A stretch of DNA of 64,000 bases from Psammoneis japonica (lineage: Eukaryota), in contig QPGO01000040.1 of the NCBI GenBank assembly GCA_008632985.1, positions 253,719 to 317,718 on the forward strand. The letters run 5' to 3'. Within the stretch, counting starts at the first letter, position 1, and every line of letters starts with the position of its first letter. The notes beneath the pieces were generated by a model. The model was not told the origin of the DNA and ran no database searches. It saw only the letters and a list, made by a program, of their open reading frames with translations. Positions 1 to 64,000 of this stretch are shown here, one piece after another. The translations under genes and the position numbers were made by a program.

Positions 1-495
1 CACAAAGCGACACAGGATGAAGGCCTTTGATGGAGCGAAAAGAAGCCTGCATTGTGACAGAAGATGGCAAATTATGATGACCGCCACAGAGGCAGAATTC
101 GCCTTGTGTTGGCGAAAAAAAAAAAAATGGGCCTCTGCTCTACTCCACTCTAGAGAGAGACTCTCTGCTCTAGCTACTCTCTAGAGTAGCTAGACTCTAG
201 AGTAGAGAGAGAGTAGGGAGAGGGCCTGTGCGGCAAGGAATCCGCCCGCAGATGAGCGCGATCTGTTGAGTGTTGCCAGTTGCCACTGGCTAACAGACAC
301 ACAGCAGAGCTTGCTCATGATCAACAGGCTGCTACCGGTAATACAATAACACCTAAACATGCGCCAGGCGGAAGAACGATTGCATGCAACGAGAAGAAGC
401 AAAATGCACTTTGTTCGTCATACTGTACGTCCAATAAAACGGACGTGATCAGCGGCCAACAACTAAAGTAAAACAAGAACAACAAATAATAAGTG

Positions 496-3400
496 ATGCA
501 TCATCAATCCCGCATCCTCATCATTGGTTGTAGCGGTTTGGGTGCTGAAGTGGCCCACATTTGTAGGAAAATGGGTTGTAAGCATGTTGCGCTGGTGGAT
601 CCATCCAGAACAACAACAACAAGTTCTTATGATCTGGGAGAATCATCCTATTGTTGTGCCAGCGCTGTGCTGAAAAAAGAAGAAGAAAAAGAAAAGCTGA
701 TGATGAGTCATCCAGAGCAGGCCGCGATGACGACCGTACGAGAAGAGAGGGTCAATGACGATTTATGGACGGCGGACGTGTTGCTTCCCTTGATAATGGA
801 CGAAGCTCCCTCATCACCCATCACGTGTGTCGTCGTGACAATTCCACTGAATGATGGTGTCATTTCCATCATCAATCAAAACTGTCGCAAGAGGAATGTG
901 AAGTTCATTTATGCTCTGGTCTGTGGTCTATTTGGACGGATCTTTTGTGATTTTGGTCCACAACACGTGGCGGACTTGAACCGTCCGAATCCTACCCAGA
1001 TGCGAGTGGAGAGCATACGTGATGGTGGCGAGTTTCGAGTTCTTAGTCGAGGAGGCGGCTACTGTGGTGGTCATCATCGACTGGAGACAGGAAGTACCAT
1101 TGTGTTTTCGAGGATTCCAGATATCTTGTTACCGTGGATGAATGAGAATACCCCCTACGAGGTTCAAGTGACTTCCCCGTATACGTTTGAGTTGCGCGGG
1201 GTCGACTTCAAGCTGGAGCCGTCGGAAGAACACGACATGGCAATCACCATTCGACGAAGTTACATGACATGTACCGAGTGGAAACGTCCTGTTATTGTGA
1301 GCTTTGATACATACAAGGAGGCTTTGGAAAAGGAGAGCGATGATCGAGTGCTACACGTGGCCTTTCAAGCGCTGGAGAACTATCGTCGCAACCATCACGG
1401 CGAGTATCCGACTCCGGGAAATAGGCACCAGGCAATGGAAGTTTATGAGAGTGCTAGAGAAATATGCAGTACTGCTGCCGCCACTATATCGGAGTCAAAG
1501 GACGCCAGGGATCTTGTACTGCAGTTGGCATCGGGCAGCCGCGCTGTCTTGGCTCCCATGTGTTCTGTCCTCGGCGGTATCGTTGGACACGAAGTCATCA
1601 AGGCTTGCACGAACAAGTGTATGCCAATACAGGGTTTTTACTTTGTTGATGCCAGTGATTGTCTACCAGGTAACTTGTTTCCCGAAACGGAGTCGGCACC
1701 CCAACACTCGCGATACAATTCGCAGATTGTAGTCTTTGGGAAAGCATTTCAGCAGAAACTGATGGATTTAAGTTTGCTTCTCGTTGGTGCTGGTAGGCTT
1801 GGTTGTGGTGTACTCGAGAACTGGGCGGCCATGGGAGTTGGGTGTGGCAGCAAGGGCCATGTGTACGTTTTCGATACGGATCGCATCAAGGAGACCAATT
1901 TGGTTGAATCTTGCCTTTTTCGACAAGAAGATATCGGTGAACGAAAGAGTTCCGTGGCGGTCAAGGCAGCGCAGTCCATGAACCCCCACCTCAATGCCAC
2001 CGCCTACCAAGAAGAAACGACCGATCGTGATGAGTCGGAAAGTTTTCTTGACTCCGACCTGTGTGACCGACTCGATGGTATTTGCACCGCCGTGGACAAT
2101 TATGAGGCGCGTCAGTACGTGGGTGAAAAGTGCGTCGAGTATCGCCTTCCTATGCTCGACAGTGGCATCGATGGAACCATGGGGCACGTGCAAGTAGTCG
2201 TGCCTCACGTGACAGAGCACTATGCAGCAACGAAGGATTCAACTGAAGTGAAGTATGCTATTAGTACGTTTGAATACTTCCCAAGTCAAATCGAGGCCAC
2301 GATCCAGTTTGCACTTCATGTCTTTGAGCAAGAATTCAAGAAGAAAGCAGAAGAGGCCAGCTCCTACTTACATCAGTCTCCTGAAGCTTACCTTGCTTCC
2401 ACCGATTACAGCATCTTGGCACTGAAGGAAGCGCTCATAGATCGACCAGCGACCTTTGAAGACTGTGTCAAGTGGGCGCGAGACCAGTTTGAGGAGCTTT
2501 TCCACAATCGAATCTGTCGAATGCTGCAACAGTATCCTGCTGACAAGAGGGTCCCAACCGGTAGTGGCGACCTCTTTTGGGATGAAGCCGGGAAACGTTG
2601 TCCAGTGCCGCTTTCGTTTGATCCCAATTCTAGGTGTAGTGGCGTGCTCAATCACTTTGACTTTGTTCAAGCTGCCACTTATCTTCGCGCTAGAATTTAT
2701 GGCATCGCTGTACCAAGCGACGAAGATTACTTTCGAGATGTACTAAGCACTGTATCTGTGCCAAAATCTGCAATCGCAGCACTTGAAGCGGTGGATGCGG
2801 GGGAGGAGGATCCGGAACGAAAAATCGCAGCTGCTTGGAAGGCCGTTTTGAATCTACCTAAAAGCAAGATGATTGGCTTGGAGCTACACTCAATAGACTT
2901 TGATGCTGACAATGATCTTCATGTGCAGTTCATCACTGCTTGTTCCAACTTGGAAGCACTTACATATAATATCCCAACGGAGAATACGCATCGTTCTCGT
3001 GCCTTGGCCCTACGTATTGTCCCCAAAGTTGCTACGACGTCAGCGCTTGTCGCGGGGCTAATCAATTTAGAAGTCTACAAGCTTGTCGGAAAACAAGCCT
3101 ACAAGAACAGATTCACCAATCTTGCGATTCCCTTGATCGTGAGCTGTGAACCGCCGCCTCCTGCCGCAACCAGGGGGGTCGTCAAGGGCAAGGAGCGGCT
3201 CTGGACAGTTTGGGATAGCCCAGACATCAACAAGGGCGACATTACGATGGGCGAGTTCATTAAATACTTTGAAGTGGAATACAATCTTAAGATATCGATG
3301 CTTTGCTATGGCGTGAAGATTCTGTATACATGCTTGCACCACCAGGAACGCAAAAGGATGAAAATGTCGCACATCATTGCCCGTATCAATAACAGGGAGT

Positions 3401-3501
3401 TTCCGCTGAACCAGCCCTACATTATCCTGAACGCCATTGCGAAAGATTTGATAACGGATGAGGAGGTCGAGCTTCCTTACATTCGGTTCCACTTTCACTG
3501 A
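496..3501 (+). CDS. UBA1-like ubiquitin-activating E1 paralog, probably catalytically inactive
   Basis: About 1000 aa, no intron needed. Two ThiF domains (IIGCSGLGAEV; LVGAGRLGCG), LAPMCSVLGGIVGHEVIKAC, SRYNSQIVVFG, TFEDCVKWAR, IVPKVATTSALVAG, C-terminal ubiquitin-fold domain. The catalytic motif PxCT reads AIST. Confidence 0.93.
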   Translation: MHHQSRILIIGCSGLGAEVAHICRKMGCKHVALVDPSRTTTTSSYDLGESSYCCASAVLKKEEEKEKLMMSHPEQAAMTTVREERVNDDLWTADVLLPLIMDEAPSSPITCVVVTIPLNDGVISIINQNCRKRNVKFIYALVCGLFGRIFCDFGPQHVADLNRPNPTQMRVESIRDGGEFRVLSRGGGYCGGHHRLETGSTIVFSRIPDILLPWMNENTPYEVQVTSPYTFELRGVDFKLEPSEEHDMAITIRRSYMTCTEWKRPVIVSFDTYKEALEKESDDRVLHVAFQALENYRRNHHGEYPTPGNRHQAMEVYESAREICSTAAATISESKDARDLVLQLASGSRAVLAPMCSVLGGIVGHEVIKACTNKCMPIQGFYFVDASDCLPGNLFPETESAPQHSRYNSQIVVFGKAFQQKLMDLSLLLVGAGRLGCGVLENWAAMGVGCGSKGHVYVFDTDRIKETNLVESCLFRQEDIGERKSSVAVKAAQSMNPHLNATAYQEETTDRDESESFLDSDLCDRLDGICTAVDNYEARQYVGEKCVEYRLPMLDSGIDGTMGHVQVVVPHVTEHYAATKDSTEVKYAISTFEYFPSQIEATIQFALHVFEQEFKKKAEEASSYLHQSPEAYLASTDYSILALKEALIDRPATFEDCVKWARDQFEELFHNRICRMLQQYPADKRVPTGSGDLFWDEAGKRCPVPLSFDPNSRCSGVLNHFDFVQAATYLRARIYGIAVPSDEDYFRDVLSTVSVPKSAIAALEAVDAGEEDPERKIAAAWKAVLNLPKSKMIGLELHSIDFDADNDLHVQFITACSNLEALTYNIPTENTHRSRALALRIVPKVATTSALVAGLINLEVYKLVGKQAYKNRFTNLAIPLIVSCEPPPPAATRGVVKGKERLWTVWDSPDINKGDITMGEFIKYFEVEYNLKISMLCYGVKILYTCLHHQERKRMKMSHIIARINNREFPLNQPYIILNAIAKDLITDEEVELPYIRFHFH

Positions 3502-3599
3502 TTAACGTGAGGCGACTTGTTTAGGGGCTTAGGGAGCTGATTTCACGGAAAGCGTGCATTGTGGCGGTGACGAGTGAATGTGTATATTACGGAAGAAGG

Positions 3600-4175
3600 C
3601 GGACATAGATGGACGTCACGAGCCTTCACTTTGATTTCCTTTGAGTGTTGGAAGTGTGTCGCATTGATTCTCTTTATCCAAACGGCACATTATTCATATG
3701 TTAGCTTTTCCTTGAGTGTTGGGAGCTTCGTATCGATTCTCCTCTTTTCTTGCACTCGGCCTGACTTTCCCCCAATCAAAGTTGAGCGAATTCAACAAAT
3801 CAATTCGTTCTTGAGACAAGCAATTTGGTTTGGTTTGTTGCACAAAGGTGTATTGATAGCGTTGACGCGCCACCCATTTGCCTAAGAACTTATTTCCTTG
3901 TATTTGCGTAATTCCTAAAACCGAGCGTCCCAACCGTCGCTATCGTGAACTCTCCAAGCAAAGCCAATATTGTTCAATTTGTCTTCGTGTTCTTGTGTAA
4001 TTGGTTTGATGGCTTTCTTATGATTGTTTGACTTGGATGACGTTTGCTCGTGCGTATCACCAGCACCCCCCGCGTCTTGTTTGTGCTTGACCATTTTCCT
4101 AATCTCGTCTTGCTGGGAACCAACGCGTCCCTATGCTCTTGTTTGTACTTTAGCAATTCCTCGAATCGCTCTTGC
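3600..4175 (-). pseudogene. Degenerate inverted copy of the helicase-associated (HA) domain gene at 6590-7426
   Basis: Fragments QERFEELLKYKQEH...VPSKTRLGKW and NKFLGKWVARQRYQY...WGKVRPSARKEENRY with deletions and frameshifts; the 3' flank is also shared. Confidence 0.85.
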
Positions 4176-4234
4176 TCTCTTGGAGATGAGGGAGTGGTGA
4201 TACTCGCTCCAATGCTTTTTCGCACAAGGAAGCT

Positions 4235-4580
4235 ATAACTTAACCTTGTCAGGTTGTCTGATCAGGGCGTCAATGGTCTAGTCAAGAGTCCAGCGATTGT
4301 CAATGTGCAGTGGACCGCTGTCTCGATGAGAGACAACAGGATTGCTTCAGCTGCACCCTTGATCGGCTTGTTGAAGCATTGCCACTTGTTAAAGCGCATT
4401 GAGATTCGAGACAATCCAGTTTGTGAAGACAGTATAGCGGTGAACGAGCCACATTGATAGTTTAGTGTGCAGGATTTTGAGGCGCACGATGCCAGGCTCT
4501 TTCTTTCAGATCGCAAACGAGGCATTGATTTTTTTGCCCAAAGAGAATTGCCATGCATTCACCGTTTAATAATCAGCCAG
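4235..4580 (+). pseudogene. Possible leucine-rich-repeat (RNI-like) gene remnant
   Basis: SMRDNRIASAAPLIGLLKHCHLLKRIEIRDNP resembles LRR units; short and interrupted. Confidence 0.3.
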
Positions 4581-4614
4581 TAGTAGTTGCATCATAGAGA
4601 TGGTTTTTTTTTTT

Positions 4615-6410
4615 TACAGTAGAGATGGAATCAAGTGGTGGTGTGATTGGACCATCACATTGATGCAAGATTTTTTAAGAAGTGCAGTCGGCATGATGGA
4701 CGAAGCAATCCAAAAGATGCAAGGAAGTTGGGCAGATGGTCCTTTAACAAAGACTTTCTTTGTGAAAACTCAAAGCAGACTCTGGTTCAATGGCAGTGGC
4801 ATGTCATGTGTCCTGTTCACCTCAACAATGTCAAGAACACTTCTGATCTCCACATGTCACTTGCCAGATCACAAAACATTGAACTGTCACTCTCAGGACC
4901 AGACTTTCTCTTGTGTGTTGGAGCCACATCATCACCCAGTTTCACTTCATCTGGCTGGCACTTGTGCAGCTCCCTCCTTGGCTTCATCCTTCTGTGGGCT
5001 TGCTTTGCAACTTTGCTTCATGAGCAGCTTGCTTTGCATGACTCAGATGTGCTCACTCTGTGTTTCTTCTGTGACATGCCTGTTCTTCTTGGTCTGCACT
5101 TTAAACTCACTCTGTTTGGATGTTTCATCAAGGGGGGGGGGGGGGGGGNGGGGGGGGGAGAGCACATCTTGAGAGAAGGCTTTGGGAAAATTGTGCCAAC
5201 TGGTGTGTGGGGCACACCCACTTGAAGTCAGACAAGCTTTCTGGCTCTCCAACTTTGTCCCACTTTTTTCTCTCTGCTTTCCACAACAAGAAATTTGTTT
5301 TTGAGGATGAAATGCTGGCTTTTGAACACCACAGTGTTGCTGCATGAAACTGTTGGCTGGTGCTTGAAAAGGGGTGTTGGATGGAGAGCAGTGTGCACTG
5401 CTGCTTTTTGGCATCTGGCGCAGCTTTTGATGTGTCACAGCCTTCTGCAGATCATGAGCTCCCACTTGATTGCATTTTTGGGGCAAAAAGAGGTGAGAGA
5501 ATGTGACTTGTCAGCTGCTGGTTCCAGCTCCAGATGAAACAAAATTCGTCAAGCTTGATTTGCTGCATTGGCACGCAAGCAGCTCCTCCTTCAACTTTGT
5601 GTGTGCGCTCATCTTGCAACGTTGAAACTGGGGGGCTCCTGGGCCATTTGGCAGATCACATGCAAACATGCACCACCTGGAGCTGGAGCCAGAAACTGGT
5701 GCCTGCTGTTTGTGGGATGTTGTGGCTGCACAGCAGGTTTTCTGAGAACTTGGTTGGGGCTTGCCCCATCATCAGCGACAGCACTGTGTTGTCTGGGAAG
5801 AAGCGCAGGGAAATTCTTCATTTGCATTTTGTCATCCATGTGATGGTGGCTGGCTTCATCTTGTTGTCTTGATGTGTGAAAGATCAGAGCTGAAGTGGAG
5901 GGTGTGAGAGCCAAGAGTGCATGGTGGCCTTCTGTGCAGAGAGTCGCTGACAACACCTCCTGCGCACCATTTTCCCAGAGCTTTTTCTTGGCATCTGACA
6001 GAAAAAGGCAAGCAGCTCCTTGTGCATGTTGTCCTGAGGTGCAAAAGTGCAGAGAAAGAAACTTGCAGGTCATCAGGCTGGAGCTTTGTGGTGGCCACTG
6101 ACCCCCTCCCATCCTCATCAGCTTTGCTGTGTGTGTGCTCCTGCTGGGGCCCCTCCTCTGTCAACAAGTCAAAGGTGAGAAAGCAAGAAGAACAGTTTTT
6201 GACACAGCCAATCAATTTTGCCTCATCCCACTCATTGGCCATCTTCAAATCTCTTGTTGCAAGTTAACTCTCCAGAGGTTACAGAGAGGAAGGTGTTGGG
6301 ATGTGTTGTCATCCCAGGTGAGAGAACCGCGAATGAATGGGCCATGGCTGGGAAGGTCGGACATTCTGTCTGTCCTTCTTCCACCACTCTGTGCGTTTTT
6401 TGTCAGATGA
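4615..6410. mobile_element. TpA/CpG-depleted decayed repeat, family unidentified
   Basis: Abrupt compositional switch; the few surviving TA are mostly in TTA/TAA context; poly-G run at about 5132-5158; spurious Cys/His-rich ORFs on both strands. Confidence 0.5.
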
Positions 6411-6589
6411 AATAGAGGTATCCGCTCGCGCTCGCCGCTTCATTGTTCATATTGTGTGTAATTGAAGAGTGTTGGTAAGCCTCATGGTAGCCCTTATCCC
6501 ATAAGCACCGTCGCCTTTCGCATCGCCGTGTTTGAGTGTAATCACCTTAAGAGTATATCTGATAGAACAACAAACAACGCAACAACATC

Positions 6590-7426
6590 ATGAGTACGAA
6601 AACTACTGCTCAAAAGAACAAAGCTACTTCTGAACCAGCCGCAAAAAAACAAAAAACAGCAGCACCCACGTGGGAAGAATTTTTCTTCAAGTTGGTTTTG
6701 TACAAGCACAAGCACGGAACATTCATCATTTCGGCAGAGCAGCACCACATCAGTGATGACTACACTGCCTTGGCGGAATGGATCGAGCTTCAACAAAAAA
6801 AGTACAGTCGTGGAAAACTGACACAAGATCAAATTTCTGTCTTGAATGAAATTGGTTTTGTATGGAATTTCAAGGAACAAGAACAATGGCAAGAGCGATT
6901 CGAGGAATTGCTAGAGTACAAACAAGAGCATGGCGACACGTTGGTTCCCAGCAAGACGAGATTAGGAAAATGGGTCTGTGCGCAACGTGCCGCCAAGCAC
7001 AAAAAGGACACGGGCGATGGTGGTGATACGCACGAGAAAACGTCATCCAAGTCAAACAGTAATAGGAAACCCATCAAACCAATTACACAAGAACGCGAAG
7101 ACAAATTGAACAATATTGGCTTTGTTTGGAGAGTTCACAATAGCGACGGTTGGGACGCTCGGTTTCAGGAATTACGCGAATACAAGGAAACCTACGGCCA
7201 CACCCGCGTGCCGCAGCACTGGCCTGCCAATAAGTTCTTAGGCAAGTGGGTGGCGCGTCAACGCTATCAATACACATTTGTGCAACAAAACAAACCAAAT
7301 TGTTTGTCCCAGGAACGAATTGATTTGTTGAATTCGCTCAACTTTGATTGGGGGAAAGTCAGGCCAAGTGCAAGAAAAGAGGAGAATCGATACGATGCTC
7401 CCAACTCTCAAGGAAAAGCAAAGTGA
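6590..7426 (+). CDS. Helicase-associated (HA) domain repeat protein, 3 domains
   Basis: Repeats WEEFFFKLVLYKHKHG...LAEWIELQ...LNEIGFVW; WQERFEELLEYKQEHG...LGKWV...LNNIGFVW; WDARFQELREYKETYGH...LGKWVARQR...LNSLNFDW. Confidence 0.92.
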   Translation: MSTKTTAQKNKATSEPAAKKQKTAAPTWEEFFFKLVLYKHKHGTFIISAEQHHISDDYTALAEWIELQQKKYSRGKLTQDQISVLNEIGFVWNFKEQEQWQERFEELLEYKQEHGDTLVPSKTRLGKWVCAQRAAKHKKDTGDGGDTHEKTSSKSNSNRKPIKPITQEREDKLNNIGFVWRVHNSDGWDARFQELREYKETYGHTRVPQHWPANKFLGKWVARQRYQYTFVQQNKPNCLSQERIDLLNSLNFDWGKVRPSARKEENRYDAPNSQGKAK

Positions 7427-7760
7427 ATAGTGTCTTTTGGATAACAAGAATCAATGCGGCACTTCCAACATTCAAAGAAAAACAAAGTGAATCCATCTTA
7501 AGGTGAAAAAGTTATCTGTCTTTAAAAAGGTGATGGCATATTCTCTTACTCTCTCGGTGGTAATACCTTCGCCGCCACAGCCGTGCACTGCATGCTTGAA
7601 CCGCATTGCTTGTCATTCCAGAAATGCACGCTTCCTTGTCACTCGGCGTTAGTCCTGTGTCACGCAACCGGAAACGAACCACCAAGGCGTTATCGTCTCC
7701 ACTGACGTCTTGTACACGGCCCTTGCGCGTTTCAACGGCTTTGCCTCCGAGGGGCCAAGC
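7078..7760. repeat. Inverted segmental duplicate of about 13230-13915 (HA gene 3' part plus 3' end of the neighbouring secreted-protein gene)
   Basis: The reverse complement of 7600-7760 encodes DVSGDDNALVVRFRLRDTGLTPSDKEACISGMT, matching DVNGDGIDDLVVRFRLRDTGLTPNDTEACISGMT at 13280-13380. 7078-7400 matches 13580-13915 nearly base for base. Confidence 0.9.
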
Positions 7761-7859
7761 ACATGCCAGTGTCTTTTGGATGAAGAGAATCAATGTGACA
7801 CTTCCAACACTCAAACAAAAACAAACTAAATCTCTCTCTAAGGTGAAAAAGTTACTTGC

Positions 7860-10800
7860 ACCCTTGTTCCGTTTCCGCATTAGAAAGCCATTTCCCAAAC
7901 CACTGAAAAAAGTGCACGTGCCCAAAAATGCAAAGCAATCTCTTGGCATCCAAAAAGCTGCCCTTTGATGGAGGACCACTGTCTGAGAGACTTGATCTTT
8001 CCCAACAACATCAGCTCCAGTGCTTTGTGATGTGGGGGGTTTTGGTCCTTTGGAGAGAGCAACTCTTTCTGCAAACCAACGTGTTGAAGGGCATCACACT
8101 GCGCTGCCTGCTCCAACTCACAGGATTGAAACAAAAAAGAACATCGCTCAGTGCCAAGGCTGCTCTCCCAAAGCAACACACCAAACAGGCTCTCTGGCAC
8201 ATGATGTTTCACATGACAGCAAACAACGTGAAAGACACGTCTTTGTCAACAGACAATGAGTGCATAAAATCACCACAAGCCAAGGCACTTGACAGAGTGA
8301 TCGCTGGCCAGATGAGGCCAAAATGGCATTTGAGCAAACTCACCATGAGTTTGTCAGTTGCTGCATTGTGCATTGTCCTGTCAAGCCCACTCCAAATGAC
8401 TGAGCTCAGATGTGTCTCTGCTGAGTGGCAGCCATGGAGACTCGTTCATGAGCAGAGCAAAGCTGTGTGTGTGGTCAAAGTGTGGCACTCTTGTGCTTGC
8501 CCTGTCTTTGCTGCAGCCATTTGTTGAAAATTGAAAATCTTGTCATTCATCAATGGCAAATTGCCTTTTTTTACAAAGTTGACAATTTCAAAGTCCAAAA
8601 GGCAGCTTGGTTGTCCAAGTGACAAAGGAGCAAAATGTCGCAATGGACAAAGTGTGATTGCACATCATGTGTCAAAATGTAAAAACCAAATCATTGACAA
8701 GTTTTGTTGCTTTTCATTGCCAGAAGGCAATGCATTGGTTTTCCAAGATTTCTTCCCACTGCCAAAGGGAGAGCAAGAGCTTTGCCTCTGCTGCAACAAT
8801 TTGGGTGCCATTTTTGTGAAATGTGGCTTGCTTGCTTGTTTTGTTCTGTCATCCATGAGCCAGAAGAGCCTGACAGCTCCAACCTTGCAAGGCAAAGCAT
8901 GCTTTGAGCACTTCTCTTGAAGAGCTGGTCACACTTTCATGGTGTCAGGCTCTCTCACAACCAGCTTCTTGTTTCAAGGCAGAGGAGTGCACACTGGTCC
9001 AATGCTTTGGAAGTTGATTTCACATTTTGAGCTTGGCAAAGGCTTCTTGACAACACCTCAGGTGCCATTGGCTCTGTGCCCTGAACAAGCTTGGTGGACA
9101 CAACCACACCAAATCTCCAAAAAGCACAGGCCTGTGACCACTGCCACCCAGAAACTGAGTGGGTGAGGCACCCAAGACACGTGCAGTTACCCCGCTGAAC
9201 AATTTGAGATGGCATCTTTCCAAGGTGCCACATCAGAAGTTGTTTTGTGGGGCTCTTTTCTTGCAACACACTCACATTTTTGTTTTTTGTCTTTGGGGTG
9301 CATTGTTGGCCTCTGTGTTGCATCCCCAACAACCAACCCAAGCAAGTGACAACCACATCAGCAATTGTGTGCAACAAAAAAATGGTTGAGAGCAATGCAG
9401 CAGATGCCCGTGATGGTGCTGTTGATGGTTTGGCCATCATGGCTGTCCATGCTGAGGTTTTACAATGTGCTGCAGCTGTCACTTCCTCAATCTCCATTTT
9501 TTGCTGACCTGGAAACCCTTCTTGTGCATGTTGTTCTCAACTGCAGCCCAATGATGATGGGCTGGAGCAAAGCAGAGGACACACTGAGAGGACAACTCAC
9601 ATGTCAGCCAGGGCTGCCATCATTGCCTGACACACAGCTGACTTTCAGCAGCTTTCAAGGATCGTTGTTGGGTCTCAGAGTCAAAAAAAGTGTGGCAGTT
9701 GTGAGAAAGACAAGTGGAAGAACCACTCAAAAAAAGGCTTCAGGAATTGCAACAACAACTGCAGTGCCACTTGCAGAGTTTTTGAAAAGCTTTCTTGTTC
9801 CATTGTTTTTGTTTTGTGCTTTTAAATTCCACTCAAAACAAGAGGAGGGCAGTGCATGGATTGTTGTGCCATGGAAATGGCACTGCGTAAAGCCATTGGC
9901 TGGGTGTTTGAAAAAGCATGCTGGGTGGAGTGCAACATTGCCCTCTGGCATTTCTCCAGCACTCAGCTTTCTTTTGGTGTGATGTGTTGCAGCGCCTGCT
10001 GTGGGTCAGCTCCTGTGTGCTTGCTTGCATTTGTGGGGTGAAAGAGCAAGAGGGTCTGTGGCAGGCTGTGGCTTGTTTCAAAGATGAGCAAGGCAGGCAG
10101 CCAACTGAGCAGAGCAGCTGCTGTCCTCTTCGTTTTCTGATGAATTGACAGGCCTGCCATCACAGGCCTGTCATCAATGGCAACACAGTTGTGTGGTGTC
10201 TCAGGGCAAAAAGTGTGAGAAATTTTGTTGGTGTTTTGCCTGTGAGAGTGGGCACAGTCTGCTGTGACACCCAACATCATCGGTGTCTCCAGCCCAGTTG
10301 TCCCACCCACGGTGCTGTTTCGTCAATGGAGAAGAAAGGCAAGCTGCAATTGACTCTCCATTTGTGGCAAAAATGGTGTGGAGAAAGAAAGAAGCTTCCA
10401 GGTCATCTGGAGGTTTGTGGAGTGTGCTTTCCCCCCTCGTGCTGGCTTGCTGGCTCTCAGCACGGCCACTTTGTCGGGTTCAAGGCTTGAGAGCAGCGCC
10501 AACACAGAGGAGGAGGAGTCTTTTTTTGAGAGAGACAAAACTCGTTGACGTTTTGCCTCAGTTCACTTCTTGTTGGTCATCTCTTGTTGTGAGTTGACTC
10601 TTCAGGTTGCTGGAATGTGCACTTGAGTCAGTCTTTGCCACAGCACAGCTTCCGCGTCATTCTCCCAGGCAGCCCCCCCCCCCCCCCACAAAAAAAAGAA
10701 GAGGCCTTTGAGTCAAGTTTTTCCTTTGCAACAAAAAGATGGCAAGGAACGATGCTGCAATCAACAATGGCACCCCTGATGGCTTGATCATCATGGTTGA

Positions 10801-10900
10801 GAAAAAAAGAAAAAGAGGTGGGAAACTGTGGAGTCAGAGGTTCGTGAGAACAAAAACATCGATGCACGCCCGCTGCTGTGGGTTTTAGTCGGTAAACTGA
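7860..10900. mobile_element. TpA/CpG-depleted decayed repeat, family unidentified
   Basis: Very few TA or CG over 3 kb, strong TG/CA excess, poly-C at about 10673-10687; no recognisable domain. Confidence 0.5.
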
Positions 10901-11348
10901 CGTCATGTCGTGATGAAGGTGGCGTTTATCATGTATTGTGGAAGGCCGGTGATGCGTGATTCGCGCCACCTGAAGGTGCCGCGCACGAGTGAAATGAAGA
11001 ATTCAAAAAGCGCACCTCAAATAAACATTTATGGGTTTTTGTGTTCTCGTTCGAGGCTCTCGCAAGTTGGTGTTCTCTTTGTCTTTCTCACAAAAAAAAA
11101 CTTATGGGTAAGTGAATCGAAATGGCATCTGCGCAAGCACGACCCGCTCACATCATATGTCGATGGGGCTGGCATTTAGAAGACGGTGGGCTACGGGCTA
11201 CGGAATGGTCGATGACGTGCGAATTCTTTGTGCAATCGTCATTGTTGATTTCCTAACGTTGTTCCACTGAACTTATTTGATGTTTTAGATAAGAGCAACC
11301 GTCGTTTGCGACACACACGAGGAGAACACCAACAACAACCATCACAAG

Positions 11349-13441
11349 ATGAGCCCAATCCTACATTCGATTAGTGGTGTGCTAGTCTTCATTCTTTTGC
11401 AACCTCATTCTGCAGTCCAAGGAGCTGCAATGAGAGTACCAGGTGAAGCGCTACTGCAGAAGAGAAACCGTGAACTTGACAGCAAAAGCGATCAAGATCC
11501 GGTTCCACCGGTTTGTAACGAGAAGGAATCCATCCTGTTTGCAGATGATTTTAACTCGGGAACACTTTCAAGTGAATGGGTCCCAATAGTACCGCGTCAG
11601 TGGATCAAGGATGGCTGGATGCACACCAGAGGAGGTTTTGGCGGTCCCCGAGACTCTGGAGCCTTGGTTCATGATGGCGATTCGTCGTGGACGGACTACA
11701 CCGTCAGCCTTACTGCGGACTTTGTGAGGCCTGAAATCTGGAAGGACATCACCATTATTCTTCGTTCCGATGGCTTTTATCGAAGCTCCTATGGAAGTCG
11801 TGGTAACGGGTATGAAATCACCTTTGAGAACCTCTATGACGAAGAGGAAGTGCAATTCATTCGGTTTAGCCAACGCGGTCCACAAGACGAATTTTCTGCT
11901 GAAACACTGTTGCGAGTGCCGTTCCCGTCCCCCAAGAAGCCTTTTGATGTTGTCGCCTCGGTAATCGGACCGACCACCACGCTTTGGGTGAACGGCGTAT
12001 TGATCTTTCGTTTTACCGACCCCATGCCTCTTTTATATGGTGGCGTGGGAATCCACAGTACCTGGGAGGCAGAAAGCCGAATCGACAATATTGTCGTGTG
12101 CCGTCACATTACAAGTACTCCGCGTGATTTCGAAGTCAAAGTCGACATTCAACCTTACAGGAAAACCAACAGAATTAATCCAACGGAAAAGAAGCTTGCG
12201 GTTGCCATTCTTGGAAGCTCCTACTTTGACGCAAGTCTTGTGGATACAGAGTCCATACGATTCGGTCCTTCGGAAGCATTGATTGCAAAAGGCAAGACTC
12301 GGACAGAAGATGTCAATGAGGACGGTATAAACGATTTGGTCCTCATTTTCTGGCTCAAAGAAACGGGTCTGACAGTGGCAAGCACGGAAGCTTGTTTGAC
12401 AGGAGCAACGTCCAATGGCTCGAACATTCACGGTTGTGACAAGTTGAGCGGCATCCCGCCCCCGACGACGTGCGACGACAAGGACTCCATCCTTTTCGAG
12501 GATGACTTTGATTCGGGAGTGCTTTCAAGTGACTGGGTCGCCATTGAACCACGTCAGTGGATAAAAAATGGATGGTTACACACAAAGGGAGGTGTCCGTG
12601 GCCGTCCTCGAGACTCTGGACCTTGGTTCATGATGGTGATTCGTCCTGGAGGGACTACACTGTCAGTCTTACGGCTGATTTTGTGAGACCTGAACATTGG
12701 AAAGACACTACCATTATTCTTCGTTCCGACGGCTTTTATCGAAGCTCCAATGGAAGTCGTGGTAACGGGTATCAAATCACCTTTGAGAACCTCTATGATG
12801 AAGAGGAAGTGCAGTTCACTCGGTTTAGCCAACGCGGTCCACAAGCCGAGTTTGCTGCTGAAAAATTGTTGCGAATACCGTATCCGTCCCCAACAAAGCC
12901 CTTTCACGTTATCGCCTCTGCAATCGGTGATACAATCACACTTTGGGTGGATCGGACGTTGATTTTTAATTTTACAGACCCCGAACCTCTTTTATACGGC
13001 GGCGTTGGAATCCACAGCATCTGGGAGGCCGAGGCACGCATTGACAATGTCGTCGTGTGCCGGGAAACGAAACCAAGTCTTGTTGAATTGGAAATTGATA
13101 TCCAACCAAACAAGCATAACAAACGCATCCGACTTGATGGAATCGGGGAGAAAAAGAGGATTGGCGTTGCAATTCTGGGAAGCCCTGATTTTGACGCGAG
13201 TCGTCTTGTCAATGTCACCTCGGTACGCTTTGGCCCTTCAGAGGCAAAGCCGTTGAAACGCAAGAGCCGTGTAGAAGACGTCAATGGAGACGGTATAGAC
13301 GACTTGGTGGTCCGTTTCCGGTTGCGTGACACAGGACTGACGCCGAATGACACGGAAGCGTGCATTTCTGGAATGACAACCAGTGGTTCAAGCATACTAC
13401 AGGGCTGTGGCGACTTGAGGGTTTTGCTACCAAGAGAGTAA
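11349..13441 (+). CDS. Secreted protein with two tandem units of [ConA-like/DUF1080-like beta-sandwich + bacterial-type 'DIxP...VAIL...FGP...DVNxDG' domain]; one frameshift
   Basis: Signal-peptide-like N-terminus; internal duplication (about 11510-12440 vs 12470-13420). Copy 1 reads ctctggaGccttgg, copy 2 ctctggaccttgg (1-nt deletion at about 12620), which joins ORFs 11349-12686 and 12557-13441. Confidence 0.75.
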
Positions 13442-13559
13442 TAGAACTACCGTCACCTTTTCAGAGACAGATAATTTTTTCACCTTGAGATAGATTCACG
13501 TTGTTCTTCTTTGAGATTTGGAAGTGTCGCATGGATTCTCCTCATCCAAAAGACATGTT

Positions 13560-14560
13560 CATTTTCTTTTCCCCGAGCATGGGGAGAGCATCGTATCGAT
13601 TCTCCTCTTTTTTTGCACTCGGCCTGATTTCCCCCCAATCAAAGTTGAGCGAATTCAACAAATCAATTCGTTCCTGGGACAAATAATTCGGTTTGTTTTG
13701 TTGCACAAAGGTGTATTAATGTCGTTGTCGCGCCACCCATTTGCCTAAGAACTTATTCGCAGGCCAGTGCTGCGGCACGCGGGTGTGGCCGTAGGTTTCC
13801 TTGTATTCGCGTAATTCCTGAAACCGAGCGTCCCAACCGTCGCTATTGTGAACTCTCCAAACAAAGCCAATATTGTTCAATTTGTCTTCGCGTTCTTGTG
13901 TAATTGGTTTGATGTCGTTGTCGCGCCACCCACTTGCGCCCAAATACTTATTCTCGGGCCAGTTCTGTGGCACACAGGTGTGGCCGCAATACTCTAGGTT
14001 TCCTTGTATTCGCAAAATTCCTGAAACCGGGCATCCCATCCCGCTCGGCCGATGCATTTGAAATAAGGGCTTTGGTCCGTTTACCGAGCAAGCATTCGTT
14101 CCGTGGTGACACCTCGGCACTTCCTAGTAAAAGTCGCTCAATGTGAGTAACTCTTGAGCCGCTTTCCACACTCGTTCGTTTTGGCGGCGAGATTTGTTGT
14201 GCCTCGGGGGCGTAGTACGTTTCAGCGAACTCTGCGAGCAGATCAAGACCCACAGACTCTTTATCCTTCTCTGCCGATGAAGATATAGTATCAATAGCAG
14301 AGTCTGGAGCATCATCTTCATCAGACGAGAAAGGATCTAGTTCTGGGCAAAGATTCACGCTCGTCTTCGCCTCAAATCGCTCTTGCCATCGTTCTTCTTC
14401 TTGTTGTTCCTTGAGGTCCTTGAAACTCCATACAAAACCAATTTCATTCAAGACAGCGAAATTTGATCTTGTGTCAATTTGCCACGACTGTACGTTTTTC
14501 GTGGATGCTCGACCCAATCCGACAAGGCGGTGCTATATTCCATTCATTTGATTGATTCGT
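13560..14560 (-). pseudogene. Rearranged, frameshifted HA-domain paralog
   Basis: TALSDWVEHPRKTYSRGKLTQDQ / LNEIGFVWSFK...WQERFE, and KPITQEREDKLNNIGFVW...LGKWVARQR, in broken frames. Confidence 0.8.
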
Positions 14561-15557
14561 ACCTCGTATTAGCGGGATCGCAAAAGGCGCAGCCAACAAT
14601 CCATGCCGCCATGAAAGGTGTGTGCAACGATGCTTTCTCAACATCTTGTCAACGTGCAGCATCGATCGACACAATTATACGGATGGATTATATATCAAAA
14701 CGACTTGTATGGTTCAACGAATTGCGCGCAAGATGGCAATAAGGTATACCGACAACTCGAAGAAGTGGCGCAGTCGCGACAATGTAGCTTCACATGCCAA
14801 TATGAAAACAGAGAAAAGGAAGAAACAAAGGATAGGCCGACTGACTCGATGGAAGTGATCTGACGGTTTGTTGCTCTTTCACCATGTTCGTATGGAGCAG
14901 GGTCACAGGAGGAGGTGTGCCTATCAACTGTCAATATTTGGTCGCTTGATAGCGTTGTTCTCTTTCCACGTGCGATGTGGCTTTTTATATCGTCCGTCAC
15001 TTATTTGTTGAGTTTGCCGAGCCGAGAGTATGGAGTCATACAATTGTCAGACATGCGCTGGTCGAGAACATTGTACCAATCCGTGAGGCGTTTGGCACAG
15101 ATTTCATTTGGGACTCGTATCCTTGCTGTTTCGCTCTCTTCAACATAATATCGTATACGTTTTCATTCTGTTCCAACTTGACCCGCTGCTCTGAACCTGC
15201 ACGCTCTGACGCTTTGTAGTTAACGGATGCAAATAATTTTGAGTGATCGATTCCATTTCGTCAATCTTTTCAGGAGCAAAATTGCCTCCAACCTCACTTC
15301 TAGGTCTGTTCTTGGGCGCTACTTCGGTGGGGACCATGCACGTAAGAGCAACGCACCCTTTGGTAGTGGAGTCACTTTTGGAGCTTGTCCAACGGACAAT
15401 CGGCTCCGAGAAAGACATGACCGACCCCCACCTTACGCTTCTATATGGAGCATCTCATGAGACTTGTGATTTTAAACCAAGAGGTGTCTCGAATTGTATG
15501 CAACCACCTTGCATGTGAGCAAAAGACATGATTAAATAAGCCATCGTTTCAACAACT

Positions 15558-16469
15558 TTAACATGTTGAATCAGCTTCGTTTCTGTTCACAGGCTGCTCT
15601 GATTTGACAAGCATCATGGCGATTTCCTTCCACCGTGCCCAGAGCATTTCCGTATAATGCGCGGCTGCCAATCCGTACGACCCCAAGGCGTATGCGTCAT
15701 TCCATTCCACCAACGCAGTCTCTCCTGACTTTGCAAGGATACCAAAATCCAAGGCGTAAGCTGCCGTGCGGTGTTCATCGCTGGAGGCTTCCAGGTCACG
15801 AACAGCTGCTCCCACCACTCCAAGGTCCAACGTCTTTGTGGCGTCACCGTCGTAAAGTTTAATGTCCAAAATCTGTCCTCGCAGCACAAAAACTCGATAT
15901 TCCGAAACGAATTCAACCGGTTCGCTCACGTAGACTCTTGTGTCGTTCCTCCGTAACGGCAACACGTCGCGGACTGCATGGCCCCACAATAATCCGCCGT
16001 CAACGACAAGACCAGTAAAACTCTTGACATCATGTCGAGGCTTGACAAAGACACGTCGCTCGGGTTGCTTTTTCAATTCTTGTATTAATTCCAACCTCGA
16101 TGTTTCGTAAAAAGAACGATGCATGTACTTGCGCAAAGGAGGTGGATACGAATCCGTTGGCAGTATTTTTTCGTCAAGTCGTTGTTGGTGCACCCTTCTT
16201 TTGTTGGTTGCACCCGCCGTTGTTGGATCTAAAGGCACGCCCAACAATCGAAAGACAACTCGCATTGTGTCATGGTCTCCAACAACCAATGTATCGTGTG
16301 ATATAGGGAGTTGTCTCCGTTGTAATCGTTTCTGTGTAAACAGTGTTACGGGGACACCACGTTCCCTGAGGACATTCAGAACGTCGTGAAACTCATCTGG
16401 CATGTTGAGATTGCCATGATCCTGCACAAAGGCACGCGCCATTGCGATTTTGTTCTCTGTCATCATCAT
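15558..16469 (-). CDS. ATP-grasp domain protein (DUF4343 / R2K-like)
   Basis: VFVKPRHDVKSFTG, VYVSEPVEFVSEYRVFV, AYALDFG, LVEWNDAYALGSYGL, LWARW. Confidence 0.85.
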   Translation of the reverse strand: MMMTENKIAMARAFVQDHGNLNMPDEFHDVLNVLRERGVPVTLFTQKRLQRRQLPISHDTLVVGDHDTMRVVFRLLGVPLDPTTAGATNKRRVHQQRLDEKILPTDSYPPPLRKYMHRSFYETSRLELIQELKKQPERRVFVKPRHDVKSFTGLVVDGGLLWGHAVRDVLPLRRNDTRVYVSEPVEFVSEYRVFVLRGQILDIKLYDGDATKTLDLGVVGAAVRDLEASSDEHRTAAYALDFGILAKSGETALVEWNDAYALGSYGLAAAHYTEMLWARWKEIAMMLVKSEQPVNRNEADSTC

Positions 16470-16473
16470 GTTT

Positions 16474-19400
16474 TTAAAATAGAAGATTAAGGAAGCCTAT
16501 GTAGAGCGGAAGGTAACAGCAGAGGGAGGCACGGAGGTAGCTGTAGAGACGGTAGAGTAAAAGGGTCGATGGACGCAAGACGAAGGGCGTTTTGTGGAAG
16601 GTATGGGTGAGGAGGGGGCAGGGAGAGAGGAGGTGAATCGGAGGATGTGCGTAGAAAGGTGAAGAACAACGTTGTAGCCAAGAGTTTGGGTGGCCCACTG
16701 GGATGGGGTGGCTGTACGGTAGGTGCTTCCAAAGCGATCGGCGGACAGGCGACGCCATGCGGAGTCAGCAGAGGGAAGGATTGCAGACGGAGACGATAAA
16801 GCGTAGAGGAAGGCGGAGTAGGAGGCATCGGAGTGACGAAGGTCAGAGGAAGAGGACCAGGGTGGTTTGGGCTGAGAGCAGACGGAGGGGGATGTAGAAC
16901 CAAAGAGCAAGCGGTGGGCAAAGTAGCCGAGACCACCAAGGTGATCTACAGTGAAGGGGAGCAGGAAGATGCCATTGTTGTCAAGCGAAGAAACAACAAG
17001 GGATCCATCGGCAGAGGAAGCAGAGGGGCCAAGAAACTTCAATCTCGCGCTCGAGTGGTGTGCCTCAGTTAAGATAGGAGAAGAGGGGGCAGGCAGACCT
17101 GGAGGAGGGCGAGAGGAAGCTTGAGGGACGGTGATGTCCACTGCAATGTAGTGATGGCGGGAGGGAGCGGAAAGGGAGGCGGGAGGGGGGATTGAAATGC
17201 CGACATCGGCGGGACGGAGAAGCGGGCGGGCGGGGAGCAGGTTGGTGGGTTCAAGATGAACGTCATTGGGGGATCAACAGAACTCTGCAAGAGGACCCAA
17301 AGTTTGGGCTAGGATGAAAACAGTGTCACGGAGACCATTGGAAAGCTTGGACTTGTGAGCACGGCGGCAAGAAAAGGCATGATCACCACAGGCATCCAGA
17401 ATGGCATGGCCACAGGGACAGGGAGTGTTGACAAGGGACGGAGGAAGGATGGGGAGATGAAGCTTACGAAGGGCGGCAACAGTGCAGGCGTCCGAAGAAA
17501 GGCGGGAGCTTGGAAAGCGACGAGAGAAGGAATGAAGAGGGAGGCTTGTAAGCGGAGACAGCAATGAAGGGAGTGAAGATTGCACGTCGTAAGATGAGTT
17601 AGCAAGGATGGAGGTCACTGCTTGTTGCTGATGTTCATGGTAGAGACGACGGGCCAGGCCGGGGAGAGTGGCCGATTTAACCAGGGCAGCCAAGGAAGAA
17701 GAGGAAAGGGCAGAGGCGGAAGCCAGAACGGGAGCACAACGGCGGAAGAGCGCACAGAGTCGCAGGGAAGAGCGAGGGTTGGACCAGGAAGACAGGGAGA
17801 GCCGAAAGCAGCGCGGAAGGGAAACAGAAGCGCCAGATGGCAGGCTGACACCGTGCGAAGCAAAGCGGAACGAGCGGAGAAGCGACACCAAGAAGGAAGG
17901 AATGGCGGCAGCTGTTGGGTCCCGGAGACCAAACCCGCCTGAGGAGGCAGGAAGGAAGGCGATGGCAATAGAATGGTCGGGAAAAGGAGCGGCAAAGGAA
18001 GTGACGCAGTGTAGAAAGCGGCGAGCAATGGTGAGGAGGAAATCTTGAAACGGAGAGGTCCAGAGAAAGGGGTCGGGAGGATTGTCGGGGTCGAAGTTGC
18101 AGCAGAAGTCAGCTCCAAGGAGGTGAGCAGAGGATGGAACAAAACAGTGCTTGAAGAGTTGAGCCTGGGTTTGTTTGTCATGGAGACGGGTGAGAAGCAT
18201 GTCAACTTTGTTGGAGAGAGTAGAGGAAGTGTCAGAAAGGAAAGAGGTGGCGAAGTCGTGGGAGCCGAGGGGCTGTCCAAGGAAGCGAACACCAGAGGTG
18301 AGTTCGGGGTTGTGAGAGGGGTCATTGGCAGGGTTTAAGAAGGAAAGTGCAGCACGGAGAGAATCGGCGCGGGAAGGGGGAAGAGCAGGGATGGGGCTAA
18401 CACCGGCAATGGAGGTGAGGATCTTGGTTTTACGGAGGTTGAGGGAGATTCCGCAGGGGGCACCGAGGGCGGAGAAGCGTTCAAGGAACCATGGGAGTAC
18501 GGAATGGGGAAGGAAAGCGTGAGCATCGTCAATGTAGGAGCCAACTGAGACAGAGGAACGGCCAGGGATACGTTCTTGAAGCTCTTGGTTAATCGGACGA
18601 AGAACCAGAGAGAGGACTAGGCTGGCGAAGACAGGGCCGAGAGGGCATCCTTGGGCAAATCCCTCTTCTTGAAGAAAGGAGCCCCAGGAAGAATCGGGTC
18701 GGCGATGCCAACATGCATTGGAACTTTGACATAGAAGGTCAAAAAAAGGAAGCAGAGGATGGAAGGCAGGGGTGGAGGTGAGAACGTGTCGACAGGCATC
18801 TCGGGATGCTTCGTTGAACATGTTGACGAGGTCAAGAAGAAGAAGAGCCTTGGCAGAGTCGGCAGAAGAAAGATGTCGTTCAATGTTGGCAAGAGCAGAG
18901 TGAATGAGACAATCGAGGCCACCTTTGACACCAATGCCAAATTGGCCATCTGGGAGGAGGCATTCGGTAAATGCAGAACCAAAGAGAGTCATGACAACGG
19001 AGCCGGCAATGCAACGAAGAGCAGTGCCGATGCCAATGGGGCGAAGCTTGTTGAGGTCGCTGGCATCTTCATGCAGAGCGACAAAGTGGTTCGAAGCAAA
19101 TGAGGAATGGACGGAGGAAGGAATGGAGCCATGGAGCAGAAGAAGGACAAGCTCACGAAAGGATGACAAGCAGGGGCGTTGAGCAACACCTGTTGGGGTT
19201 TTGGCAGAACAGAGGGCGCAGGACTTGAAAAGGTCGGTAGAATCAGCAAAGACACTGGCAGCAGCCCCAGGCTTACATTTGGAGAGAGAGGAAAGAAGAG
19301 CATTGGAGGAGAGCTCAATGGGCTCATTATGAAGGGAGGAGGCCGAGCGAGTTGAAGGAGGGTTGGGTGGGTCGGAGGGGTGCAGGCGAGGAGGGCAGAG

Positions 19401-22400
19401 CTTGAGGATGGTGGGAAGGCGCTCAGGAGCAACGGCAGCAACAGGAAGCGCAGAGGTGAGCTTGGAGCAGGCCGAGTGAAAGTTGTCTTCGTCGGCGCAG
19501 ACTTGAGCGGAGTGGCAACAGGTGGAAGCAGAAAAGTCGGGGGAAGATGAGGAGAGGCGTGGCGCACGGGAGTGGGCTTCGTGGTGGAGTTGGCGAATGC
19601 AGCCACGGCGGAAGAGGGACAAGCGGGAGGCAATGGCAGGGCCAAACTTGGAGCGTGGCGGGACAGGAGCAAGAATGAGAGCTTCAAAGAGTAAGAGCAG
19701 CTTCCAGAAGGGAGCAGAGTCACGTTGCCACGTAGGAATGAGGTGGGAGGGGTCAGAGAGAGGCTGGGAGGCGGCTGGCACCCAGCTTGTCACATGATGA
19801 AGAGCAGAGCAGAGTTCCTTGCGGGCGGAGGACGAGAGCTTGCGGCGGCAGGAAGCTCAGAAAGGCGGAGGCTCGAGTGCAAGAGCATGGAGCCATTGTA
19901 GCGAGGGGCCCCAGTCACCCAGATTGTGGAAGGACGAGAGAACAATGTCAGTGTCAAGGGAAGAGCGAGGAGCGAAGTGCTTGTTCTGCAAGTGATTGCG
20001 AAGGTGGGTGGTAGACAGGCAGGTGTGTTGGCTGTGATTGCAATGCCTGCAGACATGCAAACCAGCGGTGTCGAAGAAGGACGTAGGTGCATGAGAAAGC
20101 GAGAGGCGGGGATGCTCCTGGCAAAGATGGCTGCGCACAGAAGTGGGAAGGGATGATGCATCAATGGAAGGAGGGGACCAGGAGCAGAAGGGGCAAGTCA
20201 GCGGGGCACGGGCTTCGGTGGGTTCCACGAGGCGATGAGATCGCGGAGGGAGTCGATGTCAGGGGCTGCAGCCCAGATGGCTTCTTCGTAGAAAGGTTGC
20301 CAGGTAGAAAGGCGGGCCGGGCAGCAAGCACCTGCGAAGGCATCAAGGACATCCAAGAGTTCCATCTTGCGCTGGGACTGCTGGGGAGAAACCGAGTCAT
20401 CAGATTCGGTCTGCATGATTGCATCGGGAGCGGTGGGGGGCGGAGAGGTCTGCAAAACTACGGCAGGAATGGCGGGGGGCAGAGAGAGAGCATCGGGAGA
20501 AGAGTGGGGATGTTTGGAGGGAGGAGGCTTGGTGGTGAGGGAGCGGGCTTGGGGAGGATGGGAGGAAGGAGATGTGGCAGCAGGGAGCGGATCTTGGGGC
20601 TTGGGGAGCTGCCAGTCTTGAGCAAGCAGCTCAAGGGCACGACATGAGAAAGAATCTCGAGAGGGAGCGGGCGGCTGAAGAGCAGCAGAGGCGTAGGATG
20701 GGGAAGTCATGCTGTCGTCATGGGCAGATTCCGCCACAGAGGCAAGGAGATCCAAGGGAAAGCCACGACAGTCATGTGGGTTGGCATCCATGAGAGCAAT
20801 TGTGCACGGAGACGGGAAAAAGAGCAGCTTGCACTTGATTGGGAGGGAGTCATGAGCAGAGAAGATGGGGATGAGGGAGCGAAGATTGGTTGCAGCAAGG
20901 AGACGACTGATGCCAGGTTGGGTGAGAGGAAGAAGAAGACGGTCAGAGATGACCACTTTCATGTTGCTCTGATGCGAAATGAGCTCGGAGAGGGCGTTGT
21001 AGGTGGAAGCAAAGTTGGCCGGGGCTGGGAAGGGAATGATGGCAGTGGAGGTCCCCAGGATGGAGAAGGAGGCAGGTGGCGCATTGGATGGATTAGTGAC
21101 ATGAAGCAGGGTGTTCCAGACGGCATCGAAGGCAGCAGAAATGTAAAAAACCGGAAGAGAGCGGCGTCGCGCCTGGGCCGAGTTAGCGGGGCATTGCGAA
21201 GGACGAATTCCAACGAGATTAAGAAAGGTGGGATGGTCTCGGAAGGATTGAAGGATGGGATTGGTCGTAGTGCTGGAGATCTTGCCAACAAGGAAGGAAC
21301 AAAGGCGGGATAGAAGAAACTCAGAAGTGCGTCGAGAAGAACCGTAGAGGGTTGGAGAGGGGCCAGCAAGGATGCCATGAGCCTTTTCTTCGAAAGAGTT
21401 GCAGGCCGGGATCACAAAGGCACAGTGCCGAGCCCAAGGATTGTCCACAGCCGAAACCGGAGAGAAGTCAGGGTGGAGAAAATTGGAAGGGGAGCCAGCG
21501 GAGCGGAAGGGGGTGAAGTGCGATGTAGGGTGCAGATGCCATTTCTGAAGGAGAAAAGAGAGCGCTTGGCTGCGGAAGGATTCGAAGGAAAAGGTGGTGC
21601 CGTCGGGGGTCACCGGGTGAAGAGTGACGTGAAAGTAGGACGCCCACTGATTCTGGTGAGGACAGGAGCACTTCTTGGTTTCGGCAAGCGTCACAGAGCC
21701 AAGAGTGAGGAGGAGCGGAGAGACGCGCCGGCTGTGATGCTCTGGCGTCTTAAGAATGATGTCACGAATGACATCAGACGTGAGAGCAATGGCAGGCACG
21801 TCAGGCAGGTCAGCAGGATGAAGGACCTGAGCTAAAAGCTCAACATCAGCAGGAGGAGTGGAGGCGAGAGCAGACATGATCAAGCAAGAAGAGAAAGTTG
21901 CAGAGAGTCGTTGTTGTGTGCGGATCGCCAAAAACAGCGACAAGGTCACAGAACGTGTAGAAAGATAGGAGGAGGGAAGGTGAGGGCATGACGTGGGCAA
22001 TCGCACGCGAATGATCGTAGAGGATGCATGGAAACACAGGGAGGAAGGCACAAGCAGAAGTGCGAAGGGAGTCATGGAAGAGAAAGGGGCAGTGGAGAGG
22101 GCCGAAGGGCAGGGGAAGCTGCAGAGGAGCACGGAAGCAATCGTGTTCGAAGGGGCGTAGAAAGGCATGTGGAACAACAGGAGAGGAGTCACAACTAAAG
22201 GCGTGAAGGGAGTCATGGGAGGAAGGGGGGCAATTGAAGGGGTTGCTGGAGGAGGAAATGGGGAAGAGGTCAGGGGGCAGAGAGGGGCCACAGGGAAAAG
22301 AAACGAACAAGGCAGAGAAGGAGAGAGGGCATGAGGAAGAGCAGAAAGGGAAATGGCAGGGGGCAGTTGTTGGGATGAAGAAAGGGAGTGAGGAAAAGTG

Positions 22401-23100
22401 AAAGGGCAATGGAATGAGCAGTTGGAAGGGCAATTGGCAATCGTGGAAACTGGGGGCCAGTGGAAGGGGCACAGAAATGCACAGGCGAAAGGAGCGAAGG
22501 GAGTGACCGAAAGGGAGTGAAGAAAGGAGACGATGGCAAAGGCAAGAACGGTGGGGAAAAGGATCCGCAAAAAGAAGGATGGCCATGGCGGAGGGTCGGG
22601 AGGCCACTTCGGGAGGTGTGGCAAAGAGCCACTGCATCCATCATGGGACGCCATTGTCACACGAATTGCTGTTGTCGTCTCGCAAGTGCAGAGAGGGGCC
22701 ACAGGGAAAAGAAACGAACAAGGCAGAGAAGGAGAGAGGGCATGAGGAAGAGCAGAAAGGGAAATGGCAGGGGGCAGTTGTTGGGATGAAGAAAGGGAGT
22801 GAGGAAAAGTGAAAGGGCAATGGAATGAGCAGTTGGAAGGGCAATTGGCAATCGTGGAAACTGGGGGCCAGCAGAAGGGGCGTAGAAATGCACAGGCGAA
22901 AGGAGCGAAGGGAGTGACTGAAAGGGAATGAAGAAAGGAGACGATGGCAAAGGCAAGAACAGCAGGGAAAAGGATCCGCAAAAAGAAGGATGGCCATGGC
23001 GGAGGGTCGGGAGGCCACTTCGGGAGGTGCAGCAAAGAGCTGCTGCATCCATCATGGGACGCCATCGTCACGCGAATTGCATTTTTGTGTCTTCCACCAT
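16474..23100 (-). mobile_element. CRE-clade-like non-LTR retrotransposon (zinc fingers, RT, CCHC finger, restriction-like endonuclease)
   Basis: ORF 17274-19793: LRPIGIG, QFGIGVKGG, LDLVNMFN, QGCPLGP, YIDD, LPASSGGFGL, CPCG..DACGDHAFSC. RLE-like DITV...LLPFTVDHLGGLG at 16497-17141. C2H2-like fingers at 19857-20228. Long upstream ORF 20198-23071. Confidence 0.85.
22278..23080. repeat. Tandem duplication, 411-bp period, in the 5' region of the CRE-like element
   Basis: agaggggccacagggaaaag at 22281 and 22692; cgaattgc ends at 22669 and 23080. Confidence 0.92.
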
Positions 23101-23159
23101 TGGTTCAGCGGTTCAGCACGGCCAACTCGGAAAGCAAGACATTTTTGCTTGACAAAGCA

Positions 23160-23360
23160 TTGACATGACGTCACAGTGAAGATGACGTCACATGAGAAAA
23201 AAAATGTCCCAGCGACGTCATCTTCAATGTCTCATCTTCAAGCGATGTCAAGCATGTCACATCGTATGATGTCACATCATACAACATGATGTGATGTGAC
23301 ATCACACAATGAAGTGTGACATGATGTGATGTGAGATGACACAGCAGATGACGACATTGC
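23160..23360. repeat. Low-complexity GATGTCACAT/GATGACGTCA repeat
   Basis: Short reiterated ATG/CAT/CAC motifs visible directly. Confidence 0.6.
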
Positions 23361-23829
23361 AAACACACCTTTCTTCTTGTGCCTTTTGGCTTTTCCTTTC
23401 ACTCGGACATTGAGAGCCTCGGGCAAAAACTCGCCAGACATGACAAACAAGGTCGCAATGAAGTCATTCCCAACCATTGAAGAGCACTCCATGCTATGAA
23501 GGAAAAGGTCACAGGAAAGAAGAAGCGCCGCGCACACCATGAAAAAGAGAGGATCTGGGACGGCTTTGTGGACTTTGGAGCTTGCCGCGTGCGTGACGTT
23601 GCATTTGTTGAGATGGACAGGACAGCCGTGCGTGATGTTGCATTCATTGAGACAGGACAAATTGAGCTTTGGTTCAGCGCTGGTTCAGCAAAAATCAATT
23701 GCCCTTTGGATGCTGGCTCAGCAAAAAATGTCTTGGCTCAGCACTTTGTCACTTGTGGTTTTTGAACTGTTGCAATTTTATTCTTTTGTTGTTGAGAGAC
23801 AATGTCAGTCATTTTGTCACCCCCCACCA

Positions 23830-26800
23830 CACAGTCCGGACCAGTCCGGTGCACTTCCTGCGTGGGCGCTGCGCGCCCCAGTCCGGACTGACCCGTTTGA
23901 CTGAATGACACCCCAAACACGCAGACAAGATTTCATTGCACGTGACGTCACCGACACCGCGCGTCCACGACTTGAAGATTCCGTCTCAGCAAACCAACGC
24001 CAACCACCCAACAAGAGGAGCAGTCACCTCGCTCCACCTCCTCTTTGCCGTCTCTCTTGCAGTCGCCCTCTGCCGCCGAAGATGCGATGCGACACGACGC
24101 CGCGACATCAGCCATGAAGACACGTGCACAGAAACCTTCTGAAGAGGATGCTGAAGGAACAACAAGGGAGGATGCTGCCTCTCCTGCTGCTGCCGACAAG
24201 AATTCGGAGAGCAAGGTGCGTCTGTGTGCGTGTGTGTCCGTTTTAATTAAACCTGTTGGTTTCCTGTCATTCGTCATGCGGTGACACGCGGTGACTTGTT
24301 TTAAATAAAACATGCTTCAATTAAAACGTTTTGCACTCTCCATGCACAGAAGAGGAAGGGCGGCCCTTCTGTCGGCGTTGCACAGAGGAAGAGCAACCGT
24401 GCAGCTGCCCATGCCAATGCTCGTGGTTCCAACACCAATGCTGCCCATGCCAAGAAGGGTGGTTCCAACACCATCCCTGCCCCTGCCAAGAAGGCCAGTG
24501 CCAAGAAGGCCAGTGCCAAGAAGGCCAGTGCCAAGAAGGCCACCCCACCCTGCCCGTGCCAAGAAGGGTGAAAAGCCAAAGGTGTGTTTTAATTAAATCT
24601 GTTTGTTGACTTGTTTTCAATGAAGTTGCTTGCTTTAATTAAAACGTTTTTGCGCTGCATGCACAGAGGAAGACCAACCCTGGTGCAAGTGGTGCCAAGA
24701 AGGACAGCAGCGCCAAGGCTGACAAGGGCAGCAGGGCCACCAAGGGCAGCCCCAAGGCTGACAACAGTGCCACTGCGGCAACTTTCAACATCCCTGCCAA
24801 GAAAGATTTGGTTGCTGCTTTCAAGAAGCTGGACAGCATGGAGTGGCCCGTGGTCACCTGGGAAGAAGGTGGCAAACTCAAGAAGAATCGCAGTGCAATC
24901 CCCAACCTTCTACAGAATGTGAGGGGAGTGTTTGCGCATCTGCCAGTCTATAAAAAATGCCCTCCCTCCCGGGGTTTCCAAGTCCCTGCCGAGGACAATG
25001 ATGAATTTAGCAAGGCGTGTGAGTTCTTTGTTGCAAAGAACTGCACCACAGCCACTGGCTTTGGCAAAAACTGTGCAACATGGTTCACTCACACGAAGCA
25101 CAATGTTCTCAATGAACGCATTTGGAATGGCAAAGGCAAGCCAGGTGGCAAAATTTGCAGCAAAGTGGTGGACATTCTGACGGAGAGCAGCATCGAGTTC
25201 AAACATGTGCAATGCACAACGAATGTGTTTCAATTAAAATGTTCAGATGATTTTATTTAAAACGTCACAAACGGGTTTTATTTAAAATGTGCAAAGAGGA
25301 ACCAAGTTGGAGAGTGCACAACGCACCAAGAATTGCACCAAGAATGAGCTTCAATGCACACTGGCAACTTCCCCTTGATTTTCATTGCTGCCAGCTGGAA
25401 GGGCAAAGTGCCGGTGCTGTTCAGGGAACTTCTTCAATGCAGTTGTCAATGCATTGTTGCAATCTGCAACACAAAATGAATTCAACTTGGCAATGACAAG
25501 AACTTTGGGGTGTGTGGAGTTCTTGCCAAGCACGTCGTCCACAATTTTCATTGGCTGCTTCCAGCGACAGAGTGTCTTTTTGTCTTTGGGTTCCCACGCC
25601 GAACGCCACAATGTCCCTTTGGCCTCCAAATGCCTGACTCCATTGCCAGCAGTGAAAGGAGGAGCATTTCCCTCAAAGTGGCCACAGATCTTGGCAAGAT
25701 CTGTGTGCTTTGACTTGGGGGGTCGAAAGCCACTCACGCCGGGACTGAGACTGGGAGACTGTGTGCTGGGAGACTGTGTCTCTGCTGCCGGCACCGCACC
25801 GGTGGCTTGCAAATGGTTTCAATTAAACACACAATTTGGTTAGAAAAATGTTTGGCTAAAACACTTTTAATTAAAACAGCAAGATGACATGCAGCACTCA
25901 CCAATTGCTGGCTGGCGTGTTGGCTGACCAGTCGGTGGAGGAGACCGCTCCAGGCTCAAGTTGTTGAGTGCATTTCCAGCTGCATGCAGGGAGTTTCTAA
26001 TGGCAAAGGCAAAATTGTTCATCATGTTTCTGTTGCAGTCAATGGACCCATTGACAGCAGACAACAGCTCCTGGTGGCTGCGTCGGTTGTCCTGGTGCAA
26101 GTTTTGAATCTGCTCAGACACCCCACGGATTTCTCCAGCATCTGGGCAAGGGGGGGGCCCATCCAAGCAAACCTTCATTTCTTCCTTGAATGACAAAAAT
26201 CTAGCTGACGTGAAAACAGGAAGCTTGAACAGGGCGTGGGTGCGGCCCAGCAGCATCAAAGCCGCCACATCTTGGAGGATGACAACACGCAACTGTCTCA
26301 AGAGTTCCACAAAGGCATGTGATGTGGGGTGCTCCCTGCAGGACACTCCTTCTGCCATGCCTTCAAGCCAAGGAAAGATCTGCTTCTGCAATTCATCTGG
26401 GGGCTGGCAGAGGGCACGTCCAACAAAGTGGGTCCCAGGCTCCTTTGCAAAGCCAGCTGCAACCCTCATTGCCTCACATTGTTCATTAAAACAAAATGTA
26501 AGTTTTAATTAAAATCAGAACCCGCCACACCACAAGTGCATCAACTCACCTTCAAGGGCAGCTTTGTAGAGCAGCGAGCATCAAACACACTTGGGTCCCA
26601 ATTTCCAAGAGCTTTGATGAGATGAGACTCCAGCTCCTCTAATTCTAACTCGATTGCACCTCCAATGCGTCCAAAGTGCAAACTGCAGTTGATGAACAGG
26701 TCAAGCCGTTCCTTCAAACGATCAAACCAAGCAGTGTAAGATGAAGGAGACATGCGCTGCATGTTGGGTGACTCAGCACTGTCTCCAGAGGATGTGCCAG

Positions 26801-28500
26801 CCTTCTTCACGTCCACAAGGAGCTTGACATTCCACCATGTTTCCTTCATCTTGAGGTCAATCTTCTCCCATTCTCTGCTGATCTCGAAGCGTCCTGCATT
26901 CAAAATGATTGAAGCAACAGATTGTTCAAATTAAAACAGTTGGCAAGCAACAGATTGTTCAAATTAAAACGGTTGGCATGACAAACAAAGTCAGACATGG
27001 TTGGATGGTCGCACCGAGCAGACAAAGACCCAATCCACCAATGGAGTCCATTCTCACATCTCTGTGTCGCATGACACGGCCAAACAGTGTGCTTTCACCA
27101 TTGGTTTTGCCAGTGAACATCTGCATGATGAGCATCAGGAAGGCCTGTTCCTCCTTCCTTGACTGACAACTGAAACTGCAAAGATCGCTCAGGTCAGCCT
27201 TGAGGGGAGACTCCCCACGGGAAATGGCTTGCTTGGTGCACAGCATGAAGAAACGGTTGCGCAAAGCAACTGTTCCATTGAGCAATGTCCCAGAAGAATG
27301 TTCCCAGCAAGCCTCCTCCAACTCTGGGAAACGCTCATGGGCTGGCAGGGCGACACGTCACCAGAAACCTGACGGTGGACAACTCAGCAGAGGTCAGCTG
27401 TTTTAAATAAAACTGAGACCACACATTTTAATTAAAACTCACCTTCTCATCCATCCGTTTCTGTTTCTCTTGTGCCTTCCTGGACTTGACAAGACGCTTG
27501 AGACATTTGATGCGGCTGGAATTTTCACAATGAAGCAACACAGCAGGATCTCTGCCACATGTTTCAAGCTGACAAACAAACAGTCGTCGAAGGGATGCAC
27601 AAGCCTGGTTGATGACATCCCACTGGCAGAGCTTGTTGGGTTCACCAACACCAGCTTCTGTCTGGTCAAGCAATTCAGTCTCATTTGGAACGTCTGCTGC
27701 AGTCAAGGGATTGCAGCTGTCACCGTTTCAAAGAGCTCAGAATCAAAGATTGGCCTGGTCTCTCCCTTCTTTGCCCTGCCCCTCTTCTTTTGCGGGCGAA
27801 AGGCACAACAGAATAGGCAAATGAAGGCTTTTTGCTCATCAATCAAGCGCCTGGTGTCTCCCAATGCGGCACACTTGCAATCACACATTGCACAGAACTG
27901 GTTCTCATGTCTGCCGAAAAAATTTAATTAAAACAGAGGTGAGGGTCACAGGCACATTTTTAATTAAAACGGATCATCAAATGCAGGTGAGACAAGGGTT
28001 TAATTAAAACTTACACCTTCATTGCTTTCTTCGTGTTGTCACTTTGTCACCCATGTCATCGTGCATGTCTCGCACCAATCTTGACTGCTGAGCAAAAGTG
28101 TCAGAGGTGAGCTGATTGGAAGCCCCCATTGCAGCCATCCCAAGTGTGGCTGTGGCATTGACAACAGGGACTCTCGGCACTTTGGACTTGTCGTTGTGAT
28201 GCAATGCAGAATCGGCTGATGACGATGGTGCTGTTGTTGTTGTGGTTGTTCTTGTGTGTGCTTGCAGTGAACGCCGGCGAACCGGCGAACCCATCTGAAA
28301 GGGAATCTTGAAATGGAATCCCCATGGACGGCACTATGTGGAATGTCACCTTGACATCACGAACACATTCTTGCAAAACAACTGAAATCATTTGCACAAA
28401 TCTTGTAAAATGACTGATTGTTTTATACAAAATTACTCATGTGCCACGTCACCGGCCCGGTCCGGAGCCGGACTGGACCGGGTCCAGTCCGGCTGGTCTC
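23830..28500 (-). mobile_element. Crypton (tyrosine-recombinase DNA transposon), inactivated, intron-containing
   Basis: NDC10-II/Crypton motifs: RGESPLKADLSDL, GKTNG...MRHRDV, HFGRIGGA...LGNW...ARCSTKLP, MRVAAGF...PPDELQKQIFPW, LRVVILQD...HALFKLPVF; GCR1_C-like LEAKGTLWR at about 25600. Boundaries inferred from CCAGTCCGG palindromes. Confidence 0.85.
24114..25330 (+). pseudogene. Second, convergent, spliced gene within the Crypton region; Lys/Ala-rich (KKASA x3) N-terminal part
   Basis: MKTRAQKPSEEDAEG exon; aagaaggccagtgcc repeats at about 24488-24540; ORF 24808-25260; its introns share the TTTAATTAAAA motif with the recombinase gene. Confidence 0.45.
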
Positions 28501-28795
28501 ACAAATGTGGTGCATGAGTCCGGCTGTCCAGCAGTTCCTCCCAGCCAGATGGAAGAAGAAGAGAAAAGGAAAAGGAAGGAAAAAATAAACATCAATGAAG
28601 GTTTGAAAGGGTGCGCTGCAGTGCCGCAGTGGGCGCAGCAGTGAAGACGGACGCAGACAGGTGCAGATGCACTGTGTGGAATTTGGTGCGAAGTGTCATG
28701 CGTTTGCGTGCGCAGAAGGATGTGGATCGCCAACGGCTGGAATGAAGCAGCACACCACACAGCAGTGAGTGCAGCTCTGTCATCACGGCGCTAGA

Positions 28796-30255
28796 ATGGC
28801 GGAGGACAACATCATTGCGTCTGGCAAAGCAGAGGATGTGGCAGCTCCGGAAGTCATGGCAGAACTCACGGGCGCCGAAGGCGCGGCGGCAGCTGCCATG
28901 ACTGCACTTGGCGCCGAGGGAAGTGCCGAGGGTGTGTCCATCGAGTCCGAACGCGCAAGGATGTCAGAGAAGCCGGCGCAGTCCCAAACTGAAAAGAGTG
29001 AGAAAGCCATGCCGCCGGAGCCAACCTTTCAAATTTGTGGTTGGAATGAAGCACAGCAGCTGGGTTGCACCGCCGAGCAGCTCCTTGAGGCCGGTTGCAA
29101 GATCGAGTTGGTGGGTGATCAGGCCACCTTTGTGAAACCGGAGGTCCCACCTTTTTGCAGCGGCAAAAGCGAGGAGGCAGCCAAGCCCGCGGCCAAAGTG
29201 GTCGCGAAAGCAACGGCGGAAGAGGAAGAAGAAGGAAAGCAATTTCCGGACCCCAACGATCCGTCATTCGACTTGTGGGACTGGGTGTTGCGGCACGAAA
29301 AATCCGATAAATTCCAGGAGTCCATGTGCCTTGTGAAGGATGCGCCGAATGATCCCGACCTCTGGTTCCCTGCGCTGGGAGAACTGGGGTGCATCAGGAG
29401 CGACCCTGAAGCCGTCGCGAATGCTCACGGCGAACACTGCAAGTGGGTGTGGAGGCACCGCACGGAAGTCGGCGAGAGGGGCATCCCAGACTCGACGCCG
29501 AAGAGCAACAAAGTGTTCAAGACCGCCGTCGAGGCTTTCGAAGCGGGGTGGTTGCTTGCACTGGTCTGTCTCGTGAAGAGAGTAAGTGCAGAAGTGTGCA
29601 TGTTTGGATGAGGCGCCGTGTCACTCAACCTGCGTTGTTTTGCCTCGAAAAGTCCGTTCGCTCCACAGGCCCCAAGGAGGTGGAGGTGGGCGAGCTACGC
29701 GCATCACAACGGAGGGGCGCAGGCATTGGTTTTTTTGCTTTGCGCCAGTTCCAGAAAGGCAGCACGGTTGGAATCTACGTGGGCCCCAGGGTGCCTGGTA
29801 CGACGAGGAGCCACTCGTGGTACGACCACGACAGCAAGTTTGGAGAAGACCACAGCGTGTGCTGCTCCACCATCCGTGACAGCGAGGGCCACTGCGTCAC
29901 AGTGGAGCCAAAACCGCTTGACTTTAGCGGTCCAGGGAACAAGAATTCCCATCCACTCTACCTCGGAATGCACTGCGTGAATGATGCCACCGAGTCATTC
30001 AAGGACAAGAAGAAGATCAAGGCAAGCCAACATGTGGACAACAACTGCGAGTTCTACAATGACGGGTGCTTGGCAGTCACGAAGCGAATCATGCCCGGGG
30101 AGGAATTTCTCTGCAGATGCAACTTGGACGAATCGGAGAAGAAGAAGAAGAAGAGGAAGGCGACGTCGGGTGCCATGAATCGGAAGAAGAAATCGCGTCT
30201 ACTCCCCAAGTCGGGGGGGAGAAGCTCCACGTCTGGCAAAATGTTTGCCGTGTAG
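28796..30255 (+). pseudogene. SET-domain protein (probably spliced, TpA-mutated)
   Basis: GAGIGFFALRQFQKGSTVGIYVG, LGMHCVNDA, NNCEF, KRIMPGEEFLCRCN (consensus GEELxxxY); gtaagt donor-like site at 29582. Confidence 0.75.
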
Positions 30256-30477
30256 TGTGCTCTGTAAATCAGCAGCACAGTGTGTTGGTGTTTTTCAGCG
30301 AAACTGCAGCATCAGTTGGAAAGGCGCAGCCCCAGTTGTGGTTCGAAAAATGGGAACGAGGAAGAACAGAAAGTCGGTAAATTTGCGCAAATCTGGCAAA
30401 TTAGCAGGCACCTGCATGGTCGCCTGAGCACAGAAAGTCAGCAAATTTACGCAAATTTAGCAAGTTATTTTGCACCA

Positions 30478-31400
30478 TCACAGTCGCCTGAGAATGGTCT
30501 CTTCCTCTAGAGAAAGGGGGATTGAATTGTTGTTCTTGCCCACTGCAGCACTCTTCAGGCAGAGAGACACGCAGAAGAACTCGTCGTTTGAGTTTGTCCT
30601 GCTGGAGATGCAGTGGCACTTGGTGGGGTTAAAAATGATGACATCACCAAGCCGGAGTGCAACGGAGATGCCTTCGGCAGGGAAGCAGAAGTGCGCCACA
30701 ATCCCATCATTCATGGTGCAGCTGCCGGACGGAGGGACTCCCACCACGGTGACCACTGACAGGAAGAAGTCCTGGTCCCGATGGGCGTTGAGGAAGACAT
30801 TGCGCCCAGCCACCAGAGAGGAGAAAATGCCATCTGACCGCACCAGGGATTTCCAGTTGTGAAACTTTTTGACACGAGTGATGCCCTCAAGGATGGCATG
30901 GTCCACGTGCTCATTGACAAGGTGCTCCATGCGTGAAAGAAGTCTGGTGAGGTGGTGAGTGTGTTGGTTGGCCATGCCAGGCTGCTTGCAAGAAATTCGA
31001 GCGTCCCTCGTGGCAGCCAGGCCAATCGTGGAATGCTTGCTCCTGTCTGTCTCCATGAAGGTAACGCGTTGTTTGCCGCGCACGGTGGACTGGGCAGTGC
31101 AGCATTCTAGTGCTTCGAGCGCTCGGCACTGAGCAACTAGTTCTGCTGGGTTGGGGGAGCTGAACACAGCAGAACGCGGCAGCAGGGTGCAGGTGTTGTC
31201 GCAGCGGCAACCGTCCAAGCCAAAGAAAGGCTTCAGATCGAGCACAGGGTCACAGATGAGCAGAGGAGCCAATTCAGCAAAGTCAATGTCAGCAAGACAA
31301 GGTGGTGCAGGCTGAGTGCAGTCGCCGTCACAAACTAGAGTGCGGTCAGCTACGCAGTGTACGGAGAGACTCTTAGTGGCGCACGGTGCGAGTGGAACGA
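30478..31400 (-). pseudogene. 2OG-Fe(II) dioxygenase, TET/JBP-like
   Basis: C-terminal half of ORF 30478-31920: HxD motif (LNAHRDQD), FCFP, VALRLGDVIIFNP, distal His (HCISSR), terminal strand CVSLCLK. Confidence 0.6.
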
Positions 31401-31599
31401 GGCGAGCAATCTTGGATGTTTTCCTGCTGGCGCGGCTGCGGATTCGCCTGCGGCTGCGGTGGGCCTTGCGAAGTGGCAGTTGAGCCCTCAACACGTTCTC
31501 GTGTGTCCTGGTGCGCATTGACGATGCGGTGTTCGCAGAGAACGTGTGTGCGAACTTGCCGGCAAATGTTCCGCTGCTTGACACTGTCGCTGTTGTCTC

Positions 31600-31790
31600 A
31601 ACAGTGCCCAAAGCAGAACTCTGTCGACAGGGACCGGCGGACTCCAGGGGAGTGGGGTCAAAACCTAATCGAGAGATGTGTCTGCTTTCCGTTGCCTCAA
31701 GAGCACCCAAAGCAAAACTCTGTTGACAGGGACTGGCGGACTCCAGGGGAGTGGGGTCGAAACCTGATCGCGAGAAGTGTTTGCTTGTTG
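31600..31790. repeat. About 99-bp direct repeat (2 copies)
   Basis: ggcggactccaggggagtggggtc occurs at about 31636 and 31735. Confidence 0.85.
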
Positions 31791-32289
31791 TCGTGCTGAG
31801 AGCTGCACGTCCCAAACCCCCACACTGTCGAGACCGGCTGTAACTCGATCGCGACAAGTGCTTGTCGTTGGCAGGACGACGCAGCGAGGCACGAGGCAGT
31901 TGCGACATGGTGTGTCTCAATTTGAAATGTGTTTCAAAATGTGATGACGGAAGTGTTGTCGCGTTGTTTTTGTCTCCGCGGAGGGAGGATCATCCCACGG
32001 CAATCTCAGCGCGAGTTCTCGCGTAGAAGTGCATTGCGTGCCGTGCCAGCTCGTGCGTTTGAATTACACGGACACACAAGTGCGGCAACGATGAGAAGCA
32101 GTCCGAGATTCAAAACAAATTTTACCGCCCAAAGGCGTCTCATTGTTTCAACGCGTCCACACATCTGTTTAAAATGACTTTGTGCGTCGCTCCATGCGCA
32201 GGTAGAGGCAGCACGCCGCGTTTGAAAATTTCGCGCACGCAGAGGGCGCAACGGTAATTTTACGCATTCTGCGCACGTCACAGTTTGGT

Positions 32290-33225
32290 TTGGAAACGCG
32301 ACGTCTGGTCGAACCCGCTGCAAGCAAGGTTGATGTTGCCACAAGGTTGGATGCGATGAACCATCGTCACAGAAGTGTTGGGGAGTTTTGTCTTCAAACG
32401 GCTCCGGACTCCACGTTCCAGAGCAGGCGTGTCTCTGGAGACGGAAGCGGATCTTCGCACGGCGGCGAAGTTGGCTTTGCTTTGAGCAGCGAAGTGTTTT
32501 TGAACGAACGCCTTCTTGGCGTGAATCACACCTGCGATGCATCTGTCGACATGGGCGGGGGAGTTGCCGGACCCAGCATTGGGCTCAAGTTACTTCGTCG
32601 CCGTTGCACCGTGGTGAGCATCGAGGCCGACCACGATCGTCACCAAGAGGCTGTGCGTTGGGCTCATCGTGCTGGCCTTTGCTCGAACGGCGGGTTAGAG
32701 TTGATCAACAAGTCATTCTTGGACGAGAGGCTGGCTCCTTTGTGGAAAAAGAAAGGACTCAAGGTGTTCTTCAACAACTGCAACTCCCGCATGGTCGATG
32801 ACAAGAACACACAGCAGAAGGCAGAGGCAATGCTTTCGAAGTTGTGTCATGCTGGGACCATGGTGGTGGCACTAGATCCGCTGTTTGCGTCGTGCGCGGG
32901 AGAGTGGATGTGCGAGTCCTTCACGGCGGATTGCCATGATGGCAACTTTTTGTGGCACAGCGGAGACATGAAACATCTCGTCTTCCACAAGTGCACCAAG
33001 AAAGAGGAGACTTCTCAGTCAACCAGCCAGCACATGCGACGTCCCACTCCGACACACTTGGAACGGAAGTGTTTGCCCGTCACGAAATGGCAAATTTTGC
33101 TTGAGAACTCAACTGAACTGTTTTTTTGCTGTCACTGCACTGGACGTCACACGCTAGTTACTCCACTCAATTCGCCATTGCTTCGCGGTAATGCAAAGTT
33201 GTCGTCGGAGATGGTGCACACTTGA
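32290..33225 (+). pseudogene. Class I SAM methyltransferase, DOT1-like
   Basis: Motif I VDMGGGVAG, acidic post-II SIEADHDR, KVFFNNCN (cf. DOT1 VIFVNNF), GTMVVALDPL (cf. GxRIVSxxP). Confidence 0.55.
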
Positions 33226-33314
33226 AGAGACAGAGGAAAGCTGAGTTGCAATCGACACTTGGTTCACTGAACATTTACAAATTTACACTGCACTGGCAAA
33301 AAAAAAAAAACAAC

Positions 33315-34190
33315 TCAGTCTTCGTCGCTGTCCTGAAGCACCAAGTCGTCATCGACGTTCAGGTCAACTTCGCAGTTGAGCTCGACATCATCGTCGGCCT
33401 CTTCTCCAGCTTCTTCCACCGGAGCTCCAATGAGACGACAGAGTTCCATGGGCAACGACCCCTCGTAGAAGCAACTGTGAAGTGAGTTCTTGTTTTGGGT
33501 GCACCAACCGATGTGAAACTGACCACCTTCCTTCTGAAGCTCGGCAAGCACCGCCTCGTTGCCGATCACTTCGGACCAAACAGCATCCTTCATCCAAAAA
33601 GAAGTCGTCTTCAATGAAGACCTCGGTGTTGTTCTCAGGGTCATCGTTCAGCTGCTTTGCAATGTGCTTCCCGAGGCCGCGCACTTTGGGCATCGGTTGG
33701 GACTTCTTCGAGGAAGATGAAGAAGAGACGCACGGCGCAGTTCTTGGCGTTCATCTGCAACTCGCCCTCGTGAACCCACCTGCCAGCGTGAGGGTGGAAT
33801 CCGACTTGAACCGCCCACGGAGTCCTGCTGCAAAGGTCATCAAACAGAACCTTCTCCGACCAAACATTGGTCAAAAGGGGATTCTTGGCTTGGAGACGAA
33901 AAACGACGCCTTTCTTGCGGCCGACAGTGATGGTGGCGCAGCGCAGGAGGGCGTCCTTGTCGGAATGGCTGCCATCGTCAGAACCGGCGGATTTGGAAAG
34001 CTTGAACCCGTGCTTGGCAAGGCAGTCTTCCGGTTTAAGGTCGTCGTCGGTCAAGCCGTTGGTCTTGCGGGGCGGACTTAGTTTCTTCTACAGAGCATCA
34101 GAAAACTTCGTCTTTGCCTTCTTCTGTTTGGTTTCGGCGACTTTGGCTTTCGCAGCCGGGGAGGTCGTTGTGTTTCTTTTGCGTGCCATC
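33315..34190 (-). pseudogene. Unknown TE-associated protein, interrupted
   Basis: Basic N-terminus MARKRNTTTSPAAKAK... continuing through ORFs 33641-34054 and 33315-33644 to an acidic tail; no family recognised. Confidence 0.4.
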
Positions 34191-35044
34191 GAATCAGTCG
34201 GAGAGAAATTATGGGAACAAAAAGTGCGATCGTTCAGAAGTGCCAAGAAAGACCCAGTGGAGCTGCGTGCATCATGCCAAGGAGAACTGGCAACGTCAGC
34301 AACCAGATTCAAACACGTCGAACTGCAACAAGGCAACCTTCCAGGTGTCAGCACTTGCAAGTGGTGTGTGGATTCAATTTGAACAAAACAGATGCAAGGA
34401 TTGGAGCACGCAAAGTCGCACTGAGTTTGCTGAAAATGCATAAAATCACGTGCAATTCCGTCCGTGCTTCGTGTGCATTTCAGCCGTCACTGCCGTGCGG
34501 CCATCGCGCACGAAATCTAGTCGCCAAACGGTCGACGCCATCGCTGTCACTACATGCTGTGCCGGTGGTTAGCTGAGGTGGGCCCATCACCCATTTGGAG
34601 GATTCGCGCGCACTTTGGAAACACGAATGACGTCAATCGCATTGTTGTTGCCACACGACTGACTCAACTGCCCCGCCACTCGTTAAAACGTGATTCTACG
34701 GAATTTACGTAAAGCTGCGCCCACCACCAAGATTGCCGAAACAACTTGAACAAGATCCGAATCTTACCCCATGGAATGTTCAGAGCAGATGGTCAAAACA
34801 ACTTGAACAAGATCCAAATCTCATCCCATGGGATGCTCAACGTCGACGAAACTAAGTGGGATGTCGCACGTCTGGTGCGAAGAAGGACGTGGGAGGAACG
34901 CACACATCACTCTTCCGTCGAGGTGAAAGAGGCACACTTTCGTCTCACTTTTTTGTGACAGAACCTTTGCGCAAAGGGAAACGAAAAGCATCCAACTACG
35001 GTGATTGGGCCACACCGATCGTAGTTCTCAGTTCTCACAGTGAC

Positions 35045-35690
35045 CTGGCAAGGCAGGTTGTGAGACAATGCACAAGCTCAGCTGCAGTGACTGGACGACA
35101 CCAGTCGCAGCTCTCACAGAGACCTGATCACACAGGTTGTGAGAACACGACACAACGCTGCGGTGATCGGACAGCACCGACGCAGTTCGTCAAGCAACCA
35201 ATTCACTTGGCTGCGGTGACTGGACGACACCAGTCGCAGCTCTCACAGCGACCTGATTGCACAGGTTGTGAGCAAACAACACAGCGCTGCACCTCGTGAC
35301 GCAGGTTGTGAGATGACGCACAAGCTCAGCTGCGGTGACTGGATGACACCAGTCGCAGCTCTCACAGAGACCTGATCGCACAGGTTGTGAGAACACGACA
35401 CAACACTGCGGTGATCAGGCAGAACCGATGCAGTTCATCAAGCAACTGATTAATTCGGCTGCGGTGACTGGACGACACCAGTCGCAGTGCTCACAGCGAC
35501 CTGATTGCACAGCTTGTGAGAAGACGACACAGCGCTACGGTGAACGGGTGGCACTGACGCGGTTCATTGATCAACTGGACAGAACCACTGCGGTGACTGG
35601 ACGACACCAGTCGCAGTGCTGCAGGTGGCGAGAAAACACACATCGCTGTGGTGATTGGACAGCACCGATCGCAGCTTCACGGTGATCGCA
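35045..35690. repeat. Tandem array of five ~120-129-bp hairpin-forming units upstream of Helitron Rep
   Basis: ctgcggtgactggacgacaccagtcgcag recurs at about 35082, 35211, 35330, 35459 and 35588. Confidence 0.9.
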
Positions 35691-38600
35691 CTGAAAAAAC
35701 AACCATTTTTGCTGGGCAATTTCTTGAAATTTGTTGAGTTAAAGTGTCAGCTTAAATTAAAACGGACGAGGCCAAGTGTTTGCAATGCAATCAATGGAAA
35801 GTTTGAGATGCTTCATCTGCATGGAGACGGAGAATTTAGACCACACGCATGTTCAGTCTGTGACATTCTGCTGAAACCTGGAGAAGTTTGCCACTTGCCG
35901 CTCGAAACATTGGAATCAGCAAGAAACTTGCTCACCCCTTCAGACTGGAACAGCGCATCTGATCGTCTCAAGTCCTGCTGCACTGTAGAGCATGAAGATG
36001 CTGATTGGATCAAAGAACTGCTGCTTTCTCCCCGCGCCCAATGCGCAGCACAGGAAGACAGACGACGCGTCGACGGATTCACTTGCTGCAGCGAATGCCG
36101 AAGAAGCCTGGGAAGAGCCGTTGTGCCAATGCACGCGACAGCGAACAACTGCTGTTTCGGCACCCCGCCGCACGAACTGTTGTCTCTAACCGAAGCAGAA
36201 TTGGCAATGCTCACACCAGTGAAAACATGCGGATGCTGCTTCAGCTGCCTTGGCGGCAAACAGAAGAAGCTTCAGGGAAGTCTGACGTGCTACAAAGTCA
36301 AGATGCAAAGCATCGTAAGAACTGTTGTGCACTTCGACGCACTGAATTTACATCAGAATGTGATTGCACTGATGACTGGAAAGATGACTCCGGAGCAAAG
36401 ACAACTTGCGCGTTCAAAGAACAGAATTAGGACGCACTGCATGCCAAGGGCGATGGAATGGCTGTTGTGCCACAACCAAGAGTGGGTGCACCAACAGATG
36501 AATCTAGACAAAGTTGGGCGCAATCTGCGGAATCCCACACTTGTCGATGGCACCGGCGAAGAAGAAGGAGAAAATGCAAATGTTGAGACCTCAGAGTCAT
36601 TTCATGTTTGCTTTCCTGATGGAACCATGTCTCCTGCGACCGGTGGTCAGCGCAACCTGGACTGCTTCAAAGATCTTGCACACGAAGCCACTGCCAACGG
36701 ATTTGATTTAGAGGTGCAAGCACAGTTGTCCAAAGAATCTGCGAGTGATTTCAAAGGCAACAACTTCATCAACGCGTGTCTGCTGCAGTTTCCTTTTGGC
36801 AGAGGAGGAATCAATGAGACGAGAATGAAGAAAGACGGAAGTCTCACAGATGGCACTAACCTTGCACACTGTGCCGACCACTTGGCACGGATTTCCCAGC
36901 CTCACTTCCACGAGCAGCTCTTCGTGTTAACATGCTGCAACTTGACAATGAAGCAAAGGATGCTGCAGAGCGCAGGGTGGAAAGTCAGGGACAAGAATCA
37001 GGCTGCACAGTTTGCAAACGAACCAACAGTGGACGATGTGGACAGAGCTGTTTGTGATCGCAACTTGGGCAAGAGAAGAGATTGTGGACTCGGGCACCAC
37101 TTTTGCGCGCACTCGACGTTGCATCTGCGTCTCTGCCACACAGCAACGAAGCAGCAAAGAAAATGAGGAGAAACGCCGAAACTTGTCAGCATCATTTTGG
37201 TCAGGGTGGCATTTTCTTAACCGTCAGTCCGGACGATGCAAATTCGTTTCTTGTGCAACTGCACTCGGGTGTCATCCTGGACCCAAACGAAGACGTGACA
37301 CAACTGACGGACGAAATTCTTGCTGGCAGGGCCAAGCAACGTAATGAACTGCGTCTAAAGTTTCCCGGTCTAACAGCCTTTGTATTCGAGTGCTTGTTTG
37401 ACATTGCAACAGAAGAGGCAGTGGGTTGGGATCTGAGTGCCAACCAACCAAGAGAAAACTTTAACTTCTACATTGGCAGGCCAGCCGCATTTTTAGCCGC
37501 AGTTGAGGAGCAGGGACGTCTGACAGCACACGGACACATGCAGATCTGGTTCGCATCGATCAACAATGCAAGAGAGAAACTGCATTCGCCAATGAGACAG
37601 ATCCGACGCGAAGGTGCTGAGCACCTCACCAACACAGTTCAGAAGATCTGCAGCACGGAATTAATCTGCAGCGAGGACTTCAGCACTAACGCGTTGCGTG
37701 AAGCATTCGATCATGACTGCGCAGCACCAAAAATGTGTCGCACCTCTCCAAAAGCAGCAGACGACCAACAGCTAAGAAACCTGAGGCACAAAGACGGCCA
37801 GCAGTCGAAGAACGGAATGTTTGCTTGTTGTCGTCACTGCACCAAGTGCTGGACAAACGTCGAGTTTGTAGAAAGCTTTTTACAGTCACGGCACCGTGCA
37901 CCTGGCCTGACTCGCTGTCCAGACAACCATGCAAAGTGACTAAAAGCAATGTGTGTGCAACACCAGCGAAGTGGTCCGCAAGGGACAACAGAGGCACACA
38001 CACCGGACGCAGCTTACAACCATCACATGCACGTTACGAAGTCGTGTTTTCCCAAATGCGCAGAGTTACGTAAAATGCGTAAAAAAACCCCACACGAGGA
38101 ACTGGACGCGCTGTCAAGGAAAAGGAAACGAGAGGAGCTCAAACCAGGTGACTGCCGTCACAGGCAACCAGCTGCTTCGTGTCCAAACAATTTGGCAAGG
38201 AACGCAGATGACACTCAGATAAAGTGGTTCAGCTGGGATGGACTTTTGCGTGTCGGCACGTGAAGGAAGTTGTTCGAAGAGGAGAAAGTGCGATGCTTTT
38301 CAAAACGTGTCGTGCCCTGCAATGGCAGATCAAAACTGACATGCAACACAAACATTGCTTTGTTGATGCCTGGACCGTCTGCTCAACACACGATTGGGCA
38401 CATCCTAAAAGATGCCCAGAAAGATGATGCTGCATCGTACGACGAAGTGCTTCGAACTACGAACAGGACAGCAACAGAATTACGGAAACACGCATCTGAT
38501 GCATCGGAAGCAATCAGACGTCTCACATGGGGTGCTTGCTCGCATGACAAGACGAACGTCATTGGACCACCACTTGCGTCTTACATGACAAGGAACGGAA

Positions 38601-40976
38601 GCCGTTTCATCTGATCTCATTTGACCGCATGGTGCCCCTTGAAAGACATTGTCAGCACACTAGAAAGAGACGAAGTGTCTGCGACTGTAGCCCATTTTGG
38701 CGACACACCGTTCTTCCAATGCCAGGCCTTGCACTGCCCATGTCGTCCAACAGCACTGGAGAATCTCAGTCCGTTTGCGTTTTTCAGTGAGTGCGAAGTT
38801 CTTCGCAACACAAGGAAAAACGAACACGGCATGATGATGTTCGACAACAGAGCGCACAGGCACCCGTCTTGCAATTCAACGAAGAATGAGTTTCTTCAAG
38901 GTGTCAGACAGCGACAGCAACCGCGATTGTTAAAAGCACTTCAGTGTGATTTTCCTGATGCAGCCAAGTTTGGCAGTTGCCTTGTAGATCCGCAGCAACC
39001 AACAACACCAGACAAAGAATTGCACTGCAAGTTGGCATTGGCCTTGTTTGCGCCTTGCAGAACAATGACGGAACTCAAACCAATGACCCGTGCATGCCTG
39101 CGTGAATTCCAACTCTCCGCAGCAGCCGGTGTCATTGCAGAGGAAAACTTGAACTTCTTGCAGAACCTGCAGGATGCTAAGTCCAACTGCCTTCGTCTCA
39201 AAAGCACATCTGACGATCTGCAAAGAAAGACGGAGCAATTTAGACCTGCTGACGTTGCGTTTGACTGTTGCAAAAGTGACGAGGAAGAAGGTCTTTCAGG
39301 CGCCGTTCAGGGTCAACTGCTGGATGCACTCTTGGAAGAAATGGCAGAGCAGCCAGAAGACGATGACATTGGGTTGAGCGACCAAGCAGTTGTTCCTGCG
39401 CATTTGAGCGGCAAACGTGCAAGACAGAAAGGTTCACACATGGGTGGTTGCAAATGCTTGGCAGACATGCACACTGACCCACCAAACGAGGAAAGCCAGG
39501 TCAATGAACGACAACTTTTTGAGAATCTAGAGGGCGGCGATGACACCGACGAGGAAGACCAGAATGAAGGAGTGCAACAACACATCCACAGCAGACCACT
39601 GTCAAGAGACGACATTGTTCGAGTGACACTGACTAGAACGCAAAGAACAAGAAGGTCGTTTGAGGACATGACAGGTTTGGAAGAACACGTCGATGTACGT
39701 CAAGCAAACGGATCTGCAGCAAGCATCGTAGACTGGGCTAGGAAAGCAAGACTGGACAGGCAACAGCAGCGTGCCTTTGAAATTCTAGCAGGAACCTTTG
39801 TGCTCACTTGCTGCCAAGACGCTCTTCAAGACGAGACGTCACGCAATGGACTCAACAGGAGAAATGGCAGACACGAATTCGCAACAAACCTTCGCCGATT
39901 GAAGAAACTCGTGGAAGTGCAAAGACGCAGAACGTTGCAACTTGTGTGTTTTTTACATGGTGCAGGTGGAAGTGGCAAATCAACCACAATGGACCTCGTC
40001 GTGGAATGCGGAAGAGAGCATTGCTCGCTTGTTGAGCAGCCGTTCACAACAAGCACAATCAGAGTGACTGCACTGACCGGAGTGGCTGCGACTGTTCTCA
40101 AAGGGGACACAATCCACCGAGTTGCATGCCTCATGAGAAGAAAGCAAATGACCGAAGAGCAAATTGAAGCATGGTCAGACACGAGACTTTTGGTGGCAGA
40201 CGAGATTTCTTTTGCAAGCAAGAGAGAACTAGAAAAACTCCATGAGAATTTGACAGCATTGAAGAGCGAATTGAGCAAGCCGCACGGTGGTGTCAACATT
40301 GTTTTCGCAGGTGACCTCAGGCAACTAGAACCAGTCGGAAAAGGAGTGAAACCACTGTGCAAAGATGTGTGTCCCGAGTTTCACGAGTGGATCAACTGCC
40401 ACATGGAACTTCGTGGTGTACACAGGTTTAAAGACGATCCATCATGGGGAAAACTGCTTGAGAGATTCCGCACTGGTGAGATTGCAGTTGACGACACAGA
40501 GCACATCAACGAACGAGCAGTTCAGAACGAAGATGATCTGCCCAGTGACCTCCGCTGTGCTGCGTGCGCAAATAAGGACAGAGATGCAATTGACACTGGC
40601 CCATTCGAAAAAAGAGTGAAAACACTGCATGGAAGAGATGGAGACGTCCTTGACTCAATGTTGATTTTCAGTGACGACTTGCAGGCACAGAATGGCACGA
40701 GACTCTGCCAACCATTTCCGGTTTGCAACAGCTTCTGGAACAACTGTGGTGAAGGAGACGTTGTCATGCAATCAGGAAGAATGGATCCAGTCTTACAAAT
40801 TTACAGAAGATGCAGAGTCATGACACCTTTCAACGAAAATGCAGCAAACAGTCAAGCAAACGGAACGCAAGCCACTGTTGACAAGGTCGTTCTCAAACCA
40901 GGACAGGAACCAAGACTGGTGACTTTAGACAACAACATTGGCATTCCTGCTGTGCTTGCTAGCAGGTAGACCATTG
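35655..40976 (+). mobile_element. Helitron-family Rep-Pif1 helicase gene, frameshifted and TpA-mutated; runs into an assembly gap
   Basis: DUF6570-like PMHATANN..GTPPHELLSLTEAE; Rep FLTVSPDD, VEEQGRLTAHGHMQIW, HTIGHILK (YxxxYxxK position); Pif1 GAGGSGKS, ADEISF, GGVNIVFAGDLRQLEPV, HRFKDD. Confidence 0.92.
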
Positions 40977-41704
40977 NNNNNNNNNNNNNNNNNNNNNNNN
41001 NNNNNNNNNNNNNNNNNNNNNNNNNNNNNNNNNNNNNNNNNNNNNNNNNNNNNNNNNNNNNNNNNNNNNNNNNNNNNNNNNNNNNNNNNNNNNNNNNNNN
41101 NNNNNNNNNNNNNNNNNNNNNNNNNNNNNNNNNNNNNNNNNNNNNNNNNNNNNNNNNNNNNNNNNNNNNNNNNNNNNNNNNNNNNNNNNNNNNNNNNNNN
41201 NNNNNNNNNNNNNNNNNNNNNNNNNNNNNNNNNNNNNNNNNNNNNNNNNNNNNNNNNNNNNNNNNNNNNNNNNNNNNNNNNNNNNNNNNNNNNNNNNNNN
41301 NNNNNNNNNNNNNNNNNNNNNNNNNNNNNNNNNNNNNNNNNNNNNNNNNNNNNNNNNNNNNNNNNNNNNNNNNNNNNNNNNNNNNNNNNNNNNNNNNNNN
41401 NNNNNNNNNNNNNNNNNNNNNNNNNNNNNNNNNNNNNNNNNNNNNNNNNNNNNNNNNNNNNNNNNNNNNNNNNNNNNNNNNNNNNNNNNNNNNNNNNNNN
41501 NNNNNNNNNNNNNNNNNNNNNNNNNNNNNNNNNNNNNNNNNNNNNNNNNNNNNNNNNNNNNNNNNNNNNNNNNNNNNNNNNNNNNNNNNNNNNNNNNNNN
41601 NNNNNNNNNNNNNNNNNNNNNNNNNNNNNNNNNNNNNNNNNNNNNNNNNNNNNNNNNNNNNNNNNNNNNNNNNNNNNNNNNNNNNNNNNNNNNNNNNNNN
41701 NNNN
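40977..41704. other. Assembly gap
   Basis: Run of N. Confidence 1.
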
Positions 41705-42636
41705 GTCATTGATGAATGAGGAAGACGAAGAGGAGATTACCTTGGAAGAAGCAAGAGCGGCGTTTGACCTTGCTTCGGGAAATTTTGATGTCACTTCTGC
41801 ACTTGTGCAAGACAACACGACAGTGGACAGTCATCATGTGGAAACAACGGTCGCTCCCAAGGATGATTCAACCATGGAGGAGCCAAAGGCAGCATGTGCA
41901 GCGGCGATTCCACAGCGGTCGGGGAGATTTTTCACCGAGGAGGAGATGGCGGAGCAGGAGAAGGAGCAAGCAAAGTCCCTTCAGAAGAAGCATGGCCAGA
42001 AAGAATGGAATTGAGCAAATTGCAAATGACCATTTAGCAAAGACAACAGCATCAATGTGCAAAATGCACACACATGGACTTTCACTTGAGCCGCCGCGGA
42101 TTGAGTGTGGCCATGAATGAGGACCAACTGTTTGGCAAAGAAACTGCAACAATGCGCAAATTTCGCACATTTCCACACTCACTTAATCCAACGCAGCTTG
42201 CCTTGGACAACATCAACATGCACAACTAGACAACATCAACACACACAGACAGCCTCATGAAACCTCACAGAAGACAGAATGGTCAGAAGCAAAACAACCA
42301 GCACCACGCTCTAACGCATGTTGGTCATGTCGCGTGGGTCGCGCAAAAGTGCGCACCGAAATGACCGTCATGTGTTGTAATTAATTCGAACGCCCGGCGC
42401 AAAATGCAGCAAAATGATTGGTGCAGGCAATCGTCATGGCTCTATTTTCTGACAGTAGCGAGGGCGGCAATCCAAAATCTTTCGGTTTCAGACTTCGATC
42501 TAGAGAGTTCCACCTAAAAAAGAGGAGGAACCAATTTGTTTCCCGCCATATCACGCGCAAGTGGATGATGATTCGCGCGGAGCCTCACATCTCTCCACCC
42601 TCGCTCAGCCGCGCAAAGCCAGAAAATCAAACAACC

Positions 42637-43212
42637 ATGGCCACTTGCGTTTGTAGTTTGAGCGGCGAGACGGGTTCTTCCGTATCAGGGGTGTTGAAAC
42701 TTGTACAGTCAAGTGAAGATGCACCCACCACCATTGAAGGCGAGCTTCGAGGCTTGACACCGGGAAAGCACGGCATTACAGTCAATGTGTACGGCGACCT
42801 TTCTCAAGGCGCTACTACATGCGGAGAGATTTTCAACCCATTTGGTGAGAATTATATTGCGGTCTGTGCGAATCGTGCTTGTCTTCATCATTGTGTCGTA
42901 GCTTATGATCCTTTTGTGTTTTGTTTCTGAACAGGCAAATCACACGGATCACCACAAGACGATCCGAGCAATCGCATGGTGGGTGATTTGGGAAACATTG
43001 ACGCTGGATCGGATGGAAAGTGTGCCGTGTCGTTGTCGGATTCACTCGTGAAATTGTTGGGGCCCCATTCCGTCATTGGAAGGTCGATTGTCGTGTATAC
43101 TTCTGCGGATGATGGTGGACGTGGCGGCCAACCGTCGTCACTTACAACCGGCAACACTGGAACACGAGTAGCTGCCGGTGTGATTGGAATTGCCGCAGCT
43201 GCGGCGCCATGA
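42637..43212 (+). CDS. Cu/Zn superoxide dismutase-fold protein lacking metal ligands; one intron (42845-42934)
   Basis: GLTPGKHG, FNPFG|KSHG, VGDLGNI, GPHSVIGRSIVV, TTGNTGTR..GVIG. The GT..AG intron restores the reading frame. Confidence 0.92.
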
Positions 43213-45903
43213 GGTGGGAGAAACGATTGTTTAAATAAGGATCAACATGGTAGACTTGAAAGGGTTTTGTCTGACATTATGGCTACTGTCCTGAAGCAGA
43301 TTAGAATAAGGAGTACTTTTTAGCGAGTGAGAATGGCCACCAACGGTCTGATTTATAAATCGTCAAGAACCCGGCCGCCAAAGCTCTGCATCCAACATCA
43401 AATGTTGGATTCTTTTGCACTGATGTGAGCAGGTAGTTTTGAAACTTTCAGTACTCGCGTCGCATTGTTCAACGCCTTACTCTTAGGTCCTACACCAGCA
43501 CTTTCACAGTACATCAGCCCGAGGCCTTCCTCGCCTAGATTCTTCATAGAGGTGGCGTTTCAAACAACGGGCTTGTTTGGGCTCGTCTAGAAAAAAAATC
43601 GAGAGGCACTGTCCATACAATTCTTTCTCCCCTCCGCAAGGAAATTCCCCCCAAAGGATTCGCCTATTCTTCTTCTTGTTGGTTCTCGTTTTAACGCAGA
43701 GCGGCGGCGTCTCCATTGTTGACAGCGCTAAAGTGAGCAAACTGGTTCGCGGGAGGAACGTAGTCTTCTCGATGCCCACCTTATATTGCTGTCCGCATAC
43801 TTAGACTGGCATCCACATACAAAGGTTTCGGGCAGGCTTGAAACTGTGGATTGAATCGTTTCGAGCGGCACAAAACGTGCACGCGGCATCTCCAGCTAAA
43901 GATAAAGGTGCGAATGGAGTCACCAAGATTCTTGAGAGAGTCGGCATTCACCGCAGTGTCCCCGTCAAGACTGCTGATTGCCAGAATTCCCCATGTGGCA
44001 TTGACCTCCGTCATTCTCAAGGAAAAACACGAAAGTCCCGTTACTTTGTCAGTAAAGGAATCAAACCGATCAATAAATTTAAAGCCCACCTAAATGTACC
44101 GGTGTCCATTCCCTCGTGGGCAATTTTTTCATTGCTTATCAAAACCAGTCCCACTTCGGGTTTAAATGTCTTGTATTGTTCGGTCCATCTGTTATGAAAG
44201 CGAGTGCCGCCACCCTCACGTTGATAGAAGCATGAAACGAATCCCCGCGTTCGCAAATGGGAGATTTTTCTCAAGATCTGCGAAAACAGACAACATTCGA
44301 TTGATTTACAGCAGCAGTGATGAAAATGCATGCTCACGTAAAGGCAATCGAAAGCAAAAGATGAAGAAAAGGATCTACCTGGCAGGAGATTCTCGACATC
44401 TTTTTGGGCGAGAAAAAGAAATGCCTCAGGCTTGCGCCACCTCTAGAGTGGACAAATGCGCTCATTCCGCCCCTGCGAAAGGATCTTTCCCGTATGAACG
44501 TCAATTCTCTTCCTTCGCAACAGAGGGAGCCACAGGTGTCCACGGCAGTGGAGGCACATTCGATGCGAATAAAGTAAGGCAGAGTGCATCAAGATCCGTT
44601 CTAACCGAGAGCCAATGATGGTAGCCTCCCCAATAGCTTCATTCTCGTCTCCCGGAAATTCAATGTTGGAAAAGCCTTCTCTATTAGCTACCATTGACCA
44701 TGTGCCATCGAAGGAGAGAATCCAGGGAGCCCTAAAAGACTAGTCCTCTCATCTTTTGCGGTTGGCTAGAGGCAAGAACACCAAAACACATTCGGGTTGA
44801 GGAGCTGTTCCGTAGTCTTGCGAGAAAGTGGACCACTGGCATGTGGTACGACTTTGAACTTATCTATACTGAACCAAATCGACGCTACTGCGGTCTCTAG
44901 AATAGGAGACAATGTCAAAGGGACACTGCCGTTTGTGCGTGGCACGCCGGTCCGGCACAATAAGAGGCCCGTGTGGAATCTTGATTCGTGCGATCGCCAA
45001 GGATCTACCGGTAGCCAATACTGTCTCTGTATCCGACGCTGAAGCTTTTCTTACTAAAACCAGCTAAGACCTTTGCAAGATTGTTAATTCTGAAAACAAT
45101 ATCTGTCCGAAGCCATGGTACCTACACCAAGCTTCAGCATCGCAAGAAGTCCCTGCTGTTTGATTCGCCTGCCGATAGAGAGTCAGGTTGTAGGATCCAG
45201 GATAGAATTTCAGATCATCTGAGAGACAAAGGGCCCGTACGTTAGACGATACAAAAGCCCGTCAAATCATTCACCAAAGTGTAGCGCACAGGCACAGCAA
45301 AACAAGAAAACAGGAAAGACATTCCAAGTTGCTGTTTAAAGTACGCATGCAAAAAGGTCCTAAGCTTTTCACTCCGACAAGAGTCATCCTTTTCTATGGG
45401 GCTTTCAAAACTCAACGTTCAACTGTATGAAACAAACGCCAAGCAGAAATCGGCCCGTTCTATGCAACGAGATAAGCTGTAAAAGGTTGAACTCACCGCC
45501 ATCTTCAGGATGAGCGCCTGTACTCGGTACCGGTAGACACTGAACACTGCGTTAGAACCACTTTGCTTGCTCGGATTCCGAATAGTGAGTGACCGTGGCA
45601 TGTATATTGGCTATGGAGATGTCGTCGCGTCGGTTGATAACATGGCATTGCCAATGCCCGAAAGCAGGAGCAGACAACGGCAGGACGGGCATCGCCGACA
45701 TCATGTTGAAGACTTGCGATCTACGGATCGGCACGAAAAACGAAAAAATCAAAATCAATATAAACATATATTCAACATCGTAGAAACTTTATGCTGACGA
45801 ACTTCCCTCCGACGTCCGACGTCCGACGATCCTTTTTGCCCTCATCGCTCATCGCAGTTGCTAAGCATATGCATATCATATAGGTAGCCAGAGTGTGTTA
45901 ACC

Positions 45904-46650
45904 ATGTCTTTACTTGCCACGTTATTGATTGTCGCCATGACATCATTAAGCTTGGTGACAACAGATGCAGTAGTGGTTGTAACGCATTCACCACTGCATA
46001 GGCTCCAACGAAGCAGGCACATGCCTTTGAAATTTGGAAAACGGAAAATTACAGTGAATGAGCCGAGCTTTCAAAGTGCCTCTGCTATTATCGAACTGCG
46101 TGGGGGTGGTTTTGTTTTATCGAGGGAAATGGACAAATTCATGGACCGGTTGTTTGACGATGCTGATACTAACAACAATGGATCCATTAGCTTAAATGAG
46201 ACGTTCGAGTTGGTGCTGTACATGTTTATCAAGGTGAATCGACAAGCGCCAATTCCACCACCCACCCGTGAAACCGTAGAGATTTTATTCAAAAAGGCCG
46301 ACAGGGACCGAAATCGGCGCTTGACTCGGCCCGAATTCAAAAAGCTCATGAAAGTGCTGATTCGGCGCTCGTCGGCAAGGATTGTCTTGCACAAGATTAT
46401 CAAAATGGTGGTGGCTCCCATCTTGGCTGTCTCTCTTGTCCATGTCTTGTCGGGGAACGAAATTTTGCTATCGTTGGAAGGCGTCTTTCCACAAGGCGTT
46501 GCCAGAGTCCTGCACAGAGCGGACCTTTGGAAAGTTGTTTTTACAATTCTGTTTGTAATCACTCTGGGTAACTTTGTATTGTCGGTTACAACTGACATTA
46601 TGGACTTTTTCGATCTGGGACAACATGCCAAGGAGCATAAGAAATTCTAG
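45904..46650 (+). CDS. EF-hand membrane protein with signal peptide
   Basis: Hydrophobic N-terminus; DTNNNGSISLNE and DRDRNRRLTRPE loops; two C-terminal hydrophobic segments. Confidence 0.8.
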   Translation: MSLLATLLIVAMTSLSLVTTDAVVVVTHSPLHRLQRSRHMPLKFGKRKITVNEPSFQSASAIIELRGGGFVLSREMDKFMDRLFDDADTNNNGSISLNETFELVLYMFIKVNRQAPIPPPTRETVEILFKKADRDRNRRLTRPEFKKLMKVLIRRSSARIVLHKIIKMVVAPILAVSLVHVLSGNEILLSLEGVFPQGVARVLHRADLWKVVFTILFVITLGNFVLSVTTDIMDFFDLGQHAKEHKKF

Positions 46651-46690
46651 AGTCTAGCCTGCTATTTCCCAAATTCGAGTTTTCTGGCTT

Positions 46691-47683
46691 CTAAAAGCTC
46701 TTTATCTGGTTCTCTTCATCTTGCAGTGTTGCCACGTGATGGTCTCCGTCTTGTAGTGTCACGTCAGATCTCGTTGTGTGCAAGAGAGTAGCTATTGGTA
46801 TCGTTTCGAACCTTGATGGTGATGATGTCTCCTCATTCTCTTGGGACGTCCATTCTCTAATCTCCAAGTTATACAGTAACATGTTAGTATGACCTGGCCA
46901 CGGTGGATCTTGTTGGTCAGTCAGTTGATTGTAACAACCATCGTTTATGCTGTGATAGAGCGTCCATTGACAATCACGATTCGCTTGGCCAACAATCAAA
47001 ACGGTGCTGTCATTATCTGTGGACTCAAGAGGCAAATAATGTCTTGCGGCGTTCAACAGGGGCTGCAGGAGGTAGTGGTAGTACGCGACGTCTGTCCCAA
47101 GAACAACATCTACTAGGTCGTCCTCGTCGGCAACCTCATTTGCTTCACAATCTCTCCACTCAAGCCGCTTTGCCTCAACCTTACAATTAGAAGGAATGTC
47201 ATTCTGTTGGATATTCTTGTCTAGGCTTGCCACAATCTCATTACTCTTGTCTGTAAGAACGCATCTCTGGATCAAACTCGTTTTGATCTCTTCTGTACTC
47301 ATGGCGGCTACCAATCCGGTCAAACCCAATCCTGACCCAAGTTCTAAGACGTCTGTTTGACTCATCACATTGCGATAAAGAGGAGATTGTAGTAGAATAG
47401 AGCCTGCCAATCCTGAAGCCCAGAGAGAGGTACTCAAGTCTCCTCCTTCTTGTGACGGACAAAGCGTAACAGAACATTTCGTGTCTTCTGACGTACTACC
47501 ATGCCAGCCAACGTGAATCGATAGAGTGTGATCAGAATTCTCTTCTTGTACCATCCAGCCCAATTCTTTTGCAGAAGGATCCTCACTACTACATCCCCAT
47601 GGATACAGAGCGGAACGCCGTCGTCTCAAAACACCATTGTTGCTACCTGCCAGAGAAAGCAAAAACAGCGGGAATTGTTTCAT
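46691..47683 (-). CDS. Methyltransf_16 / METTL21-like protein methyltransferase
   Basis: LWASG, VLELGSGLGLTGL, VLTD, LEW, VVLGTDVAY. Confidence 0.88.
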   Translation of the reverse strand: MKQFPLFLLSLAGSNNGVLRRRRSALYPWGCSSEDPSAKELGWMVQEENSDHTLSIHVGWHGSTSEDTKCSVTLCPSQEGGDLSTSLWASGLAGSILLQSPLYRNVMSQTDVLELGSGLGLTGLVAAMSTEEIKTSLIQRCVLTDKSNEIVASLDKNIQQNDIPSNCKVEAKRLEWRDCEANEVADEDDLVDVVLGTDVAYYHYLLQPLLNAARHYLPLESTDNDSTVLIVGQANRDCQWTLYHSINDGCYNQLTDQQDPPWPGHTNMLLYNLEIREWTSQENEETSSPSRFETIPIATLLHTTRSDVTLQDGDHHVATLQDEENQIKSF

Positions 47684-48147
47684 GATTGTTCAGACGATGA
47701 ATCTATGAAAAACGACACCACAGCTCTGCTCCTTGTCTCTCTCGCTTCCCTTTATTGATTGCTACTTGACGGAGAATATAAACGCTGTATATTAGACACT
47801 CTTGCTATTGAACACTACAACGGCGTTATCGGAATGATTTGCCATTGTCGCGAAGATTACCGATTTTGGGCGGTCGGCGGTCGGGCGGTCGGGCGAATTG
47901 TCCAAAAGGGGATGACAGCAAGACCGCGAACGGAGTGATTGTATGGTAAATGACGCATGTAAAAATGTACACAAGATGAGTACCAGTGTCGGAGGGAGTT
48001 TTTGACACACCAAAAAACGGCTTCACGCGTGAACTGCGGAGATCGAACCCAGAACCTCCCCATCGCTCGGTTTCAAGGAAAATCTTCCAACGAAACAACA
48101 CAACTAGCGTCACCTTACGAAACTCGTGCACACATATTCATGCTAGA

Positions 48148-49181
48148 ATGACGAGGCTGATGAAACGAATCGTATGGATTGCAGCCATAGTTGGTATTGG
48201 CGACGTTGAAGCGACGGATCTTTCTGTTCTGGGAGCCAACAGTTGGGAGCGCATCAATGGTTCGGTCGACATGACGGTCGATGACAGGTGCGAGTATGCC
48301 TTGACGCTCCTCTTTCAACCCAAAACAGACAATCTCCCCATCGTTCCGGAGGACAAGAGAGAGACTATTGCGTTCCTCCGTCGGCAGGAGGCACGGCGCC
48401 TCCGAATCTCTACTCAGGAGACAATCTCCCCTTCTTTCAAGATCGCTGGCATTGGGAGTCGTTTCCAGCCTACATGCAAGCGGCGTTTGGATTCAATCAT
48501 TTGTCCATTGACTGGAATGCTTGTGGTCATCCGCCGTTTGACTTGTTTGGTCGAGTGCACGTGGATTTGCATTTTTACCTCGTCACGCCCGAGTTTCGCG
48601 CCGACACCATGGTTTGTGACCGCATTGGGACGTCACCGCGTTGCGATCCCGCGGGTCAAACCACGCCCGAGGGCGAGGATTTCTTTGTGCTGCCAGAAAG
48701 GGCGCAAGGTAGCCATGTGAATGTTCCACTCGGCTTTGAGTTTCGTAACGATACTGTAATTTTTCGTATGGGAGCGCACCTGTGGGATTTTGAGCAACAA
48801 CCAGTCAATGTGAGCGTTTGGGAAGAACCGATTACAATTGTCGGAACCTACGGCGGAAAAGTAATCTTTTTTGAACCCATGATTCCATATACATACATCT
48901 CGGGTGACACGGCCAATAGCTTTTCAGACGACTTGACCTACGCACAGCCGACGATTCCGAATATGCCCACTTCATACTCTGTTGACTATGATGAAACGAC
49001 GGAGCAAACAACCGTTGTCTTGAGGGGTAAATCGTCTGTGTGCCAAGATGATTTCAATGAAATGATAAAAGAGGAGAACGTGCCCAGTGCGGTGGATGCC
49101 ATGGAGGCTGGCACACGTTTACTTGGTTCTTCACTGTTGTATCGTCCCTCCTGCTGGGCTCATTTGAGAAAGATGAGATGA
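48148..49181 (+). CDS. Secreted DUF5602/TTHB210-like protein, frameshifted near 48355
   Basis: Signal-like MKRIVWIAAIVGIG in one frame; HLSIDWNACGHPP..HVDLHFY, MGAH and YGGKVIFFEPMI in another; junction lies at a (GA)n run. Confidence 0.65.
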
Positions 49182-49588
49182 TTGCGACGACCAGCACGAT
49201 CGTCTACACGATGATTTAGGAGTATCTTTATCAGATAGATGTTAGAATTGATATAACAAAGTCAAGCCTCTAGTCTTATGGCTGTCTCTCGGATCACCTC
49301 CTTGAGGGAGGAGAACAATCATACATAGCAGAGGTACATTCGCGACAACACTCTCTATGCTAATTGGAAGCTGGTTCGTCGCCGTATCTTGCTAATAAAG
49401 ATTGTCAGCCGATCCCGGAACCTGATTTGGACGCTGACGTTGACACGTCGCAGCAACCCGACCTCTCTTTTGGTCGGGTTTTATGCTGAGCGCGAACGAA
49501 ACAAGCTATCAGGATCTTGCGAATATGTGTCAGCTCTCAAGAACGTCGGAAACGAGTATCAAGAAAGCAAGCAACAAGCAAATAAGAG

Positions 49589-52500
49589 CTACGTCTCAAA
49601 GTGCAACTGCTCATGCTTCCTTGCAGCAGATTCGGAAAAGCGGCGACGACTTCGAAACTCGCCGCGCCCCCCTCCTTTCTGATGCAGCTCCCTGGCCGAG
49701 TTAAAGCTGCACGTGCCTCCAAGAATGTCCGAATGCTTCTTTTCGAGGTGACGTGCTACCGCAATAGCGCCCCAGGCAATCCACTTCTCGTGCGCCATGT
49801 AAATGTACTGTCTAGTCAAGTCCGGCAAATTCTTGCTACAGAACGAAGCAGCGAGCTGATAAGTGAGAGCTCCGTCTTGCAAAAAGCCACTCCTTATCGC
49901 AAACGCAACTGCTTTGTCGTATTTCAATCGGACATCATTTGGGTTCTTGGAAGTCAGCGAGCTCATCTCAGCTTGAAGAATCATGCCTTTATGCACCAAG
50001 TTGATCGCTCCAAGCTTTATCCATTTCATTATCAGATCCATATGCATCTTCGCTTCTTGCTTGAACTTTCGCCGTCCGGTACGTCGGAACTGTTCAATCG
50101 CGATAAGAGAGAAAAAGAACACTCTGGTGGGGTAAAACACTTCGGCACGCGTAATCCCGACATCCAGACGTTGCAGTTTTTGCGAAAGATCGCTCGCTCT
50201 CTCCATGTCATCGAAGTAGTAGCAGAGCTGCATCAAGAAAGACCAAGATGCTTGTTCACCGATCTTTTCTTTATTTCCAGCCAGCTTCTGCTTGTCGATA
50301 GCGTAGCCTCGAGTCATATCAAGCGGCGAGTCAGATTTCCCACAAAGATTCAAGACGAACTGCCACATCGGAATAACACAAAACAAGACCATAAACTGTC
50401 CGTAGTCAATCATCTGTTGACCAAATTTGTCAAGATCGTCCAGAAGAGGTAACAACGGAATTCCCGAGTAGCCATATGCCAGAGCATACGTTGCAATACA
50501 GTGAAAGCCGTAATGTTGATCACCAACAGCCATTCCAGCTTTATATCCTTTTAAGGAAGAGTCAAGACTATGAGAGAGCGGCTCCATCCACCACTGAGTG
50601 AAAACACTGAACCAAAAGAATACTTTTGCCTTCACACTGGTCGCTTTCAGTCGATCCGCTAAAGACGCAGCAAGCTTCCCAAGCTGGTATCCATTCTTGA
50701 GATCATCTCGCTGCGCAATCACGTCCGCCCCTGCGACTGCAAAGGCTTCGGGGGCTGAGGTCGTCAATCCACACTTGAAAGTAAGGCTTAGCATACGTTC
50801 AATGATCACTGTGTGCAAATTGGCCATTGCAAGATGGACTACAGGCATCACCATCGCCAGCATAATTTCAATACATGCGGCCTTACGTGAATCCTTCATG
50901 ATCGGTAGGTTGATTATATCTTCCGGAGCCGAATCGTCCAACAGCCTGGTCGTTCTCTTGTAGCTGCGGAGCGCCTGGAGCTTGTTCGGCGATTTAGGTA
51001 AGACTTCGCCAAGCTCTTTCAATGCCCGTAACCCAAAGTCGACAACGTCCCGGTTCTTGGCCTCTGACAGGAGAATCTGCAACATGGTCACGTAGCATCG
51101 TACTTTGTGATCAAATGATCCAGTCGCGAAGACCTTCTCGCAATATCCTTTTGCCCGTTTCATATCGCCACAACAAAAAAGCATTTCAGCGAAATGAACA
51201 TACAGATCGAGAGCGACATTCAAAGCGTGTGTGGGGTTCTCGCCCAGAATGTCAATTCCTGCTTGACAGTATCTGCATGCTGGACGAAATGCTGACAGCC
51301 TTGAGGCGGACTTTGCAGCTTGTAAATTCAGCTTGGCGATTTCTATACGTTGCGCTTGGTCTTTGACGAACTGTTGAGCGCCCAAGTTGACCTGGTCGGC
51401 ACACATGAAACGAAGACGGTCACTATCCGTGCTTGAACAATTAAGAGCATCAATTACAAGCATTCCAATATCCCAGTGAAGCTTGTCGCGTTTTCTCCCT
51501 TTCGGCAACATAGATTTGGCCAGTTCCAGGATTTTGTCGTGACTAAACTTATACCAACCTTTTCCAAGATCATCCAGTAAATGCTCTTCGTTGCATGCGA
51601 CATGAAGTAGCTCGCCGACGTTTGATATTTCAGGAAAGGCCGATTGGCAAGTCTCGATGGTGGTTTGATTACTCCGATATCCAAAGCAGGCAAATAATTT
51701 CAACAGAGCTTGAACAGGTGCTTCTAAACGGTGAATTCTTTGAGCGACGATCTGAACAATGTTCTCACTTAGTGTTGTTTCATTCTGAATTTGCTGCACG
51801 TCATATTCCCATTTCGCGGTGAAAGAGTTGAAGCGAAGAAACCCTTCTCTCTGTAACTCTTCTAGAAACTGCCTTACAAAAAAGATATTCCCGTCGGTGC
51901 GCTGATGAACGACATTTGCTAGAGCGGACGTTTCAGCTTTTGAGTCAACATTGAGAAGAGAAGCCATCATATCATTTACTGACTCTGGATCGAACCCCGA
52001 CAGTCTCACACAAAAAATAGCCCCTGACATAATAGAGCTAGTCAGATTCTCTAAGAACGCTGTTAGCTCATTCGTTGTTTCGTCATCCCGATACGACCCG
52101 CAAAGCACCAAGTTCGAGGCCTTCGGATCGGTAAATACAGACAAGACGATATCAAAGGAATCTTGACCACACCACTGAAGATCGTCGAGTAAAATGACAG
52201 TTTTCTCAAATTCACCCACCGCATAAAGGAAAGCCTTCAGGGCCATTTGAAGCTGTAGCAGGTTTTGTTTCCTGTTACTCGTGGTGTTGGCAATCGACCT
52301 CTCATCATTTTGCTTCTTTTCTTTTTCATCTGCTTCGAACCGAAGTACAGCCCTCGTTTTCGGAATGACAGACATCAACATGTCTTTGTGCTCCTCTTCC
52401 ATGCTATCTCCGAGTCGCAGACGAACCAAACGCAAAAGAGTCTCATTTGCCTGGATCTTTCTAACAATATCAACGACACAGTCTTGAATGGCTTCCAACG

Positions 52501-52732
52501 GAGCAATCCGTGAGTCAAATTTTGCGCATCCAATCAATCGAGGGGTACTTGAGCTTAGAGCGGCCCGAAGTAATCTGGACTTCCCGACACCGCTAGAGCC
52601 TGAAACAAGCACAACTTTCACTGTTGAATTATCAGACTCGAGACATGAACGTATTCGGTTGAGCTCTTCAGACCGCGCAAAGAATCGTCCTTCCAGAGAA
52701 AGTCGCTTTTGATTGTAATCAGTGGGTCTCAT
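49589..52732 (-). CDS. STAND-like AAA ATPase with helical-repeat C-terminus (COG3899-type)
   Basis: Walker A GSSGVGKS, Walker B LLDDLQW, TDGNIFFV, YKFSHDKI, LNLQAA; intact 1047-aa ORF. Confidence 0.88.
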   Translation of the reverse strand: MRPTDYNQKRLSLEGRFFARSEELNRIRSCLESDNSTVKVVLVSGSSGVGKSRLLRAALSSSTPRLIGCAKFDSRIAPLEAIQDCVVDIVRKIQANETLLRLVRLRLGDSMEEEHKDMLMSVIPKTRAVLRFEADEKEKKQNDERSIANTTSNRKQNLLQLQMALKAFLYAVGEFEKTVILLDDLQWCGQDSFDIVLSVFTDPKASNLVLCGSYRDDETTNELTAFLENLTSSIMSGAIFCVRLSGFDPESVNDMMASLLNVDSKAETSALANVVHQRTDGNIFFVRQFLEELQREGFLRFNSFTAKWEYDVQQIQNETTLSENIVQIVAQRIHRLEAPVQALLKLFACFGYRSNQTTIETCQSAFPEISNVGELLHVACNEEHLLDDLGKGWYKFSHDKILELAKSMLPKGRKRDKLHWDIGMLVIDALNCSSTDSDRLRFMCADQVNLGAQQFVKDQAQRIEIAKLNLQAAKSASRLSAFRPACRYCQAGIDILGENPTHALNVALDLYVHFAEMLFCCGDMKRAKGYCEKVFATGSFDHKVRCYVTMLQILLSEAKNRDVVDFGLRALKELGEVLPKSPNKLQALRSYKRTTRLLDDSAPEDIINLPIMKDSRKAACIEIMLAMVMPVVHLAMANLHTVIIERMLSLTFKCGLTTSAPEAFAVAGADVIAQRDDLKNGYQLGKLAASLADRLKATSVKAKVFFWFSVFTQWWMEPLSHSLDSSLKGYKAGMAVGDQHYGFHCIATYALAYGYSGIPLLPLLDDLDKFGQQMIDYGQFMVLFCVIPMWQFVLNLCGKSDSPLDMTRGYAIDKQKLAGNKEKIGEQASWSFLMQLCYYFDDMERASDLSQKLQRLDVGITRAEVFYPTRVFFFSLIAIEQFRRTGRRKFKQEAKMHMDLIMKWIKLGAINLVHKGMILQAEMSSLTSKNPNDVRLKYDKAVAFAIRSGFLQDGALTYQLAASFCSKNLPDLTRQYIYMAHEKWIAWGAIAVARHLEKKHSDILGGTCSFNSARELHQKGGGRGEFRSRRRFSESAARKHEQLHFET

Positions 52733-53229
52733 CCTTACGTGGTATTAAAAAAACTACCTGCTTCCTTTTTCTTCGCATTCCTCGGCATAGTAGAGGGACA
52801 ACCATTTTTTCCTCAGTCTATCTTCAAGCAGCAAACGCAAACCAACACTCTGCGATCCTGCTTGAGCCACGCCTGCATTCGTTGCGTTAACGGTTTTATC
52901 CCGATATATCTCATATTATGATGAATCCAGATTTCCGACCGTTATCTTTAAGGGCACTTGACAGACCGCCTCACAATTTCCGAGATAGAGCGAGGAGTCA
53001 TGCCGGTTGCCGGTGCCAGAGGATTGTGCTGGACCCACCGCTGTACGGTGCCGTCACTCTAGCAGCTCGCCGTTCCATTCCGTTCAAGCCCATGCATCCA
53101 TGTCCTCTCAGAACACTAAAACGCGACAGTCCGTGTTGCTCCTGCCGCCCTGCTTTCAGCGATCTTTCCCAAAGGACTCTTCAAAATGCAACAATGGCGA
53201 CACACCAATGCGTTGATTTGAAGAGAAAG

Positions 53230-53620
53230 GTGGTGACAACATGATGGATTTCTGCCAATTGAGAGCAAAAAATCTGCCCAGCTCACAAAAGAAGGCACCA
53301 GAGCCATCCAGAGCAACCCCGCTCAGCCTTGCCACTCAAACGTTCACCCAGCTGCATCCACTCCATTGTGTTGGCATCAAATTGGAAGAAAATTGCTTGA
53401 CCCACATCTTCCAATCCACCAGCATCATGCCAGCTGCTGCCCACCACCGCCAACACCTGGCATTTTCTCCATTCAAAGACACAGAACAACCAAAACTGTC
53501 ACCCCCTTGTTGTGCAGCAAGGGTCTGACCACGTTGTTGTGTCCACGTTGACACTGCACAATCATGCACATGAACCAAGACCAGATTGCTGGTCACAAAC
53601 TTGTTCTTGCACTCCATTTT
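53230..53620 (-). pseudogene. FG-GAP/beta-propeller repeat gene remnant, TpA-depleted
   Basis: WTQQRGQTLAAQQGGDSFGCSVSLNG and VLAVVG...GQAIFFQF...WMQLGERLSG in adjacent frames. Confidence 0.6.
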
Positions 53621-56159
53621 TCATTTCTTCTGCTTCAGCCTGACGGGATTTGAGCAAGATTTTAGCTCATCACACACAATTGCACATGCTCTCAGTTCCG
53701 CGTGCAGTGCACAATGTGGCTTGCTTTCAAGCCACTCGGCTCACAAGATCAACAACAGTGGCGCCGACATCACGACAACAGTCTTTCGGCTCCTGCAACG
53801 GCGTCTGCACAGAGACTCATCTGCTGTTTAGACAGCAGCAAGGAGTTGTTTTTTTCTTCCACCCAGTCATCTTCATTTTCTGTCAGATTGACAATCTTGC
53901 TCACAATCAACCATTGAGCGTTCATCATCGTCATCGAGAAAAATTCAACAACGTGCATTGTTGGCGTTGGAAGAACACACCTGCGTTCTAAAATGCTGAA
54001 TGTTGGATTGAATCTACATGTTTGCATTGATCCAACACCTCTCACCGCTGGATGTTTTTGTTCAACGGACATTTGCTTGATCAGGAATTCCCCTGCATTC
54101 TCAGACATTTGTGATTCTGGATTCCCTGCAGCAGATTTTACCCTGGTTGGCAGACAGAACAATCCATCGGCACGCATTCACGCACACATGATGTAACTCT
54201 CTGACTCTGGCCCTGCTTCGTGCACGCCAAGTCCACTGCTGCCCATCTGCACCGGATTGCTGGTCTTCTGCAGTTCTACAAGGTCCCTGAGGACGACTGT
54301 GAGAGGAAGCAATTCGTGATCACAATCTGCATTGGGGCGAGGGTGCATTTCCCACATTTGTTCATCCCATTTCCCACATTTGTTCGTCCCTCCACAGTGC
54401 CAATTTGGCCGGCCTGATCGGGGTCATCCAACTGACATAAAATGAGAATGGTTCAGAGGTCTTGTCCACCTCCAGTCAGCTTGTCAGCAGGGGTTTTTGA
54501 CCCATCACCCCACTCTCAGGCAACCCAAAGAGTGCAGTCAGCTGCGGGTGCGGACGTGCCTGCACAACTCTGCGGACCGGATGGGAAGCTCAGCAATCAA
54601 CCACAAACAGGATGTCACAGCCCAGCGGCTGCTGATTTGCAAGGCAGTCAAGATTTCAAGTCAAGATCTCAAGTCAAGTTTCAAGTCATTTCAAGCTCAA
54701 CCTTCACCTTTGGTTCCGACACCCACTCAGTTGCACCATGGTTCTCACCAGGTGGCAACAAACCAATGGCTTCGAGCACATCCCTGGCACTGTTCTAAAA
54801 CAGGGTGCAGACAGTCCATTGCACTCCGCCCTCAGCATTGATGGCGCTGACTCCCACCAGGATCTCTTCACTTTTACCACGACGCAACTGGACACCCTGG
54901 TTTGCATGGACGGCACCAATCAAACGCCTTTGCCATGTGGCTGCAAAGCACAGACAGCTGCATTGATTGGTTTGCACATGGCAAAAGTGCACAGCAGTGC
55001 TGATGTCAGCAACAACCCCAACTTGTTCACCCATGAGGAGTTTGCCGACTGTCGTCCCGAGCACACAGCGTCCCTCTCCATGGGCGAGGCGCCATCTGCT
55101 CCCACTCCTGGTTCACTGCCCCCAAAACCACATGACCCCATGTGTGACTTTAAACAAGGCTTGAAGCGTGACCCACTCACCTTTGCAACTCTTAAGTCCA
55201 ACAAACAGTGGCACACGTGGCACACATCTGTCGTCGCACAGGCCCGCTCCCAGGATGTCGACTGCATTCTCGACCCGACGTGCAAGCCCTCTGCGGCCCA
55301 AGACAAGGCCCGGTTTGCCAAACAACAGAAGTGCATGTTCGCTGTGTTTGAATGCATCTTGCAAAATGACAAAGGCAAGGCACTCATTTGCAAACATGTC
55401 AGCTCCTCTGATGCCCAAACAGTGCATCGCAAACTTTCTGAGTGTGCTCTTGCATCCACTCGTGCCTCCCTGGAGTCCGCAACTCTTCTCACGTGCCTCG
55501 CCATCGCTCGTCTTGGTGATGGCACCTGGAAAGGCTCCACCCATGCCTTCATGCTTTGTTGGCAGGACCAACTTTGCAAGTGCGAAGCTCTCATTCGGAC
55601 ATGCTCGAGTGGTGCAAGCATGACATCAATGGTCGCTCCATCAAAGTCCCCATCAACATCAAAGGCAGCTCACCCTGCATTGCCATGTGCCCACAGACTG
55701 ATGCCGAGTGGGACGACTTGCCACATGTCATCCTCACTGGTGACGACACCTGGGATCTGTCTGTGCTCAACCACCAGTTCGCTGATGACGACACCTGGCG
55801 CAACACCATCTCCGACCTCCAGGACGACCCTGCCACCACTCTCTTTGATGAGTTTGGCAACTGTCATCATTGCCATGTCATGAACAATGCAATGCTTGCG
55901 GACCACCCTCTTGACAACCACATCCTGCTGATGTCTGATTTCTTCTGCGAGTGCCATGCTGAACGTGACATCAAGCCACAGGCTGGGAACCTGACTGCGA
56001 GTTGTTGCGCCCTCACTTTGGCTTCCTCCCAAAGGGCACCATCTGCCACACATTCAATTTCACGACCCAGCATGCCCACATGCCAGCCAGCATGCACTTG
56101 AAAAAGGCACACAAGTCACCCAACCCAGCTCTCAACATCCATCACCACAATGAACCTGT

Positions 56160-56560
56160 GACGCGTTCCAGCTCTAGGTGGGACCTCGCACTGCTGAACT
56201 GTGACACAATTGTTTTTCATCATCCGTCGTGTGTTTTTCACGCACATTTCCACGTGTTCCATTATAAAAAATTGTTCCACACTGCCTGTTTTGTGGCGCG
56301 AAGCCAAAGGCTTTCTGTCATTTGCATTCATGTCAACAAAAATGCGCTGGGTGTGTTCTTCAATGTCTGAAGAACACACCCGGGCACACTGCAAAGAATG
56401 TGCTTCAAGTGTGGAGGAGGAGATGCGTTCGCAAAATTGCCTCTTTTTCTGTTGGCAATCATCCATGTGTCCATTGCTCAACAATTTTACTGCGGAGCTC
56501 GCGTGCAGAATTCTGCGGGCCCAATGTCACAAAAAGTCCCACCTGGGGCTGGAACCCGTC
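56160..56560. mobile_element. MITE with 25-bp TIRs and 4-bp TSD (CTGT), inserted in Copia integrase
   Basis: gacgcgttccagctctaggtgggac ... gtcccacctggggctggaacccgtc; CTGT at 56156-56159 and 56561-56564; removal restores NEPVATDTV. Confidence 0.9.
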
Positions 56561-56781
56561 CTGTTGCCACTGACACTGTCTGCTCTGACACTCCCACTGT
56601 TGACTCCGGATGCATCAGTGCCCAGCTTTTTGTTGGCATGGAGTCTCTCATCACCAATGTGTGCGGCACCAAGACTGACAAAGAATTTGTCAACACCCTT
56701 GAAGACAACACTCGCAACCGCGGTGCTCCACTCAAACTCACCAGCGATCGTGCCCAAGTCAAAATCAGCAACAAGGTGCTT

Positions 56782-57228
56782 TGCAACACACAGCTGCCAA
56801 CAAGAGTCAATGCATCACGGCGACGTGTTGCAGTCTTTAAATGTCACAAAGGGCGTGACAAAAACAACCTTTTGTCTGCATGCATGCTGCACCATGAATT
56901 CACAGCGGAGTGGTTCATCTCGCAACCATTGGGCAGGAGGCCAGGGGTTCGAAACCCGAGTGGGAGTTGTCTGCAGCAACGTTGATCACTGTCCAACGCG
57001 TAAAACTCTGTGCAGTTCTGTGTGTTCCTCGCACGCACCCACACTGTTCTGCCAAAACCGTGCAGTGTCAGTGCACGTTGGCAAAGAGCCGCATGGACGC
57101 GTGACACATGGGGAGGAGTGCAACACACAGCTGCTGACAAGAGTCAATGCATCACGGCGACGTGTCACAGCCTTTAAATGTCACAAAGGGCGTGACAAAA
57201 ATGACCTTTTGTCTGCATGCATGCTGCA
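56782..57228 (+). mobile_element. TRIM-like element: 110-bp LTRs (56782-56891, 57119-57228), 4-bp TSD GCTT
   Basis: TG...CA direct repeats; purine tract ggggaggag before the right LTR; removal restores ISNKVLGILRTLF. Confidence 0.88.
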
Positions 57229-59275
57229 GCTTGGCATTCTCCGCACCCTCTTCATCTCCAGCTGGCAAAGCGAGCCTCACCAACAGCACCAGAACTTTGC
57301 TGAACGTTGCTGCCAAACCATCAAGAACATGTCCAACACCATCATGGATTGCTTTGGCTCACCGGCTTGCACGTGGCTTCTTGCCCTTGTGTGCATGTGT
57401 TTTCTGCTGAATCACACCACTTCTGCCAAGCTCCACTGGCGCACCCCGACTGAGGCACTGACCGGATCTGCTCCCAACATCAGCCCCCTCCTCCATTTTC
57501 ACTAGTGGGAACCACCCGGTGCACTGCCATTTGGACGACTCCGACTGGCCCTCCGAATCCCGTGAACTGCGTGGCAGCTTCGTTGGCATCGCTGAACACG
57601 TTGGCCACCACATGACCTTCAAGATTCTTTCTGATGACACCCAGAAGATTTGTTGCCAGTCGAATGTACGTTCTGCTGCCGGCATGCCCTTGATGCACAA
57701 CTTGCGTCTTGATCCTCCTGATGGGGAGACTGCTGCACCCATCATCAAATCCTGCCACGACTCTGAAGATCCGCCAGATTCATCAGATGGGGAGAAGATC
57801 AGGATGCCCAAGATGCCAGTCTTCAACCCCGAGGATGTCGTCAGACTTGCCTTCCTCATGAAGCCACAAGAGAGTGGACAGCACTGCCAAGCTTGCATCA
57901 TCAAAGCCATTGAAGACCACAACTGGGAGATTGGCAACAACCCGGAGCTTGTCCAGTTCATCTGCTCCATCAACAACAATGAGCATGAAGAAGTCCTTGC
58001 CTGCAATGACATCATCAACCACACAGAGCAAGAGGAAGATGACACTGCTGTGTGGAAATTTTGATGCATTGTGTCACATGAAGGACCGTTGAGGCCTCAC
58101 GACCCCTCATGGAAAGGCTCGAGCTACAATGTGATGCTCAAGTGGGAAAGTGGGGAGATCACGTCTGAGCCCCTGGCCATCATTGCCAAGGACAACCCTG
58201 CAACACCTGCGCCATCCATGCACGCGAACATGGCCTTCTCAAAACCGATGGATGGAAGTGCTTGCGGAAGACAGCTCTGCGCCAGAAGAAGCCATTTCGC
58301 ATGGCCAACCAAGCCAAGCTTTGCTCCTTTCATGCGGCCCCACACTGCAAGTGTGGATGCAAAGTGCCCCGTGACCACAGGCGTGCTCTTGCTCTTGATG
58401 AGCACAATGGCAATCACAAGTGGGGAGATGCAACGGACCTTGAGATGAATCAACTCAACAAGCACAGGGTCTTCCATGACTGCGGGCACTGCAAGGAATC
58501 CAGTGCGCTGCCAGCCAGGACACAAGAAGATCCGCGTGCACTTGGTTTGTGACGTGAAGCACAACGGCAGACACAAGGCACGTCTCGTTGCCAGCGGGCA
58601 TCTCACTGACACACCCGTCAACAGTGTGTGATCCGGTGCAGTGTCTCCACATGGCCTTCAAACGATGATCTTCCTGGCTGAACTCAACGAGCTGGAGAGA
58701 CATGGGCTGCCAATGTTGGCAATGCCCCTCTGGAAGCTGCAACCAAGGAGAAGCTGCACATCATCGCGGGCCCCAAATTTGGTGATCTCAAAGGACACAT
58801 CCTTGCAATTCACAAGGCCCCATGCAGTCTCCACAGTTCTGGCCTCAGGTGGCACGAATGTTTCGCCGATTGTCTGCAAGCTGAGGGATTCTTCCCCTGC
58901 CGTGCTGAACCCGACATCTGGTTCCATCAAAATGGTGATCACTGCAAGCTCACGGCAGTGCATGTGGACAATTTGGCCTTCACCATGAAGGACCCGCAGA
59001 CATTTGTTGACACTCTCATGGAGAAGTGCAAGTTCAAGCTAAAAGGAACTGGCTCTCTGCAGCTTCACCTTGGCTGTGACTTCTGCCATGACTCTGATGG
59101 CACGCTTTGCATGGCCCCTTGCAAGCACATCAAACATGTGGTCGAGAATTGGGCACGACTGTTTGGGGAGAAGCCCTGCACCAACACATTGTCAACACTC
59201 GAGAAAGGAGACCATCCCAAGCCAGACACCTCCGAACTGTCAGGACCCGAAGGTGTTCAACACTTCCAGTCGCTC

Positions 59276-60006
59276 TGACAGGATTTAAACAAGATTGACC
59301 AACTCGATTAAATCCGACCCATCAACCTGAAAAATTGCGACACCCAGGAATCGAACCTAGGTCCTCTAATGACCGGTTACCGACTAAACCATTTGCCGCA
59401 TTCTTCAAACTGACAGGCTTTTTGTACACAGTCACACATGTTTCAGCCAGAGAGTGACATGCACCTTTAATTCTTCTTAGAATTCTGTCACTCCCCACAT
59501 GTCACGAAGCTGTCTGACGTCACGAAGCTGTCTGACGTTCCTTTCTTTGGACAATGACACTTCTCACAGCTCCCCTTCTACCTGGGCCACATTTTTCTGC
59601 ACATGTCATGACCTCCCCGGCGAGCTGGCAATTGGGCGACCATTCCGGCCTCGGCACCCCTGATGAGAGCACTGTGTGCATCGTCGGTCTGTCTCACCGC
59701 AGCCTCTCCTCAGTTTTAGAGTCATCTTGAAGGAGCACACACACCTGGGTTCAAATCATCAACGGTCCTCGCATCATGACAGGGTGCACCATGACAGGAT
59801 TTAAACAAGATTGGCCAACTCGATTAAATCCGACCCATCAACCTGAAAAATTGCGACACCCAGGAATCGAACCCAGGTCCTCCAATGACCGGTTGCCGAC
59901 TGGACCATTTGCCGCACTCTTCAAACTGACAGGCTTTTTGTGCACAGCCACACATGTCTCAGCCAGAGAGTGACGTGCACCTTCAATTCTTCTTAGAATT
60001 CTGTCA
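59276..60006 (-). mobile_element. TRIM with 215-bp LTRs (59276-59490, 59792-60006) containing a tRNA-like sequence
   Basis: TGACA...TGTCA ends; TSD cgctc/ctctc; minus-strand PBS-like TGGTGCACCC and PPT-like GGGGAG; removal restores QSLIGSLQW. Confidence 0.9.
59336..59399 (-). ncRNA. tRNA-like Pol III unit in LTR (second copy at 59852-59915)
   Basis: A box TGGTTTAGTCGG, B box GGTTCGATTCC, acceptor stem GCGGCA/TGTCGC, followed by TTTTT; anticodon arm shortened. Confidence 0.7.
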
Positions 60007-60589
60007 CTCTCATTGGGTCTTTGCAGTGGGCCGCATCCCTTGGGTGCATTGACATCACCACAGTCGTCATGTTCCTGTCCAGCTTCCGATCCGCACCCCA
60101 TCAAAGCCATTTGGACCATGCCAAGCATGTCGAGGTTTCCTGTCTGAGATGTGACATGGTGTCTTGCAAGTGCACACCAAGTGACCCGACTGTTTGGACC
60201 TTCACAAGCCTGTGTGCAACTGGGCTCAAATTGTGCACGGCAGTGTGAAGGAACTGATCCCAGAAGACGCGCCTGAGCCCCTTGGCAAATTCGTCACCAC
60301 CGCACATTGTGTTGGTGCGAACTTGTTTCACTGCAGGCTCACTGGGTGCTCCATCATGGGCATTCTTGATGTCCTCAACAAGTTCCTGGCTGACTGGCTC
60401 TTCAAGAAACAAGCTGCAGTTGAGACCGCAACTTGTGGGTCTGAATTTGTTGCTGCCACCAGGACTTGTGCAGAGCAAATCATTGATCTGCGCACCATGC
60501 TGCGTCACCTTGGGGCTCTGATTTGTGACCAATGTCACATGTTCGGGGACAACAAGTTGGTTGTTGACAGCACCACCATCCCACACTCT

Positions 60590-63500
60590 AAAAAAAACCC
60601 AGCCCAATTTAAAGTGCCGCCGCACCTTTGCCCAGCAACACCGGCGCCGGCCAACCCACACCTCCAGCACACTTGACTTGCAAGTGCGGCAGAAGTGGAT
60701 GCGACCAGCCTGAAACGGTGCCTCCCGGAGGAGACGCCCGACGGAAATAACTGGCAATGGTGCGTGTGCCACGACGCGCCAGTTTCCTGGCTTCCTTCAA
60801 ACTTTCTTTTAATCGGGGACGAACCGCAGCGATCCAATTCTGAATTCGAGCCGTTGTGAACGTCTTGTGTTCTTCCACTGAATCAAGAAGGGCTGCTCAA
60901 TCTTTCGCAAGGTGCTCTTGTTGTTTGTCACATGTTGCGGTCAGTTCTGCTTCTGCCATTCACCGTTGGGATGACTTGCGTGAATCCGCATCGTGGCCAT
61001 GCACAAATGCATTGTGTTCCTCCCACAGTTCCCACCATTGTCTCCAGATGAATGACCCGATCTGTGCCATCCAATCTGGTGGATGCTTGTCTTCAGCTTC
61101 ACATTGGCGAAGGACACCCGAATCCCGCAAATGTCCCGACTGAATCAGGTTCCACAAAGTTGAACAGCGGCCACTAAAAATCTGTCTCCAACCAATGTCT
61201 GATTGCGCGCGCCACAGCTCCCGACAGCGGCAATCGACATCGTCCGTGCAAATGATCTCTTCGTTAAACCAGGCTTGAAGAGAATTGATGAGGAAGTCTC
61301 GTAGAGTTGGCATTGCATCGATGTGGTCGCAATGTTTCCGAAGGCCTTGTGGAAACTTCCGGCGCCATGCTTCGTTTTCTGGACATCGAAGGATGTGATC
61401 CCTGTCTTCCACAGGATGCTCACACTCAAGGCAGTGATGAGGACGAACCGGATTGTGCCGGTGTGTTGTCTTGTTGGCAGGAAGGAGATCGTGTGCGAGT
61501 TTCACCGTGCCAACGTGTTGCTTGGAATGACGCTTGATCAAAACTGCGTGGGCATCCCAGTTCACGAGGTCAACAACCTCTCGTCGCCATTGATTGCGCT
61601 CGACTGTGTGCTCCAACAGCTGGGGAGCAGCAGCTGCATTTCGAAGCTGTTGCTTGCAACCAGAGGTCAAGGTGCCGTCTGCAAGCAACAAGTGAGAATG
61701 GCAGTGAGGAAACGGGAGAACACGTGATGTGTCCCAATCACAGCGACCTTGACAGGCGCCAGCAAGTCGATCCGCTCTGATGTTCACTCTTGCATTTGGG
61801 GGAAGTGAGCCAACAGGAGCGTGCTTGTCTTGATGCCCCTTTGCCCACTTGATCGACATGTTTTCCGGATCTTGCAATTGTTGAAACACATGCAATGTCT
61901 CGTCAATGACATCCCAATCCGAGGACAGCGCATTGGCTCCGTGGTGTCGTAAATAAAAATCACGTGAATCGTGAGAAGAGTCTTCTGGATTTGGAGCGGG
62001 AAGGGTGAGAGCAAGCTTCTTGAGACAGGACACAAGCGACTTGTTGTCACAATGAATGTCCAATGTCTTGTTCAATCTGGAATGGTGACATGCAACACAT
62101 CGGCAGATAAAACGAAGAATGGAAAGGACACCGCAAGCCTCTGCACGGTGCGACGATGGTTCATGCCCGAAACTGGTCCTGCACAATCTACGAGGGGAAC
62201 CCCTTGGAGTGTGATCGACCACCCAAAGGCAGCGCCTTCGTTGACAGATCCATCACTTCCCGCGACAAGTGCAGAAGAGTCGAAGTGTTGAACCAAGAGA
62301 AGGGGGGAAACATGGAAATCTAGTTCCGCAAACAGCTGAGATTCCCATTGAGGGAGTGATTTCAGCATGTCTTGAAAAGAATCTGGAGCACTCGGTGCGA
62401 TTGCAGGGGCCACCGTCGTTCTTGGGATGCTGAATTGCCATCTTCCGTCTTCTGTCGTAGTGACGTCTGCTGGGTGTGATTCATCGGTTGGCGCTGGTGC
62501 CACCTCGATCTCTCCAATGGATGCCGCTCTCGTTCCGTCGACCAAGAAGATCTCAAACCCTGACGGGCCCTTGACGTGTGGGCAATTTTCTGAGGAAGAA
62601 CAACAAGCTGACGCCTGCATGCGCATCTGCGATGGAGGAACTGGCCAGTCTCCCAGTGGTTCCTTTGAACGAATTGTGGAGGCATGGCACAGGGTTTTGC
62701 AAAATTTCTTCCACACTGACCAGGCCCGAGCATTCGGCTTGTGTTGTTCAACATTGTTCAACGCACTCACACTGCTCCGAATCGAGGGGTCACCATTTGC
62801 CTTGGTTTCATCCAAATGTGTGCCATCCGCTGGGGTCATGTCGGAGACTGCAAGCACACGAAGGAACAATCGGCAACAATCAATCCATCGGATTTCTCTG
62901 TGACTGAACTGTTGTGATCGAAGCACAACATCCACAACAAATTGGTCGTTGTCACGTTGAAGGGGCAGAATGCCATTGTGTGTCAGACAGACTTTGCCCT
63001 TGATTCCATGCAGAAACGAGCGAACTGAAGCGAACCAACACGATTCAAGGTGTGGCAACGGAGTGTCGACGTCCCATGAGAAGCTGTCACCTGTGCCCAA
63101 GTTCAGCTGTGTCCATGCGATTGCGACATGAAACAGTTTGTGAGGTTGATCCTCTCCGAGATGCAGATTCTCGACTCCCCGGGAATGTTTCAGCAATTGC
63201 TGCAATTGGGCCACACCCTGCTCTGCGTCAAGGGATCTAAAACCTCCTCCACCGAGTGCTTGGGGACCGTGTAGAATGAGTCGTTTGGTGTTGCGGTTGT
63301 AACCACATTTGGCAAATGTCACTCTCATCGCCTTCTGCTGAACTTTCTGGAGCTCTTTGTCCTGAAAATTAGAATTCGGCAACANNNNNNNNNNNNNNNN
63401 NNNNNNNNNNNNNNNNNNNNNNNNNNNNNNNNNNNNNNNNNNNNNNNNNNNNNNNNNNNNNNNNNNNNNNNNNNNNNNNNNNNNNNNNNNNNNNNNNNNN

Positions 63501-64000
63501 NNNNNNNNNNNNNNNNNNNNNNNNNNNNNNNNNNNNNNNNNNNNNNNNNNNNNNNNNNNNNNNNNNNNNNNNNNNNNNNNNNNNNNNNNNNNNNNNNNNN
63601 NNNNNNNNNNNNNNNNNNNNNNNNNNNNNNNNNNNNNNNNNNNNNNNNNNNNNNNNNNNNNNNNNNNNNNNNNNNNNNNNNNNNNNNNNNNNNNNNNNNN
63701 NNNNNNNNNNNNNNNNNNNNNNNNNNNNNNNNNNNNNNNNNNNNNNNNNNNNNNATCTTGTTTCAAGGCATGGGACAATTCGAACGCTGTTGGTTGGGGG
63801 CCAGTCCTAAACTCGTTGACCTGTTTGGAAGTGTCATCGACGTAGCCTCTGTTGTGTGCTCTAATGAAGAACTTCCCATCTGGAGTCTCGAAAAAGGACC
63901 CGATCGCATTGGCGTCAAAAATGTCAAACAAACGACTGCACAGGGTGTTCCAGCACCAAGGAGAGTTGCCGCTCCCTTGTCCTGTTCCGTAAAGAGGGTG
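60590..64000 (-). mobile_element. Ambal-like non-LTR retrotransposon (RT + RNase H + zinc finger), truncating the Copia
   Basis: YVDD (about 63835); GPQALGGGGF; RNase H SDGS...FGW, SSHRAEACG, HCDN, WAKGHQD, NIRADRLA; CLECEHPVEDRDHILRC. Confidence 0.85.
63385..63755. other. Assembly gap
   Basis: Run of N. Confidence 1.

Follow-up and report, generated by a model that had tools for sequence, protein, structure and literature searches.

The window, a stretch of 64,000 nt from the diatom Psammoneis japonica, showed whole-length dinucleotide observed/expected (o/e) ratios of 0.31 for TA, 1.38 for TG, 1.42 for CA and 0.77 for CG, and was made up of gene islands and TpA-poor transposon blocks. Three islands (1–4500, 11000–16900 and 42600–53100) were compared with four pooled TA-depleted blocks (4746–6264, 7882–10885, 17300–40976 and 53118–63384). 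A gene for a ubiquitin-activating enzyme E1 (493–3498, forward strand), recognized by domain match and homologs and placing the organism among diatoms, served as the host control. A TA-normal insert at 6265–7881 (forward strand; domain match and self-comparison) carries an HA-domain gene (6566–7423).

Blocks 1 and 2 are unclassified repeats. Block 1 (4746–6264), for which a Pfam domain search gave no match, contains a single TpA in 1,519 bp, located within a TTAA, and has a CpG o/e of about 0.15; block 2 (7882–10885), delimited by dinucleotide counts, contains seven TpA in 3,004 bp, every one in a TAA/TTA context, with a CpG o/e of 0.11–0.44. A LINE-like non-LTR retroelement (16500–23104, reverse strand) comprises an RVT_1 ORF (17277–19856) and a second, upstream ORF (20201–23104) with a 411-bp tandem duplication, its residual TpA being mostly GTAG/CTAC. 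It is followed by a Crypton-like element (23300–28010, reverse strand) with an NDC10_II ORF (25870–26508), which is TA-depleted except for a repeated 14-bp palindrome made of TTAA, and by unclassified TA-depleted DNA (28011–35000) with a TpA o/e of 0.1–0.25 and a near normal CpG o/e of 0.66–1.13. The Helitron (35655–40966, forward strand) was found in three ORF pieces with DUF6570, Helitron_like_N and PIF1 helicase matches, and beyond an N gap (40977–41704) a TA-poor tail (41705–42034) was delimited by dinucleotide counts. The same counts defined TA-depleted DNA at 53118–54737, upstream of the degenerate body of a Copia-type LTR retroelement (54738–60592, forward strand; RVT_2), in which a 735-bp insertion (59276–60010) separates adjacent parts of the polyprotein match. 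The last element (60963–63382, reverse strand) has long ORFs, and its sole domain match, to RNase H, is faint (E = 0.24). The element identities proposed in the sequence-only reading were thus confirmed for the LINE, the Crypton-like ORF, the Helitron and the Copia element; the SET domain, at 29410–30252, gave just a weak match (E = 0.042). The transposon families are of very high copy number, with a summed word depth of up to about 80,000 as compared with about 55 for single-copy DNA.

Nearly every TpA of the transposons has been converted to TpG or CpA, i.e., by A:T>G:C transitions on either strand. The pooled blocks retained 294 TpA per 38,466 non-N bases (o/e 0.133) and the pooled islands 788 per 20,902 bases (o/e 0.555; chi-square 682, p = 2e-150), in agreement with the initial description of TpA-poor transposon blocks set sharply against normal gene islands. 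The dinucleotide o/e check proposed at that time was run and showed TpA and CpG lowered and TpG and CpA raised in the blocks. All 49 TA-free runs of at least 250 bp, two of which cross N gaps, fell within the outer limits 4746–10885, 17679–42034 and 53118–63807, and none in the islands. The longest measured 1,162 bp, whereas island TpA lie 26.5 bp apart on average, and the probability of such a run at the island TpA frequency is 4e-20. From islands to blocks the frequency of TA fell from 0.0377 to 0.0076 and that of CG from 0.0573 to 0.0426, while TG and CA each rose from 0.0721 to 0.0933, so that the sum of the pyrimidine-purine dinucleotides was nearly constant (0.2393 and 0.2369), a mass balance as expected from transitions at these steps. 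The TG/CA product ratios were 0.84–1.03.

The encoded proteins reflected this loss. Fourteen transposon ORFs (6,519 residues) contained 0.3% Tyr and seven host ORFs (3,709 residues) 2.8%; in the same two sets Cys made up 4.4% versus 1.9% and His 4.5% versus 2.9%. TAA density decreased from 8.4 per kb in the islands to 3.3 in the blocks and TAG density from 7.9 to 2.1, with TGA density equal in both; the erasure of TAA and TAG explains the long ORFs present in all frames of the blocks.

The process spared neighbouring host genes, the DNA between genes and host gene segments present in duplicate. The block edges are sharp, with host genes no more than about 400 bp away from the ends at 42034 and 53118: the TA-poor tail stops about 380 bp short of a Cu/Zn SOD-like ORF at 42418, and the block start at 53118 is 374 bp from the end of a STAND NTPase gene (52744). 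The E1 gene has normal TpA. The insert at 6265–7881, a segmental duplicate of island DNA diverged by about 10%, is flanked on both sides by the nearly TA-free blocks 1 and 2 and has a TpA o/e of 0.2–0.7, serving as an internal negative control. Since this segment and the island DNA between ORFs (TpA o/e about 0.4–0.9) keep their TpA, the loss is neither regional nor whole-genome neutral drift. Host gene duplicates of 270–700 bp with 82–91% identity, and one host gene at 2.5–3.7x depth, also have normal TpA; the trigger is therefore not plain repeat sensing of the kind known from fungal repeat-induced point mutation (RIP), and the term "repeat-targeted" used before is not supported in that sense.

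The direction of change was deduced from conserved tyrosines, defined as alignment columns with Tyr in at least 60% of homologs. At seven such columns of the LINE (33 homologs) there were one Tyr, three Cys, two His and one Phe; at 13 of the Helitron (46 homologs) one Tyr, eight Cys, three His and one Phe; and at 41 of the Copia element (28 homologs) one Tyr, 17 Cys, nine His and 14 other residues. All 61 codons were checked in the DNA: three encode Tyr, 28 Cys (22 TGC, 6 TGT) and 14 His (11 CAC, 3 CAT), so that both products are present on the coding strand. Other conserved columns were kept at 84% in the LINE, 84% in the Helitron and 69% in the Copia element. Tyr retention of 3/61 compares with 18/21 in the host E1 (Fisher p = 2.6e-12). 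The Copia active site reads AVHVDNL where the 28 homologs have AVYVDDL, in agreement with the degraded YVDD motif noticed at the outset, and further substitutions in the Helitron and Copia (I>T/M/V, V>A, L>P and T>A) fit an A:T>G:C change.

Five duplicate pairs within the blocks (1,053 aligned bp) contained ten TG-versus-CA doublets, and five island pairs (2,133 bp) contained one. Such a doublet would represent two independent one-step changes from TA after the duplication. Homolog columns and doublets agree that TpA was lost by mutational decay (TAY>TGY/CAY) and is not missing as an ancestral property of the elements. Read variants from a sequencing run, available at row level for 40 of 1,776 rows, gave A>G at 290 places, T>C at 322, G>A at 327 and C>T at 360; similar two-way numbers fit the doublets and alone give no direction.

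A second, separate signature, ordinary CpG>TpG/CpA decay, is present in some but not all elements. CpG o/e was 0.1–0.6 in several blocks, and 27 of 59 conserved Arg columns of the Copia element were altered by CpG decay (13 R>C, 10 R>H, 4 R>Q). Part of the TpG/CpA excess, missed as such in the sequence-only reading, is accordingly ordinary CpG decay. Deamination of 5-methylcytosine acts in the same elements and yields the same two products, but it is incapable of removing TpA, which was also lost at 28–35 kb where CpG o/e is 0.66–1.13.

The four-base context modulates the loss. ATAT, ATAC/GTAT, ATAG/CTAT and GTAC were almost eliminated in the blocks, CTAG and CTAA/TTAG were partly retained, and TTAA was largely spared; ATAT occurred 0 times in 38.5 kb, as compared with about 114 expected from the island density (62 per 20.9 kb). 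Retention of the ten 4-mers was reproduced well by a four-parameter independent-strand model (r = 0.97). The TTAA block/island ratio of 1.22 is inflated by 26 TTAA from one motif-rich element; outside it there were 35 in 33.8 kb (islands, 1.58 per kb), and in the two most depleted blocks just 0.33–0.66 per kb. The products of Tyr codons sorted by preceding base (Cys, His) were 4, 1 after A; 9, 9 after G; 12, 2 after C; and 3, 2 after T, so that the choice of Cys or His matches neither a pure 3′-neighbour nor a pure 5′-neighbour model cleanly. A pol-eta-like WA>WG activity, one of the mechanisms listed earlier, is disfavoured by the different flanking preference and by ApA not being depleted.

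The same signature was found elsewhere. The metagenome contig locus L003 has a TpA o/e of 0.02 across 5.8 kb, and its intact Helitron ORF kept 0/10 conserved Tyr (4 Cys, 3 His, 3 Phe) and 93% of the other conserved columns, whereas its unmutated relatives L002 and L001 kept 8/10 Tyr. Tyr has likewise given way to Cys or His in five public Helitron proteins (P0270, P0249, P0291, P0214 and P0208). The process had been thought undescribed, but a 2026 preprint (Mettrop et al., bioRxiv 10.64898/2026.01.13.699255) reports for Bigelowiella natans that giant-virus and virophage DNA integrated in the genome undergoes exactly this TpA>TpG/CpA hypermutation. Of 231 single-nucleotide mutations recorded in the two viral regions of mutation-accumulation lines, 230 were A>G or T>C changes, each of them at a TpA, and reverse-transcriptase and DDE domains are enriched in the TpA-depleted coding sequences. 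With the cut-offs of that study (TpA ≤0.43, CpA+TpG ≥1.52, at least three consecutive windows), the regions 8001–11000 and 53001–59000 of the window pass.

Several other explanations were weighed. A genome-wide TpA>TpG/CpA bias, with selection preserving genes, would be in line with the lowish TpA of the islands (about 0.55) and with dead transposons being the least constrained DNA; it is very improbable, given the TpA retained between island ORFs and in the duplicated host segment, and given that L003 lost every conserved Tyr while its frame stayed open and 93% of other columns survived, which implies a TpA rate far above the background rate. UpA avoidance is widespread among expressed RNAs, and the block ORFs remain long, so an adaptive or ancestral avoidance (through codon choice, or as an escape from RNA decay or from a nuclease directed at TA) could be considered, as could an assembly artefact. 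Either is scarcely credible: conserved and catalytic Tyr were replaced (YVDD>HVDN), the long ORFs follow from stop codon erasure with TGA unchanged, non-coding blocks are also TA-free, the doublets imply a TA ancestor, unrelated contigs from metagenomes carry the same signature, and the gene islands differ from contigs of the sequencing run at 0–4 sites per piece, although the run may be the window's own source sample and is thus not independent. ADARs prefer a 3′-G, unlike the pattern here, in which TAT and TAC were lost most. Editing of transposon transcripts by ADAR- or ADAT-type enzymes, fixed through reverse transcription, would account for A>G with an upstream U, which resembles the editing preferences cited in the B. 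natans preprint (bioRxiv 10.64898/2026.01.13.699255), but it is already contradicted by the DNA-transposon data and hardly conceivable. The Helitron, the Crypton-like element and non-coding blocks are affected as strongly as the retroelements, and both TG and CA arose on the sense strand, which argues against reverse-transcriptase error as well as RNA editing and upholds the corresponding argument of the sequence-only reading.

The same targeting with chemistry on the thymine seems unlikely but is the alternative to which the data are blind: because TpA is palindromic, a lesion on the T would account for all the results just as well. A TET/JBP-type dioxygenase would make 5-hydroxymethyluracil (5hmU) or 5-formyluracil at transposon TpA, and mispairing with G, known for 5-formyluracil, or error-prone repair would give T>C. 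Precedent exists in the dinoflagellate Amphidinium carterae (SAR), where 5hmU produced by a TET/JBP enzyme is concentrated in transposons and causes their silencing; TpA specificity and a mutational consequence are absent from the available part of that account (PMC11572971), and the B. natans authors prefer an ADAT2-like deaminase (bioRxiv 10.64898/2026.01.13.699255). Mutation of transposition intermediates before integration (cDNA, single-stranded Helitron circles, excised circles), like that of retroviral cDNA by APOBEC3, would explain edges confined to elements, the untouched host segment inside a block and the very high copy number. It is rather improbable, however, because four element classes with differing intermediates and the non-coding blocks share one two-strand pattern, copies with destroyed catalytic Tyr and YVDD could not transpose themselves after mutation, internal duplicates acquired their doublets after duplication, and resident integrated DNA of B. 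natans mutates in place (bioRxiv 10.64898/2026.01.13.699255).

Targeted DNA-level TpA hypermutation of transposons is thus, with high probability, the best overall explanation. Most likely, chromatin or small RNA would flag chromosomal copies as foreign, and a base-modifying enzyme would act on the flagged copies. A TadA/ADAT2-like adenine deaminase, which would convert A in transiently single-stranded DNA to inosine, read as G, is the leading candidate class, a tentative though reasonable guess. The net effect is the irreversible inactivation of the elements, whose catalytic and structural Tyr become Cys or His.

Fungal RIP resembles this process: in both, heavy and irreversible transition mutagenesis is confined to mobile or repeated DNA, stops at sharp borders and destroys coding capacity. 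RIP, however, is triggered by duplication and proceeds by C>T, chiefly CpA>TpA, thereby creating TpA, whereas here TpA is destroyed and duplicated host segments escape. The TadA/ADAT2 adenine deaminases, engineered and natural tRNA A34 editors, share the A>I(G) chemistry and the 5′ U/T beside the target, and DNA editing by amphioxus ADAT2 has been reported (cited in bioRxiv 10.64898/2026.01.13.699255); no characterized enzyme is known to match the flanking preference observed here. The TpA-erasing signature has so far been reported only in the single preprint on the unrelated alga B. natans, and the hypermutation of the window would appear to be of the kind measured in its mutation-accumulation lines: the dinucleotide target, the two products, the A:T>G:C direction opposite to the usual bias and the limitation to foreign DNA are the same. 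The host is a stramenopile here and a rhizarian there, the process hits at least four transposon classes here and viral inserts there, and the depletion is near saturation here (o/e 0.02–0.25), as compared with 0.45 in the giant-virus region and none in the virophage region. A four-base context was defined here, while the main text of the preprint, leaving aside Figure 2B and Table S2, does not use the words trinucleotide, context or TTAA; mutation was measured directly in B. natans and is read from sequence patterns in the diatom, which would add a transposon-wide, near-saturated case to the hypermutation just described in that alga.

Dinucleotide observed/expected ratios (o/e), computed in 1-kb and 250-bp steps along the whole window, separated two kinds of DNA. 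Gene islands at approximately 1–4.7, 10.9–16.5 and 42.0–53.1 kb, together with a 1.6-kb segment at 6265–7881, showed a TpA o/e of about 0.45–0.75 and a CpG o/e near 1. In the remaining DNA the TpA o/e was 0.02–0.25, with TpG and CpA at 1.4–2.0, which confirmed the observation of the sequence-only reading that transposon DNA has lost most of its TpA. The pooled TA-depleted transposon blocks (4746–6264, 7882–10885, 17300–40976 and 53118–63384) contained 294 TpA in 38,466 bases (o/e 0.133), as compared with 788 in 20,902 bases (o/e 0.555) of pooled islands (1–4500, 11000–16900 and 42600–53100), a depletion of about 4-fold (chi-square 682, p = 2e-150) at a GC content of 0.519 in blocks and 0.479 in islands. 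All 49 TA-free runs of at least 250 bp lay inside blocks; the longest measured 1,162 bp, for which the probability at the island TpA frequency (mean spacing 26.5 bp) is 4e-20. The block borders were never more than a few hundred bases away from host genes. Among trinucleotides, TAA fell from 8.4 per kb in islands to 3.3 per kb in blocks and TAG from 7.9 to 2.1 per kb, with TGA unaltered; long ORFs therefore occur in several frames on both strands of the blocks, where gene callers would over-predict.

Pfam and homology searches identified in the blocks a LINE-like element with an RVT_1 domain (17277–19856, minus strand), a Crypton-like element with an NDC10_II ORF (25870–26508, minus strand), a Helitron with DUF6570, Helitron_like_N and PIF1 domains (35655–40966, plus strand) and a degenerate Copia (54738–60592, plus strand), one homolog of which carries the label Fistulifera solaris. 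Several blocks gave no recognisable domain in these searches, and a 503-aa ORF (30481–31989) used as query against viral contigs returned no locus. The islands were covered by contigs of one public sequencing run at a word depth of about 55 with 0–4 differences per piece, and are single-copy and near-identical to the run contigs. At 53.6–63.4 kb the run contigs piled up to depths of 180 to about 80,000 (7,408 pieces), and the transposon families there are therefore highly repeated.

The island genes are intron-poor and encode a ubiquitin-activating E1, an HA-domain protein, an R2K ATP-grasp protein, an EF-hand protein, a lysine methyltransferase and a STAND NTPase. The best named matches of the E1 (493–3498, an uninterrupted ORF of 1,002 codons) were all from diatoms (42–48% identity), with oomycetes next, and in a quick tree it formed a long branch within the diatom clade, adjoining another long-branch homolog, P0099. 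This E1 may be a second paralogue that evolves fast. These results, together with the Fistulifera label among the Copia homologs, make a diatom the probable host; it is not Bigelowiella natans. In the LINE-like block (16500–23100) the plus strand contained 65–78% purines, with a GC skew of about 0.39 and an AT skew of 0.3–0.4. High contents of Leu, Pro, Thr and Ala were likewise seen in the homologous LINE proteins, so that a pyrimidine-rich sense strand appears to be a trait of the family; the window copy contained 14.9% Ser and 3.8% Thr, as compared with 7.2% and 9.2% in the homologs.

The direction of the change was examined at several levels. The four pyrimidine-purine dinucleotides summed to 0.2393 in islands and 0.2369 in blocks; from islands to blocks TA decreased by 0.030 and CG by 0.015, and TG and CA each increased by 0.021, precisely the outcome that transitions at these steps would give. 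Tyr accounted for 0.3% of the residues in 14 transposon ORFs versus 2.8% in 7 host ORFs, Cys and His being raised. For polarisation, alignment columns with Tyr in at least 60% of the homologs were used. The conserved Tyr was kept in the window in 1 of 7 such columns in the LINE, 1 of 13 in the Helitron and 1 of 41 in the Copia; of these 61 columns, 28 read Cys, 14 His, 7 Phe and 9 another residue, and every one of the 42 Cys and His codons was TGY or CAY. The replacement of conserved Tyr by Cys or His in unrelated elements, as noticed from the sequence, thus held across all three, and the altered Copia reverse-transcriptase active site, which had been read as HVDN for YVDD, was confirmed (AVHVDNL in the window, AVYVDDL in the homologs). 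Conserved non-Tyr columns, summed from the alignment tables, were retained at 84% in the LINE, 84% in the Helitron and 69% in the Copia. The host E1, though divergent, retained 18 of 21 conserved Tyr (Fisher test versus the transposons, p = 2.6e-12). Further substitutions in excess (I>T/M/V, V>A, L>P and T>A) were of the kinds that the same change would produce at NTA codons and where T and A meet across a codon junction. On the sense strand Tyr>Cys (28) exceeded Tyr>His (14); raw TG/CA ratios of 0.84, 0.84 and 1.03 did not match this excess, and no transcription-strand asymmetry is claimed.

Duplicated sequences gave a comparison at the DNA level. Positions with TG in one copy and CA in the other numbered 10 in 1,053 aligned bp of block duplicates versus 1 in 2,133 bp of island duplicates. 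The simplest account of such a doublet is an ancestral TA that took one step independently in each copy, and the doublets in block duplicates indicate that the process continued after duplication, to completion in both copies. A 735-bp insertion in the Copia (59276–60010), which separates residues 1584 and 1589 of the homolog P0308 in the polyprotein match, is bounded by 218-bp direct repeats, one at each end. All 12 differences between these repeats were A/T in the first copy and G/C in the second, and at least 6 of them were TA in the first versus CA or TG in the second. Dinucleotide balance, protein composition, polarisation against homologs and the duplicates agree that the loss of TpA is mutational and runs from TpA to TpG/CpA.

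The distribution of affected and spared DNA bears on how the process is targeted. The host segment at 6265–7881, sandwiched between two nearly TA-free blocks, kept normal TpA, so the process is not regional. Segmental duplicates around the HA-domain gene (3625–4175, 6763–7854 and 13230–14532; 81–96% identity over 85–696 bp) were in no case TpA-depleted, including the copy lying between two transposon blocks, and host duplicates of 270–700 bp with 82–91% identity likewise had normal TpA. The STAND/AAA_16 NTPase gene (49592–52744, 1,051 codons) showed 2.5–3.7 times the single-copy depth and diverged contig variants, and therefore belongs to a small gene family; its TpA was also normal. Since duplicated host segments and this gene are unaffected, duplication alone does not trigger the process, and the description "repeat-targeted" offered by the sequence-only reading is not supported. 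Nor is low TpA a neutral genome-wide state, because island DNA between ORFs keeps its TpA. Something therefore marks transposons as such; within the 64 kb no such mark was visible in the sequence, and the process would most likely act in place rather than on transposition intermediates.

The retention of TpA in blocks, normalised per 4-mer to the islands, was strongly set by the two flanking bases. ATAT was absent from 38.5 kb, about 114 being expected at island density (retention 0), and was followed by ATAC/GTAT (0.02), ATAG/CTAT and GTAC (0.06 each), ATAA/TTAT (0.13), CTAC/GTAG (0.19), GTAA/TTAC (0.25), CTAG (0.30) and CTAA/TTAG (0.38). A model with one factor per strand, each set by a single neighbour, fitted the ten 4-mer values, TTAA included, with r = 0.97. 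The retention of TTAA, 1.22, is inflated by one motif-rich element, as 26 of the 61 TTAA sites lie within its repeated palindrome; elsewhere TTAA occurred at 1.04 per kb versus 1.58 per kb in islands, and it was the best-kept context even without that element. The 8 TpA left in the two blocks with the strongest depletion were all in TAA/TTA contexts. The milder depletion of the LINE follows from its purine-rich strand, which places its TpA mostly in the less susceptible GTAG. The choice of product at Tyr codons (Cys versus His), sorted by preceding base, was mixed and agreed cleanly neither with a neighbour 3' of the A nor with one 5' of the T as the sole control.

The palindrome, the 14-bp GTTTTAATTAAAAC with near variants, gave 38 strand-wise matches (up to 2 mismatches) versus 0.66 expected from shuffles. 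Of these, 36 were in the 3.8-kb Crypton-like region at 24240–28010, corresponding to about 18 sites, each matching on both strands, in clusters of 2–3 at ORF-segment boundaries. It may have survived by virtue of being made up of only hypermutation-resistant TTAA/TAAA contexts; an intron, a terminator and a recombination site are candidate roles.

Of the processes that could be held responsible, methylation decay converts CpG to TpG/CpA with depletion of CpG, and its traces were present: the CpG o/e was 0.11–0.15 at 5–6 and 8–10 kb and 0.4–0.6 in the Copia, where, of 59 conserved Arg columns, 13 showed R>C, 10 R>H and 4 R>Q, and where D>N and E>K also occurred. These changes are ordinary methyl-CpG decay, which feeds the same TpG and CpA pools. 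The region at 28–35 kb combined a near-normal CpG o/e of 0.66–1.13 with a TpA o/e of 0.1–0.25, so the two signatures are separable, and CpG decay does not account for the loss of TpA. ADAR-type RNA hyperediting fixed by retrotransposition would reach retro-copied sequences only, each molecule carrying A>G on a single strand. It was rejected because the signature extends to the Helitron and to non-coding blocks and because the sense strand carries TG as well as CA, findings that support the mutator originally proposed, acting on both strands at the DNA level and directed at transposons.

Error-prone repair of the pol-eta type, WA>WG, targets ApA alongside TpA and had been among the candidate mechanisms. 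The ApA/TpT o/e was not lowered in blocks, and conserved Lys, Asn and Phe columns were kept in 154 of 199 cases summed over the LINE, Helitron and Copia; accordingly neither a WA-type process nor a general A:T>G:C drive is at work, and this candidate is disfavoured. For the chemistry within the best reading, a TpA-directed hypermutation of transposons, an adenine deaminase stands at only a little under an even chance. Thymine oxidation is unlikely but gains some plausibility from a dinoflagellate in which TET/JBP makes 5hmU that labels transposons and silences them (PMC11572971); some other chemistry is slightly less likely again.

The same signature was sought in metagenome contigs. The window Helitron protein used as query found no related locus there, and an alignment-based scan gave 80 helicase loci, the composition of which was examined for 30. 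Two environmental Helitron loci among these, L003 (1–5838) and L007 (1–2786), had TpA o/e of 0.02 and 0.05, high TpG and CpA, and CpG o/e of 0.31 and 0.14, respectively, and both showed Tyr>Cys/His replacement. The helicase ORF of L003 was uninterrupted over 778 residues and kept none of 10 conserved Tyr (4 Cys, 3 His, 3 Phe), whereas its unmutated relatives L002 and L001 kept 8 of 10; the other conserved columns were kept at 93% in L003, 93% in L002 and 87% in L001. TpA thus changes much faster than background decay, and the signature extends beyond this assembly. At the DNA level the best matches of the metagenome loci were of 74–89% identity over 53–207 bp; none of the 80 loci was close enough for nucleotide polarisation. 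Five public predicted Helitron proteins (P0270, P0249, P0291, P0214 and P0208) contained 0.3–1.5% Tyr and carried Cys or His where Tyr is conserved; evidently, protein annotation in public sets takes in hypermutated copies.

Full-text literature searches returned one description of TpA>TpG/CpA hypermutation, a preprint on Bigelowiella natans (Mettrop et al., bioRxiv 10.64898/2026.01.13.699255), and none for diatoms; term searches within two diatom transposon papers gave no mention of it. According to that preprint, the mutation rate of two integrated viral regions in mutation-accumulation lines exceeds that of the remaining genome about 1000-fold. Nearly all of the changes are A>G or T>C, every one is at TpA, and they arise in some lines only; genome-wide TpA-poor, CpA+TpG-rich clusters and coding sequences rich in reverse transcriptase and DDE suggest a wider reach, and an ADAT2-like DNA adenine deaminase is proposed as the enzyme. 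A process of this kind had already been described, and the complete novelty claimed for the mechanism is not supported.

The window probably displays targeted hypermutation of the kind known from B. natans, here in a probable diatom and saturating in LINE, Copia, Helitron, Crypton-like and unclassified elements, with a four-base context and with CpG decay alongside. More tentatively, and with the odds somewhat against it, TpA-directed A:T>G:C editing could be an old SAR-wide defence, common to rhizarians and stramenopiles, with a possible link to dinoflagellate thymine modification, in which a base-modifying enzyme that responds to four bases (ATAT being the best target and TTAA resistant) acts on any foreign DNA, all transposon classes and integrated viruses alike, and to saturation in diatoms, which would offer a genetically tractable group for finding the enzyme and its guide. 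The main reading by itself would make diatoms the second lineage, and an ecologically dominant one, with a eukaryotic defence mutating A:T to G:C at TpA, and the known reach of the process would grow to take in all transposon classes besides viral inserts. The four-base context, the independence from CpG decay and the lack of a simple duplication trigger are testable specifics. For annotation, Tyr>Cys/His changes blur transposon homology, the Pfam matches here being weak or absent. Base-editing work would have an interest in a naturally occurring, tightly sequence-specific A>G editor of DNA.

Such a defence would be the mirror image of RIP and APOBEC editing. Fungal RIP is triggered by sequence duplication and proceeds by C>T transitions (CpA>TpA), enriching TpA and lowering GC; in contrast, the window blocks are depleted in TpA and higher in GC than the islands, and duplicated host sequences are spared. 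In the window as in B. natans, TpA is turned into TpG and CpA by A>G and T>C changes, as seen here in 42 of the 61 Tyr codons, the mass balance and the doublets; the loss is confined here to transposon blocks, and the intervals 8001–11000 and 53001–59000 fall within both of the cluster cut-offs of the B. natans preprint.

What the first reader, a model, noticed from the sequence alone, without database searches (positions are those of the whole stretch)
59276..60006. LTR pair gives an internal readout of the mutator: 12 of 12 differences are A/G or T/C in one direction
LTRs are identical at insertion. By hand count the two 215-bp copies differ at 12 sites, always A or T in the left copy and G or C in the right. 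Six are at TpA: cctag/cccag, tctaa/tccaa, gttac/gttgc, actaa/actgg, tgtac/tgtgc, tttaa/ttcaa. The pair alone cannot fix direction, since RIP on the left copy would look the same. However, the embedded tRNA-like T-stem (CTAGG/CCTGG) pairs better, and the D-loop GGTAA fits tRNA consensus better, in the TA-containing copy. The one-sidedness also suggests patchy or processive action.
Basis: partly seen in the sequence, partly recalled or inferred. Interest (0 to 1): 0.8.

Follow-up and report, generated by a model that had tools for sequence, protein, structure and literature searches.

The report
One-sided mutated LTR of a tRNA-bearing TRIM
A 731-base miniature LTR retrotransposon carrying a tRNA-like piece sits inside a dead copia element, and one of its two repeats carries a one-off burst of A:T-to-G:C changes that differs from the ordinary CpG decay seen in the other repeats nearby.

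Summary
The two 215-nt repeats (59276-59490, 59792-60006) differ at 12 sites. All 12 are transitions, with A/T on the left and G/C on the right (two-sided binomial p 0.0005).

The repeats are true LTRs of a 731-bp non-coding TRIM on the minus strand. It has TG..CA ends, a 5-bp target duplication (4 of 5 match), a polypurine tract, a candidate primer site, and a tRNA-like box A/box B unit followed by TTTTT. This matches the published Helenus/TRIMp3 type, here in a diatom-like stramenopile.

Contigs of the one run that holds the locus show tens of copies. The family majority has the left-hand letter at 6 sites robustly and at 3 more partly. Three sites cannot be read, and none favours the right copy. 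A G at 59395, seen only in this element's two LTRs, argues against whole-LTR conversion. So the right copy (the element's 5' LTR) looks derived by A:T>G:C.

This is not a general mutator. The three other young repeat pairs in the window differ by 27 transitions that are mostly CpG decay.

My best reading is one error-prone DNA synthesis episode, probably the reverse transcription that made this copy. Confidence is moderate.

The parts
58682..59275 (+). Left part of the host: reverse-transcriptase region of a degraded copia-type element, interrupted by the insertion
   Evidence: The ORF 58682..59278 ends ...HFQSL. Pfam RVT_2 hit, E 8.3e-09.
59271..59275 (.). Left copy of the 5-bp target site duplication (CGCTC)
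   Evidence: Junction print. The right copy reads CTCTC, a 4 of 5 match.
59276..59490 (-). Left LTR, which is the 3' LTR in element sense. This is the A/T copy and looks like the family majority.
   Evidence: Contigs from other copies break away exactly at 59275/59276 and at 59490/59491 (loose ends).
59330..59399 (-). tRNA-like unit of the left LTR, about 64 nt at 59336-59399 read on the minus strand. It has a box A-like TGGTTTAGTCGG and a box B GGTTCGATTCC, and is followed by TTTTT (59330-59334).
   Evidence: Sequence. ARAGORN by default and the Rfam tRNA model give no hit.
59491..59498 (-). Polypurine tract, reading GTGGGGAG on the minus strand directly before the 3' LTR
59491..59791 (-). 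Non-coding internal region (301 nt). It differs from the family majority at 59498, 59558, 59624 and 59665, each time with C/G in the window and T/A in the family.
   Evidence: table 3: shares of the family letter are 779/847, 424/424, 485/771 and 507/552.
59502..59537 (.). 18-nt unit repeated twice in tandem. The main family contig has it too.
   Evidence: Sequence. Record 6 covers 59462-59603 with 0 gaps.
59763..59776 (-). Candidate primer binding site, TGATGCGAGGACCG. In the family majority it lies directly next to the 5' LTR.
   Evidence: The joint 59776>59276 has depth 385 in X1 and 339 in X2. It is the only exact match in the window.
59777..59791 (-). 15-nt insert not seen in the family contigs laid. 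On the minus strand it reads TGGTGCAC, the complement of an RNA end ...GTGCACCA, followed by a repeat of the LTR's last 7 nt, CCTGTCA.
   Evidence: table 5 (joint, 7 letters fit both sides).
59792..60006 (-). Right LTR, which is the 5' LTR in element sense. This is the G/C copy carrying the 12 changes.
   Evidence: Record 5 (depth 43.5, 6 differences) confirms its last 106 nt.
59846..59915 (-). tRNA-like unit and TTTTT of the right LTR. Five of the 12 changes fall in it.
60007..60011 (.). Right copy of the target site duplication (CTCTC)
60012..60676 (+). Right part of the host copia reverse-transcriptase region. The reading frame resumes with IGSLQW...
   Evidence: ORFs 59997..60248 and 60185..60676. 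Removing 731+5 nt puts 59997 in the frame of the ORF that starts at 58682 (my arithmetic).

Best explanation
The feature is a 731-bp non-autonomous LTR retrotransposon (TRIM) of the Helenus/TRIMp3 type. It lies on the minus strand, inside the reverse-transcriptase region of a dead copia element in a diatom-like stramenopile.

Its two LTRs come from one insertion. The right copy, which is the element's 5' LTR, is the changed one. It carries about 11-12 A:T>G:C transitions, and the internal region carries 4 more. The 3' LTR carries none.

I read this as the trace of one error-prone DNA-synthesis episode in which G was put in for A and C for T. Most likely it was the reverse-transcription cycle that made this copy. 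In that cycle both strands of the 5' LTR derive from plus-strand strong-stop DNA, which is a separate copying pass from the one that gives the 3' LTR. Errors made there are therefore 5'-LTR-only from birth. Errors made earlier, in the minus strand, end up in both LTRs (59395) or in the internal region.

Shown: the anatomy, the one-sidedness, the family majority at 6-9 of the 12 sites, and the distinct signature. Inferred: that all changes belong to one episode, and that the episode was reverse transcription rather than a later repair tract.
For: Anatomy:
- TG..CA ends, a 5-bp duplication matching at 4 of 5, GTGGGGAG before the 3' LTR, and a restored copia frame.

Family (82 X1 contigs laid at 80% or more; two single-copy markers have depth 54.6 and 43.5; the summed depth over the LTR bins is about 775-3450):
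- Record 4 (depth 650 of about 775-857) has the left letters at 59358 and 59367.
- The right letters at 59426, 59432 and 59442 stay under 5% of depth 2459-3452, although record 5 shows them well away from its ends.
- At 59459, G makes up 105.8 of 1672.
- Contigs of depth 339 and 424 carry the left letter at 59298 and 59468.

One insertion:
- G at 59395 has depth 91 of 1707, which is two copies, namely this element's two LTRs. It lies 8 nt and 6 nt from sites where the two LTRs differ. This argues for point changes in place and against whole-LTR conversion.

Same direction elsewhere in the element:
- 59395 and four internal sites are G/C in the window and A/T in the family.
- Rates per A/T site are 12/124 (5' LTR), 4/133 (internal) and 0/124 (3' LTR). 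Fisher p is 0.0004 for the right against the left LTR.

Signature:
- The 6 A>G and 6 T>C changes interleave along the LTR. This is what two opposite copying passes, or one pass with both mispairs, would give.
- 6 of the 18 TpA-context sites changed against 6 of 104 others (p 0.0024).
- Only 1 of 12 sites is a CpG, whereas the other young repeats differ mostly by CpG decay.

Aberrant junction:
- A private 15-nt insert sits exactly at the 5' LTR/primer-site junction. It consists of the complement of an RNA ...CCA end plus a repeat of the LTR end. This is where plus-strand transfer takes place.
Against: - The polarisation rests on summed contig depths from a single run, not on aligned copies.
- Differences closer than about 31 nt to the end of an aligned piece are not listed. 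As a result 59379, 59386 and 59387 cannot be read, and 59298, 59401 and 59468 only in part.
- Record 4 has two unplaced differences from the left copy that probably lie in that blind zone. They could be right-type letters.
- The family is dominated by a recent, uniform burst (contigs of depth 385-650). 'Majority' therefore means the state of a young master, not a rooted ancestor.
- At 59395 the window's G gives a Watson-Crick pair in the tRNA-like acceptor stem where the majority A gives a wobble. That hints the other way for this one site.
- If the right copy were ancestral, no context preference would be needed at all (CpA test p 0.35).
- A misincorporation rate of a few percent per pass is extreme for a natural reverse transcription.
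- The internal changes are 2 A>G and 2 T>C, so a single minus-strand pass with only G:T mispairs does not explain them.
- 59459 is a CpG and may be ordinary decay in the left copy.
Confidence: 0.5

Rival explanations
1. A post-integration patch. After insertion, roughly 0.5 kb (internal region plus right LTR) was resynthesised by a low-fidelity polymerase during break or gap repair, or was hit by a regional A:T>G:C process. The reverse transcription of this copy was normal.
For: The direction evidence is the same as for the best explanation. The changes form a gradient of 0/124, 4/133 and 12/124 per A/T site from left to right. In 9 of the 12 LTR changes, and in 14 of all 17 changes by my tally of the contexts printed, the changed A follows an A or T. 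This resembles the WA>WG preference recalled for DNA polymerase eta. My literature check for that reached only a search listing.
Against: It does not explain why the patch stops within a few bases of the LTR/polypurine boundary. It does not explain the private junction insert or the shared change at 59395. The WA enrichment within the LTR is not significant (p 0.07). No data exist for the right flank.
Confidence: 0.17
2. Gene conversion. The element inserted with G/C-type LTRs from an old, now rare lineage. The family master later gained C>T changes and burst. The left LTR was then overwritten by a majority-type copy.
For: Ectopic conversion between TE copies is common (general knowledge). It would give a block of differences confined to one LTR. 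The family majority is a young, uniform burst (contigs of depth 385-650). The window's G at 59395 pairs better in the tRNA-like stem than the majority's A (layout).
Against: The left LTR keeps the private G at 59395 between converted sites 8 nt and 6 nt away, so two separate tracts would be needed. G/C letters at 59426, 59432 and 59442 are under 5% of depth, so no source lineage is visible. All 17 master-lineage changes would have to be non-CpG C>T except one, although the window's ordinary repeat decay is CpG-type. The rest of the element would have no private decay.
Confidence: 0.15
3. RIP-like or deaminase C>T hypermutation of the left LTR only. On this reading the family signal misled me, for example because majority-rule consensus fails where many copies are mutated at the same hot sites.
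For: 6 of 12 sites are CpA>TpA if read in this direction, which is the classical RIP context as I recall it. Majority consensus is known to fail in RIPped families. The three blind sites and the two unplaced differences of record 4 leave room.
Against: CpA is not enriched (6 of 38 CpA sites against 6 of 65 others, p 0.35). Only one of the two copies is hit. Parallel hits at non-CpA sites (59432, 59442) in nearly all copies are implausible. Copies that are identical over 88-142 nt at 8-14 times single-copy depth argue against independent mutation of each copy. The host is diatom-like, not a fungus.
Confidence: 0.08
4. An adenine-directed editing system: an ADAR-like activity on RNA, or an adenine deaminase acting on cDNA or duplicated DNA. 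This would be the general 'mutator' the first reader had in mind.
For: The direction A:T>G:C and the preference for a T before the changed A (p 0.0024) fit what I recall of ADAR-type neighbour preferences.
Against: RNA editing followed by reverse transcription would be strand-specific and would reach both LTRs. Here the split is 6 A>G to 6 T>C, interleaved, and confined to one LTR. No other repeat in the window shows the pattern.
Confidence: 0.07

Closest known systems
Helenus (TRIMp3), TRIMs with a tRNA-derived sequence in their LTRs. Source: Kojima 2024, PMC10886601; I read the abstract, results part 1, the discussion, and the figure and table legends.
   Same: A short non-coding LTR element: 731 bp, against the published range of 311-1263 bp. 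The LTRs carry box A/box B tRNA-like sequence. It has a PPT, a primer site next to the 5' LTR, and a 5-bp target duplication as in the fungal and plant (copia-dependent) members. It is multi-copy with solo or other-flank copies.
   Different: The host lineage differs. Table 1 of the paper lists fungi, animals and one lycophyte, and the words diatom, stramenopile and protist occur 0 times. The tRNA-like part here is too decayed or shortened (about 64 nt) for ARAGORN or the Rfam tRNA model. A TTTTT run follows it directly. The primer tRNA is not identified.
Cassandra, TRIMs with a 5S rRNA unit in the LTR (as described in PMC10886601)
   Same: A polymerase III-type small-RNA unit inside each LTR of a miniature LTR element.
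   Different: Cassandra carries 5S, not a tRNA-like unit, and is known from land plants only. Transcription of the present element was not tested.
Hypermutation during reverse transcription. G>A through APOBEC3 or dNTP imbalance, and U>C/A>G hypermutants with biased dNTP pools, are recalled from the retrovirus literature. Of Kim et al. 1996 J Virol ('A-to-G hypermutations') I saw only the title, in a reference list; the paper is not held.
   Same: A burst of one class of transitions at percent level in a single retroelement copy. A step-specific origin can make the two LTRs differ from birth.
   Different: The known natural cases are strand-specific (G>A or A>G on the sense strand). Here both A>G and T>C occur, only A:T>G:C, in a TRIM of a protist. 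No enzyme or pool condition is shown.
RIP (repeat-induced point mutation) of fungi
   Same: Transitions only, in repeated DNA, on both strands, with half the sites at the CpA/TpA dinucleotide.
   Different: The direction inferred here is the reverse. Only one of the two copies is affected. CpA is not enriched (p 0.35). The host is not a fungus.
Methyl-CpG deamination of silenced transposons
   Same: This is the process that does explain the other young repeats of the window: TG/CA doublets and single CpG losses. It probably explains site 59459 as well.
   Different: 11 of the 12 LTR differences are not at CpG.

Membership tests
Helenus / TRIMp3 | TRIM architecture: two short LTRs, a short non-coding internal part, a total length of a few hundred bp | tested here: met
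   LTRs of 215 nt, internal part 301 nt, total 731 nt. The published range is 311-1263 bp.
Helenus / TRIMp3 | tRNA-derived sequence in the LTR with conserved box A (TRGCY..YGG) and box B (GGTTC) | tested here: inconclusive
   Box B GGTTCGATTCC is exact. The box A-like TGGTT..AGTCGG matches 4 of 5 plus YGG. A compact cloverleaf can be drawn. However, ARAGORN by default finds nothing and the Rfam tRNA model gives no hit at E up to 10. Censor against tRNA/SINE2, the paper's own screen, was not available.
Helenus / TRIMp3 | PBS next to the 5' LTR and PPT next to the 3' LTR | tested here: inconclusive
   The PPT GTGGGGAG is clear. The sequence next to the 5' LTR in the family majority is TGATGCGAGGACCG. 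No tRNA of this organism was available to match it.
Helenus / TRIMp3 | Target site duplication of 5 bp (copia-dependent members) | tested here: met
   CGCTC and CTCTC match at 4 of 5. Removing the element plus 5 nt restores the copia frame (my arithmetic).
Helenus / TRIMp3 | Dispersed multi-copy family | tested here: met
   The summed depth over the LTR bins is about 775-3450, against about 45-55 for single-copy pieces. Other flanks begin at 59275 and 59490.
Helenus / TRIMp3 | Transcription from the polymerase III promoter | not testable with these tools
   No RNA run was listed. The paper itself leaves this untested for Helenus.
RIP | C>T at CpA in both members of a duplication | tested here: not met
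   The split between copies is 12:0. CpA enrichment has p 0.35. The family majority carries the A/T letters.
ADAR or APOBEC editing fixed through reverse transcription | One substitution type on one strand, inherited by both LTRs where the edited part is U3 or R-U5 of the RNA | tested here: not met
   6 A>G and 6 T>C changes interleave and occur in one LTR only.
Methyl-CpG decay | Changes at CpG giving TpG or CpA | tested here: not met
   1 of 12 sites (59459) is at a CpG. 7 of the 8 CpGs are kept in both LTRs. The other young pairs do meet this test.

The most novel reading that the evidence does not exclude
This diatom-like alga has an adenine-directed DNA mutator that acts on retroelement cDNA or on repeated DNA. 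It would be a mirror image of APOBEC3 restriction or of fungal RIP, writing clustered A:T>G:C changes with a preference for TpA. This LTR pair would then be its first visible footprint.
Probability: 0.07. Interest if true: 0.9.

Novelty: new member of a known kind. Interest (0 to 1): 0.42.

Why it matters
There are three points.

First, LTR divergence is widely used as an insertion clock. Here most of the 5.6% divergence seems to come from one burst in one LTR, so the clock would badly overdate this copy.

Second, the element would extend the recently described tRNA-bearing TRIMs (Helenus/TRIMp3) to a stramenopile lineage. Such copies can be miscalled as tRNA genes or missed altogether.

Third, a cluster of A:T>G:C changes confined to the 5' LTR, beside an aberrant strand-transfer junction, would be a rare natural record of a single hypermutagenic reverse transcription. 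If instead it reflects an adenine-directed defence, that would be new biology.

The finding also shows that the window's ordinary repeat mutator is CpG deamination, not the pattern in this pair.

Tried and rejected
- Whole genome: none is held for this window. The decisive alignment of all family copies could not be made.
- Other copies in the window: none was found by BLAST with word size 9 or by nhmmer with --max.
- Public collections: two metagenome scans with LTR 22-24-mers gave 0 matches, and one viral scan gave 0.
- tRNA detection: ARAGORN by default found nothing. With relaxed thresholds it gave only implausible models of 100 and 79 nt. The Rfam tRNA model gave no hit.
- tRNA-based polarisation: rejected as indecisive, because the fixed cloverleaf and the free fold disagree.
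- Protein-level reconstruction of the copia family: not attempted. The single-copy E1 gene has no hit above 48% identity, so this organism's proteins are apparently not in the database.
- Earlier notes of this scan: none for this genome.
- A search for the primer-site motif elsewhere in the window, to find the autonomous partner, gave only two 2-mismatch matches (15873 and 38364). I did not follow them.
- GC-biased gene conversion was considered. I rejected it as the main cause because it should not stop between two LTRs 516 bp apart and has no TpA preference.
- Chance under a symmetric process is rejected (p 0.0005).
- The paper by Kim et al. 1996 is not held.

Full report
**1. The observation**

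The window holds one direct-repeat family near the given coordinates: 59276-59493 and 59792-60009, 218 nt at 94% identity. The last three bases (CTC) are shared flank. Each repeat proper is 215 nt, starts with TG, ends with CA, and has the inverted ends TGACAG/CTGTCA.

A base-by-base comparison gives 12 differences, no gaps and no transversions. The left copy is always A (6 sites) or T (6 sites), and the right copy is always G or C. The two kinds interleave along the repeat.

Twelve of 12 in one direction has a two-sided binomial p of 0.00049. A self-BLAST of the window found 17 repeat pairs. No other pair is one-sided; the counts include 7:8, 18:20, 21:29 and 9:9.

**2. What the repeats are**

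The pair flanks a 301-nt non-coding stretch. The whole 731-nt unit splits a copia-type reverse-transcriptase reading frame:
- The ORF 58682..59278 ends ...HFQSL and hits Pfam RVT_2.
- The frame resumes after the unit with IGSLQW....
- The five bases before the unit (CGCTC) and after it (CTCTC) match at 4 of 5.
- Removing 731+5 nt restores the frame (my arithmetic).

On the minus strand, GTGGGGAG lies directly before the left repeat, which is a polypurine tract. The right repeat is followed by a candidate primer site. The element therefore reads on the minus strand, with the right repeat as its 5' LTR and the left repeat as its 3' LTR.

Each LTR holds, in element sense, a tRNA-like unit of about 64 nt. 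It has an exact box B (GGTTCGATTCC) and a box A-like TGGTT..AGTCGG. A 6-bp acceptor-like stem, a D-like arm and a short anticodon-like arm can be drawn. A TTTTT run starts two bases after it. The unit is too decayed or shortened for ARAGORN or for the Rfam tRNA model at E up to 10.

This anatomy is that of Helenus, the TRIMs with a tRNA-derived sequence in their LTRs described by Kojima in 2024 under the collective name TRIMp3 (PMC10886601). I read the abstract, results part 1, the discussion and the legends. The paper lists fungi, animals and one lycophyte. The words diatom, stramenopile and protist do not occur in it. A search for later papers on Helenus or TRIMp3 showed none on such hosts, judged by titles only.

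The host here is diatom-like. A 1002-aa ubiquitin-activating E1 ORF at 493-3501 has its best matches in diatoms, at only 42-48% identity.

**3. The family**

No genome is held for the window. The window has no further copy. Scans of public contig collections found nothing.

One public run, X1, holds the locus. I laid its contigs, and those of two sister runs, on 59150-59791 at 80% likeness.
- Eighty-two X1 contigs were laid.
- Pieces that must be single-copy have depth 54.6 (record 1, across the left junction) and 43.5 (record 5, the right LTR: exactly the 6 known differences over 59388-59493, then another flank).
- The summed depth is about 775-3450 over the LTR bins and about 190-1840 over the internal region.
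- Contigs from other copies leave the stretch exactly at 59275/59276 and 59490/59491.

So the family has tens of LTR copies and fewer full elements. Several contigs of depth 385-650 show a recent, uniform burst.

**4. Which copy changed**

The tool lists a difference only if it holds at least 5% of depth and at least one contig shows it about 31 nt or more from the end of its aligned piece. With that in mind:
- **59358 and 59367:** record 4 (depth 650 of about 775-857) covers them 42 and 33 nt from its end and shows no difference there. Its neighbour 59368 is listed with exactly that depth. The majority is left-like.
- **59426, 59432 and 59442:** record 5 shows the right-hand letters 39-52 nt from its ends, yet they are not listed. 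They hold under 5% of depth 2459-3452.
- **59459:** G holds 105.8 of 1672.
- **59298 and 59468:** contigs of depth 339 (X2) and 424 carry the left letter. The rest of the depth is unreadable.
- **59401:** probably left-like, by the geometry of the contigs that carry A at 59395.
- **59379, 59386 and 59387:** these lie in a blind zone between the variable sites 59368 and 59395. Two unplaced differences of record 4 probably lie there too.

In total, 6 sites are robust, 3 partial and 3 unreadable. None favours the right copy.

A further point concerns 59395. A holds 1616 of 1707, and the remaining 91 equals two copies, which are this element's two LTRs. The two LTRs therefore share a private letter, 8 nt and 6 nt from sites where they differ. 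This fits one insertion followed by point changes. It speaks against a whole-LTR replacement of either copy.

Finally, the window's internal region differs from the family majority at 59498, 59558, 59624 and 59665. Each time the window has C/G and the family has T/A.

Relative to its family, the element thus shows 17 transitions, all towards G/C. One is shared by both LTRs, 4 are internal, 12 are in the 5' LTR and none is in the 3' LTR. Per A/T site the rates are 12/124, 4/133 and 0/124.

**5. Not the window's general mutator**

- The three other young repeat pairs (93.6-96.2% identity) differ by 27 transitions and no transversion.
- Printed out, most of these are CpG losses. They include six TG-against-CA doublets, where an ancestral CpG decayed on different strands in the two copies. 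This is the ordinary decay of methylated CpG, and it hits both copies evenly.
- A three-copy family gives 16 GC>AT against 15 AT>GC singleton transitions.
- In the copia flank left of the element, the window has A/T where its family has G/C at three sites (59186, 59189, 59206), again the ordinary direction.
- In the LTR pair only 59459 is a CpG, and 7 of the 8 CpGs are intact in both LTRs.

The pair therefore records a different, local event. Site 59459 may be plain CpG decay of the left copy.

**6. Mechanism**

*Signature.* The changes run one way only (A:T>G:C) and include both A>G and T>C, interleaved. If the left copy is ancestral there is a preference for a T before the changed A: 6 of 18 such sites against 6 of 104 others, p 0.0024. 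Counting all 17 changes by my own tally of the contexts sit at TpA and 14 follow an A or T.

*What this excludes.* RNA editing followed by reverse transcription, and APOBEC-type editing, are excluded. They would be strand-specific, and RNA editing would reach both LTRs.

*What fits.* A polymerase putting G for A and C for T fits. Such a pattern is known for reverse transcriptases with skewed nucleotide pools and for low-fidelity repair polymerases (recalled, not checked in a paper here).

*Why one LTR only.* In LTR-element replication (textbook model), both strands of the 5' LTR derive from plus-strand strong-stop DNA. The 3' LTR keeps the original minus strand. Errors of the strong-stop pass and of its copy are therefore 5'-LTR-only from birth. 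They would give A>G and T>C in similar numbers. Errors of the earlier minus-strand pass appear in both LTRs (59395) or in the internal part. 3'-LTR-only changes are absent in the line that inherits the minus strand. The observed counts of 12, 1, 4 and 0 fit this layout.

*Independent hint.* The element has a 15-nt insert exactly at the 5' LTR/primer-site junction, where the family contigs join 59776 directly to the LTR. On the minus strand the insert reads TGGTGCAC, the complement of an RNA end ...GTGCACCA, followed by a repeat of the LTR's last 7 nt. This is what a failed, non-homologous plus-strand transfer would leave.

I therefore favour a hypermutagenic reverse-transcription cycle. A later repair tract over the same 0.5 kb comes second.

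**7. Weak points**

- The direction rests on depth sums from one run, with blind zones.
- The majority is a young burst, not a rooted ancestor.
- At 59395 the window's G pairs better in the tRNA-like stem than the majority's A.
- If the right copy were ancestral, no context preference would be needed (CpA p 0.35).
The fixed cloverleaf gives -18.7 (left) against -16.6 (right), while the free fold gives -22.4 against -24.2.
- An error rate of a few percent per pass is extreme.

A patchy conversion of the left LTR by a majority-type copy, or a left-only C>T event, cannot be excluded without a full family alignment.

**8. Verdict**

The element is a new-lineage member of a known kind (Helenus/TRIMp3). 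The most likely cause is a single error-prone synthesis episode tied to the 5' LTR. The boldest reading still open is an adenine-directed DNA mutator or restriction system, which I rate at about 7%.

Noticed in passing
window 22277-23080, also 56782-57228: Young tandem or nearby repeats differ only by transitions (15:0 and 7:0). Many of the differences are adjacent TG-against-CA doublets, meaning an ancestral CpG decayed on opposite strands in the two copies. This points to intense methyl-CpG deamination of repeats in this genome.
   Followed up: partly
window 16000-24000: A stretch of 8 kb has very strong purine excess on the + strand (GC skew up to 0.39, AT skew up to 0.30). It carries long minus-strand ORFs (17274-19856 with an RVT_1 hit; 20198-23104 with no Pfam hit). 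In 22277-22669 no A or T site has a TpA context (background). This is unexplained.
   Followed up: no
window 59743-59831 (minus strand against LTR positions 6-87): The end of the internal region carries, on the + strand, a second T-arm-like piece (CCTGGGTTCAAATC). It is inverted relative to the LTR's tRNA-like unit (nhmmer E 0.0084) and overlaps the candidate primer site. It may be a remnant of the primer tRNA or of a second tRNA-derived insertion.
   Followed up: partly
window 59777-59791: A private 15-nt insert at the 5' LTR/primer-site junction holds the complement of a ...GTGCACCA RNA end. It may name the tRNA that primed this particular copy.
   Followed up: partly
window 35655-40969: A Helitron-like pair of ORFs: DUF6570 at 35655-37166, and a PIF1-like helicase with AAA_30 at 38615-40969. 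An N gap follows at 40977-41704.
   Followed up: no
window 493-3501: An intron-free 1002-aa ubiquitin-activating E1 ORF reaches only 42-48% identity to its best (diatom) matches. No near-identical protein is in the 5.8-billion-protein collection. The organism is therefore poorly represented, or this is a divergent paralogue.
   Followed up: partly
window 49589-52744 (minus strand): A 1051-aa ORF with an AAA_16 / STAND-type NTPase domain at its N-terminus.
   Followed up: no
record 9 of run X2: A 1183-nt contig of depth 339 joins about 1 kb of unrelated sequence to the last 111 nt of the internal region and then to the LTR start. It may be a family variant with a different or longer internal part, and perhaps a lead to the autonomous partner.
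   Followed up: no
window 60960-64000 (minus strand): Two long, largely intact ORFs (430 aa and more than 640 aa, the latter broken by an N gap) lie just right of the copia remnant. The 430-aa ORF has no Pfam hit. They may belong to another retroelement.
   Followed up: no
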